Positions 1 through 64,000 of a stretch of 64,000 nucleotides of DNA are shown here, in pieces. The DNA comes from Macrostomum hystrix (taxonomy: Eukaryota > Animalia > Platyhelminthes). Under the pieces are notes generated by a model. That model was not told where the DNA came from. It did no database searches and was given only the letters and a program-made list of their open reading frames with translations. The stretch lies in the NCBI GenBank assembly GCA_950097015.1, contig CATNEN010000038.1:14508001-14572000 (forward strand), in the 5' to 3' direction. The translations under genes and the position numbers were made by a program. Each line of letters begins with the position of its first letter. Within the stretch, counting starts at the first letter, position 1.

Positions 1-901
1 ATGTTAATAGAAACTTAAGTTTAAATTAGCTAATCTATATAGAGTGCAGTTGCGTAGTTAAATCAGTATACGGAAGAATTATCTAAATTCTATTTCCGCC
101 TGTGTTAAAACCAATAACTTTTTGAGTTGCTCTTATTAGATTTATTAAATTATTTGTATATTCGTTACAAATACAATAATGCTTTACCAAGCGATTATAT
201 CTATTCAACTAATATTATTTGTAAAGTTTTAAATTTGTTTAAAATGTTTAGCAATAATAAACTATTTAGATATTTTACGGTGTAGTTAACACTTTATGTA
301 CATGCTTAAGTTGTCCTTGCACGCACAATATTAGGTTTAGGAGTAAATTTGTCAAATAAGACTTGATTATTTAAGCAATCAAATTAAAGAAAAGAAAACA
401 CGTATTACACGAGCTGCTATACAGACGCTTGTACCCAGCACATTAAATTAAGTGATGTCTGTATAAAATATATGCATTGGAGGGTAATGCAGTTAAATTT
501 CCTATAATTTTTAATGATATTTAACAGTTTCATCGACAAAAATAGATGAGATCTTTTAGTCCTTGCTTAAACTTGGCTTTGAAATTAAGAAATGTTCGCT
601 GATGTAATCAACAGCTTTTTATTTTATTCACTTCGATTTACATCTGTTATTCGAAAAAAAATCAATAAACATCTAGAAACGAATGCTCAACGTTACACAC
701 ATTATAAATTACACACATAGCTCAATTCTGGGCACACATATAACACTATATATTGAGAGGAATGTCAGAAATAGTACATTTCTGAAGCGCATTTTCAGCT
801 GTGTAGAATTACAGAATAGTACATTATACAGTTTCAATTAGCTAGTTTAACAGTTGGCTGCGACAAAAATTACGAAAAAAGAAAACGCATGCACACGTAA
901 G

Positions 902-1962
902 CTACTCATAGTAAAGCGCGTGAACAGTACCTACGCAGACAAAATCTCCGGCAGAGACTCGCGCCGTAGCGTAGCTGTCGGTTTCTGGACTGCCAACGCT
1001 GCGACTGGCTACAACGGCCGCCTGGCCGAGTAGCTGCACCGCGGAGACGCTCAACACCAGCTTGTAGCGCCGGCTGTCCAGCTCGCGAAGCTCCCGTCGG
1101 GCCTGGTCGGCGGCCGACTGACAAGCGCTGCGGCATCTGTGGGTAGATGCAATATGGAGTTGCTTTGAAGCTTATATATTTTTAATATATGCTCTAAATA
1201 TATGCGTGCCATGCTCTAAATAAGTAGATGCGTCTAGCGATGAAGATAATTTCTTAGCTTGAACAGTACTTCCGTAACACCAGATTCAGATTGTAGTGGA
1301 TATTGCAGGGAGTATATTTAGTAGTCTCTGGAGATATTGTAGCTCCGTGATAAAAGCTTTAAAGCTACGTGGAGAGAAGTAGCCTAGTGGTTAGAGCATC
1401 TGACTCATGGCTTGAAGGTCGGATGTTCGATTCCCGGCTCCACTGAAACACTTTAGCAAGAAACTTAATTTCGAATTGTTTGAGGCTTTAAATGAAGTAT
1501 ACCAGCCGGGTAGAAATTCTGGTTGGTGTGGAAACCTCTCTAACCCCGTGGACTGAACAGCTGTACATGGCAATTTAACAGGTGCGACTATTTCTCTTAC
1601 CTGGCCGCATCGTATTTTTGGCCGACGCTGGCCACAGCGGACTCCAGCACGGAGGTGAGAATTTCAGTAGCCTGGCGGCAGTTGAACCGGCCGTTCTCGT
1701 CCGGCCGCATTCGGTAGGTGTTCTCCAGCAGAGCCGGCTGCTGCTTGCCGTGGTCGCCTAGCAACAGGCTCGGACCGGCCAGCGTGCCCAGCCGGCCGCG
1801 AGTCTGACGACCGAGGCCTCCAACGCGAGACATCCGACGGCCGTGACCGCCGCCGGCTCCGGCGCCAACGTTGCTAGGCAACGGGGCGAGCAAGTCGTCG
1901 GAGCCGGCGTTGGACGCCTTGCGCTGCTGCTGCTGCATGGCAGCCAGTTCCACCTCGGTCAT
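902..1962 (-). CDS. Tctex-1 domain dynein light chain (TCTEX1D/DYNLT-like), 2 exons
   Basis: Exon1 1601-1962 (…LENTYRMRPDENGRFN…KYDAA, donor AG|GTAAG) joins in phase 2 to exon2 902-1136 (acceptor CCCACAG). Exon2 reads RCRSACQSAADQARRELRELDSRRYKLVLSV…GQAAVVASRSVGSPETDSYATA…VGTVHALYYE*. ENTY, RYKLV, DSYA and the terminal YYE are Tctex-1 hallmarks. Confidence 0.9.
1379..1570 (+). mobile_element. tRNA-derived SINE, family B, in Tctex1 intron
   Basis: A-box-like TAGCCTAGTGG and B-box GTTCGATTC, then TTAGCAAGAAACTTAA and a GGACTGAACAGCTGTAC tail shared with other copies in the window. Confidence 0.7.
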
Positions 1963-3331
1963 CTCCTGGAGTGCCTGTTCTTGGTGTCCAGCAATCGATT
2001 CGTTTTTTTCTTTTTAACTTTTTTTAAGGCCAAAACAGATAGCACCGTATTTTATGGTGAAGATTTAGTCTCCGAGGGAAGACAGACAGATGGGATTTAG
2101 CACCCAGAATTTGTACAGTTTGAGCAAGAAGAAAGCTGTATTAAGCTTGCTGTTTGGCAACCAGGCAGCGACTACCCCTAGGCCGAGAGCGTTGCCCCAG
2201 TTCCTCCTCGGCCGGCCATTCCTACTCTTTCTCTCCCATCGCAGAGAATGGAAGGCTTTTGTTGGACAAGTGCGTGAGCTGAGCTGCATGAGGCCATGCA
2301 GAGAGCTGCCGAGAATGGCCTCTCAACTCTGCTCAGCTCATCTGATTCAGCCAAGCGCGACTTTCAGTTACCATGGGAACAGCAACGAAGCTGCAAAGGA
2401 CTTTGAACTGCGCGGAGGTGAGTTGGTGGGTGCTGGGGAGGTGGCAAGTCGCTTCTATGGAAGAAAATATGAAGGCATTTCACGGGAAGAGTAAAGATGA
2501 GAAGCGATTCTGACAGGCAAAGAAAATTTTATCACCGACCTAATAATTTACAATAATTATTAATTGTAAATATTAATGACACTATGAAATATTTGAAAAA
2601 GTCTTTAATCAAGAAAAAAATTAACTCACCTTATCCGATGTTTTATTTTTCATAGGTAAATTTCAATTTACACCGCAGACGACAAAATGAAGAATGATGC
2701 AATATAATTTTTAGCTGTCAAAAGGTTTAGCCTAGCTTGAAATATTCTGTAAGGCCACTTTAATGTCAGCCAGTGGGTGCGTGTCTAGGGGCAGGCTCAC
2801 CCGGCAACAAAAAATAATTCGGACGGAGCCACGCAGAGTTTCGCTGCGGGGCGCGCAGCTTTAAGAAACAGACTGGGACCAGGCAAATTAAAATTGGGCA
2901 TTGTTTGGTGCTAAACCTAGATTACAACCAGCGCTTGCTTGCAGTTTCATGCTGTCATGCCATCATGCCGCATTCATTCCCTACACACCTGAGACCCAAA
3001 GCCTGTAATTATTAATCTGTCTCGAGTGTGTGGGACCAAAAGTAGATGTAGAAATGTTCTCTTCTTTTTTAGACATTGGAATGTCTTCTAAGTTTTTGCT
3101 TAGCAATACACAAGCAGTAACATAATAATAATAGACTTTAACACAAAAGCTTACTCGATAGTTTAACCTTGTACTCAGTTAAGTGACAGTTTTTACTTAA
3201 TTTCTACGAAACGAATCAGTAGTTATACAACAACTCTAGCTCGCGCAAGATTCAAACGAGTGAAGTTTTCTCTTTTTAAAGGCGTTTTAGACCGATCGAC
3301 GACGGCATTAAGCTTGAATCTACGAAAATTA

Positions 3332-4166
3332 CCTGCAGATTTGGTTCAAGACGTCATGAAGCTTCAAGATGGTAAAGTGACCAGCAGATTTGGTTCAAGA
3401 CGTCATGAAGCCTCGAGATGGTAAAGTGACCTGCAGATTTGGTTCAAGACGTCATGAAGCCTCGAGATGGTAAAGTGACCTGCAGATTTGGTTCAAGACG
3501 TCATGAAGCTTCGAGATGGTAAAGTGACCTGCAGATTTGGTTCAAGACGTCATGAAGCTTCGAGATGGTAAAGTGACCTGCAGATTTGGTTCAAGACGTC
3601 ATGAAGCTTCGAGATGGTAAAGTGACCTGCAGATTTGGTTCAAGACGTCATGAAGCTTCGAGATGGTAAAGTGACCTGCAGATTTGGTTCAAGACGTCAT
3701 GAAGCTTCGAGATGGTAAAGTGACCAGCAAATTTGGTTCAAGACGTCATGAAGCTTCAAGATGGTAAAGTGACCAGCAGATTTGGTTCAAGACGTCATGA
3801 AGCCTCGAGATGGTAAAGTGACCTGCAGATTTGGTTCAAGACGTCATGAAGCTTCGAGATGGTAAAGTGACCTGCAGATTTGGTTCAAGACGTCATGAAG
3901 CTTCGAGATGGTAAAGTGACCTGCAGATTTGGTTCAAGACGTCATGAAGCTTCGAGATGGTAAAGTGACCTGCAGATTTGGTTCAAGACGTCATGAAGCT
4001 TCGAGATGGTAAAGTGACCTGCAGATTTGGTTCAAGACGTCATGAAGCTTCGAGATGGTAAAGTGACCAGCAAATTTGGTTCAAGACGTCATGAAGCTTC
4101 GAGATGGTAAAGTGACCTGCAGATTTGGTTCAAGACGTCATGAAGCTTCAAGATGGTTAAGTGACC
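3332..4166. repeat. 49-bp tandem repeat, about 17 units
   Basis: Unit CCTGCAGATTTGGTTCAAGACGTCATGAAGCTTCGAGATGGTAAAGTGA, head-to-tail with no spacers. Confidence 0.97.
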
Positions 4167-5331
4167 ATTTGAGACTTCATACAAACGCCCCTCTTAACCA
4201 GATTCCATTTTAGAGCTGACCTTAGCGTTTCTATGTAATTTTGAACGTTTTGTAGGCTGCAAAGGTAAATGTATGCTACCACGCAAGCCTTTTGCATACT
4301 ACTTACTTACGAGCTAGTAACATCAAAAGAATTTTTGAAAGCAGTGAGCGAGGATTTTTATTACTTGTTTTAAGTTAATGCAACATAATTGATAACGGCA
4401 CAGTAATGTAGCCTTATATATGATATATTTTCTAGGTTTCTTTAGCGTGACTGCCGATGGTGGTCTATTAAGTAATTTGTACTCGTACTAAAAAACTAAT
4501 TGAATTGCTAAATGATAATTCTAACAAGTGCATCGTATCATTTTCTTAACATGAGAGCAGAATGGTTACACTCATCACTCGAGTTCAAATATTAGATAGC
4601 TAGTAGACAGATGTTCGCAGTTCAGCTCATAATAATCTTTTGTTTACTGTCCGATTAGTTTTAAATTCAATTTTCTATGCGGCATCAACGCTGGTCGCTT
4701 CCGCCTTGCGCTGGCGAACCACAAAAGCCTAAAATGGGTTGTGAGAATTGATTTATATAGTTAAAAACTTAGTTATTTCTTAATTGGGATCTGGATTGCT
4801 TATCCGGAGTTCTCTGATTGGTCGAGCGTGGCTTTAGCCCCGACACCAACCTCCCCAATCCCGTGCGGCTGACGCAAAACGGTTTTGCGTGGCCCTGTCG
4901 GCACGCGATTGGTCAGGTCGCCGCGCCCCACCTCTCTCTGCCCCGTCTAAGGTGTCGCCCCGCCCAGCGCCCACCCTCCCCGTCTCGTGCAGTGCATGCA
5001 GTGGCACATTAGATATTAAATGTGCCACTCGAGTGACTGTCTCTGAAACGCGGCGATTGCCAAGCATCCTAAACTTAGTGCTGACACTAACAATAGCCAG
5101 CTTTACCTGACATAATTACATGTTTTTCAGTGGGATCTCTGTGACTGCACGCTTAAGCCCTGCTATACGAGATCAAGAGTGACCGCACTTTGATTGTCGA
5201 TTTGGATCGTCAAGACCCCGAAGTGCCTTAAGCTTTGACGGTTGCTTGCCCCCCTCTCTCCCACCTCTCTCCCATGCTAAACTCCGGACAGTCCAGTACT
5301 CGAGTCCCGAGTATACAGGAAGATGACAACA

Positions 5332-6905
5332 TCAGCTCACCCTACGTTGCTCTGTGACGCACTGCTCAAATGCTGCCACTATCTGTGAGCAGCGCAGCGG
5401 GTAGCGGCCATTGGCCGAGTAGCATTGTCGCACGGCCTCCTTCTCGGCCTGGCAGCAGGGCGGAGGCGCCTCCTTGTCCAAGAATTTCGCTTCGACTCGA
5501 TTCACCGCGGCCGAGAATTGGCCAGCGGCCGACTGGAAGCGGGACTGGGAGCGCTCTTCCAGCTTGGCTAGCCTGGACTCGTAGTCTCGCTGCAGCTGGT
5601 CCAGCAGTTGCGTCTGTCGGATGCTGTCAGCGACACTGTCGGCTAAACTGTGCTGCTGCTGCTGCTGCTGGTGCTGGGGCGCACGATCGTTAGCGGGCGC
5701 GCCGCCGTCTTCGCTGCTAAGATTCAACTGGCGTTTCTCTGCTAGACGCAGGCGGTCCTAAAATTGATGCACGATTTTGAGATTGAAATGATTTTAAGCC
5801 CATTAATTTGCCGTTAATTATAACAGCACAGCTGGACCAATATTAATAGATTTTGCACATATAATGGTCAGATGAAAGGGGGGTCGGTGGCAAAGCGGTC
5901 TAACGCGTTTGCCTCTCACACCAATGTCCCTGAGCTCGATTCCGCGGCGAGGCCTCGTTTAATTGGGGCGCAGCAGCGAAGAGAATGCTTGGGGGCTTGT
6001 CGTGCAATTTACGCTCTTGTGAGTCAACCTCCAAAGGGAAAATGAGTGTAGGTGTGTGCCTGCATACAGTATCTGTGTGCGTGTGTGCTCAGGAGTCAGC
6101 GAAATGGGCAGCATTGCCTCCTCGCTGGCTGCGGGTCTAGTGACACCCAATGATGTGCCATTGCCCGCAGCCCTCCTGCAAATATTAAATACATATTATA
6201 TTATGGTTAGATAAAAATACAGGGGTAGATGGTAACGCGTGTGCCTATCGAAAAGTCCGTTAGCTTGATTTCGCGGCTAGGCCACATTAAAGAGAGTTCT
6301 AGAACGAAGCCGCTTGTCGTACAATTTATGGCAGCTCTGAATGTAGGACCTGAAGAGACAATCCTTATTTTTTGAGTCAGTACAGGCTGACTGGCTGTCC
6401 CACATTTATACCGGAAAGATAAGAAAGACAATTCTTATGCAACGAACTATTTTTCTAAACAGCAGAAAAATTATCTACAGTTAAGCTGAAGATTGTCTGC
6501 CTGTTTGACGTAGCTATTGAGCTGAGCACATTTTGATGAAGTTTGATTAAAACAAGAATTATAAATTTTCAAAACACTCTAAGGTTAGCTGTAATGCAGA
6601 AACGTTTCTCACTTTTCTTTGATTTGTACATGTAGCTGTAGATAATCTGTTTAACTATAAAATGAAACTAACAACTAAATGGTCGATTAATTGAAACGCT
6701 AGCTATCAAATTTTCAAAGCTAGTTAATCAGAAATTTGTCACTCTGACCAGTTCATGTACTGCACGTCCAGAAAAAATGGGAGTTTTCTCACGAAAAAAG
6801 GTGATTAATTTATCGCCAGTCTCTCACCTGCACATCCTCGGTGATGAAGAAGTAAGTGTCCCGGCTGAGTGTGGTTGTTCGTTCGTTTGAGTTTGCGTTA
6901 CCCAT
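5332..6905 (-). CDS. CHCHD3: MICOS subunit MIC19/MIC25 (CHCHD3/6-like), 2 exons
   Basis: Exon1 6828-6905 MGNANSNERTTTLSRDTYFFITEDVQ (N-myristoylation-type MGxxxS, donor CAG|GTGAG). Exon2 5332-5757 DRLRLAEKRQ…, coiled coil, and C-terminal twin CX9C (CQAEKEAVRQC…CSQIVAAFEQC). Confidence 0.85.
5878..6195 (+). mobile_element. tRNA-derived SINE, family A (internally deleted), in MIC19 intron
   Basis: GGGTCGGTGGCAAAGCGGTCTAACGCG head, GCTCGATTCC B-box, and the same 3' body as 7084-7449. Confidence 0.8.
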
Positions 6906-7083
6906 GATATAAATCTTTCTTTTAGAAGCTAAAAACTTTAACTGAAACAATGAAAATTTAAGGTAATAAAACCTGGCTCAAGTAAGCCAGATGTCACAAA
7001 AAGTTCCTAATGGACACTAATTCTGAGATCCGAACTCATGACCTGAAGGCTCTGACCACAGTTTAAAGTGAATCTTGACTTGA

Positions 7084-7449
7084 GGGGTCGGTGGCAGAGC
7101 AGTCTAACGCGTCTTCCTCTCGCACCAAGGTCCCAGAGCTCGATTCCGTGGCGAGGCCACATTCGTTTGGGGCGCAGCCGCGGAGAGAAGGCTTGGAGGC
7201 TTGTCGTGCAAATTACGTCCTTGAGGGCCAACCTCCAAGGCACAGTGAGAGTGTACACTGACTAACGATGGGAAAGTCGGGGCAGATGTACACACCTGTG
7301 TGAGCGTGTGCCTGCGTACAGTATCTGTGTGCGTGTGTGCTCAGGAGTCAGCGAAATGGGCAGAATTGCCTCCTCGCTGGCTGCGGGTCTAGTGACAGCA
7401 AATGATGTGCCATTGCCCGCAGCCCTCCTGCAATTATTATCATTATTAA
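7084..7449 (+). mobile_element. tRNA-derived SINE, family A, near full length
   Basis: tRNA-like head (TGGCAGAGCAGTCTAACGC…CTCGATTCC), structured body and (ATT)n tail. At least 6 copies in the window. Confidence 0.85.
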
Positions 7450-8047
7450 TCTTGACTTAACAATCAGTACTTAACCTACTTGCTAAATAGAATAGGAATA
7501 TAATAGAATATAACTTTTTGTTCTGTCAATCTGTAACACAATGTAAGACACATGTATTTTAGCTCATTTAGAAATTTTAAAAGAATTACATCGTGTACTT
7601 TGATTTCCAGTCGTTGGCTTTTCTCGTTAAAAATACAATATCAATTAAAATGGATTTAAAATTGGCAGGTAAAAAGCACTTTGATGCAGAGGAAGACATG
7701 GAAAAATTAATAAAAAACTGCAATGCTTTAACTGGAGATAAACACTTTAAAAAGCTTAGTAATTTTAATAAATAGACAACCAACCATTAAAAGTGGAATT
7801 CGTTTTTTAGTGGAATGGAAGAGCTGTAAAATATATACTGCTTACAATACTAATATCAATTACTTAGAGCAGCATAAAAACTCATGCATATCATTTACAT
7901 AGGAGATTCAAGTGTTTCCTACTCGCTAAATGAGATTTTTTAAGCAATTAGTAAAAAAGTAGTTGATCTAGTCTGGAACATCCAAAACTCTCCGCATAGA
8001 TCGATTTTGATCAATCGATCAATATACATATCAATCAGAATTATTAT

Positions 8048-8702
8048 TCTAGATCCATCAATCTAGATCCATCAATCTAGATCCATCAATCCAGATCCAA
8101 CAATCTAGATCCATCAATCCAGATCCATCAATCCAGATCCATCAATCCAGATCCATCAATCCAGATTCATCAATCCAGATCCATCAATCTAGATCCATCA
8201 ATCCAGATCCATCAATCCAGATCCATCAATCCAGATCCATCAATCCAGATCCATCAATCCAGATCCATCAATCTAGATCCATCAATCTAGATCCATCAAT
8301 CTAGATCCATCAATCCAGATTCATCAATCCAGATCCATCAATCTAGATCCATCAATCCAGATCCATCAATCTAGATCCATCAATCCAGATCCATCAATCC
8401 AGATTCATCAATCTAGATCCATCAATCCAGATCCATCAATCTAGATCCATCAATCCAGATCCACCAATCCAGATCCATCAATCTAGATTCATCAATCCAG
8501 ATCCATCAATCCAGATCCATCAATCCAGATCCATCAATCCAGATCCATCAATCCAGATCCATCAATCCAGATCCATCAATCCAGATTCATCAATCCAGAT
8601 CCATCAATCTAGATCCATCAATCCAGATCCATCAATCTAGATCCATCAATCCAGATCCATCAATCCAGATCCATCAATCCAGATTCATCAATCCAGATCC
8701 AC
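8048..8702. repeat. 14-bp tandem repeat, about 46 units
   Basis: Unit C(C/T)AGATCCATCAAT. Begins about 25 nt downstream of the LHFPL stop codon. Confidence 0.97.
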
Positions 8703-8725
8703 ATGTCTATGATGATCCAGTCAGT

Positions 8726-11700
8726 TTAAAGCTGAAAATTTCTACTGCGAGTGCCAGACTTAGCAGCAGCCGTGTTGAAGCTGATGTCGGTGAAATTGTC
8801 GCCGCCGGCCGTGTCCTCCAGCGATGGAAACTTTGGCGTCCTGGACACCGGATTGTGATAGACGTCTTCGGCGTAGGCTGAATTGACTTCGGCTGAGGAG
8901 AAGGCGAAATGTTGGCGTTTTTCAAACGTTGAACAGTCTATAACAGTCTATTACAAACCAAATTGTTTTAACAGTCCAGCACATTGTATGCACCGGTTAC
9001 GGTGAAAAATGCTGTAAAAGTAATGGGGCCTGTGAATTAACAGAAAAATCACTAAACAGCACTAAAGTTAAATGATTGATTGACAAGAATTTAGATGAAT
9101 CAATACTTATTTAACAATTTATATCTGAACTTAAATCTATCAATCGAGACAAAGCCAACAATATTAATCTACAAATTGGGCGACGCATCTCAAGATTGAG
9201 TACGGCTGTTCAGTCCATGGACTGGGGGGACGCCACACCCGCCCTTAGTTACCCTACCTGATGCTGATACCAATTTAACAGCTGGCTGAACTGAAGCAAT
9301 GCAGAGTTAAGCGTCTTGTTAATGGCCATAAATTGTTCCAGTAGAGTCGGGAATCGAACCCCTGACCCTTCAAATCGACGATTTAACTACTAGGCTACTG
9401 ATAATAAACAATATCAATACATGATCTAATCAATCAATCAGTATCAATCTAAAAATCAATTGACATCAGTTTATGGATCTGTCAGGTGATCTAGGAGAAA
9501 AACTCACACTGCGGCCTGCTCAGCTTCTCTCCGTTTAAGCGGCCGGCTCCGCTAGCAACCGGGCGCATCTTGGCGAAGCGGGAGCCCAGCACGAAGGCCA
9601 GAATGGCCAGCACCAGAGAGTCGAAGATGGACAGGATGGCGAGCACGTAGGCCCAGCGGATGCCGCAGGCGCCCGGGTTGAATTTGTCGGCGGAGGAGCC
9701 GCAGACTGCGCGCACCTTGGCGTGGTCCCAGCCGCTGGGGTACACAACACAGCCCAGCAGGGAGAGAAGGCCTGCGATTTGAGGATTAAGGCTCGCACTA
9801 TCCGGTGTCATATGGTTATCCATTATAAATCTACTTCTAATCCACCTCTAATCTACTTCTAATCCAGCTCTAATCCAGCTCTAATCTACTTCTAATCTAC
9901 TTGTAATCCAGCTCTAATCTACTTCTAATCCACCTTTAATCCACTTCTAATCCACCTGTAATCTACTTCTAATCGACCTCTAATCGACTTCTAATCCAGC
10001 TCTAATCTACTTCTAATCCAGCTCTAATCTACTTCTAATCCACATTTAATCTACTTCTAATCCACATTTAATCTACTTCTAATCCACATTTAATATACTT
10101 CTAATCCACCTGTAATCTACTTCTAATCCACATGTAATCTACTTCTAATCCACCTGTAATCTACTTCTAATCCACTTCTAATCCACCTCTAATCTATTTC
10201 TAAACAATCTCTGATCTACTTCTAAACAATCTCTAATCTATTTCTAAACAATCTCTAATCTACTTCTAAACAATCTCTAATTTACTTCTAAACAATCTTT
10301 AATCTACTTCTAATCCACCTCTAATCTACTTCTAATCCACCTCTAATCTACTTCTAACCCACCTCTAATATATTCCTAATCCACCTCCAATCTATTCCTA
10401 ACCTACCTGTAATCTACTCCTAACCAACCTGTAATCTACTCCTAACCTACCTGTAATCTACTCCTAACCTACCTGTAATCTACTCCTAACCAACCTGTAA
10501 TCTACTCCTAACCTAACTGTAATCTACTCCTAACCAACCTGTAATCTACTCCTAACCAACCTGTAATCTACTCCTAACCTAACTGTAATCTACTCCTAGC
10601 CTACCTGTAATCTACTCCTAACCTAACTGTAATCTACTCCTAGCCTACCTGTAATCTACTCCTAGCCTACCTGTAATCTACTCCTAGCCTACCTGTAATC
10701 TACTCCTAACCTACCTGTAATCTACTCCTAACCAACCTGTAAACTACTCCTAACCTAACTGTAATCTACTCCTAACCAACCTGTAATCTACTCCTAACCA
10801 ACCTGTAATCTACTCCTAACCTAACTGTAATCTACTCCTAGCCTACCTGTAATCTACTCCTAACCTAACTGTAATCTACTCCTAGCCTACCTGTAATCTA
10901 CTCCTAGCCTACCTGTAATCTACTCCTAGCCTACCTGTAATCTACTCCAAACCAACCTGTAATCTACTCCTAACCAACCTGTAATCTACTCCTAACCAAC
11001 CTGTAATCTACTCCTAACCAACCTGTAATCTACTCCTAACCTAACTGTAATCTACTCCAAACCAACCTGTAATCTACTCCTAACCAACCTGTAATCTACT
11101 CCTAACCAACCTGTAATCTACTCCTAACCAACCTGTAATCTACTCCTAACCTAACTGTAATCTACTCCTAGCCTACCTGTAATCTACTCCTAACCTAACT
11201 GTAATCTACTCCTAACCAACCTGTAATCTACTCCTAACCAACCTGTAATCTACTCCTAACCAACCTGTAATCTACTCCTAACCAAACTGTAATCTACTCC
11301 TAACCTACCTGCAATCTATCCTAACCAACCTGTAATCTACTCCTAACCTAACTGTAATCTACTCCTAGCCTACCTGTAATCTACTCCTAACCAAACTGTA
11401 ATCTACTCCTAACCTACCTGCAATCTATCCTAACCAACCTGTAATCTACTCCTAGCCTACCTGTAATCTACTCCTAACCTACCTGCAATCTATCCTAACC
11501 TAACTGTAATCTACTCCTAGCCTACCTGTAATCTACTCCTAACCAACCTGTAATCTACTCCTAACCTACCTGCAATCTATCCTAACCTAACTGTAATCTA
11601 CTCCTAGCCTACCTGTAATCTACTCCTAACCAACCTGTAATCTACTCCTAGCCTACCTGTAATCTACTCCTAGCCTACCTGTAATCTACTCCTAACCAAC

Positions 11701-12948
11701 CTGTAATCTACTCCTAGCCTACCTGTAATCTACTCCTAGCCTACCTGTAATCTACTCCTAACCTAACTGTAATCTACTCCTAGCCTACCTGTAATCTACT
11801 CCTAGCCTACCTGTAATCTACTCCTAGCCTACCTGTAATATACTCCTAACCAACCTGTAATCTACTCCTAGCCTACCTGTAATCTACTCCTAACCTACCT
11901 GCAATCTATCCTAACCTAACTGTAATCTACTCCTAGCCTACCTGTAATCTACTCCTAACCAACCTGTAATCTACTCCTAACCTACCTGCAATCTATCCTA
12001 ACCTAACTGTAATCTACTCCTAGCCTACCTGTAATCTACTCCTAACCAACCTGTAATCTACTCCTAGCCTACCTGTAATCTACTCCTAACCAACCTGTAA
12101 TCTACTCCTAACCAACCTGTAATCTACTCCTAACCAACCTGTAATCTACTCCTAACCTAACTGTAATCTACTCCTAGCCTACCTGTAATCTACTCCTAGC
12201 CTACCTGTAATCTACTCCTAGCCTACCTGTAATCTACTCCTAACCAACCTGTAATCTACTCCTAGCCTACCTGTAATCTACTCCTAGCCTACCTGTAATC
12301 TACTCCTAACCAACCTGTAATCTACTCCTAGCCTACCTGTAATCTACTCCTAACCTAACTGTAATCTACTCCTAGCCTACCTGTAATCTACTCCTAGCCT
12401 ACCTGTAATCTACTCCTAGCCTACCTGCAATCTATCCTAACCGAGCTCTGTCTTAATTGTGTGCACCATTTCTCAGTCAACTAATGAAGCACAGTGTACC
12501 CCAAGATGCCCAGCTGCTCACAGGTGATAGCCAGCACGATACCGCACACGCGGAACACCCACTCAGGCGAGCGGACAAAGAAGAACAGGATCATGAGCAC
12601 GATGGTGGCCAGTGCTAGCAGGGCAGCCAGGCCAGACAGCACTGTGGCCGCTCTGAAGGCGTCGTTCAGAATCGTGCTGAAGTCGTCCAGCCGGCCATCG
12701 CAGACCAGACTAGTCCCAGTCTGGTACAGCTGGCAGTACCGGATAAGGCCGAAGAAGCCAACGCCGGGACTAGAAGTGGTGTCGCCGATCCACTGCGGCT
12801 GAGCCACCACAACCACATTGATGATGGCCAGGCAGACAACAAAGATGGCCCACATGACACCAACGGCAAGCAGGTTGCGGCGATAGTTCTGATAATAAGA
12901 CTCTGTGGTCTTATCAACAATGGTCCGGCTGCCAAGGGTGGCCGACAT
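8726..12948 (-). CDS. LHFPL tetraspan subfamily protein (LHFPL3/4/5, TMHS-like), 3 exons
   Basis: Exons 12522-12948, 9508-9771 and 8726-8892, with phase-1 GT-AG junctions. Motifs YRRNLLAVGVMWAIF, QPQWIGDT, GFFGL, GCVVYPSGWD…VRAVCG…GACGIRWAYVLAI and four hydrophobic segments. Ends …SRNFQL*. Confidence 0.92.
9200..9398 (-). mobile_element. SINE family B copy in LHFPL intron 2
   Basis: Reverse complement of TAGCCTAGTAGTT…GGTTCGATTCCCGACTC…ACTTAACTCTGCATTGC-like body…CAGTCCATGGACTGAACAGCCGTAC. Confidence 0.75.
9828..12442. repeat. Intronic minisatellite: 11-bp monomers grading into a 22-bp dimer
   Basis: ATCTACTTCTA/ATCCACCTCTA monomers to about 10400, then GTAATCTACTCCTAACCTACCT units. Fills almost all of LHFPL intron 1. 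Confidence 0.97.
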
Positions 12949-14446
12949 TTTCTTTGATTTTTATTTTTTCTTTAGATTCAATTCGGATTCGGATTAATAA
13001 TTTGTCTGACTGTAAAAAATAGCAATCGATTGATTTGTAAATTTGAAACAGGAAATATTCTACCGTCTTTTAGAAGGCCGGCCAAGTAAAATATACGGAC
13101 TCGGATTGATAATAAGAGAGAGTGAGACAGACACTAGTTTGGGTGGGTCTTGACCCACCCATGAGAACTGCTCAGTGGTAAAGAAATGCGCACACACCCA
13201 CCCACCAAACTGTAGCTACTGCCCATTTGCACAATGGATCAAATTAACCATACTCTTCTTTATATGTGTTTCTTCCATTCTTTCTTTTTAAGTAGAGAGT
13301 AGTATAAATACCAACTAGCTAGAGAAGCTATGCTCACAAAGAAGAAACTAATATGGGGAATGGGTGCGACTCAATCTGTATCAGCCTAAAATTATTATAG
13401 ATTATTTCCTAAATTTATCATTTACAACGCAAATAGATCTACTTACAGTAGCTTGTATGAGTATAAAATAAGAGGTACATAAAAATTAACAAAAACCACG
13501 ACGACTTTGCTTACAAAGTAACGGACTAAGAGTACAGGAACAGTTTATTTCTGTTTGACAACTTATAAACAAACCAATGACATTTAAAAACTATAAAAAT
13601 ATATTGCACACAATATAAAACGTTTTGAGTGCACCGCTTCGACCGAAATAAATGGTATCGCAGGAGGAATCGGCCGAAAAAACTATCAGAAGATTTCATT
13701 TAAGAAAAAGAGCAAATAAGCACTAGAAACTTGTTCTTGAATTTGAGCAGTATTTTTTATTTCTCTGTTTAGAAAGTAAAAAAATTGACTGGCTTTATTG
13801 CCGACTTCGGCAGTTTCCAGTTTTGGAATCGCCTGACGTCAACGTGTGAACAGAACAGTTCATTTTGGAAATTCATTCATCTAGGCAGTATTTGAGGGCG
13901 CATTTTAATCTTAAAATGAAAATAAAATACAGGTCATGAGCGATTGAGCACTAGTATAGACACTGGAATAAAAAACGTAAGTAGTATGCCATGCGTATTC
14001 GATCAGAATATTGCCAACAAAAATATTATTATAATGTCGCACCAGTTAGAAAAACATCAACAGGAATATTTCTGCGCCTAATATTGTTGAAATAATAATC
14101 TTCTTTGTCTAATATACTCTACTCTTAACTCCCCTATCTTATCTCTGCCCTGTCTTCTCTCCCCTGTCTCATCTCTTCTTTTCTTTATCTCTTCCTGTCT
14201 TATCTCTCCGAGTCTTATCCGCATTTTCTCTCCTGTGTCTCTTCTCTCTCGTGTTATGTCTCGCCTGTCTCATCTATGACCTGTTAATCTGACCTGTTAA
14301 TCTGACCTGTTAATCTGACCTGTTGTCGTAATTTTCGTATTTTGCGATTAACATACGAACCAAAAAGCAAAAAAAGCAAAAAATAACATAAAAAGACATG
14401 AACACAGTCAATCTACATCACAGCACTAAGAGCGCATTTCATAATA

Positions 14447-17400
14447 TCAGGCTTTCTGCTCAGACTCAAATCCTTGATTGACACGAGCGGCACTGGAGAC
14501 CGCAGTCACATAGACTGGATCATGACCGTTGCTATCATCACCTTTGTCATTGTCTGCTTCGATATGAAAAAAAAACAGCAAAATATTTTATATTTCGTCG
14601 AAAAATACATGATTAGAAAACATAAAAAGTTCACTCACCAGCTATGAAACTAATACGCATGTTATTCTTAACAAAGAGTTGCAGAAATCTATAGATGAAG
14701 GCGTACTGATGCTGGAAATTTATGAAAATGATTTATTAATGCTGGCAATAATAAGACGAATAATGTTTAGAATGACTGGAGGTGGATGACAGCACAGGTG
14801 TGGAGTGACTGGAGGTGGATGACAGCACAGGTGTGGAGTGACAGGAGGTGGATGACAGCACAGGTGTGGAGTGACAGGAGGTGGGTGACAGCACAGGTGT
14901 GGAGTGACAGGAGGTGGGTGACAGCACAGGTGTGGAGTGACTGGAGGTGGATGACAGCACAGGTGTGGAGTGACAGGAGGTGGGTGACAGCACAGGTGTG
15001 GAGTGACAGGAGGTGGGTGACAGCACAGGTGTGGAGTGACAGGAGGTGGATGACAGCACAGGTGTGGAGTGACTGGAGGTGGATGACAGCACAGGTGTGG
15101 AGTGACTGGAGGTGGATGACAGCACAGGTGTGGAGTGACAGGAGGTGGGTGACAGCACAGGTGTGGAGTGACAGGAGGTGGGTGACAGCACAGGTGTGGA
15201 GTGACAGGAGGTGGGTGACAGCACAGGTGTTGAGTGACAGGAGGTGGCTGACAGCACAGGTGTGGAGTGACTGGAGGTGGCTGACAGCAAAGGTGTGGAG
15301 TGACTGGAGGTGGATGACAGCACAGGGGTGGAGTGACTGGAGGTGGATGACAGCACAGGTGTGGAGTGACTGGAGGTGGATGACAGCACAGGTGTGGAGT
15401 GACAGGAGGTGGATGACAGCACAGGTGTGGAGTGACAGGAGGTGGATGACAGCACAGGTGTGGAGTGACTGGAGGTGGATGACAGCACAGGTGTGGAGTG
15501 ACTGGAGGTGGATGACAGCACAGGTGTGGAGTGACAGGAGGTGGGTGACAGCACAGGTGTGGAGTGACAGGAGGTGGGTGACAGCACAGGTGTGGAGTGA
15601 CAGGAGGTGGGTGACAGCACAGGTGTTGAGTGACAGGAGGTGGCTGACAGCACAGGTGTGGAGTGACTGGAGGTGGCTGACAGCAAAGGTGTGGAGTGAC
15701 TGGAGGTGGATGACAGCACAGGGGTGGAGTGACTGGAGGTGGATGACAGCACAGGTGTGGAGTGACTGGAGGTGGATGACAGCACAGGTGTGGAGTGACT
15801 GGAGGTAGCTGACAGCACAGGTGTGGAGTAACATGATATGCCTACCTTGGTCTGGACCATGTCAACGCGGCATTTCCGCAGCTGCAGCACGGTGTCATAG
15901 ACACTGACCAGGCTGTTTAGGCCGCTCTCGCCCAGGTCCTGGCATTCCTGCAGCCGTCTGGCCAGCATGTCCATGGCGATAAAGGTGCCGGTGCGGCCAA
16001 CGCCGGCGCTGCAGTGGACCACAATGGGACCGCCGCCGCTGCATTTCTGCATAGAGTGCACCAGACTTAGGAAGTTAGCCAGATCCTCCAGATTAGGCAC
16101 CGCGTGATCCTCCCAGGCCACATACTGCAACAGCGTAGTTTCCATTTGATTGGTTGCAGACTTAGTCGAGCCCTGATTGGCTCTCAGGCGGAGGTTCCGA
16201 ATAAAATAAGTGCCGCAGTTCTCCTGCCCAGTCAGGGTCACTTCGAGGCCGCAGTCCAGGTTGATGCTGTCACCTTCGCTGGTGGGCCAGTACTGCTCGC
16301 ATTTGGCCTGGATAGAATGCGACAGTGATATTAGCGAATCAAGTGAGAAGGATTTTAACGGATTTAGTTAACGAAGAACTACAAGACAGTAACGCATATT
16401 TACTGGAACTTCGCTAACCGACTAAGAATTCTAACAAAAGTTCAATCATGTTTTTTTAACGGAAGTTAGTTAACGAACCGGTTTTCCATCTCGAGAATTT
16501 CTAACGGAGGTTTGTAACAAACCAGTTTTCTACCACGAGAATTTCTAACGGAAGTTTCTTAATGAACCGATTTTCTACCACGAGAATTTCTAACGGAAGT
16601 TTTTTAATGAACCGCTTTTCTACCACGTGAATTTCTAACGGAAGTTTGTTAACGAACCAGTTTTATACCAGTAGTTTTTTTAACGGAAGTCTGTTAACGA
16701 ACCGGTTTCCTGCTACGAGAATGTCCAACGAAAGTTTTTTAACGGAAGTTTAACCTACTAGAATAACTTTAAATGAAAGTTTGTTAACGTACAGATTTTT
16801 TGATATGATACTACGTATGAACTAACGATCATTCTACCAGATAGATTTTGTTAAAGTTGCTTGTATTTTACCGAAAGAAACTATTAGCCTTTCACATGAA
16901 TTGTAACGGAAGTTTTTTAACGGAGGTTTTTTAACGTACTCAATTTTTTACCAATTAGATTTCTAAGGGAAGTTTGTTAACTCACCTTGCCCTTCTCAAC
17001 GCACTCTGTGAGCATAACAATGACCGGCACGGACTGTTCCCAGATCATCTGCCAGTGGTCATTCACAGTACTTGGTCGCGGTCCCTGGCAGGCAATGAAG
17101 CCCGGTCGATCCGCGCTGTCGTACAGACCGCTGACGAAGCTGGCGTTGATGTAGTCACTGTCGCCGCTGAGTCGGACCCGATTAGAATCGTACGGCAGGA
17201 TGTTGATGTAGCGATTCTTCTCACGATTCTCCTCAATCAGGCCGTCACCAGTGCTCAGGCTTCTGGTTAGCTGAGCAGCCTTAGTCTTCAGTTGGGCGTA
17301 CTGCTGATCGCACAGGGAGGCAGCGTCGGCCAACATCCTGGCGGCGTAGGCCAGGAAATCGCTGACTCGCACCGACACCGCCGGCGGAGGCTCAGCTAGC

Positions 17401-20400
17401 GGCAGCGGCGCCGGTGCAGACGGTATTGAAGACCTTCAATTGTGGCGATAAAATAAAAGCGGGCTTAAAAGTAAATATAATAACTGTAACAATTATTGAT
17501 TCCACCTGCCCCAACTGGGCCAGAAGTGCAGCCGACACACCCACCCTCAACTACCACCAGCTAATGCTGGTACCCATTTAACAGCTGGGTGAACTGAAGC
17601 AATGCAGAGTTAAGTGTCTTGCTAAAGGACACAAATTGTTCTATTGGAGTCGGGAATCGAACCCCCGACCTATAAGTCGTGAGTCCGACCAGTTGGGCCA
17701 GATGTACAGCTGTTCAGTCCATGGACTGGGGAGCATCGCATCCACCCTAGTTTCTATCTTCCTTGCTCAAAGACAACAAATTGATTCCCTTCGGTGGAGA
17801 TTCGAACCCATGGCGTCTCGGTGAGAAGTTCAAAGCTTTAAATACTTCCCTGTTTAAAAATCCGTTAAATTAATTTAGCCATACAATTTATTTTAGCACC
17901 TTACATAGGAATATTATTAGAAGATGTAGGAGGCCGAATTGCTTCCGCATTTGGCGACGGCGTTGACTGTGTTGCTGTCGGCGTTTGGTTCGGCGAGCTG
18001 AAAGAAAATGAAAGATTTAAGAACATGTGATTACTCAAACTTGCAAAAAATTACAGCATCGTAATTAGCTTCACGACAAACAAAAATATACCAAAAAAAC
18101 ACAAGCATAAATATAATCAGATTGTTATTGCCCAATATGACAATTATTAAACACTTTTAAGGCCAACAAAAACACCATCACACCGTCACAGCAAAAAATA
18201 TTACTTGAACAACTACTATGCAAAAGGGGGGTGAGTAACGCGTTGACCGTTTGCCTTTCGCACCAAGGTCCCTGAGTTCGATTCCGCGGTGAGGCCGCAT
18301 TCATTTGGGGCGCAGCCGCTGAGAGAAGGCTTGGGGACTTGTCGTGCAATTGAGGGCCAACCTCCAAGGCACAGTGAGAGTGTACACTGCCTGACGATGA
18401 GAAAGTCAGGGCAGATGAACACACCACGGATACTGTACGTGTCTTCGTACAGTATCTGTGTGCGTGTGTGCTCAGGAGTCAGCGAAAGGGGCCGAATAGC
18501 CTCATAATTAGTGTCAGCAAATGATTTGCATGTTGTGTACATTTATTGAGTAAAAAATACCAAGCTTGAAATATTGCTGATTAAGAAAACACTTTAGATA
18601 TTGAGCTTTACAAAGTCTCGAACAAAAATGATTAACAAACTTACTTATTTCGTAATAGCTGAATTTCGTCACTACTAAGCAGAAAAGTACAGCACGAGAA
18701 TGATTAATATATTTAATTTAGAACAATAAAAGTGTGTTCTATTATGCTTAATAACATGAATTTAATAAATTTAATAAAATACAATTGAAAATGAACTGTA
18801 AATATCATATTTACAGTTAAACCATTAAACTGTAACCATTAAACATCTCAGCTTTCCCATCACCATGGAACAGATTTTTCACATATATCTGAAGTTGCAA
18901 GTAAGAATTAAAATAACATTTATTAGTCAACTTCGAACAAGCGAAGCAGCAGCAGCAGCTGTGCAAAGATTAAACAAAATAATTTATTAAGAACTCTGGG
19001 ATTTTTGCACCATTGTAGAGCAGCGTGAGTTTATCGTTTTTTGTCTAAAATAATTTCAAGGAAATATTTTCGAACATGTCTCATTATCTTTAAAAACTTT
19101 TCTACGTTTTGCACGAAAAACATCGTATTTAATTAAAAAAATAGTAACGAAACACACCACAAAAATCAAATAGATTAGGCCAGCAATCACACAAAAAATG
19201 AATCAAAACTTTAATCTAGCGCAAGCCGTACCTGATGCGTCGACGATTCCAAATAAACAGCAGCATGCCAGCAACCATTGCCATGACAACCACCACCGAC
19301 ACTACAATGGCCACCACAAGTGTCACATTGCCGCCACCGCCGCCGCCTCTGGATGTGGTGAATCTGAGCTCGCTCCGAGCACCTGACACAGTCTGGCTGA
19401 CAGGTGTCACTCGCACAGTGTACTCTGTGCCTGCCTGCAGCTGCTGCAGCATCACGGACAGCAGAGGAGCGGACTCATTGCTGCTCGCCTTCTCAATCTG
19501 CAACTCGCCAGTTCGGACAGAGCTGCACTCTTCAGCGAGTCTGCTCACAATGTCCTCGGTGCTGCAGCTGGGCAGCTGGCAGCTGGCTGCGGTCGAGTTC
19601 AGCACCTGCAGCTGCGAGCACTCGGACGGCGAGACCCACACCTGGGAGAGGAGGCGAGGAGACAGGTCGAGAGGGAAAATCTTGATACCTACGGCTGCGT
19701 ACGGCTGTTCAGTCCATGGACTGGGGGGACGACACACCCAAATTCAATTTCCCCACCTAATGCCAACACTTATTTAATTGCTGAGTTAATTGCAGCAATG
19801 TAGAGTTAAGTGTCTTGCTAAATGACACGAAGTGTTTTAGTGGAGTCGGGAATCGAACCCCCGACCTTCGAGTCGCGAGTCCGACGCTCTGACGCCTAGG
19901 CTACAAGCCCCTTAAAAGTATCTAAGTTCTAAACGGTTGGGATATTATTTATTCTGGTGTTATACACGCAACACCGGACAGGTTTTGCTTGCTTTAGTAT
20001 CCATGCAATTAGCCATTTATCAACGTAAAAAAAATACGCTTTAACGAGTACTTTTGACCATAGATTCTTTTTTGTAGGGAACAATACGATTGAAATTTCA
20101 AAAAATGCCATACGCACATACGAAAGCTTATACACACACAGGCACAGTAGGCATATTGTGCCCCCAAAGCCCTTATCCACAGACTAGACTACTGACCACA
20201 AGCTAGCAACTAGCAACAGCCATGAAAATGAAAAAGCTACTCATTACCTATTCCTCCTGTTTACCCCACATATGCTCACAGATTAAGGACATTAAAAACT
20301 ACAATATACAACTGTCTACCATGATCACACAAGAACGGAAAGTCTAATTCAGAGGCTAACGCATTGACCTCATATGAAAATATGGCATATAGTTCTAATT

Positions 20401-23400
20401 GAATCAGTTTGTTATGCTAACTGATTAAAACACTTTTAGATTAGGACATTTATAGAGACACGCGGATACAGAAAAATAGTGCTAATGCTAAGGTAATCTT
20501 TCAGAGTAAAGACTGAAGCAGTGAGTCGTTTTATCTGTAGGGCTGGTCACAGCCAGCGGCCAACGAAATCAAGCCAGTTTTAGGCTAGCCAACGCCCAAT
20601 GCAAACATATAGAGCTGGGAATTCTCAGCCCGCACTGGCCGCCTGTCTCACCCGTATGAGCTGAGCACAGATACTATCGCAACTTGGCGTGAGAACGCTA
20701 ACAGCTGGCAGCAACTGGGTGGGGGGGTGGCATGCGCTGGGAACACAGGGCGAATGTCAGCTGGATGCCAAGCCTCACCTGCACTGCGATGGCCATCAGC
20801 TGCCCGTTGAGCAGCTCGGGCTCCTGGAACTCCACCAGCGCCTCCGTCTGCTGCGCCGTCGCTCGGAGGCTGCGGACGGGTCCGCTGGGAGCCTCCGGAC
20901 TGCGGAAGGCGACGGTGATGGCGGCGCCGAGTCCCGCAAGGTTCACGGGCCACAGGGTGGCGTTGTACTCGGTCCAGGGTAGCAATGAGCTGGAGCTGAC
21001 GGGAACCTCCAGAGCCAACCGGCTGTCGCCAATGGAGAAGGCCTGCAGTGGGACGGGCTGTCCGCAGTCGCTCGTCAGCTGCTCGAGTCGCTGCAGGGCC
21101 TCAGATGGAAGCTGCTGTCGATGCCGCCCGCAGTCGGAGCAGTTCAGCATCCGAGCAGTCGCGCAGCCGCCGACACCGTCTATCCGCAACACGTACTCGA
21201 ACACAACGCCCCGACCTTCAACAGGATTCATTGTCGTCCAGTTGAAGCCGACGCTGCGTCCCGGCACTGGCAGCGTGAGCAGATCGGACACCGCCCTCGA
21301 TGCTCCGTCAGGAAGTCGCCGTACAGCTCTGTCGCTGCAGTCGCCGCAGCCGCCTCCCGTGCAGGCGCAGACGCGGCAGAAGTACACGTGGCCAGGCAGC
21401 GGTGACTGCAGCAGCTGCAGTCTTGTCTGGTGTCCAGGTGCTACTTTGGTGTCTCTGAGCAGTTCAGCGCCGCTCACGAAGTCCAGCAGGCCCCAGACGG
21501 CCGAGTAGTTCCGAATGACGCCGTTCAGCTCCGAGGGCGGCTGCCAGTCGCACAGCAGCCTCTCGGGCAATGACTCGACGCTGAGCCTCACCGACTTTGG
21601 CGGCGTCGGAGCGTCCTCCAGGGTCTGAATGAGCAACAACAGCGGCAGAGAAGGCAGGGCTGAATACACCGCCACAGACTTTACAGTGTAGTTTGAGTAG
21701 GGTCGCAGTGTCTCGAACCTGACGGTGCAGTTTTTGCTGCTGGGGTCCGGGAGGCAGCTGGCCGAGATCTCAGAGCCAGTCTGGACGGTCGCTCTCAGTT
21801 CATTGGAGCTAGAGCTGGCAGTCAGAGTCACATCGATGGCACGCTTGTCCGCAGTCAGCGACATCAGTGGCCTCTTTGGTGCTAAGGTGTGAGAGGTGTT
21901 ACAAGAGGCCATGCAGCATGCAGCATGCAGCGGTTGCTGTGGCAACCAGCAGCCATGAGACCAGATTTACAATATTTCACAAAATCCAAAGGAAGCCCTA
22001 GAAATTCAACTTCCAATTAGCCCAGCACTCACGTGTGGCCAGGCCAGCAGCAATGGTCCGCTCCGGGCTCCTCTGAACGAGGTTTGACTTGTCGGCCACG
22101 GCGGTCACAGCCACTGTCACATTGCGCGAGAACAAGTCGGCCAAGCTGAGCTCATGCTGCAGCTGCTCAAACTGGACCTCTGTCTCCAGCTGGATGTCGC
22201 TTGCCGAGTCTCCTCCATCTGAGCTGGCTGAGCTCCGAGCTGTGAACACGAAACGGTCAGCGCCCTGCGCAGCGCTGGCGGTCCAGTTCAGCCGAAGAAC
22301 AACCTCGGCATGCGAGTCGTTCAGCGCCACCGAGTCTGCGACTGCGCCGAAGGTCGCCAGGTCAGAGCTGAGCAGCGGGACTGGGGAGGGCGGGCAAGAG
22401 AGCGGCTTTGGCAGTGAGCAGGAAACAGAGCTTGTCAATTCTTGGAGAATTGTGTACTCGTATAACAGAACAATTCAAAACATGTCACTTGGACGTGTTT
22501 TAATCAGCAAGTCTAGGAGGCAGTGTATTACGCAGAACAAATCAAAAGCCTTGATAAACAGCTCATGAGTCTGTGAGTGAGTTCACAGCACAGAACCCCT
22601 GAGGCTCCCCAGCGGTGCCAGACTACAATGGAAGGCAGGAGTAGACGAGGTTTGAGAATCTGGTCTCACCAGTGAGCTGAGTGTCCAGTTGGCTTATGAC
22701 TGTCTCGTAGCCGCCCGCCTTCCACACTGCCAAATCTAAGCTGTACACCTGACCAGGTGCCAGGGAGTCGCAGGTGGCGCTCGGCCTCGGTTCGTCTGTC
22801 AGCGAGACATTTCTGAGCACAGCTTCGTCAGCGGATCTGCGGCACCGCAGCTGGTAGGAAACTCGCTGAGTGACGGAAGCCAGCCAGCTGACTGAGATGG
22901 CCGTTGCATTCACAGAGTAGATTGCTGAGCTTGAGTTCACTGAGAACAGCTCTGCAATTCGAGTCAAGCAGTGTGTACTTTTAGAGCGCCTGATTCGACA
23001 GTGTGAGATGCTGCACTAAGGCAGCGATTCCACAGCCCAGCACTGAGCACGGACTCACTGGTCAGCTGTTCCGGCAGCTCCGTGAACGCATCTGGATAGT
23101 CGCCCCGCTTCTGCACAGCCACCCTGACGCTGAACTTTTCTCCTGACTGCAGCGAGTCGCAGGTGGCGAAGGGATCCGAGGATCTCACCTCCGTCACTGC
23201 GCCTGAGCCCTGCTGAGTGCAGGTCAACAGGTAGGAGACGTCTGTCGTGATGGACGGATTCCAGGACACGAAGAGTGAGGTCTGGCTCGAATTGAATCGA
23301 GCTGAGCTGGAGTCGATGGCGAACAGCTCTGCAATGGTCGCGGTGGAAAATCAAACTTGGAGAACTGCGTCAAGGCGTCAGCTGCAATGCAACATTGATC

Positions 23401-26400
23401 AGTCCGTGGACTCACTCGTGAGCGCTGGAGACAGCCGAGTGAAAGCATCCAGAAAGCCCTCCTTCTGCACAGCCACGCTCAGCTCGTAGACCTGTCCCGA
23501 CTGCAGCGAGGCGCAGGTGGCTGATGGGTCTGATGAGCTCACCTTGATGACGTCAGTGGAGCCGGATCGACTGCTGGTCAGCTCGTAAGTGACACCTGCT
23601 GTTTTGGAGGCCACCCATGTCACGGTGATGGCCGTCTGGTTAGCGGTGGCGTTTGCTGAGCTGGCTTCAATGGCAAACAGCTCTGCAATGGAGTGACATG
23701 GCATCTGCACTGTGAGCTGGTATCGCAGATTCAAATTCAGTATGAGCACATCATGAGCAGAGATCTTTTTTTTAAAGGGCTAGAACTTTAACAAATAAAT
23801 ATTCTGCTGAAACTGGTTTAAATTTGTGCTGTAAATATGTACGTGGTGCGCTCTGATTGGCTGAAGGGGTTTCTTGTTGACGAGTAGTTCATTGTAGCAT
23901 TAAAGTTTCTTTGTCGTGACGTTTTGCTCTGCTCTGGCTGATCTGATCTGGAGGAACGCTTTGCACGGCCCGTGACGTGACACTTAGTGCAGCTTATGAA
24001 GTATTTGCTTTAAGTCGAAAGAGTCCAATGCATTGGCAAAATATCAATGAAAATTGAGCCAAAAAAGAACTCACTCGTCAGCTGATTGGGCAGGTGAGTT
24101 ATAGCATTATCATAACCTCCTTTGAGCACAGTCACGCTGACTGCGTAGACCTGCCCAGACTCCAGCGAGTGGCAGGTGGCGAAGGAATCATTTGACGGCA
24201 CAGAGACATCATTGCAGTTCAGCTGGTAAGTGACACCTTCTGTTTGAGAGCCAGTCCATAACACGAAGATGGAGGTCTCAGTGATATTGAAAACTGCTGA
24301 GCTGGCGTCTATGGCGAAAAGTTCTAAAATGGCCGGTCGGGAAATTCATTACATTTACATACATAATGTAATATAATAATAAAATAATGCAGGATGGCTG
24401 CGGGTAATTGCACATCATTTGGTGACACTAGACCTGCAGCCAGCGAGAAGGCACTTTTGCCCATTTCGCTGACTCCGGAGCACACACGCGCACAGATACT
24501 GTAATAAAAATCTACATTATTCGGTCCACCATCTACAAACTCACTGGTGAGCTGACTGCTGAGGCCGATGCTGACGTCATCGAAGCCGCCCTCCTTCCGC
24601 ACCGCCACGCTGAGCTCGTACACCTGGCCCGACTTCAGACGGCTGCAGGTGGCAAACAGATCCGTTGAGTTCACTTTGGTGACATCAGTGGTGCCAGGTA
24701 GGCTGCAGCTCAGCTCGTAAAATACATCCCTCGTTTGTGAGGCTTTCCATGTCGCTGTGATGGTAGTCTCAGTAGCTGTTGAGTTTGCTGATCTGGCGTC
24801 AATAGCCAACAGTTCTGAAATTGAGAACCAACTCATTCTGCACATTGCTTAAGGACACGATTCGTTTTACATTGAGCAGTTCGATTCATTTAGAGTTGTA
24901 CTCGAAAATGCTTATAACCATCTAAATATCTTTTCTTTATCAATTTAAGTTGGTAAGAGAATATGTTACCCTGACTGGACCAAAATGTCTGTTGGAAAAA
25001 CAAGTCGGCCTTACAAAACAGGCTTTTCAAATGCGCTACTTCACCTAGAAGCGGTTTTCCGATTGCTAAGAGAATGGCCGGTAGAAATGAAAGTTATTTA
25101 ATAAAACTCGGTGGAATTGAGCTAAAGTACTCACTCGTCAGCTGATTGGGCAAGCGGGTTACAGCGTCATGATAACCACCATTCTTCAGCACTGTCACGC
25201 TGATTACAAAGACCTGCCCAGACTCCAGCGAGTCACAGGTGGCGAACAAATGGTCAGTTGGCACTGAGACATCATTGCAGCTCAGCAGGTAAGTGACACC
25301 TTCTGTTGCGGAAGGAGCCCAGGACACGAAGATGGAGTTATCAGTAACATTAAACTCTGCTGAGCTAGCTTCTATAGCGAACAACTCTGGAATGGCAGTT
25401 CGGTTGGAATTGTTTATGAAGCATAACTCGCCCAGCAATATCTTAAATTCGCAAACAGAAACTTAAAATAATTTGTGGGCTAAAAATATACCACATTCAT
25501 CAGCTCAATTTAGATGCTGAGTTTACGGGCTAAAATATTTTTGAGGTTCGGTTTGAGGCCAAGCCAGCTTCGCTGTGGCTGCTCAGGTCACAGGCGTCAT
25601 GAACCACGTGAGACCATGCGGGACCATCATGACCAACATCGTGCCGATCCCGAAGGCCAGGACGACGCAGAAAGAAGAGCACTACGGGATCTCGCTGATC
25701 TCCTGTAGCGCAAAGTTATTCAACCGACTGCTTCTCGATCGTCTCCAGTCAGTGCTGGACCCCTAAACACGGAAAAGTTTCCGCTGCAGCGCCGTTCAGT
25801 GACCCCGATCATCGCTCTCATGTCATTGAGGAGGCGTGCATCCACCAGTAACGCTTAACATTTTGTCTTCATTGACTTCCGAAAGGCATTCCACGCAGTG
25901 CTGAGAGCCGCTCTACCTCATGCTTCGTGCCTACGGGGTGCGTGTGCTGTGGTGCAGTAAGAATTCCTGTTCGGGTGCTACAGGGTGAGATATTACCACC
26001 ACTTCTGTGCGTTCTGCCCCTGAATCAGGCCCTCTGCATCGGCTGATGACGGCTTCCTGCTGCGCAGGCGTCTTGGTTGCCGCCGCAACGAAAAGCGCTT
26101 CAGCGTGCTTGGCAACCCCGACGACCTCATCAGTTTGTTAAAGGCGCCCAACGCCAGATTTACAGGCTAGTCAAGGATGTAGCAAGTGCCGGCCTAGTCG
26201 TCGACGCGCTGATAACCGATTTGCTGACCTGACGCGTCGCGGCGCCGACTGGCAGACAAATAAGCTCGCTCGCTGCTAGAAGTTCACCGACCTCGACAGT
26301 CTGGTGCCCGACGTGGAAGACGACCTCACGCTGCGCATAGAACTCGTCTGGACGGCCTACCGGTCTAAAGTGTTTCCCGACCGCAGATGGCTGGGCTGTG

Positions 26401-29206
26401 ACAGGCGTGGTCGAGAACGTCTCGATTTACAACGCCGAGACGTAGACACTGACGACTACGCTAGAGTGATAACTGGACTTCAAGCGGCTTTTTAAGCTTA
26501 CGAGAACGTCGGGAACGAGGCCCTGAACCTCGTTCTCGTTACGAATGGACGAGGCTTGGGATGGCAAAGCTGCAACTCCCATCCACCAACTAGTACCTGC
26601 GGTGGATTTCACTGACGGGCCATGCTCCGTGCAGCCATCTTTAGGCTGCTCACCTTGCATGGTCTGCTCATGAAGAGACAGGCTCGCTTTTAGAGATACG
26701 AGGACTGCATTTTCTGCTAAGCCAAAGCGCCTGACTGACACGGTGCAGACATTGTTCCCTTGGTGGCACTGAAGCGCGCAATCTGACGCTGTCCCCATTT
26801 AGCACTCATTTTATTGTAACTTGTTCTTGTTTTTGGGTAAAACAGGTTATAAAGGGTACCAGGGCCGAGTGCCGGACGAGGCCGATACGTGAAATTCGAT
26901 GCTCTAAACGAGAAGTAAAACTTATTCTGATGACATAAAAGGTCAATTTCAAAACTACAATACTCACTAGTGAGCTGTCTCGTAAGGTTGGTGCTGACGG
27001 ACTCGAAGCCACCATCCTTCAGCACTGTCACACTCAGCTCATAGGCCTGGCCCGACTGCAGAGGGCCGCAGGTGGCTGAAGCATCTGATGATTCAACCTG
27101 GATGACGTCACTGGAGCCGGATTGGCTGCAGCTCAGCTGGTACCTGACACCCTCAGTGACAGATGCAGTCCAGTTGACCGAGATTGCGTTCTCAGTCACA
27201 GAGTATGTGGTAGGGCTGGCAGCTATTGGGTAGAGCTCTGGAACATTGCAGTGGGGAATTATCAGCTAAAGCATTGGCATTCATGATGTCATCCGGCATG
27301 CAATGAGTGTTGCACAACCAGAGAGCAACTCACTGGTGAGAGCAGTGCCAAAGATGCTGTTTGAGTCAGGAAATCCGGTCTTCACTGCTTGCACTCTAAC
27401 TTCAATCCTGGATCCGGACTGCAGTCCATAGCACACGATGCTGTTGGTGCTCACAGTGCCACCACAGCTCACTCTGTACTGCACCCCGACATCTGGAGAG
27501 GCCGCCCACTGGGCTCTGAGACTCGTCTGAGTTACATCCGAGATTAGCACAGTCCCTGGAAGATTGCTCAGAACTGCAAATGGAACGGGAAAGTTTGCAA
27601 TTGTTCCGATGAAGATTGGACTGATTTTCAGCGACTTTTCTTACGCTAGGACTGGCTGATGGCTACAGTTCAATGCAAAGATGGGTCCTTGCCTAGTGGT
27701 TAGAGCGTGGGACTCATGACTTGAAGGTCTGGAGTTCGATTCTCGACTTTACTGGAACACTTTGTGCCCATTAGCAAGACACTTCACTCTGCATTGCACC
27801 AATTTACCAATTATAAAACGGATACCAGCATTAGCTGGAGTAATTGAGGGTGGGTGTGGCGTCCCCCCAGTCCATGGACTGAACAGCCGTACGCAGCATT
27901 CAGACGCGCTGCGCAATAAATTCGACTGTGCCATTGGCTGCCCAATTTTCGCAAGTGAAAATAATTAATATGCTATATTAGTACATATTATAAGGCACAA
28001 AAATGAAAGGTCGAGACACAGAAAAATGAAAACTGCAGTTGTAGCGACTCTGAAAGATTCCTACCTATTTAAAGCTAATTGGGAAGACTTGGTTCTCAGG
28101 CAGAGTTACTGAGTCTAAGTCAATAGGTGCATTCACATCCATACCTGCTCTGCATGTGTCTGTTGATTTCTAGATGCCTGCAATGAGACCTAACACACAA
28201 CCTGCCTGGACCAGATGTACTGACAGTGGCACATTCGCAGCTATTGTATGTGCTTCTAAAGGCTGCGTGCAGCTGTTCAGTCCATGGACTGGGGGAGGAT
28301 GTCACACTCCCAATGTTCTAAACCAGCTATTACTGCAACCCATTTAACAGCTGGGTCAACTTAAACAACGGGGAATCGAATGTATTGCTCAAGAAGACAA
28401 GAACATCTTCTTGAGCAAGAACAAGTGCTTTTGTCGTGTTATTTTTGTCCTTGGAAACAAAAATGAGGATTCTTTTTTATTTGAAATTGATTTTGAGTAC
28501 AGTGGGTATTTTATTGTGATTGCAGACGGCAGACCAACTGCAGACCGGTCATTTTGGCATTAAATATAAAACAGCTTGTGTGATAATATGCAAGGATATG
28601 ATAAATTTAGTACAAAAAATATATTAATAATTTTTTTAATTACGGAAATAAGTAATGTTTAATAATACTTATAAATTATTTATATTGTTCTAATCTAAGT
28701 CACTCTCACCGGTTCTACCAACCAAATCAAATGGATCTAATCTAAGCCACTCTCACCGGTTCTGCCAACCAAATCAAATGGATCTAATCTAAGCCACTCT
28801 CACCGGTTCTGCCAACCAAATCAAATGGAAGACTCAGTGTGCAGTTCTGATACCCGGCCTGAATCGAGAAGCTGTACTCAGTTGCCGGTTGAAGACCTTC
28901 GAATGTGTGATCTTCTACACCTGTCACATTCGCCTGCTGATTGGGACAGGTGTCGCACCTCAGAATATAATAGTAATGTCTGTCTTGTTCATGATCTGGA
29001 GGCAACCAGTCTATGATTAGAAAGACATTGCCCGCTTGCTGAATAACAGCAACTGGAATCCTGTCCACCTGGTCAGGGTCAGCACTGCCGCACCTGCTGT
29101 TCTGCGCAGCCGCCACGTCACACAGAGCAACAGCAGCAGCGACCAGAAGAAGAGGCCAGCAGTGAAAGAAACACTCAACTCGATGAGCTGTCGACCTGCA
29201 GCGCAT
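14447..29206 (-). CDS. Receptor-type protein tyrosine phosphatase, R3-like (signal peptide, about 14 FN3, TM, single PTP domain); copy 1
   Basis: 18 exons: 28804-29206, 27334-27573, 26968-27237, ~25135-25386, ~24545-24814, ~24075-24323, ~23417-23683, ~23059-23328, ~22670-22951, ~22033-22440, 20779-21881, 19232-19641 ([26 protein letters not shown]), 18645-18674, 17905-17997, 16986-17433, 15846-16307, 14639-14711, 14447-~14553. PTP motifs [57 protein letters not shown] and MVQTKHQY. Confidence 0.92.
14772..15830. repeat. 33-bp intronic minisatellite, about 32 units, with a 12-unit (396-bp) block duplication
   Basis: Unit GACAGCACAGGTGTGGAGTGAC(T/A)GGAGGTGG(A/G)T. Rare variants recur at about 15230 and 15626. 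Lies in PTP intron 14712-15845. Confidence 0.97.
16455..16980. repeat. Degenerate ~44-bp intronic tandem repeat
   Basis: Recurring CTAACGGAAGTTTGTTAACGAACC…CTACCACGAGAATTT. Confidence 0.75.
17515..17835 (-). mobile_element. Two adjacent SINE family B fragments
   Basis: Reverse complement contains GGTTCGATTCCCGACTCC…TTAGCAAGACACTTAACTCTGCATTGCTTCAGTTCACCCAGCTGTTAAATGGGTACC, plus a second B-box and the CAGTCCATGGACTG palindrome. Confidence 0.7.
18225..18505 (+). mobile_element. SINE family A, 3' truncated
   Basis: Matches 7084-7449 from the GTTCGATTCC B-box to GGAGTCAGCGAAA. Confidence 0.8.
19690..19905 (-). mobile_element. SINE family B in RPTP intron (same insertion in copy 3 at ~58265-58480, +)
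   Basis: tRNA head TAGCCTAGGCGTCAGAGCG…GGTTCGATTCCC and the family body. Confidence 0.75.
24375..24502 (-). mobile_element. SINE family A 3' fragment
   Basis: Reverse complement of CAGTATCTGTGCGCGTGTGTGCTCCGGAGTCAGCGAAATGGGC…CCCGCAGCCATCCTGCA with an ATT tail. Confidence 0.75.
25570..26830 (+). mobile_element. Degenerate RTE-like non-LTR retrotransposon fragment, antisense within RPTP intron 3
   Basis: Broken RT motifs (IVPIPK, ISL…[27 protein letters not shown]). The 3' end (GCACTGAAGCGCGCAATCTGACGCTG) is homologous to the element at 50525-51473. Many stops and frameshifts. Confidence 0.85.
27690..27895 (+). mobile_element. SINE family B in intron 1 (same insertion in copies 2 and 3 at ~43615-43815 and ~53845-54045, -)
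   Basis: GCCTAGTGGTTAGAGCG…GTTCGATTCTC…TTAGCAAGACACTTCACTCTGCATTGC…CAGTCCATGGACTGAACAGCCGTACG. Confidence 0.8.
28690..28828 (-). repeat. 47-bp splice-donor-spanning repeat, 3 units (copy 1)
   Basis: Reverse complement of CCATTTGATTTGGTTGGCAGAACCG|GTGAGAGTGGCTTAGATTAGAT. Confidence 0.9.
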
Positions 29207-29764
29207 TGTTCAGTGAACGCTGTGCTCAGCAATGCCTCAAGTCGAAAAATTCTCACAAAACAACACTATTTTGGACCGAAGCACAACCAGTAAGTGTCTC
29301 AAATATAGCAAACATTTTAACAAGAAAAAATCTTATCAAGAAATGCACTATCTGTGCAGCGGTAAAGCAAGAATGCAGGCCGCACCAATGAAGAACAGCA
29401 GCCGCTAGCTGTTGGGTCCTTATCAAGCAAACAGTCGAACTGATCGAAGTGGAGCTCGGCATAGCAACATGCAGGAGCACGTTTAGTTTAGGCACTATAA
29501 TAATCAACTAACGGACTAAATAATCACAATACAGGCTTTTTCTTTAGCATAGTCTAAATACTTTATTAATAAAAAACAAAAGCAAAAATCTGCCACGGTT
29601 GGGAAAAAAGATTGTCTGACGAACCTTCGTGTATTTCATCAGAACTCTGATTTGCTTTTCTTTCAAGTTTATAGAATGTTGACAAGCGCATAAATTTATG
29701 ACGAGCAAATTTAGAACTCTAGACTTGACTGACAGCTGGTCTAGAATGTTAGATATCTCAATTA

Positions 29765-31130
29765 CAGCAAGTCTAGATGATCAAATGACAGCTAGTCTAG
29801 AATCCTAGATGATCAAATGACAGCTAGCCTAGAATCCTAGATGATCAAATGACAGCTAGTCTAGAATCCTAGATGATCAAATGACAGCTAGTCTAGAACC
29901 CTGGATATCTTAATGACAGCTAGTCTAGAATCCTAGATGATCAAATGACAGCTAGTCTAGAACCCTTGATGATCAAATGACAGCTAGTCTAGAACCCTTG
30001 ATGATCAAATGACAGCTAGTCTAGAACCCTTGATGATCAAATGACAGCTAGTTTAGAACCCTTGATGATCAAATGACAGCTAATCTAAAACCCTAGATGA
30101 TCAAATGACAGCTAGTCTAGAACCCTTGATGATCAAATGACAGCTAGTCTAGAACCCTTGATGATCAAATGACAGCTAGTCTAGAACCCTTGATGATCAA
30201 ATGACAGCTAGTGTAGAACCCTTGATGATCAAATGACAGCTAGTTTAGAACCCTTGATGATCAAATGACAGCTAGTCTAGAACCCTTGATGATCAAATGA
30301 CAGCTAGTTTAGAACCCTTGATGATCAAATGACAGCTAGTCAATAATCCTAGATGATCAAATGGCAGCTAGTCTAGAACCCTTGATGATCAAATGGCAGC
30401 TAGTCTAGAACCCTTGATGATCAAATGACAGCTAGTCTAGAACCCTTGATGATCAAATGACAGCTGGTCTAGAACCCTAGATGATCAAATGACAGCTAGT
30501 CTAGAATCCTAGATGATCAAATGACAGCTAGTCAATAATCCTAGATGATCAAATGGCAGCTAGTCTAGAACCCTTGATGATCAAATGACAGCTAGTCTAG
30601 AACCCTAGATGATCAAATGACAGCTAGTCTAGAACCCTAGATGATCAAATGACAGCTAGTCTAGAACCCTAGATGATCAAATGACAGCTAGTCAATAATC
30701 CTAGATGATCAAATGGCAGCTAGTCTAGAACCCTAGATGATCAAATGACAGCTAGTCAATAATCCTAGATGATCAAATGGCAGCTAGTCTAGAACCCTTG
30801 ATGATCAAATGACAGCTAATATAAAACCCTAGATGATCAAATGACAGCTAGTCTAGAACCCTAGATGATCAAATGACAGCTAGTCTAGAACCCTAGATGA
30901 TCAAATGACAGCTAGTCAATAATCCTAGATGATCAAATGGCAGCTAGTCTAGAACCCTTGATGATCAAATGACAGCTAGTCTAGAACCCTTGATGATCAA
31001 ATGACAGCTAGTCTAGAACCCTTGATGATCAAATGACAGCTGGTCTAGAACCCTAGATGATCAAATGACAGCTAGTCTAGAACCCTTGATGATCAAATGA
31101 CAGCTAGTTTAGAACCCTGGATATCTTAAT
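29765..31130. repeat. 32-bp tandem repeat, about 42 units
   Basis: Unit CTAGTCTAGAACCCT(T/A)GATGATCAAATGACAG. Lies between the MIC10 stop and the RPTP start. Confidence 0.97.
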
Positions 31131-31238
31131 AACAGCTATTCAAGACCCTAGACAAGCAAAACTTTCAGACCGTAACTATAAAACTAACGAGTCATCTAAA
31201 CAGTACAATTCTAATAACAGTCACCATTGCCTGTAGAT

Positions 31239-31535
31239 CTATTTCCCTCCAATCAGAGGGTCGCCGCCGCTCCGTCCGCCGGCCACGCGGATCTGTTGCG
31301 ACACCAGCGAGTGTGGAGTCTTGAAGTCGTTATCGCAGTTGGCCACGCCCATGCCCAGACCGATCCCAGCGCCGAGGACAGCTGGCCAAGGACGTCGCCT
31401 GAGGAACAGCACCGAGCAGAGGATGCCGATGCCCAAGCCGGACACAGCTTTGATGGCCGTGTCAGACAGACACCTGTCAGTCTTGTTGCTAACATAGTCC
31501 TCCGTGGCTTCCGTTTTTAAGCCCGACTGCGCCAT
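31239..31535 (-). CDS. MICOS10: MICOS complex subunit MIC10 (MINOS1), intronless CDS
   Basis: KTDRCLSDTAIK…GLGIGILCSVLFLRRRPWPAVLGAGIGLGMGVANCDNDF: two glycine-rich TM segments (GxGxG) flanking RRRxWP. Confidence 0.95.
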   Translation of the reverse strand: MAQSGLKTEATEDYVSNKTDRCLSDTAIKAVSGLGIGILCSVLFLRRRPWPAVLGAGIGLGMGVANCDNDFKTPHSLVSQQIRVAGGRSGGDPLIGGK

Positions 31536-31789
31536 TTCTGCTGGCAGTTTTTAGCTAGAATTGTTTATTATAGGGAAATACGTATATACTAGTTTTATAT
31601 CTATCGCTAATATAACCGGAAAATCATTCACTAGCACCATAGACTCACAATACCTTTCTTAAAGTGTCTGCCCACTGTAAAATTTCTCCCTTGTGTCTCA
31701 TATTTTTCTATGCCTCCTCGATCAAGTTACATCTTTTTCGTGTTTTGTCTCTCCCATATCAAATCATTCCATAACGTGTCGTATCTCTA

Positions 31790-32590
31790 CACGCATATCT
31801 CATCTCTCCAGTATCTCATCTCTACCATATCTCATCTCTGCCATATCTAATCTCTACCATTCATCATCTATGCCATATCTAATCTCTACCATATCTTATC
31901 TCTGCCATATCGAATGTCTACCATATCTAATATCTACTGGTCATTTCTCATCTCTACCATATCTCATCTCTACAGTATCTCATCTCTACCATATCTAATA
32001 TCTACTGGTCATATCTCATATCTGTCGTATCTTATCTCTACCATATCTCATCCCTACCATATCTCATCTCTGCCATATCTTATCTCTACCATATCTCATC
32101 TCTACCATATCTCATCTCTACCATATCTCATCTCTGTCGTATCTTATCTCTACCATATCTCATCTCTACCATATCTCATCTCTACAGTATCTCATCTCTG
32201 CCATATCTAATGTCTACCATATCTAATATCTACTGGTCATTTCTTATCTCTACCATATCTCATCTCTGCCATATCTAATCTCTACCATATCTAATATCTA
32301 CTGGTCATATCTCATATCTGTCGTATCTTATCTCTACCATATCTCATCCCTACCATATCTCATCTCTGCCATATCTTATCTCTACCATATCTCATCTCTA
32401 CCATATCTCATCTCTACCATATCTCATCTCTACCATATCTCATCTCTACCATATCTCATCTCTGTCGTATCTTATCTCTACCATATCTCATCTCTGTCGT
32501 ATCTTATCTTTACCATATCTCATCTCTACCATATCTCATCTCTACAGTATCTCATCTTTGTCATACCTCATCTCTGTCGTATCTCATCAC
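31790..32590. repeat. 16-bp degenerate tandem repeat
   Basis: Unit ATCTCATCTCTACCAT with variants. Confidence 0.93.
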
Positions 32591-35500
32591 TCCCATTCCT
32601 TATCTCTAGTCCGCACCGTATCTCCTCTCTCGCGTATCACATCACTTCGTGTTTAAACTCTAATTGGTCCTATCTCTCATGAGTCATGTGCTTAATCTCC
32701 ATCTGTCTCTTCTATCTGTCTGAGTTCTGTAACAATACAATCCGCTGTTATCTTTGGGTTTCCCTCTTCGGCCTCTAAGGTAGCGACATAGGTTGCTGAC
32801 CTGCGCAATTATAGAAACCAGATATGCCAAAACAGCGATTCCAATAGACACAATAGTAGAATAGCTGAAGCTATGAAAAAAATATTTTTAGTTGCAACCT
32901 AAATGTTTTACTTTCAGTAGTTAGCAATACAAGAAAAAAGTGTATGAAAACTCCAGAAATGACAATAATGAGATAAAACCATTATTGATTCTGAAAAAAT
33001 GATTTGCTCTTTGACTGAACCCAGTTGCAATTTAATATGGCAGATCGATGCTTAATTTTCCTAATTAGAAACACAGGCCCAGTTAAAAGCAATGTCACTA
33101 AAATGTAATACAAATATCTAGAACTGCTAATAATTTTGTGAAAATTACTTTACATTTTAGCTGTACACAAAATTTATAAGTGATCATATTGACAAGGATT
33201 TTTAGTGGGTATTAAAATTGAGTTAAAAAAAACAATGGATCTGGAATAATGTGGGTATTTCATATAGAGCATAGCTAGTATAACATTAGGACCACCAATT
33301 AAAACTCTAGCTCACCCCAAGTTATTATTTAATGGCAAAGAAAATAATACAAAAATTTATGCATGTTGGGTATGAAAAATAGCATAGCCCAGATCATTCT
33401 AGCCATACATATGTGCATATCATATGCCTTACAGCTTTACTACATTTGTGCATACTTCAATGGGTTGGCATGTATAGAGTGTGCATTTGTGATTGTATAC
33501 ATTGCAAGTGTACATGTAAGCCACCCCTCAGGGGCAGGTAGCTTTTATGCCATTATTGATTGCTTTCTTTGCAACTATTAATATGAGTATTGAGTGGCCA
33601 AATATACTCTGTGTCTGAAGCACAAGTTGTATCTCTTACAATATAGGTGTTACTAACTGCTAATAAGTTGTGAATTGTACAATAAAGTACAATAGAACCT
33701 TATTGGAAAAAGCCTTAATTTTACATCCAGCATCTAGTTTACCTGAGAAAATTTGGCAGGTGTAGGCAGATATTTGCCTGTGTGTGGATGCACTAATAGC
33801 TATGTGCATGAGTGCCATTTAATTGTGTGTGCACATCAGCCCATGTCCCATGGCATTAACTAAAATACAATAAAGCTAGGCATGGTTCTGTACATAGTAG
33901 AGTTCAGTATTTTATAAAACTTCTACATATTAATATTTCTAAGTATAATATTATATATATATAAATTTTAGATAATTATTATCAGTAATATAAAGAAAAG
34001 TGCAATTCTAATTCTAGAAATTTTCTTTACTTCTCTTAAAAAGTAATATTATTTGTTATTTGATTACTTTTATACAATAAATACTTAACTAACTGATGCC
34101 TAGTGCCACAGTGGCAGCATACATGCACAACACCCAGCCGGGCAACACCCAGGTGAAATGAGGGCCAAGCAAGGTAAGTTGCAAAAACCAATCGACCAAG
34201 CGCAAAAAAATCAAAGGGGGACCAAGCGACAAAAAAGGAAGGCGTGAAGAAAAGGAAAAAGGGGAGAGAAAAAGAGAGCAAATGTTAGCAAACTAAGTCA
34301 TAAATAGAGCAAAAACTAAGTCGCACAGCCAGCTAAGATTTGGGAGGTTGCACATGTATGAGTGGCAGTGGCAGCTGGAGCACTAGACATCAACTAGGCC
34401 TAGGGCAAGGTTCAAAAGAAATCTAAGATAATTGGATTAGATGAATCTATAACCTCTTTGCTATACTCAGATTCTGGTCTTTTTGCCTACTGCCATCTAG
34501 ACCTGAACTTGTCTTAAAATAGAAACTTCATGCAAACTTGTTTAACATAAGGAAAAATATAACAAAGTTGTCTGCTATGGCTTTTATTGTCACAAAATAA
34601 AAGTATTTAGTATCATAGTGGCATGAAAGTGCGTGAACTATTTCACAAACGAGTATCCTATAAAAAGTGTTTTTCATTTAAGCAGGGTGTAAATTTTTCC
34701 TTTACCACAGGATGAAAAGTATATAGCTCGTACAAACTGATTCACACTGGCACAATAACCCATAGTTTAGATCATGTAGTTTACCCTAGAAATTTCTAGC
34801 ATAAAATTTGGATATTTGGCATAAAATGCCAAAGCAAAAACTGGCATATATTCGGGTATAAATTTTATGTTACAAAAGTTTGGATAGAATAAGGAACAAA
34901 TGATTTAGTAGAACAACTTTTGTTGCAACCTCTGCAATGTTGTTGTATAGTAAAGTAAATTTACAAATGTTACATAACTTTTTTGTTTACAACAAAGTTT
35001 CTTACATATATATATTGTTAATTGTTTATGTTTTGCTTTTTACTGTTCAAAAATATAAAGCTTTCTAATTAAAATTTTAAATACCTGTTTAAAACATTTG
35101 ACACAAACCCAACTTTACCAATTTTTCTTAATTCTACAGGCATCCTTTTTAACTTGGCATAATATGGCATAAAATGAAGAAAACATGTCTATTTTTCTGG
35201 AGTATGGCCAACATGATCTAGACTAAGGACAATAGCAAGATGCTTTGTTTTTTTCAGATAAGGTGGCAATCTTTTAATTTTGCAGGTTTAATTATTTTAT
35301 TGGAAAATGTCCTAAAAATAAAAAACAAGTATGAAAACAGCTAGATGAAATGCTAGATGACATGCCTTAGCTTTGTACAAAGTTTATCATATATCATAAG
35401 TGCCTTTAAGTCAAAGTTACACATGACCCTTTGCCTTTACCATCAAACATTTTTCTAGACACCCCATGCTGTATCTCAATTCCCAAGCCAATTCTTATAA

Positions 35501-37409
35501 TAATATACCACTTGCAATTTTGAATCAAAGATGCAACCAAAAAGTTGGAGTTGACAACTTGTCTATGGTACAAAGTGGGTAAAACTTCTCCATGGAATGC
35601 ATTTGGCAAACTACTCTTCTGGGTGACCCACTATTACCCTGCTTAGTTACAATTAGTGAATGCATAAGAGACTATGAACCATGGGAATGAAACTGTCATT
35701 TACAGTTCATGCTTCATTGAGCTGTTTTCTTACTTGTTGGTTAAAATGTTAAAAAAATTCCAAGAAAATAATTAAACATGTGAAAGTACAAAATTACTGT
35801 TAAGGCCAAGCCCTATTGGAATATCTATAATTCCAAAAATAGTGTGGAAACACAATAGTGGTGGTCTCAAATGTGCAACAAGCCTACTTATTTTTACTAA
35901 GATGTACAAAGTATTATATAACTTCAAATTCTGTACATATAAAAAGAATAGGCCTATTAAAATAAAAAACTGGGATATGATCCCTAAATGGCAGCAAAAA
36001 TGACAGGTTTGTTAAAATATGTGATGGTCAAAAAAGCATGTATTCCCATAGGGAGTCCAAGTTTGCCAACTTGTCTGCTCATGAATCTCACTTCCTTACA
36101 AATCAGTCAACTTGTCTATTGGCAGTTGATATAGATAGCAGCGGACAAGGAGACTGGAACTTGCCATACCCTCTTTTTGGGGGCTGGGTAATCAACTGTG
36201 TTGCAAAAATGCAGAACAGCCTTATCAGAGCCATCCTGGCAAGCTCTAAAATTTGCCAAAAATGAGTTTTTCTTTATTGATAGACCAGTGACCACTAGCA
36301 CATATTGCACTAATTAGTGATAAGACATCTATACCTATTATAAGATATCTAAATATATTCATAGTTAGGCCTAACTCCTAACATTTAACCTATGTACAGA
36401 TACAAATAACAAAATAAGTAACTTTCTTTGTAGCACAAGTGTCCAAGACACTTTTTTTATCTGTAGAGCAGCACACTAGACTTAAGCACCCTTGCACATT
36501 ATCCGTGGCTTTTTACCTATTCTACTTAAAAGGGAAATAAAGCACCAATAGCCAATTTTAAAATCTATAAACACAGTGCAACATATAACATGGACATATA
36601 TGCAACATATAATCGACTTAAAAAGGGAGGGTGGAGAGTATTGTATATAAATTTAATTTGGCTACTCGTAGATTATGAATCAGGATAATTTAGTAAAAAT
36701 AAATAAGTCTAACTGACGATCAAAAAGAAATCTGTAGACGCTAAAAGACATCAGCATTCCGTTTAGAAAGCGAGTACTACACGCGAAAAGAGCATTTGAC
36801 TTAAGTAAGGAAGAGAACTATCGGGGTATTCAAAAGTCATTCTAAGAACTCATTCTATAGTTTACTTTAGTTATACATATAAATTATGAGTGCACTTCAA
36901 GAGCGCGATTATCCGCTAAAATAAAAGCATTGATTTAACTTCTATAACAAACGATAAGTACAGATTGGAAGGTAACAGAGTTTTTTGTTTTATCAAGAAA
37001 TACTTAATTTCACTTGAACTTCGGAAGTAATTCCAACGATCAAGAAATGAACACTTTTATATTGTTCGTTATTCGTAATGAACGGCAGAAATCCTGTATC
37101 AGCGCATTTTTACTTTTTTCGTGATTTTTATTTGTCCAACTTGTTTGACTTGACTTGCTTGACTTGCTTGACTGTCCTATTGCCGACTGGAACAGCTAAG
37201 TTTAGTTAGCTTTCTGTCCAGAGAAATTTATTTTTTTAGTTATTTTTTATAATTTACAATCAGTTCATATGAACAAAGAATGACTGAAACTATTAACCGA
37301 TAACATGCGGTTTTAACAGGGTAGCCCTATTAAAAAGCGCTTTGGATTCGTTTCGGGCTGCTAATAATTTTAGTTTACGCAGTTTTCAATTTCCAGCTTC
37401 AACAAATTC

Positions 37410-37685
37410 CGCGGAAGGAGGCTTGAGGGCTTGTCGTGCAATTTAGGCCTTGAGGGCCAACCTCCAAGGCACAGTGAGAGTGTACACTGCCTGACGATGA
37501 GAAAGTCAGGACAGGTGTACACACCTGTGTGTGCCTATGCCTGCACGTACGTACAGAATATCCGTGTGCGTGTGTGCTCAGGAGTCAGCGAAATGGCCAG
37601 AATTGCCTTCTCGCTGGCTGCGGATCTAGTGTCACTAAACGATGTGCCATTGCCCACAGCCCTCCTGCCAATATTATTATCATTA
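37410..37685 (+). mobile_element. SINE family A, 5' truncated
   Basis: Matches 7180-7449, including the ATT tail. Confidence 0.8.
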
Positions 37686-38029
37686 GAGACGGACCATGGA
37701 TCAATCAGCGAAGCTAAAAGAAGGCCGACACCGCCAAGGAGGAAACTTTGTTTGAACAGCCATGTCCTAGCAAAGTCTAATCACTTGGGTATACAATCCA
37801 ACGAAGCATGGCAGATCGTATAACGGGGGCGTAGCCAGCGGGGAGGGGGCAAGGGGACCGCAACCTCCCCAATCGGCTGACGAAAATATGATGCACCCCC
37901 TTGTAGTGGCGCCGCTGCATGTATTCGTGCCCCCTGCATGTAGTGGCCGGGCCCCCCAAGTAGTACCCAGTGGTGCACCTGCTGTCTGCTGGGGAGGAAA
38001 ATTAAGTTAATGCCAAAAGAGGAAACTTT

Positions 38030-38560
38030 TATTTGCTAAAGGGGCCATTAATTGCCTGCTAAAGGGAGACATTGGTTACCTGCGAGGGACTTTGATTGAC
38101 ATCCTTGCGTAGTACTTTGTGCAAATCTTTCTTAACTGTCCCTGGCGTACCGATTTTTATTGCTTCTTATTTTCAAATTTAATTCTGAAAATTTGTTAAT
38201 AGAAAATTAATTTTCTGCTAAAAGAGGACATTCTTCTCTTTATAAAAGGCATTGATTGACAGCTGCGAAGGGACATTGGTTGAGTAAATTGCTGGGCTGA
38301 GTAAAATCGGTTCTCTGCTATAGAGAGAATGTGGGCAATGGTTTCCTGTCAAGGGGGGCAAAATTTTCTTGCTGCATGGGGGTTTGGTTGCCTGGTATTA
38401 TGTAGGTTCTGTTTGGGGGACATTGGTTATTTGCTGTTGTTGTTTGGACATTGATTATTTGCTGGGGGGACACTGATTCTCTTCTGCTGAGGGGGACATT
38501 GGTTCTCTGCTGCTGGGGGGAGTAGGTTTTTAGGTTGCCAGCCAAGAGGTGATTATGTTT
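38030..38560. repeat. Degenerate G-rich repeat
   Basis: Recurring GGGGGACATTG(G/A)TT…CTGCTG motifs. Confidence 0.5.
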
Positions 38561-40092
38561 GGGGTCAACAGGAGGGGGCGTATTAGCTTATTGAGAGGAC
38601 AAGTGTAATTTGTATTAGGGAGTTTATGAACCCTGAAATTCTGCTTGTGCTCCCCGGAGGGACGCTAAAGTTGCTTGTTTTACTAAACCAGGAATTAAAA
38701 CTCAGACCAAGTTACCTATTGCAAGTCGAAATAAATAAATATATGTTTTTCTTTTGAATTTACGAAACGTACTACTACGTTAAAGGTCATTAAATATTAA
38801 ATGTCAAGGGTTGCGAACTGGGTCCATTTTGTTTTTTTGCTCGCAATACATGCACTGATGCACATGTAGTATAGAAGAAAATTTCAGTATTACTAAACTT
38901 TTTTCGTGTCGATCGAGGTCGCATCCTTAAATCGGCAGTATGACATGACATGACATGACAAAACAAAAATTGTTTTATTTATATATGCGTTTATATAAAA
39001 ATATTTTTTCGTAATTGTCTTATTAAAAAACTACTAATTACTATTAAACTAATTTATTACACGTTTGATACTGACACAGCAACCTGTAGATAAAAATCTG
39101 TAACTTGTAACAATCTAGTGTATTTATGTGCTGGCAATAAGCGCATCCAGCTTGTCTTATCGTGTTTAATAATGAGCTGATCATTTTCGTACTCTTTATC
39201 GAAATTTGTTAATTTTAGACAGCACTGTATAGCTCCTAAAACAATCAATGGGTGATTTGCATCTGTGGCTAAACCTACCTGCGTTGCGCGGAGGATAAAT
39301 AGCTGTAACAGTTGCGATCCGCAGCTGAGTTTCAATGCCATCAACCTGCTGGCCCATCACTAAATCAGAGCTATGTATCGGTTTCGGTTCATCATCCTTT
39401 CACTCGCTGCGGCTGTAATCGAGTGGTTCAGCGTGACGTCAGCGACCCAGGTCACCCTGATTGGCTAAAAAGCTCACGTAAAGTGGTTTTCTGTGAGCTA
39501 AAAATAGCATGGAATTTCCGCCAAGTAATTTCTCTAGCCCGCTCACTGCGAACTAAAACTCTGCTTACCAGCGGTTTATCTGTAAAAAGCTATAACAGTA
39601 AAAAGTATAAAGCAATCCTCTAATCGAGGGACTTAGCACAACATAATTGTGTTTGGATATATCCTCTGGTGTTTTGGCATGATCAGGATCATCATCCATC
39701 TCGGTCATCAAATGTTTACAGCACAGCCCGTATTATAGGTTTACCATTAAAAGGCGATTATCTAACTATTTCTTAAGCGACTATGAATTCAGCTTTTCAC
39801 ATGAAATTTCTTGATAAATTGATTTAAATCATCTTGCGATTTGTTGATTGCTCGAGTTCATTTTTTTAGTTTTTTTATTACGCTGGGTGTGTCAATTACC
39901 GAAAAGTTGGTATCTATTGGCATGATACATTTGCTCCTTCTACACACGCGCCATATATAAGATTAACTTGATTAACTGGAATTTGCCGAAGAGGTTTATA
40001 ACAGAGCACTGTTAGTTATCCTTGTTCACAGGGTCTTCGACAAGAATAGATTTTTATTTATATAGTGGACTGTCACGAAAATCGGTCATTCG

Positions 40093-40147
40093 TTTGATTG
40101 ATTGATTGATTGATTGATTGACTGATTGATTGATTTATTGATTGATT
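40093..40147. repeat. (GATT)n microsatellite
   Basis: About 13 units. The homologous site near 51783 has only about 2. Confidence 0.9.
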
Positions 40148-40418
40148 TCGTGAAGTAGACAGTGACTACTTGAAAAATATCTACGGGGTCTTTCCCGGGG
40201 GAAAATAGTGTGGTCTTCATTAAATTTTGTTTTGCATAACAATGCTCAAAGAAATTTCAACGAAACCAAGGACAATGTCATTAAATTCCCAGATTGTCAG
40301 TAATCACAGGCTGAGCTTATTTTGATAGCACCTGTGGCTGTGTGCAATCTGTTCTACTGACATTTGTGATTTCCAAATCAGTGCTCAGATAGTCCTGTGA
40401 GTACATGCAAATGGTCAG

Positions 40419-41337
40419 TATAGCGCTTCAAGTTTTATGTTTTTCTAATCTGGTGTTTTCTTATAATTTGTCTAGCGGTTTGTTGCAGTCTAAAGATCTT
40501 GAAGGCTATAACTCCTAACGACTATCGATACTCAGTATACCGGCTGGCGGTTGTGATCTCTCTGGATCGTTGTCTCAGATTCTGCTTAAGAAAGAACGCA
40601 AACACAATTTTCTAGTAAGTTTATCTAAACGGAGCTCAAGTGAGTCTCTAACTAACTCGCGCGGGGAATCTTTTTCCGCGCTCCGCTCCGATATATATAA
40701 TGTCTTTAAAAACCCCTCGATCCGAGGGGAGGCAATACCGTAGCAACATTTGGCGAGAGGATTTATGCGGGTTGAGGTCGCAGCCTCTAGTCTATTACAG
40801 TCATTATCATTAGACTAGTTGGTTGGCAGGCACGCCAACCCCTTTTCTATGGGGGGTGGGGAAAAGTCCTGAAAATAACTTAGTTCAGTTAGTATTCGTT
40901 CCCCTTTCTACTGAGATCTCTTTCCTACTGTTCATTATCCCCTTTCCTTTCATCGATCCAGTCTTCTTGTGCGGTCCCGGCCTCTCGTTCCCGATCGGGT
41001 CCGGGCGGCTCCAGTTTCGGCTGGGTTGGGTCGATGCAGGCAGCTGCAGGTCGGGACAGGCCGAGTTGATTCTGGCAGCTCCACGTCAGCGCCGCTGCGG
41101 GTCCGGTCTCGGGCCGTTCCACGTCAGCACAGCTGCGGGTCCGGTCTCAGGTGGTTCCACGTCAGCAAAGCTGCTGCCATGCCGAACCGGGTTTGTGCTG
41201 AAATGATTAAGTGATCTCGGGGCGGATTTTGTCTAATCATTCTCCTTTCAGTTGCTCGCCCTCTCTGCTGTTGCTATTTTTAGTTTAGTTTCCTACTAGC
41301 GCTTACTTGAATTCCCTTCAGATTTCTAAGTCTTATA
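40419..41337. mobile_element. 919-bp insertion with 5-bp target-site duplication (solo-LTR-like or non-autonomous element)
   Basis: GTCAG at 40414-40418 and at 41338-41342. The empty site ATGGTCAGGTAACAG is present in the paralogous region at ~51989-52003. Termini TATAG…CTTATA. Confidence 0.8.
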
Positions 41338-41591
41338 GTCAGGTACCAGTATCCTTGAGATTGAACCAGTCATGCAACAACTTTCTTTTCTAGGTTGATA
41401 AGAGCATGGCAACAGGCGGCAGGTGTCTTTGCTTATCTGAGGCTCTGAGTCTTGTGCATTCGATTATAAAAGTATTTCTGTTTTGAAATGTTGCTAAATA
41501 TACAAGCTCACCAGCAAGGTCTAACCTTCTAATCTGGGACCTGAAGTTTACAGGTGCTATACTCAACTGCAGCTAAATTATCCACTGCACA

Positions 41592-44500
41592 ATGAGCGGC
41601 AGGTCGACAGCTCATCGAGTTGAGTGTTTCTTTCACTGCTGGCCTCTTCTTCTGGTCGCTGCTGCTGTTGCTCTGTGTGACGTGGCGGCTGCGCAGGCCA
41701 GCAGGTGCGGCAGTGCTGACCCTGACCGGGTGGACAGGATTCCAGATGCTGTTATTCAGCAAGTGGGCAATGTCTTTCTAGTCATAAACTGGTTGCCTCC
41801 AGATCATGAACCAGACAGACATTACTATTATATTCTGAGGTGCGACACCTGTCCCAATCAGCAGGCGAATGTGACAGGTGTAGAAGATCACACATTCGAA
41901 GGTCTTCAAGCGGCAACTGAGTACAGCTTCTCGATTCAGGCCGGGTATCAGAACTGCACACTGAGTCTTCCATTTGATTTGGTTGGCAGAACCGGTGAGA
42001 GTGGCTTAGAATAGATCCATTTGATTTGGTTGGCAGAACCGGTGAGAGTGGCTTGGATTAGATCCATTTGATTTGGTTGGCAGAACCGGTGAGAGTGGCT
42101 TAGATTAGATCCATTTGATTTGGTTGGCAGAACCGGTGAGAGTGGCTTAGATTAGATCCATTTGATTTGGTTGGCAGAACCGGTGAGAGTGGCTTAGATT
42201 AGATCCATTTGATTTGGTTGGCAGAACCGGTGAGAGTGGCTTAGATTAGATCCATTTGATTTGGTTGGCAGAACCGGTGAGAGTGGCTTAGATTAGATCC
42301 ATTTGATTTGGTTGGCAGAACCGGTGAGAGTGGCTTAGAATAGATATATTTGATTTGGTTGGCAGAACCGGTGAGAGTGGCTTAGAATAGATACATTTGA
42401 TTTGGTTGGCAGAACCGGTGAGAGTGGCTTAGATTAGATCCATTTGATTTGGTTGGCAGAACCGGTGAGAGTGGCTTAGATTAGATCCATTTGATTTGGT
42501 TGGCAGAACCGGTGAGAGTGGCTTAGATTAGATCCATTTGATTTGGTTGGCAGAACCGGTGAGAGTGGCTTAGATTAGATCCATTTGATTTGGTTGGCAG
42601 AACCGGTGAGAGTGGCTTAGATTAGATACATTTGATTTGGTTGGCAGAACCGGTGAGAGTGGCTTAGATTAGATCCATTTGATTTGGTTGGCAGAACCGG
42701 TGAGAGTGGCTTAGATTAGATACATTTGATTTGGTTGGCAGGACCGGTGAGAGTGGCTTAGATTAGATACATTTGATTTGGTTGGCAGGACCGGTGAGAG
42801 TGGCTTAGATTAGAACAATATAAATAAATTATAAGTATTATTAAACATTACTTATTTCCGTAATTAAAAAATTGTTTACCAAAATATTTTTGTACTAAAG
42901 TTATCATATCCTCGCATTTTATCACACAAGCTGTTTTATATTTAATGCCAAAATGACCGGTCTGCAGCTGGCCTGCACTCTGCAATCACAATAAAATACC
43001 CACTGTACTCAAAATCATTTTTATAATAAAAAAGAATCCTCATTTTTGTTTCCAAGGACAAAAATAACACGACAAAAGCACTTGTTCTTGCTCAAGAAGA
43101 TGTTCTTGTCTTCTTGAGCAATACACTCGATTCCCCGTTGTTTAAGTTGACCCAGCTGTTAAATGGGTTGCAGCAATAGCTGGTTTAGGACATTGGGAGT
43201 GTGACATCCTCCCCCAGTCCATGGACTGAGCAGCTGTACGCAGCCTTTAGAAGCACATACAATAGCTGCGACTGTGCCACTGTCGGTACATCTGGTCCAG
43301 GCAGGTTGTGTGTTAGGTCTCATTGCAGGCATCTAGAAATCAACAGACACATGCAGAGCAGGTATGGATGTGAATGCACCTATTGACTTAGACTCAGTAA
43401 CTCTGCCTGAGAACCAAGTCTTCCCTATTAGCTATAAATAGATAGGAATCTTTCAGAGTCGCTACAACTGCAGTTTTCATTTTACTGTGTCTCGACCTTT
43501 CATTTTTGTGCCTTATAATATGTACTAATATAGCATATTAATTATTTTCACTTGCGAAAATTGGGCAGCCTATGGCACAGTCGAATTTACTGCGCAGCGC
43601 GTCTGAATGCTGCCTACGGCTTTTAAGTCCATGGACTGGGGGAACGCCACACCCACCCTCAATTACTCCAGCTAATGCTGGTTTCCGTTTTATAATTGGT
43701 AAATTGGTGCAATGCAGAGTGAAGTGTCTTGCTAATGGGCACAAAGTGTTCCAGTAAAGTCGTGAATCGAACTCCAGACCTTCAAGTCATGAGTCCCACG
43801 CTCTGACCACTAGGCAAGGACCCATCTTTGCATTGAACTGTAGCCATCAGCCAGTCCTAGCGTAAGAAAAGTCGCTGAAAATCAGTCCAATCTTCATCGG
43901 AACAATTGCAAACTTTCCCGTTCCATTTGCAGTTCTGAGCAATCTTCCAGGGACTGTGCTCATCTCGGATGTAACTCAGACGAGTCTCAGAGCCCAGTGG
44001 GCGGCCTCTCCAGATGTCGGGGTGCAGTACAGAGTGAGCTGTGGTGGCACTGTGAGCAACAACAGCACCGTGTGCTATGGACTGCAGTCCGGATCCAGGA
44101 TTGAAGTTAGAGTAGGAGCAGTGAAGACCGGATTTCCTGAGTCAGCTGGCATCTTTGGCACTGCTCTCACCAGTGAGTTGCTCTCTGGTTGTGCAACACT
44201 CATTGCATGCCAGATGACATCATGAATGCCAATTGATGCTTTAGCTGATAATTCCCCACTGCAATGTTCCAGAGCTCTACCCAATAGCTGCCAGCCCTGC
44301 CACATACTCTGTGACTGAGAACGCAATCTCGGTCAACTGGACTGCATCTGTCACTGAGGGTGTCAGGTACCAGCTGAGCTGCAGCCAATCCGGGTCCAGT
44401 GACGTCATCAAAGTTAATGCACCAGGTGCTTCAGCCACCTGCGGCTCTCTGCAGTCAGGCCAGGCCTATGAGCTGAGTGTGACAGTGCTGAAGGATGGTG

Positions 44501-45637
44501 GCTTCGAGTCCGTCAGCACCAACCTCATGAGACAGCTCACTAGTGAGTTTTGATAAACTATTTTAGACGACTATTTTATGTTTCAATTAGCTCATTTTAA
44601 TTGGTTTTCTCATCTCTCTGTCCCATCTCTCAACCATCCTATCTGCCCCTGTTTCTTCTCTTCCCTGTCTCTAACCCTAACCCTGTCCCATATTTACCCT
44701 TCTCACCTTTCTATTGCCCTATGTCTCCACTGTCTCATTTCTCTACTTTCTCATCTGACAGAAAGCCAAGGAAGTCGAAATGTATGCTGTGTTAATGCAT
44801 AATGCAAGCTCCAACCACAGAAGCTCCAGCAACAGAAGCTCCAGCAACGGAATCTAGCACTTCTGGCACAGCAACCACAACGAACGGAAGACGAGGCATT
44901 TGTCCGTCAGAGCAGTGGCTGCAGTTCAGCGGGTTCTGCTACCTGCTGGTCAAGGGAACCAACGGAAGGACCCTCTCTGACGCTCTGCGAGACTGCCAGA
45001 GTCGAGACAGGTCAGCTCACCTGCTGTGGGTCACCAGTCAGGCTGAGATGGACTGGGTCACGGACTACTCAGCGAGGAACTGGAGACTCAAAGAGGACTA
45101 CAGAGCTCAGTGCACGGACTGCAGGTTTCAGGGAGACGCAGCCTGGACTGGACTCTTCAGAGACGTGTCGGATGGAGGCAAGCTGAAGTGGCTAAAGGAC
45201 AACTCCAGTGTTACCATTAGTGTGTGAGTAGTCCAAGAAACAGGTTTGTGTTGTCCCCGATGTGCTCTGAAACGCAAACGCATGAGAAGCCCCGAACCCA
45301 CCGCCGCAGACCGTGGCTCATCGGTCCCAGCCTGCCGCCAAACAACTTCGGCTTCCTGTTTGACGCACCGCGAGAGCTGCTGTGGCGGACCTACCAGCCC
45401 GAGGCGCGCCACTTCCACCTGTGCAAGGCCGCGGGCCGCAGCCAGGGGCCGCTGCGGGAGTCCCTCGCTGCGAGTGAAAGAGGAACAGGCCAGAAGCAGC
45501 GGCAGCAGCAGCAGCAGCAGCAGTTCAGCCTCCTGCCGTGGCTGCTCCTCCTGCTTGCACTGCTGACCGGCCTGGCGTGTTTGACCGTCTGGGGCATCTG
45601 GCGATCTCGGCGTCGACTCGCGTCTCAGCCCGCCTAG
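41592..45637 (+). CDS. Chimeric receptor (copy 2): signal peptide-3xFN3-T/A/P/E linker-C-type lectin-like domain-TM-short basic tail
   Basis: Exons 41592-41994, 43933-44172 and 44273-44542 are paralogous to RPTP exons 1-3. They are followed by 44809 or 44821-45223 (phase-1 acceptors; CPSEQWLQFSGFCY…DALRDC…WTGL) and 45310-45637 (phase-2 join; …FHLCK, polyQ, TM LLPWLLLLLALLTGLACLTVWGIW, RSRRRLASQPA*). The exon3-exon4 join is inferred. Confidence 0.65.
41970..42813 (+). repeat. 47-bp splice-donor-spanning repeat, about 18 units (copy 2)
   Basis: Each unit is the last ~25 nt of exon 1 plus the first ~22 nt of intron 1. Confidence 0.97.
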
Positions 45638-46047
45638 AAATGCTCGAGTCAAACAAATGCTTCCATTATAAAAATATAAATTTCTATTTTTATCTCACTT
45701 AAAACGAATGAAAATTTCATACCAGCAAACTATTTTTTGTTTATTAACTTCTTTCAATAGTGTGACAATTAAGATCTAGTGCTTTTTTTTCAAAGCGGTA
45801 AACCTATATTGTTTGCTGTTTTTTCGCAAACATACACTAATCTTTATGCGGAGCCACTATATTCTATTTACCGTGATTTTTATATGATTCTTGGACCACA
45901 AATTGATGTATCCCAAATACTTATTTATCTGCGTCAAAAGTCGACAATTTAGAAAAAGCTCTATTGTTCTATTCGAAAATATCTAACTAACTTGTGCTGA
46001 TTGACATGCTTTACCAATTGCGTTATACCTAATACCACTACTAAAAC

Positions 46048-49000
46048 TAGGGATCTGGTCTAACAGATTAGGGATCTGGTCTAACAGATTAGGGATATAG
46101 TCTAACAGATTAGGGATCTAGTCTAAAAGATTAGGGATCTAGTCTAACAGATTAGGGATCTGGTCTAACAGATTATGGATCTAGTCTAACAGATTAGGGA
46201 TATAGTCTAAAAGATTAGGGATCTAGTCTAACAGATTAGGGATCTGGTCTAACTGATTCGGGATCTAGTCTAACAGATTAGGGATCTAGTCTAACAGATT
46301 AGGGATCTAGTCTAACAGATTAGGGATCTAGTCTAACAGATTAGGGATCTGGTCTAACTGATTCGGGATCTAGTCTAACAGATTAGGGATCTAGTCTAAC
46401 AGATTAGGGATCTAGTCTAACAGATTAGGGATCTAGTCTAACAGATTAGGGATCTAGTCTAACAGATTATGGATCTAGTCTAACAGATTAGGGATCTAGT
46501 CTAACAGATTAGGGATATAGTCTAACAGATTATGGATCTAGTCTAACAGATTAGGGATCTAGTTTAACAGATTAGGGATCTAGTCTAACAGGTTAGGGAT
46601 CTAGTCTAACAGATTAGGGATATAGTCTAACAGATTATGGATCTAGTCTAACAGATTAGGGATCTAGTCTAACAGATTAGGGATCTAGTCTAACAGATTA
46701 GGGATCTAGTCTAACAGATTAGGGATCTAGTCTAACAGATTATGGATCTAGTCTAACAGATTAGGGATATAGTCTAACAGATTAGGGATTATGGATCTAG
46801 TCTAACAGATTATGGATCTAGTCTAACAGATTATGGATCTAGTCTAACAGATTATGGATCTAGTCTAACAGATTAGGGATCTAGTCTAACAGATTAGGGA
46901 TATAGTCTAACAGATTAGGGATCTAGTCTAACAGATTAGGGATCTAGTCTAACAGATTAGGGATCTGGTCTAACAGATTATGGATCTAGTCTAACAGATT
47001 ATGGATCTAGTCTAACAGATTATGGATCTAGTCTAACAGATTAGGGATCTAGTCTAACAGATTAGGGATCTGGTCTAACAGATTAGGGATCTAGTCTAAC
47101 AGATTAGGGATCTAGTCTAACAGATTAGGGATATAGTCTAACAGATTAGGGATATAGTCTAACAGATTAGGGATCTAGTCTAACAGATTAGGGATCTAGT
47201 CTAACAGATTAGGGATCTGCTCTAACAGATTATGGATCTAGTCTAACAGATTAGGGATCTGGTCTAACAGATTAGGGATCTAGTCTAACAGATTAGGGAT
47301 CTGGTCTAACAGATTAGGGATCTGGTCTAACAGATTAGGGATCTGGTCTAACAGATTAGGGATCTAGTCTAACAGATTAGGGATCTAGTCTAACAGATTA
47401 GGGATATAGTCTAACAGATTAGGGATCTGGTCTAACAGATTAGGGATCTAGTCTAACAGATTAGGGATATAGTCTAACAGATTAGGGATCTAGTCTAACA
47501 GATTAGGGATATAGTCTAACAGATTAGGGATCTAGTCTAACAGATTAGGGATCTGCTCTAACAGATTAGGGATATAGTCTAACAGATTAGGGATATAGTC
47601 TAACAGATTAGGGATATAGTCTAACAGATTAGGGATCTAGTCTAACAGATTAGGGATCTGCTCTAACAGATTAGGGATATAGTCTAACAGATTAGGGATC
47701 TAGTCTAACAGATTAGGGATCTGGTCTAACAGATTATGGATCTAGTCTAACAGATTAGGGATCTGGTCTAACAGATTAGGGATCTAGTCTAACAGATTAG
47801 GGATCTGCTCTAACAGATTATGGATCTAGTCTAACAGATTAGGGATCTGGTCTAACAGATTATGGATCTAGTCTAACAGATTAGGGATCTGCTCTAACAG
47901 ATTATGGATCTAGTCTAACAGATTAGGGATCTGCTCTAACAGATTAGGGATCTGGTCTAACAGATTAGGGATATAGTCTAACAGATTAGGGATCTAGTCT
48001 AACAGATTAGGGATCTGGTCTAACAGATTAGGGATCTAGTCTAACAGATTAGGGATCTAGTCTAACAGATTAGGGATCTAGTCTAACAGATTATGGATCT
48101 AGTCTAACAGATTAGGGATCTGGTCTAACAGATTAGGGATATAGTCTAACAGATTAGGGATCTAGTCTAACAGATTGGGGATCTGGTCTAACAGATTAGG
48201 GATCTAGTCTAACAGATTAGGGATCTAGTCTAACAGATTAGGGATCTAGTCTAACAGATTATGGATCTAGTCTAACAGATTAGGGATCTGGTCTAACAGA
48301 TTAGGGATCTAGTCTAACAGATTAGGGATCTAGTCTAACATATTAGGGATCTAGTCTAACAGATTAGGGATCTAGTCTAACAGATTATGGATCTAGTCTA
48401 ACAGATTAGGGATCTGGTCTAACAGATTAGGGATCTGGTCTAACAGATTAGGGATATAGTCTAACAGATTAGGGATATAGTCTAACAGATTAGGGATCTA
48501 GTCTAACAGATTAGGGATCTAGTCTAACAGATTAGGGATCTAGTCTAACAGATTATGGATCTAGTCTAACAGATTAGGGATCTGGTCTAACAGATTAGGG
48601 ATCTAGTCTAACAGATTAGGGATCTAGTCTAACATATTAGGGATCTAGTCTAACAGATTAGGGATATAGTCTAACAGATTAGGGATCTGCTCTAACAGAT
48701 TAGGGATCTGGTCTAACAGATTAGGGATCTAGTCTAACAGATTAGGGATCTGCTCTAACAGATTATGGATCTAGTCTAACAGATTAGGGATCTGCTCTAA
48801 CAGATTAGGGATCTAGTCTAACAGATTAGGGATCTAGTCTAACAGATTAGGGATCTAGTCTAACAGATTAGGGATCTAGTCTAACAGATTAGGGATCTAG
48901 TCTAACAGATTAGGGATCTGGTCTAACAGATTATGGATCTAGTCTAACAGATTAGGGATCTGGTCTAACAGATTAGGGATCTAGTCTAACAGATTAGGGA

Positions 49001-49097
49001 TCTAGTCTAACAGATTAGGGATCTAGTCTAACTGATTAGGGATCTAGTCTAACAGATTAGGGATCTAGTCTAACAGATTAGGGATCTGGTGTAACAT
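46048..49097. repeat. 21-bp satellite, about 145 units
   Basis: Unit TTAGGGATCTAGTCTAACAGA. Confidence 0.98.
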
Positions 49098-50524
49098 ATA
49101 ATTAGTTTTTTTACTGAAGTATAAGAAAATGAGTTTTAGTATGCATTTAAAAAGTAGTTAGTACATAAGCGGGTAACATGCCTTTAGTAACACACATAAA
49201 ACATCTATCGGTAATTATGAAACATTTCGTAGGTTACGTCATGTATGCGATCGCCCTTTTTCGCAATCCACTTAAGAAGGCGCAACCGGCTTCCAGGGGA
49301 TAGCAATGGGCGAACCGAGCCGCATCCCTCCCCCCTACTCCACCTCTGATGACATTGGTAGCTTTGGGTGTGACTGAGTGGCCAAGATCCCAGGGACCAA
49401 GGGGGAAAAGACCAGGGTTGTGAGAGGGTAGGACCTTCTAGGCAGAGCTTGCCACCAGCCACCTGCAGGACAGCACAAGTGACTGACCCTATACCAAAAT
49501 GGGGCTTCCGCTCTATAAGAGAAAGTACTTTTGGCCCACCCCAAGGCCCATAGCCGGAAATAGGGACACTATGCGAGTTGTTCACAGGTAGTAGACGGTT
49601 CAGCAAGAGAGAGGACTTCTGCATAGGGGATTCTTAGGGATGCAGCTAAAGATAGAGGGCCCGACAACAGCCTACTCTCTTACTAAACATTTACATCTAA
49701 TCACCAGGCCCCAAAGATGCAAGTACAGGTTAAGGATCGGCTTCATGTGGTCTCGTGTGCAAGACTATCTAAAGCCTACGAATACTTAGACTTACATAAG
49801 TATCACGTCAAAGGCTCACATTAGAACATGCTGTATTAATATTAAAGTACATTGGCGCTTGGATCTTCAATCGATCAAGCCATCTATCTGTTATCGATGG
49901 ACTTCTGCTCTGTGTGTTAGAGTTAGCTCATTCGGACCGGATCTCATTCATAGGTTCTGCAGCAGCACACACAAGTCTACTCGTGTATTCCTTACCATAT
50001 TCTTTATGGCTTTACCATATTCAGATGAACAATTAAAGAAGTCAAGGTTTTAAATTAAATTATAAAGTTTTGCTCCTAGATTAAAAAGGTAAATTATGAT
50101 TTCAGATTCGGTTTCAGGAAGTTCGCGGTTTCCCGTGCACACTCATCTCCTCTCGCCACCCCCTCCTCTTTCTTTCTCTCGTTCCAGCTCTGTCTGCGCA
50201 CTGACTCACATTGTACGCCATGGTGCAATCGCTTCGGTTCGGAAGAATACTGGCAGAATATCGCTTAAATGCTCCTACTATAAGTAGAGCGCAGACCGAC
50301 GAATACACGGGATGGTGTTTGCATCGTGGTAGTTCACTTCGTGTACCTTAGTCGTTCACCTAGGCTAGGTTATCATCATGCTTTTGCGTCTCGTAGTTTA
50401 GTATTGATTCCTAGCTATAACTCGATTTAATCCTAGTGACGAAGACACGCTATTTTTGGGCTGAGTTCAAGATTACTTGAGACTTGGAAAATTCCCAGTC
50501 TTTGAAACTCCCCACCCTTACGGG

Positions 50525-51473
50525 TGCTCCACTTAGAGGGGGACACTCTAGCGCCATTCCTGTTCGTCCTGGTGCTTGACTGGGTGCTACGAACTGCTCT
50601 TCCTACCGACGAAGACGGCTTCCTACTGCGGTGACGCGTGGGTCGACGTCAACCGGAGAAACGGCTCAGCATGCTTGGCTACGCCGATGACCTCGCCCTG
50701 CTGTCCTCTACCGTAGAGGGCGCCCAGCGCCACCTGGACAAGCTGGTTAGCACTGCAGCGAGTGTCGGCCTGTTGGTCAACACGAAGAAGACCGTTGTGC
50801 TCTGCGTGCCGGGCGACATCGAGGCCGCAATTTTCTGCCGAGGCGCTGCCGGGCAGGTAACGGAGCTTCCACGCTGTCAGCAGTTCGTCTACCTCGGCGG
50901 TCTGGTACCTGACGTCCGCGAAGATCTGCGGCGTCGCCGCCGGTACGCTTGGCCTGCCTTTCGTTCTGTGAGGGCGGTCCTGCAGTCCGAGGCCCTACCT
51001 GATCGCCAGAAGGCGGCGTTGTTCCAGGCGGTGGTCGAAACCGTCCTGTTTTACAACGCCGAGACCTGGACGCTGACGGATTCGCTCGAGCAGCAAGTCA
51101 ATGCGGCGCACGCTGGCCTGCTACGCGCCGCCTTTAAGATCAGCGACGAGCGGATCACTAACGCGGCACTCTATCGCCGCGCCGGCCTGGCGCGTCCAAG
51201 TGAACGGCTGCGACTTCGGCGACTCCAGCTTGCAGGCCATATCATTCGCGCCGAGTCCTACTGCCCGCAGCCGGTGCAGGAGGTGTTGCTGCTAACGCTG
51301 CAGGCGCCCTACCGGCGCGGCCAGGCCCGAACTCGGCGTTTCGTCGACTGCCTGCTGGCCGATGTTGGCGCCCCGGACACTGCCGGCGGTGCGGCCTTTG
51401 TTCGCACCCAGGCTCTGAAGCGCGCATTGTGACGCTGCTTTTTTCCACCTGACAGCGTATTTTGTTGTTGTTG
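50525..51473 (+). mobile_element. 5'-truncated RTE-like non-LTR retrotransposon (RT C-terminal part)
   Basis: GDTLAPFLFVLVLDWV, LGYADDLALL, GLLVNTKKT, FVYLG, YNAETWTL and LQLAGHI motifs. (TTG)n tail and candidate TSD TACGGG at 50519-50524 / 51474-51479. A stop codon lies upstream of YADD. Confidence 0.92.
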
Positions 51474-52245
51474 TACGGGAAAACTTAGCAATCCAAAGCC
51501 TGACTACTCGGTTGCTCCACTGCTAGGAAGCATCAGTGTTGAGGCCGGTAAAACCCTCTCTGAGTCTTAGCGTTCCCTGTCTTGGTTATTTTTACCAATT
51601 GTGTGTGCTACGCTACCACAGGTACAACGCACTGTTAATTGTCCCTTTCCACAGGGTCTTCGACAAGAATCGATGAATATCTCGACGATGCTGACGTAGG
51701 ACAGGTTTAAAAGTACGTTCCTTGTAAAGGGTGGAAAATTTGGATCCATATAGTGGACTGTCACGAAAATCGGTCATTCGTTTTGATTGATTTTGTGAAT
51801 AGAAACCGGGCAGCGGTAAAATAGTGTGGTCTCTCTAGTTTCATATATTCAAGAGAATTTCAACTCCCAGATTATCAATAATCACAGGCTGAGCTTATTT
51901 TGATAGCACCTGTGGCTGTGTGCAATCTGTTCTACTGACATTTGTGATTTCCAAATCAGTGCTCAGACAGTACTGTGAGTACATGCAAATGGTCAGGTAA
52001 CAGTCTCCTTGAGATTGAACCAGTCATGCAACAACATTCTTTCCTAGGTAGATAAGAGCATGGCAACAGAGGGCAGGTGTCTTTGCTTATCTGAGGCTCT
52101 GAGTCTTGTGATTTCGGTTATAAAAGTATTTCTGTTTTGAAATGTTGCTAAATATACAAGCTCACCAGCAAGGTCTAACCTTCTAATCTGGGACCTGAAG
52201 TTTACAGGTGCTATACTCCACTGCGGCTAAATTATCCACTGCACA

Positions 52246-55200
52246 ATGCGCGGCAGGTCGGCAGCTCATCGAGTTGAGTGTTTCTTTCACTGTTGGCCTC
52301 TTCTTCTGGTCGCTGCTGCTGTTGCTCTGTGTGACGTGGCGGCTGCGCAGACCAGCAGGTGCGGCAGTGCTGACCCTAACCAGGTGGACAGAATTTCATC
52401 TGCTGGTGTTCAGCAACCGGACCAAGGCTACATAATTATAGGCTGGTTGCCTCCAGATCATGAACCAGACAGACATTACTATTATGTTCTGAGGTGCGAC
52501 ACCTGTCCCAATCAGCAGGCGAATGTGACAGGTGTAGAAGATCACACATTCGAAGGTCTTCAACCGGCAACTGAGTACAGCTTCTCGATTCAGGCCGGGT
52601 ATCAGAACTGCACACTGAGTCCTCCATTTGATTTGGTTGGCAGAACCGGTGAGAGTGGCTTAGATTAGATCCATTTGATTTGGTTGGCAGAACCGGTGAG
52701 AGTGGCTTAGATTAGATCCATTTGATTTGGTTGGCAGAACCGGTGAGAGTGGCTTAGATTAGATCCATTTGATTTGGTTGGCAGAACCGGTGAGAGTGGC
52801 TTAGATTAGATACATTTGATTTGGTTGGCAGAACCGGTGAGAGTGGCTTAGATTAGATCCATTTGATTTGGTTGGCAGAACCGGTGAGAGTGGCTTAGAT
52901 TAGATCCATTTGATTTGGTTGGCAGAACCGGTGAGAGTGGCTTAGATTAGATACATTTGATTTGGTTGGCAGGACCGGTGAGAGTGGCTTAGATTAGATA
53001 CATTTGATTTGGTTGGCAGGACCGGTGAGAGTGGCTTAGATTAGAACAATATAAATAAATTATAAGTATTATTAAACATTACTTATTTCCGTAATTAAAA
53101 AATTGTTTACCAAAATATTTTTGTACTAAAGTTATCATATCCTCGCATTTTATCACACAAGCTGTTTTATATTTAATGCCAAAATGACCGGTCTGCAGCT
53201 GGCCTGCACTCTGCAATCACAATAAAATACCCACTGTACTCAAAATCATTTTTATAATAAAAAAGAATCCTCATTTTTGTTTCCAAGGACAAAAATAACA
53301 CGACAAAAGCACTTGTTCTTGCTCAAGAAGATGTTCTTGTCTTCTTGAGCAATATACTCGATTCCCCGTTGTTTAAGTTGACCCAGCTGTTAAATGGGTT
53401 GCAGCAATAGCTGGGTTAGGACAATGGGAGTGTGACATCCTCCCCCAATCCATGGACTGAACAGCTGTACGCAGCCTTTAGAAGCACATACAATAGCTGC
53501 GAATGTGCCACTGTCAGTACATCTGGTCCAGGCAGGTTGTGTGTTAGGTCTCATTGCAGGCATCTAGAAATCAACAGACACATGCAGAGCAGGTATGGAT
53601 GTGAATGCACCTATTGACTTAGACTCAGTAACTCTGCCTGAGAACCAAGTCTTCCCTATTAGCTATAAATAGATAGGAATCTTTCAGAGTCGCTACAACT
53701 GCAGTTTTCATTTTACTGTGTCTCGACCTTTCATTTTTGTGCCTTATAATATGTACTAATATAGCATATTAATTATTTTCACTTGCGAAAATTGGGCAGC
53801 CTATGGCACAGTCGAAGCTATTGCGTGGCGCATCTGAATGCTGCCTACGGCTTTTAAGTCCATGGACTGGGGGAACGCCACACCCACCCTCAATTACTCC
53901 AGCTAATGCTGGTTTCCGTTTTATAATTGGTAAATTGGTGCAATGCAGAGTGAAGTGTCTTGCTAATGGGCACAAATTGTTCCAGTAAAGTCGAGAATCG
54001 AACTCCAGACCTTCAAGTCATGAGTCCCACGCTCTGACCACTAGGCAAGGACCCATCTTTGCATTGAACTGTAGCCATCAGCCAGTCCTAGCGTAAGAAA
54101 ATTCGCTGAAAATCAGTCCAATCTTCATCGGAACAATTGCAAACTTTCCCGTTCCATTTGCAGTTCTGAGCAATCTTCCAGGGACTGTGCTCATCTCGGA
54201 TGTAACTCAGACGAGTCTCAGAGCCCAGTGGGCGGCCTCTCCAGATGTCGGGGTGCAGTACAGAGTGAGCTGTGGTGGCACTGTGAGCAACATCAGCACC
54301 GTGTGCTATGGACTGCAGTCGGGATCCAGGATTGAAGTTAGAGTGCAAGCAGTGAAGGCCGGATTTCCTGACTCAGCTGGCATCTTTCGCACTGCTCTCA
54401 CCAGTGAGTTGCTCTCTGGTTGTGCAACACTCATTGCATGCCGGATGACATCATGAATGCCAATGCTTTAGCTGATAATTCCCCACTGCAATGTTCCAGA
54501 GCCCTACCCAATAGCTGCCAGCCCTACCACATACTCTGTGACTGAGAACGCAATCTCGGTCAACTGGACTGCATCTGCAACTGAGGGTGTCAGGTACCAG
54601 CTGAGCTGCAGCCAATCCGGCTCCAGTGACGTCATCCAGGTAAACTCATCAGATGCTTCAGCCACCTGCGGCCCCCTGCAGTCGGGCCAGGCCTATGAGC
54701 TGAGTGTGACAGTGCTGAAGGATGGTGGCTTCGAGTCCGTCAGCACCAAACTGACGAGACAGCTCACTAGTGAGTATTGTAGTTTTGAAATTGACCTTTT
54801 TTGTCATCAGAATAAAATTTACTTCTCGTTTAAAGCATTGAATTTCACGTATCAGCCTCATCGGGCACTCGGCCCTGGTACCCTGGTAACAACAAGTTAC
54901 AACAAAATGAGTGCTAAATGGGGACAACGTCAGATGGCGCGCTTCAGTGCCACCAAGGGAACAATGTCTGCAACGCGTTAGTCAGGTGCTTTAGCCTCGC
55001 AGAAAATGCAGTCCTCGTATCTCCAAAAGCCAGCCTGTCTCTTCATGAGCAGACCATGCAAGGTGAGCAGCCTAAAGATGGCTGCACGGAGCATGGCCCG
55101 TCAGTGAAATCCACCGCAGGTGCTATTTGGTGGATGGGAGTTGCAACTTTGCCCTCCCAAGCCTCGTCCCTTCGTAACGAGAACGAGGTTCAGGGCCTCG

Positions 55201-58200
55201 TTCCGGACCTTCTCGTAAGCTTAAAAGGCAGCTTGAAGTCCAGTTATCACTCTAGCGTAGTCGTCAGTGTCTACGTCTCGGCGTTGTAAATCGAGACGTT
55301 CTCGACCACGCCTGTCACAGCCCAGCCCTCTGCGGTCGGGAAACACTTTAGACCGGTAGGCCGTCCAGACGAGTTCTATGCGCCGCGTGAGGTCGTCTTC
55401 GACTTCGTCTTCGTCTTGTACAGCTTAGATTTGGCAGTGTGGAAGGCGGGCGGCTACGAGACTGGCATGAGCCAACTGGACACTCAGCTCACCGGTGAGA
55501 ACAGATTCTCAAGCCTCGTCTACTCCTGCCTTCCATTGTAGTCTGGCACCGCTGGGGAGCCTCAGGGGTTCTGTGCTGTGAACTCACTCACAGACTCATG
55601 AGCTGTTTATCAAGGCTTTTGATTTGTTCTGCGTAATACACTGCCTCCTAGACTTGCTGATTAAAACACGTCCAAGTGACATGTTTTGAATTGTTCTGTT
55701 ATACGAGTACACAATTCTCCAAGAATTGACAAGCTCTGTTTCCTGCTCACTGCCAAAGCCGCTCTCTTGCCCGCCCTCCCCAGTCCCGCTGCTCAGCTCT
55801 GACCTGGCGACATTCGGCGCAGTCGCAGACTCGGTGGCGCTGAACGACTCGCATGCCGAGGTTGTTCTTCGGCTGAACTGGACCGCCAGCGCTGCGCAGG
55901 GCGCTGACCGTTTCGAATTCACAGTTCGGAGCTCAGCCAGCTCAGATGGAGGAGACTCGGCAAGCGACATCCAGCTGGAGACAGAGGTCCAGTTTGAGCA
56001 GCTGCAGCATGAGTTCATCTTGAGCGACTTGTTCTCGCGCAATGTGACGGTGGCTGTGACCGCCGTGGCCGACAAGTCAAACCTCGTTCAGAGGAGCCCG
56101 GAGCGGACCATTGCTGCTGGCCTGGCCACACGTGAGTGCTGGCCTATTGGAAGTTGAATTTCTAGGGCTTCCTTTAGATTTTGTGAAATCTTGTAAATCA
56201 GGTCTCATGGCTGCTGGTTGCCACAGCAACCGCTGCATGCTAAAACTGGCCTCTTGTACACCTCTCACACCTCAGCACCAAAGAGGCCACTGATGTCGCT
56301 GACTGCGGACAAGCGCGCCATCGATGTGACTCTGACTGCCAGTTCTAGCTCCAATGAGATGAGAGCGACCGTCCAGACTGGCTCTGAGATCTCGGCCAGC
56401 TGCCTCCCGGACCCCAGCAGCAAAAACTGCACCGTCAGGTTCGAGACACTGCGACCCTACTCAAACTACACTGTAAAGTCTGTGGCGGTGTATTCAGCCC
56501 TGCCTTCTCTGCCGCTGTGGTCGGTCATTCAGACCCTGGAGGACGCTCCGACGCCGCCAAAGTCGGTGAGGCTCAGCGTCGAGTCATTGCCCGAGAGGCT
56601 GCTGTGCGACTGGCAGCCGCCCTCGGAGCTGAACGGCGTCATTCGGAACTACTCGGCCGTCTGGGGCCTGCTGGACTTCAAGAGCGGCGCTGAACTGCTC
56701 AGAGACACCAAAGTAGCACCTGGACACCAGACAATCCTGCAGCTGCTGCAGTCACCGCTGCCTGGCCACGAGTACTTCTGCCGCGTCTGCGCCTGCACGG
56801 GAGGCGGCTGCGGCGACTGCAGCGATAGAGCTGCACGGCGACTTCCTGACGGAGCGTCGAGGGCGGTGTCCGATCTGCTCACGCTGCCAGTGCCGGGACG
56901 CAGCGTCGGCTTCAACTGGACGACAATGAATCCTGTTGAAGGTCGGGGCGTTGTGTTCGAGTACGTGTTGCGGATGTACGGTGTCGGCGGCTGCGCGACT
57001 GCTCGGATGCTGAACTGCTCCGACTGCGGGCGGCATCGACAGCAGCTTCCATCTGAGGCCCTGCAGCGACTCGAGCAGCTGACGAGCGACTGCGGACAGC
57101 CCGTCCCACTGCAGGCCTTCTCCATTCGCGACAGCCGGTTGGCTCTGGAGGTCCCCGTCAGCTCCAGGATCGGCGGCTCGAGCTCGTTGCTACCCTGGAC
57201 CGAGTACAACGCCACCCTGTGGCCCGTGAACCTTGCGGGACTCGGCGCCGCCCTCACCGTCTCCTTCCGCAGTCCGGAGGCTCCCAGCGGACCCGTCCGC
57301 AGCCTCCGAGCGACGGCGCAGCAGACGGAGGCGCTGGTGGAGTTCCAGGAGCCCGAGCTGCTCAACGGGCAGCTGATGGCCATCGCAGTGCAGGTGAGGC
57401 CTGACATCCAGCTGACATTCGCCCTGTGTTCCCAGCGTATGCCACCCCCCCACCCAGTTGCTGCCAGCTGTTAGTGTTCTCACGCCAAGTTGCGATAGTA
57501 TCTGTGCTCAGCTCATACGGGTGAGACAGGCGGCCAGTGCGGGCTGAGAATTCCCAGCTCTATATGTTTGCATTGGGCGTTGGCTAGCCTAAAACTGGCT
57601 TGATTTCGTTCGCCGCTGGCTGTGACCAGCCCTACAGATAAAACGACTCACTGCTTCAGTCTTTACTCTGAAAGATTACCTTAGCATTAGCACTATTTTT
57701 CTGTATCCGCGTGTCTCTATAAATGTCCTAATCTAAAAGTGTTTTAATCAGTTAGCATAACAAACTGATTCAATTAGAACTATATGCCATATTTTCATAT
57801 GAGGTCAATGCGTTAGCCTCTGAATTAGACTTTCCGTTCTTGTGTGATCATCGTAGACAGTTGTATATTGTAGTTTTTAATGTCCTTAATCTGTGAGCAT
57901 ATGTGGGGTAAACAGGAGGAATAGGTAATGAGTAGCTTTTTCATTTTCATGGCTGTTGCTAGTTGCTAGCTTGTTGTCAGTAGTCTAGTCTGTGGATAAG
58001 GGCTTTGGGGGCACAATATGCCTACTGTGCCTGTGTGTGTATAAGTTTTCGTTTGTCCGTATGGCATTTTTTAAAACTTCAATCGTATTGTTCCCTAAAA
58101 AAAAGAATCTATGGTCAAAAGTACTCGTTAAAACGTAATTTTTTACGTGGATACATGGCCAATTGCATGGATACTAAAGCAAGCAAAACCTGTCCGGTGT

Positions 58201-60803
58201 TGCGTGTATAACACCAGAATAAATAATATCCCAACCGTTTAGAACTTGGAGACTTTTAAGGGGCTTGTAGCCTAGGCGTCAGAGCGTCGGACTCGCGACT
58301 TGAAGGTCGGGGGTTTATGTCCCGACTCCACTGAAACAATTCGAGTTCTTAAACAAGACACTTAACTCTGCATTGCTGCAATTAACTCAGCAATTAAATA
58401 AGTGTTGGCATTAGGTGGGGAATTTGAATTTGGGTATGTCGTCGCCCCAGTTTATGGACTGAACAGCCGTACGCAGCCGTAGGTATCAAGATTTCCCCTC
58501 TCGACCTGTCTCCTCGCCTCCTCTCCCAGGTGTGGGTCTCGCCGTCCGAGTGCTCGCAGCTGCAGGTGCTGAACTCGACCGCAGCCAGCTGCCAGCTGCC
58601 CAGCTGCAGCACCGAGGACATTGTGAGCAGACTCGCTGAAGAGTGCAGCTCTGTCCGAACTGGCGAGTTGCAGATTGAGAAGGCGAGCAGCAATGAGTCC
58701 GCTCCTCTGCTGTCCGTGACGCTGCAGCAGCTGCAGGCAGGCACAGAGTACACTGTGCGAGTGACACCTGTCAGCCAGACTGTGTCAGGTGCTCGGAGCG
58801 AGCTCAGATTCACCACATCCAGAGGCGGCGGCGGTGGCGGCAATGTGACACTTGTGGTGGCCATTGTCGTGTCGGTGGTGGTTGTCATGGCAATGGTTGC
58901 TGGCATGCTGCTGATTGCCTGGAAGTATCGGCGCGGAAGGTATGGCTTGTTGTAGAGGGAAGTAATTATAAATATTTTTGTGCGAGCTCGTAGGGAATCG
59001 GCCCACTCTACTGCCCTCGCATCTGGTGACACCTCTCACCCACCCTGGACTCAAAACGCACCCAAAATCCCACATATTTGCTTCCCCAACTGATTGCTTT
59101 TCACCCTGCTGTCTACCCTGCTGCTTCAGTTTATATCAATGAAACTGTTTGTTTTAGCGAAATTCTGGAATTTTATTTATTTTAATTATTCGAAAATCAC
59201 CGACCATCACAGAAGCTCTAGCTCCTAGCCTTGTGCGGCCGCGCATTGTAAAACATGCGGCTGACAACTTAAGCACGCTGAAGTCCTGGTTGTCCACGAG
59301 GATGTGAAGAACAGCCTAGTACACTGGTGGCTGATTGCCATTTGCGAGTTTTACCATAGACTAAAGATATTTAAAGATATGTTTGCAGATGAGACACCTG
59401 TGTTTGCGGATGAGACTCCTGTGTTTGCAGATGAGACACCTGTGTTTGCGGATGAGACTCCTGTGTTTGCGGATGAGACTCCTGTGTTTGCGGATGAGAC
59501 TCCTGTGTTTGCGGATGGGACTCCTGTGTTTGCGGATGGGACTCCTGTGTTTGCGGATGGGACACCTGTGTTTGCGGATGGGACACCTGTGTTTGCAGAT
59601 GAGACAGCTGTGTTTGCAGATGAGACAGCCGTGTTTGCAGATGAGAAACCTGTGTTTGCAGATGAGACTCCTGTGTTTGCAGATGAGAAACCTGTGTTTG
59701 CAGATGAGAAGCCTGTGTTTGCAGATGAGACAGCTGTGTTTGCGGATGAGACACCTGTGTTTGCAGATGAGACACCTGTGTTTGCAGATGAGACAGCCGT
59801 GTTTGCAGATGAGACTCCTGTGTTTGCGGATGAGACTCCTGTGTTTGCGGATGGGACTCCTGTGTTTGCGGATGGGACACCTGTGTTTGCGGATGGGACA
59901 CCTGTGTTTGCAGATGAGACAGCTGTGTTTGCAGATGAGACAGCCGTGTTTGCAGATGAGAAACCTGTGTTTGCAGATGAGACAGCTGTGTTTGCGGATG
60001 AGACACCTGTGTTTGCAGATGAGACACCTGTGTTTGCAGATGAGACAGCCGTGTTTGCAGATGAGACTCCTGTGTTTGCGGATGAGACTCCTGTGTTTGC
60101 GGATGGGACTCCTGTGTTTGCGGATGGGACACCTGTGTTTGCGGATGGGACACCTGTGTTTGCAGATGAGACAGCTGTGTTTGCAGATGAGACAGCCGTG
60201 TTTGCAGATGAGAAACCTGTGTTTGCAGATGAGACTCCTGTGTTTGCAGATGAGAAACCTGTGTTTGCAGATGAGAAGCCTGTGTTTGCAGATGAGACAG
60301 CTGTGTTTGCGGATGAGACACCTGTGTTTGCAGATGAGACACCTGTGTTTGCAGATGAGACAGCCGTGTTTGCAGATGAGACTCCTGTGTTTGCGGATGA
60401 GACACCTGTGTTTGCGGATGAGACACCTGTGTTTGCGGATGAGACTCCTGTGTTTGCGGATGAGACACCTGTGTTTGCGGATGAGACACCTGTGTTTGTA
60501 TATAAGAGAGGCCTTTTTGTTTGACACCTTTATTTGTAAAGTTTCTCTAGTTTCACGTCATCTGTGCCGAACACCTGGATTTTGACCTAAACCAACTCCC
60601 TCCACTCACTCAGCGCCACAAAGCAAGCGCCAGCTGCCACATTCGAGGCCAACGCCAGAGCTGACGCTCGAAGCAGCCGCAGAGACAGCGCGCACGAGTA
60701 CGACACTGTGGGACAGCCGCCGCTGCCACCCGCTGATGCTGTGCAGATTGTGACCATCAATGGAGCTCAGTTTGAGCTGCGCCCATTGCAGAGAAAGGAA
60801 TAG
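52246..60803 (+). CDS. Phosphatase-less FN3 receptor (copy 3): signal peptide-shortened FN3 array-TM-cytoplasmic tail with YDTV and PPLPP
   Basis: Exons 52246-52648, 54164-54403, 54500-54769, 55724-56131, 56276-57393, 58530-58939 (TM, phase-2 donor AG|GTATG) and predicted terminal exon 60614-60803 (acceptor CTCCACTCACTCAG, in phase, 62 codons then TAG). All junctions are phase-compatible with no internal stops. Confidence 0.75.
52624..53044 (+). repeat. 47-bp splice-donor-spanning repeat, about 9 units (copy 3)
   Basis: Same unit as 41970-42813. Confidence 0.97.
54890..55400 (-). mobile_element. Duplicated 3' part of the degenerate RTE-like element, cut by a deletion
   Basis: Reverse-complement match to ~26315-26825. 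Confidence 0.85.
55418..55494 (+). pseudogene. Remnant 3' end of FN3 exon 9 lacking its original acceptor
   Basis: Encodes [15 protein letters not shown]…SQLDTQLT followed by G|GTGAG, matching ~22670-22746. Confidence 0.85.
59380..60497. repeat. 21-bp intronic minisatellite, about 53 units
   Basis: Unit GTGTTTGC(A/G)GATGAGAC(A/T)CCT. Lies between the TM exon and the predicted tail exon of copy 3. Confidence 0.97.
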
Positions 60804-62094
60804 TGCTCTGACTGTACTCATTGGCTTGTGCCCAACGATGTCAATGCAATGCTTTTTTGGGTACTGAATTGATGTACTGATATTTCCACTGAGTTACGGA
60901 TAGATAAACTCCTGAAATGCTGATTTTACCGGTTCTAATTGATGTCGTTGCTCTGCGGTTAATGCCTTAACCAATCTCATTAAGTCTATTATTTTGCAGA
61001 TTGCTTGTGTACAAAATAGATTTTCTTATTGACGCGTTTTCAATTTTCAAATATAAATTTTGGCGAGCAATCATGCTTTTTTAATTAACAGTAAAAAGAC
61101 TAAGGTATTTTCCACCCTGAGGAAAGACTATAGCTTATATATTTCAAATATCCGCTGCCAATTGTCCACCATAGAAAAAACATTACTATATGTGCTTTAG
61201 TCTGTGGGTATTAACCGCTAGGGGTAGAGTGAGAAGGGGGTGTGGGGTCGAGGCCATCACTTTCTACCATAGACAAAAATGTTTGACTAAGCTATTCCTA
61301 GAGTTTGATCTACTAAACTTTAGTCTATGAACTAGAGCGGGGGACAGAAGGGACTAAGCCTTAGGCTCCACCTCCACCGCCAGCTCCACCCGGCAATGGA
61401 TTACGAAGGGGGCTAGAGAGATAGCTGAATACCCGGGATCGGTCATGGCTGGGCGTAGCAGCCTACTGTCGTGAGTAGCGCTAGTTCCTATAGGCTCTGG
61501 TCAGCGAAGTGCGGAAAGGCTATAGGCAAAGCGGAATTAAGGTCTCAGGTAGCGCCACCACCCAATGCTAACTGAGTTGCCACCGCAGCGATGTGGAAAC
61601 CTGAGTCCCGGGAGAACACAGCTCCTGGATTATCACACAAATCCTGACCAGCCGAACTAATGGGCAAAATGCTGCAGCTTCCGTTTTAGACCGAACGAAA
61701 TCCGTAGCCAAAACAAGGGGAAAATAGTTGCTAAAGGATTGGGAGTTTCCTAAGTGGCAAATTGCCTAAGGTTGAGCACCGAGCTCGAATTGAATTTCAG
61801 CTCACCTGGGAGGTGGCTTGCACTGTTAATGATGCTAGGGATCTAGCGAAATTAATCCCCTCTAAAAAAGCGGGGATATGAAGAATTATTGGCGCCCGAC
61901 TGTGTGATCTTGAAACCTTGATCGCAGATTGAAGGGAAATTATTAACAAAACTTAAATACAGTAGACTAGTAGACCGCGATCATTCATTCTACAAATGGG
62001 GAATTATACAATGATCTGGGGATCAGGGAGCCAGACAACCCGAAAAGAATTGTTGACTATTTTGTGACACACTAAAAGTGGGGAACGAACCTCG

Positions 62095-62150
62095 CGCTGG
62101 CAGACCGAGACCGGTTTCTGGCTTGTTTGCCTTCGTCAGTCAGCCATAGC
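62095..62150 (-). ncRNA. Candidate (degenerate) type I hammerhead ribozyme
   Basis: Minus strand reads UAUGGCUGA-CUGACGA-AGGCAAACAAGCCA-GAAA-CCGGUCUCGG-UC-UGCCAGC. Core boxes, helix II GGC/GCC, helix III ACCG/CGGU and a GUC triplet are present. Helix I is bulged and there are extra A residues at the base of helix II. Confidence 0.5.
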
Positions 62151-62766
62151 CACACGCAGTCCTCTCCCACCACTCTTAGTGGGCACAGAAGTCTCTTTTA
62201 AGCTTGCCATTTTTATGGCGATATTTTTTAGTGTTATGTGAGAGTTTTGCAGCCAAGTCTCTGCTTTTCTACTGTTGTCAGTAGTCTGAATTGTATCTCT
62301 CACATATTTTAACGATGCCGATATTTGTGATTCTGCAGAAGTTTTTTCATCGGATAGATCAGAAATTTTAGCCGCGTTCTGGATATTCAGGGCAATTGAT
62401 TGAATCTTTTGTGAGAAACAGAAAAGAAAAAAATGCGAGCAATTGAAGTACCTCGTTGTCTTTCTACTGTTAACGTGTCTAAACTAACTTGTCTAAACTG
62501 ATAATGCTTTATCAGAGTATCAGGTAATTGTGTCCGTGAGATTGAGCCCGTCATAGGGCAGTTTTCTTTCCTAGGTAGATAAGAGCATGGCAACATGCGG
62601 TTGTGTCTTTACTAATCGGCTCCGAACCCTGTACATTCGATTATAAAACTTTTGTTTTTAAATGTCGCTATACATGCAATTTACCGGCGCTTTTCCATTC
62701 GAATTCAAGACCTGAAGCACGGGAACAGGTGCTATCCTCCACTGGGACTAAATTATCGATCGAACA

Positions 62767-63975
62767 ATGCACAGCAGGTCGGCAGCTCATCAAGTTGAGT
62801 GTTTCTTTCACTGCTGGCCTCTTCTACTAGTCGCTGCTGCTGCGGCTCTGTGCGACGTGGCGGCTGCGCAGGCCAGCAGGTGTGGCAGTGCTAATGTTAG
62901 CCAGGTGGACAGAATTAAGAGTGCGACAGTGGATCGATGGGGTCTGAGTTTTCTAGTTGCTGCCTGGGCGCCTCCGATTTACGAGTCGAACAGACGTTAC
63001 AACTATATTCTGAGGTGCGTCACCTGTCCCAATCAGGTAGTTAATGTGACAGGTGTAGTTGAATACACATTCAGCGGTCTTCAACCGGCAACTGGGCACA
63101 CCATCTCGATTCAGGCCGGGTATCAGAACTGCAGCTTGAGTCTTCCATTAAGTCTTCTTGGCAGGACGGGTGAGTGGGCTCGTACAAGCCATGTGCTCTG
63201 ACCGCTTCTCGCAACAAGATCCCTGAGTTCGATTCCCCGGCCAGGCCACATTCATTTGGGGCGCAGCCGCGTAGCGAAGGCTTGGGCGGCTTGTCGTCCA
63301 ATTTCAAGGGACAGTGAAATTTTACACTGTCTGACGATGAGAAAGTCAGGGCTGGTATACGCCTGTGTGAGCGTTTGCTTGCGTATAGTATCATAGTATC
63401 TGTGTGCGTGTGTGCTCAGGAGTCAGCGGAATGGGCAGAATGGCCTCCTCGCTGGCTGCAGGTCTAGTGTCACCAAATGATGTGCCATTGTCCACAGCCA
63501 CAGCCCTCCTGCAATTATTATTATTATTACTACTCATATTATGAGCTGGGCCAGCTCCTCCGAAGGTAAAACTGAATTCGTCTAAAAAATTTAAATAAAT
63601 CAATATTGCTATCAAGTTTTCAGAGACCCTGTTAGTTGAGATGTTGCAGACTGCCCACCCATGTAGATCCTGAACGAGATCTAGTCACGTGCGAACAAGC
63701 TACAAATATTCATTTCGCATAACCGCCTTTTGCAGCTCTGAGCACTATCCCCGGCACTGTGCTCATCTCGGATGTAACTCAGACGAGTCTTAGAGCCCAG
63801 TGGTCGGCCTCTCCAGATGCTGGGGTGCAGTACAGAGTGAGCTGTGGGGGCATTGTTAGCACCGACAGCACCGTGTGCCGTAATCTGCAGTCCGGATCCA
63901 GAATTGTGGTAACGGTGCAAGGAATCAAGACCGGATTTCCTGACGGAAATGCAACATTTGGCGCTGCTTTCACCA
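62767..63975 (+). CDS. Fourth, more diverged paralogue (copy 4), exons 1-2; continues beyond the window
   Basis: Exon1 62767-63169 (403 nt) and exon2 63736-63975 (240 nt) have the same sizes, phases and signal peptide as copies 1-3. Confidence 0.85.
63205..63530 (+). mobile_element. SINE family A in intron 1 of copy 4
   Basis: GAGTTCGATTCC B-box, family body and (ATT)n tail. Confidence 0.8.
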
Positions 63976-64000
63976 GTGAGTAACCTACTTTAAATTCTGT

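Follow-up and report, generated by a model that had tools for sequence, protein, structure and literature searches.

Four genes lying within 53 kb of the Macrostomum hystrix genome were found to carry the same fibronectin type III (FN3) head on different C-terminal bodies, one of which is a receptor-type protein tyrosine phosphatase (RPTP). The reading we prefer, with a probability of roughly 55%, is that these genes form a Macrostomum-lineage receptor family built on an R3-type RPTP ectodomain, in which modules were recombined and later overwritten and the head acts as a ligand-recognition module. The window was the whole stretch of 64,000 nt analysed (GCA_950097015.1, contig CATNEN010000038.1, positions 14,508,001 to 14,572,000, forward strand), and the genome searched comprised 220 Mb. 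The copies are named c1 to c4; positions marked ext continue the numbering past the window end (64000) into the genome contig (G000:C38).

In all four genes a 403-nt exon encoding the signal peptide and an FN3 domain was followed by exons of 240 nt and 270 nt, all in phase 1, which matched the original prediction to the base. In 4/4 copies exon 1, counted from the ATG up to a GTGAG donor, was exactly 403 nt long, and exons 2 and 3 had GTGAGT donors. Each head exon matched the Pfam fn3 profile (E = 2e-6, 4e-4 and 4e-7 for exons 1 to 3), and Foldseek aligned an AlphaFold model of exon 1 to many FN3 structures with a probability of 1.00. By both profile and fold, the shared head is fibronectin type III. 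A search of the rest of the genome, as had been suggested, placed the head in the cluster only, apart from a pair of distant paralogues (48% and 36% identity). The shared-head arrangement is far beyond chance. Head exon 1 was located as follows:

c1, 29206-28804, minus strand
c2, 41592-41994, plus strand
c3, 52246-52648, plus strand
c4, 62767-63169, plus strand

The protein encoded by c1 consists, in order, of a signal peptide, an FN3 array, a transmembrane (TM) segment and one PTP domain. All of its features lie on the minus strand except the tandem repeat, which is given without strand:

14447-29206, c1 gene: R3-like RPTP of 16 exons and 1818 aa, with GT-AG sites, an open frame and Pfam fn3 and Y_phosphatase matches
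28804-29206, exon 1: signal peptide and membrane-distal FN3 domain, with a hypervariable patch at 29010-29074
27573-27334, exon 2 (240 nt): FN3 domain 2, Pfam fn3
27237-26968, exon 3 (270 nt): FN3 domain 3, Pfam fn3
22670-25386, exons 4-9: six extra, paralogous FN3 exons of 249-282 nt, all phase 1
22380-22033, exon 10: stalk, about 97% shared with c3
21881-20779, exon 11: large stalk exon, about 97% shared with c3
19641-19232, TM exon: about 97% shared with c3, identity ending at 19258
17433-16986 and 16307-15846, PTP-domain exons: Pfam Y_phosphatase
14711-14639, end of the PTP domain (HQYAFIY): exon model
14556-14447, tail and stop exon: last base of the stop codon at 14447
14770-15833, 33-nt tandem repeat inside a cytoplasmic intron of c1

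The claim that c1 ends in an intact PTP domain on the minus strand was borne out. Two PTP exons matched Y_phosphatase (E = 2.7e-29 and 1.2e-31), a 14-residue catalytic motif and QTxxQ were both present, and the stop codon fell where the predicted cluster also began. The domain looks catalytically competent by its motifs, although its WPD loop has the sequence WED (acid Asp retained) and phosphatase activity is therefore only assumed. This PTP domain was the sole close copy in the genome (next best match 47%). Outside the membrane, fn3 was matched by exons 1, 2, 3 and 11 and the TM exon, and the Pfam scan of the extracellular part found no other domain type.

The R3-subtype RPTPs comprise PTPRJ/DEP-1, PTPRB/VE-PTP, PTPRO and PTPRH, together with Drosophila Ptp10D and Ptp4E. 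Like these, c1 has an ectodomain made up entirely of FN3 repeats, one TM segment and one classical PTP domain. Among single-domain PDB chains the best matches to the first PTP exon were PTPRB (107 bits), VE-PTP and PTPRJ, and there was a weak Pfam match to the third FN3 domain of Dep-1; as single-domain matches to the second PTP exon, PTPRO, PTPRH, PTPRD and PTPN4 all scored 62-69 bits. Unlike the R3 enzymes, c1 has the WED loop, its C-terminal tail (...DPVYVTAV...) contains no YxN of the R3 YxN-Phi motif, and it is clustered with phosphatase-less paralogues bearing its head. A literature search for an R3 RPTP cluster with such paralogues found none described, and we know of none.

In the second copy the head is followed by a mucin linker, a C-type-lectin-like domain of divergent sequence, a TM segment and a tail of 11 aa, an organisation close to the predicted lectin-TM-short tail end. 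Its features, all on the plus strand, are:

41592-45637, c2 gene: 5 exons, 547 aa, spliced RNA contigs
41592-41994, 43933-44172 and 44273-44542, exons 1-3: shared head
44821-45223, exon 4: TEAP linker and start of the lectin-like domain
45310-45637, exon 5: remainder of the lectin-like domain, TM segment, RSRRRLASQPA and stop
to about 45959-45979, 3' UTR
44553-44820, intron 3 with a chimera junction: c3-like sequence stops at 44552, gene B-like sequence starts at 44806

The RNA evidence consisted of bulk transcript contigs from two studies. For each of the four c2 introns a GT..AG joint was seen in these contigs, to which runs of both studies contributed, and the lectin and TM exons aligned with 0 mismatches; c2 is transcribed and correctly spliced, and is therefore not the untranscribed relic that had been allowed for. 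The same contigs placed the intron within the lectin-like domain at 45224-45309, in disagreement with the sequence-only prediction, and used an exon 4 acceptor at 44821, for which the predicted acceptor at 44809 was dropped.

Gene B is an FN3-head, lectin-array gene at 15.53 Mb on the same contig, 1 Mb from the cluster. From 44806 onwards c2 was 91-94% identical to gene B units, including the 3' UTR and a 21-nt satellite; unique filler sequence lay between 44552 and 44806, and the acceptor in use (AG at 44819-44820) sat in former linker coding sequence. Judging from these junctions, c2 is a c3-type 5' half fused to the 3' end of gene B. An R3-RPTP-derived cluster, as originally proposed, thus describes c2 only in part, and the further proposal of different signalling ends fails for this copy, the end of which is an extracellular lectin-like domain with an 11-aa tail.

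The lectin-like domain gave no match to Pfam Lectin_C even at E <= 1, and its AlphaFold model (pLDDT 35) was too poor for a structure search. Of its 30 nearest named clusters in the ESM Atlas, 28 were Lectin_C (score 0.93-0.94); CD302, CLEC4 and the mannose receptor were weak PDB matches of the M. lignano homologue P0155. The domain retains WTGL and the cysteines C0-C0' and C1-C4, the C2-C3 pair is missing, and neither EPN nor QPD was found in it. The same kind of end, a single lectin-like domain followed by a TM segment and a short tail, is seen in the type I proteins CD302, layilin and the CD93/thrombomodulin group; in contrast to them, c2 carries three FN3 domains and the mucin linker in front, and its domain lacks the second disulfide, EPN/QPD and a Lectin_C match.

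As had been predicted, c3 ends in a TM segment and a Tyr/Pro tail with no phosphatase, its predicted tail exon fitting the phase-2 donor of the TM exon. The c4 gene, cut by the window, was completed from the genome and has a TM segment and a c3-like tail exon; no PTP domain was found within 38 kb. The features, all on the plus strand, are:

52246-60802, predicted c3 gene: 7 exons, 992 aa, open frame, conserved splice sites, matching phases
52246-52648, 54164-54403 and 54500-54769, c3 exons 1-3: shared head
55417-55494, remnant of an exon 9 homologue in c3: 3' 78 nt only
55784-56131 and 56276-57393, c3 exons 4-5: predicted
58530-58939, c3 TM exon: phase-2 donor
60614-60802, c3 tail exon and stop: 62 aa, homologous to the c4 tail exon
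62767-64000 and onwards into ext, predicted c4 gene: 963 aa, no PTP
62767-63169 and 63736-63975, c4 exons 1-2: shared head
ext 64056-64325, c4 exon 3: just beyond the window
ext 64568-64834, further c4 FN3 exon
about ext 64899-65168, decayed c4 FN3 exon: frameshift and lost donor
ext 65339-66465, fused c4 exon
ext 66615-67018, c4 TM exon
ext 67630-67810, c4 tail exon: homologous to the c3 tail exon

Exons 4-9 of c1 were missing from c3 except for the 78-nt remnant; the deletion behind this corresponds to c1 22748-26308 (3.6 kb, six exons). The loss of these exons from c3 and the decayed exon of c4 could equally be read as decay. The tail exon contained the conserved blocks KQAPAATF.ANAR, SAHEYDT[V/L]GQP and VTIN..QFE. 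On purifying selection in the tails the evidence was divided: the exon stood as a conserved island amid otherwise unalignable DNA, but its c3-c4 omega of 0.75 was not clearly below 1.

Copies c1, c2 and c3 were 95-98% identical, introns included. Identity between c1 and c3 began 9 nt before the ATG (29215) and stopped sharply at the end of the TM segment (19258). The tail exon and the 5' flank were common to c3 and c4, and c1 had neither. The remaining shared or mosaic segments were:

41335-41591, plus strand, 5' flank/5' UTR of c2: also in c3 at 51989-52245 (95%) and c4 at 62520-62766 (about 77%), absent from c1
52378-52442, plus strand, hypervariable patch in exon 1 of c3: c1 29074-29010, c2 41724-41788, c4 62899-62963
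44394-44446, plus strand, short conversion tract in c2 exon 3 (nt 122-174): c2 equals c4 at eight informative sites, against c1 and c3

The hypervariable patch (exon 1 nt 133-197, codons 45-66) held about 20 c3-specific changes in 65 nt between flanks that were 96-100% identical, and in the predicted model it falls on strands A and B of the first FN3 domain and on the AB turn that links them. The tract borders, the mosaic patches and the conflict between head and tail relationships together indicate exchange among the copies. The borders of the exchange tracts coincide with those of the modules, one lying 9 nt ahead of the ATG and the other at the inner edge of the TM segment. These data support the idea that the heads are kept alike by non-allelic exchange, either ectopic gene conversion or segmental copying, and they agree with the original prediction of near-identical ectodomains maintained by gene conversion.

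High identity that includes introns, with many tandem repeats at or near the borders, would also be seen if the copies were misplaced alleles or collapsed or expanded repeats. Such an assembly or haplotype artefact is very improbable: the copies are not alike in orientation, in exon content or at their 3' ends, there is no N in the window, and the 220-Mb genome lies in 42 contigs. In addition, RNA contigs carried c2-specific variants and the c2-specific junction from exon 3 to the lectin exon, and the c1-specific junction from exon 3 to exon 4 was present as the loose end of one contig.

Head exons were more diverged than introns between c2 and c3 (6.05% vs 1.16%, p = 1.7e-11) and between c1 and c3 (4.9% vs 3.1%, p = 0.03), and stalk and TM exons were less diverged than introns (1.8% vs 3.3%, p = 0.006). 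Non-synonymous to synonymous counts in exon 1 were 11:0, 20:4 and 24:4, an excess that was not significant alone (binomial estimate about 0.15). Omega in the head was 0.9-1.3 among the recent pairs of c1, c2 and c3, which differ by few substitutions. These head values, the deletion in c3, the damaged exon of c4, the tail omega and a region rich in tandem repeats, with one LINE fragment, would suit a neutral account in which c2-c4 are chimeras and partial duplicates of one functional RPTP gene, either young or in decay, perhaps transcribed, with no function of their own, and in which head similarity reflects recent copying only. We consider this unlikely, though it carries appreciable weight. 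In c2, c3 and c4 the reading frame stays open for 547, 992 and 963 aa, respectively, and every splice site in use is retained; RNA contigs from two studies show in-frame splicing of c2. Similarity between c3 and c4 persists in exons only, at a dS of about 0.3, and includes the tail exon island; omega in comparisons with c4 was 0.2-0.65, and that of the lectin exon against gene B was 0.42-0.44. The conservation of the stalk exons, and a lectin-ended gene with a cluster-type head in M. lignano, also argue against neutrality.

In the congener M. lignano, which had been suggested for comparison, one head type (85-90% alike) was indeed found on two bodies: a lectin-ended one (P0006, P0154) and a long FN3 array (P0158, P0005). 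The latter models are partial and do not cover the C-termini, so a phosphatase body cannot be inferred from them. Cluster-type heads grouped by species and B-type heads across species; the within-species similarity could stem from independent recent duplications and not from conversion. No patch comparable to the hypervariable one was found in the M. lignano heads.

The cluster had been likened to vertebrate paired receptors (SIGLEC5/14, SIGLEC11/16, KIR-L/S, PIR-A/B), a group to which LILR also belongs, and it resembles them in its adjacent genes, conversion-homogenised ectodomains, tracts that stop near the membrane and differing cytoplasmic ends. True paired or variable receptors of immune, allo- or gamete recognition would have c1 as the inhibitory member, c3 and c4 as phosphotyrosine-docking receptors and c2 as a lectin co-receptor or decoy, with gene conversion and diversifying selection acting on the head as in SIGLEC, KIR or PIR pairs. 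The hypervariable patch, the head exons diverged beyond their introns, the tyrosine motif kept in both the c3 and the c4 tail and the head sharing in M. lignano are in keeping with this. The signalling logic is not. No ITIM, ITAM or ITSM was found in the cluster tails, the only conserved tyrosine motif in those of c3 and c4 being the YxxPhi-like HEYDT[V/L], with H at -2 of the Tyr. The 23-residue TM segment, the same in c1 and c3 and with one change (V to M) in c4, contains no charged residue in these copies, and the TM segments are 93-95% identical. The fold is FN3 rather than Ig, the putative inhibitory arm would be an enzyme, and c2, with its short tail, swaps extracellular modules instead of tails. 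The missing patch in M. lignano and a literature search that gave no flatworm precedent also count against the paired-receptor account, which we consider decidedly unlikely. The likeness appears to hold for structure only, that is, for clustering, near-identical heads and different C-termini.

A further parallel lies in non-catalytic products of RPTP genes, such as phosphacan from PTPRZ1 and truncated forms of PTPRO, which arise from one gene via alternative splicing or promoters. They too present a receptor-phosphatase ectodomain with no phosphatase activity, and so can act as competitors for ligand or as modulators of the full-length enzyme. In Macrostomum the forms are instead encoded by distinct genes that have a 5' flank of their own and an exon devoted to the tail.

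The modules were brought together by illegitimate recombination, as in c2, and since then ectopic gene conversion or segmental copying has overwritten them. Under the preferred reading of a recombined R3-type receptor family, the head would be the ligand-recognition module, under diversifying or relaxed selection, and c1 would turn ligand binding into tyrosine dephosphorylation. Its phosphatase-less siblings may bind the same or slightly shifted ligands with no catalysis. They may serve as decoys or as sinks for ligand, they may be endocytic receptors that use the YxxPhi-like motif, or they may associate with c1 by way of the common stalk and TM segment and so tune its activity.

The four clustered receptor genes, c1 to c4, share a head that is encoded by exons 1 to 3 and comprises a signal peptide and three FN3 domains. 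Their positions and 3' ends are as follows:

c1, 29206-14447, minus strand, R3-like receptor tyrosine phosphatase (RPTP)
c2, 41592-45637, plus strand, probable lectin-like domain, transmembrane (TM) segment and short tail
c3, 52246-60802, plus strand, predicted TM segment and short tail
c4, from 62767, plus strand, predicted TM segment and short tail

In all four copies the ATG opened an exon of exactly 403 nt with a GTGAG donor, followed by phase 1 exons of 240 nt and 270 nt with GTGAGT donors, exon 3 of c4 lying just past the window end. The common signal peptide and FN3 exons of the original prediction were therefore present in every gene, including the part of c4 beyond the window. The assembly comprises 220 Mb in 42 contigs and there was no N inside the window. 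Each head exon matched fn3 in Pfam, and the AlphaFold model of exon 1 (pLDDT >90 at residues 40-134) was similar to FN3 structures with a Foldseek probability of 1.00. Joined exons in window coordinates served to check frames and protein lengths, to calculate dN/dS, to build the head tree and to compare the c2 lectin-like domain with M. lignano proteins in a single local BLASTP; database searches were carried out exon by exon.

A six-frame search of the whole genome detected the head only in c1 to c4 and in two distant paralogues on the same contig:

Gene B, CATNEN010000038.1 at 15.514 Mb, head 48% identical
Paralogue C, CATNEN010000038.1 at 18.82 Mb, head 36% identical

The closest database proteins, at approximately 50% identity in the head, were from Macrostomum lignano. 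An 18-aa unit, SEPSNTRCGSAHPDQLDQ, occurred six times in tandem in exon 1 of gene B (contig positions 15514030-15514740); it duplicates the start of the mature head, first cysteine included. Paralogue C (contig positions 18816300-18821000, minus strand) retained stalk and TM exons in addition to the head, with exon 2 apparently missing. No PTP exon was found close by; the nearest PTP match on its contig was at 27.2 Mb.

The c1 gene was modelled from open frames, GT-AG sites and phases as 16 minus-strand exons encoding 1818 aa. After the signal peptide and the three FN3 domains of the head come six exons of one FN3 domain each, exons of 348 nt and 1103 nt, the TM exon and four cytoplasmic exons. 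The strong Pfam matches of the PTP domain (E = 2.7e-29 and 1.2e-31) confirmed that c1 ends in an intact phosphatase domain, and its stop codon ends at 14447, the position at which the cluster had been predicted to begin. The 14-residue PTP motif and QTxxQ were present and the WPD loop read WED. The top single-domain PDB chains for the first PTP exon were PTPRB, VE-PTP and PTPRJ; for the second, single-domain chains do not separate RPTP subtypes. There was no close second copy of this domain in the genome, the next match (47% identity) being 12.6 Mb away. A 33-nt tandem repeat (14770-15833) occupied an intron within the PTP-coding region; it was open in several frames and lay between predicted exons.

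Approximately 6.7 kb of DNA, introns included, was common to c1 and c3:

c1 19258-22747 and c3 58913-55417, inverted, 96.9% identical
c1 26309-28829 and c3 55407-52905, inverted, 95% identical
c1 28689-29215 and c3 52763-52237, inverted

The c3 gene had no equivalent of c1 22748-26308 (exons 4-9), of which only the final 78 nt of exon 9 were kept. Its TM exon had a phase-2 donor at 58939, and an exon at 60614-60802, in fitting phase and with a good acceptor, encoded 62 residues and a stop. The c4 gene was completed from 38 kb past the window. Its head was followed by two FN3 exons, the first intact and the second decayed (frameshift, donor lost), and then by a fused FN3/large exon and a TM exon. 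The tail exon after these is homologous to its c3 counterpart (tblastn E = 3e-14); a whole-genome search returned just these two tail exons. No PTP exon was found downstream of c3 or c4, in the latter case over 38 kb beyond the window. The gene model, with its phase-matched tail exon, thus agreed with the prediction that c3 carries a TM segment and a tail without a phosphatase. Predicted lengths were 992 aa for c3 and 963 aa for c4.

Similarity between the c3 and c4 tails formed an island in flanking DNA that could not be aligned. It began 12 nt ahead of the acceptor, took in the exon (88% in its first 123 nt) and ended approximately 45 nt past the stop. Conserved blocks were KQAPAATF.ANAR, SAHEYDT[V/L]GQP and VTIN..QFE. 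Derivation of the tail from a degraded c1 juxtamembrane exon was unsupported (BLASTP E = 1.9). A protein-database search with the c3 tail exon gave no candidate homologue among proteins of 34-108 aa, a size range in which this result says little. The last intron of c3 contained a 21-nt repeat (59380-60498), one frame of which read DETPVFA; this repeat also was open in several frames and lay between predicted exons. The shared 5' flank of c3 was immediately preceded by an open frame of 265 aa (50635-51429), probably a LINE fragment, in which a YADD motif resembled that of reverse transcriptases.

The c2 gene is chimeric, with a c3-type 5' part and a gene B-type 3' part. The match of c2 (41335-44552) to c3 (51989-54779) begins 257 nt ahead of the ATG and extends 10 nt beyond the donor of exon 3. 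From 44806 onward c2 was 91-94% identical to gene B, which lies 1 Mb away, at the 3' end of that gene: the linker, the two exons for the lectin-like domain, the 3' UTR and a downstream 21-nt satellite all matched. The head of gene B is homologous but diverged, also with three FN3 domains, and the gene further encodes mucin-like linkers and approximately 13 lectin-like domains. The satellite behind c2 (45878-49100, approximately 150 units) was 92-95% identical to that downstream of the final lectin unit in gene B (contig positions ~15532300-15533000), which indicates that it moved with the duplicated 3' end.

Contigs from four runs of two studies, which we took to be RNA, were placed on 40800-46300. 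They covered exons only, with GT..AG joints at 41993/4 to 43932/3, 44172 to 44273, 44542 to 44821 and 45223 to 45310, and these intron-free joints imply that the contigs stem from spliced RNA. Since there were 0 mismatches on the lectin and TM exons, these contigs come from c2 and not from its 90% identical paralogues. All junctions of c2 were seen, and c2 is therefore transcribed. The acceptor at 44809 and the intron at 45222-45286/89 in the sequence-only model were ruled out, the contigs giving 44821 and 45224-45309. The resulting protein of 547 aa consists of the head, a TEAP linker, the lectin-like domain, the TM segment and RSRRRLASQPA. One contig that left exon 3 ran on into exon 4 of c1, from which we conclude that c1 is expressed.

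Some contigs departed from the reference: those of runs X1 and X2 in exon 1 at 41880 and 41910 (3-nt in-frame deletion; G>C), and those of X1, X5 and X6 in exon 2 at 44114-44116, where c1/c3 letters were carried at three c2-specific sites. These departures represent either alleles or sister-copy transcripts. A 47-nt tandem repeat starts within the last 26 nt of exon 1 in c2 (41969-42817), c3 (52623-53048) and c1 (28614-28829), so that the exon 1 end and its GTGAG donor recur many times in intron 1, with a copy number that varies by gene. The first of these donors was the one used in the RNA contigs.

The 3' module of c2 is probably a lectin-like domain. The TM segment and short tail that had been predicted for c2 were upheld by the RNA junctions, the tail being 11 aa long; the C-type lectin-like call can be considered probable only, as the lectin-like exons gave no Pfam match at E <= 0.01 or at E <= 1. 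For an M. lignano homologue, 28 of the 30 nearest named clusters in the ESM Atlas were Lectin_C, and weak PDB matches were obtained to CD302, CLEC4 and the mannose receptor. The AlphaFold model of the lectin-rich M. lignano protein P0157 (7-row alignment) had a mean pLDDT of 34.8, too low for a fold search. Residues 955-1265 of P0155, a gene B-type M. lignano protein, gave no protein-database match at E <= 1e-10 within the length range searched. The C-type-lectin-containing adhesion proteins of Macrostomum were rejected as relatives, since their published architectures differ, without FN3 and without phosphatase.

Three lines of sequence evidence indicate non-allelic exchange between the copies rather than simple descent. 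First, relationships were discordant. The tail exon is present in c3 and c4 and not in c1, and a 250-nt 5' flank is common to c2, c3 and c4 and absent in c1; yet over the stretch that opens 9 nt ahead of the ATG and closes 26 nt short of the TM-exon donor, identity of c3 was 95-98% with c1 and only 71-77% with c4. Synonymous divergence was 0.03-0.05 between c1 and c3 and approximately 0.3 between either gene and c4, and c1-c3 identity fell abruptly at 19258. Second, there were mosaic patches: eight informative sites at nt 122-174 of exon 3 grouped c2 with c4, apart from c1 and c3, and at nt 133-197 of exon 1 (codons 45-66, the hypervariable patch) approximately 20 changes were private to c3, between flanks that were 96-100% identical. 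Third, the lower TM-exon dS to c4 (0.12-0.15, compared to approximately 0.3 for the remaining gene) suggests an older exchange at this exon. Together these observations are consistent with the proposal that gene conversion kept the ectodomains near-identical.

The head is the fast-evolving part of these genes and the stalk, the later shared exons up to the membrane segment, is conserved. Divergence in head exons exceeded that in introns for c2-c3 (6.05% vs 1.16%, Fisher p = 1.7e-11) and c1-c3 (4.9% vs 3.1%, p = 0.03); for c1-c2 the difference (3.9% vs 2.75%) was not significant. The pattern was reversed in the stalk and TM region of c1-c3 (exons 1.8%, introns 3.3%, p = 0.006). Omega against c4 was lower for the TM exon (0.2-0.26) than for the head (0.5-0.65); values of 0.75 for the c3-c4 tail and 0.42-0.44 for the lectin exon (c2 vs gene B) were obtained. 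Non-synonymous to synonymous ratios in exon 1 were 11:0, 20:4 and 24:4. Positive selection (omega > 1) was not significant by a rough binomial estimate (31 non-synonymous vs 4 synonymous), and it is not claimed for exon 1 because the counts are low and patch exchange, not point substitution, accounts for part of the signal. The AlphaFold model placed the hypervariable patch in the first FN3 domain, where it spans strands A and B with the AB turn.

When exon 1 was run through HMMER, without a profile, against 1.8 billion representative proteins, N-terminal matches were obtained in three proteins of M. lignano. P0006 and the members of its cluster, such as PAA68155.1, start with a signal peptide and head of the cluster type, show four FN3 domains and carry a lectin-like domain after these. 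P0158, P0005 and P0159, whose models are partial, combined a head as in P0006 (85-90% identical) with a long FN3 array; P0030 and P0155 were B-type proteins. The proposed search of the genome and of congeners thus did uncover other combinations of head and body, in gene B here and with lectin-ended and FN3-array bodies in M. lignano. In a maximum-likelihood tree, B-type heads joined across both species (support 96/91) and cluster-type heads grouped by species (100/100 and 100/99), as concerted evolution or repeated recent duplication would produce. The lectin-like domain followed the same pattern, being more similar within species (c2 vs gene B, 90-91%; P0006 vs the last P0155 domain, 85%) than between them (74-77%). 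The head joins the lectin-like domain after FN3-3 and a linker in M. hystrix, and after FN3-4 without a linker in M. lignano; the fusion may therefore have occurred more than once.

Further open frames lay outside the receptor genes. Between c1 and c2, a small minus-strand frame (31242-31550), unrelated to the receptor family, encoded a GxGxGxG glycine-zipper membrane segment and resembles a MICOS Mic10-type protein. Outside the cluster, minus-strand frames at 9494-12960 resembled a four-pass LHFPL/tetraspan-type membrane protein and were interrupted by a 22-nt-period tandem repeat (9828-12442).

The analogy with vertebrate paired receptors that had been drawn for this cluster holds for its genetics, namely clustered exchange, and fails for the signalling logic, since there was no ITIM or ITAM and no charged TM residue. 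In addition, vertebrate paired receptors differ in their cytoplasmic ends, whereas c2 differs outside the cell and not inside. Functionally, the head would be a ligand-binding module and c1 an active phosphatase, while c2 to c4, lacking catalysis, may serve as decoys, as endocytic receptors or as modulators. With a probability of roughly one in six, the cluster could be an independent flatworm paired or variable recognition system, in which a diversifying FN3 head is shuffled by conversion across phosphatase, tyrosine-motif and lectin-bearing receptors, such that an inhibitory enzyme and non-catalytic counter-receptors would read the cues in parallel. Candidate cues would be self/non-self, a pathogen or a mating partner; immune or allorecognition use of the cluster would be about as likely.

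RPTPs have mostly been studied as single genes and their ligands are hard to find. A literature search for RPTP-derived paired clusters or Macrostomum RPTPs gave nothing relevant. Here the same head is naturally placed on a phosphatase, two phosphatase-less receptors and a lectin-like receptor, in a cluster that combines exon shuffling and gene conversion with borders at protein-module borders, and that has a built-in control in its diversifying head and conserved stalk. RNAi and in situ hybridisation are feasible in Macrostomum, which makes the idea testable. If the siblings modulate the enzyme, the cluster would provide an RPTP with a gene-encoded decoy or dominant-negative system and would be a paired-receptor analogue, based on FN3, outside the vertebrates; if they are inert, the locus would still be a clean example of new receptor architectures arising.
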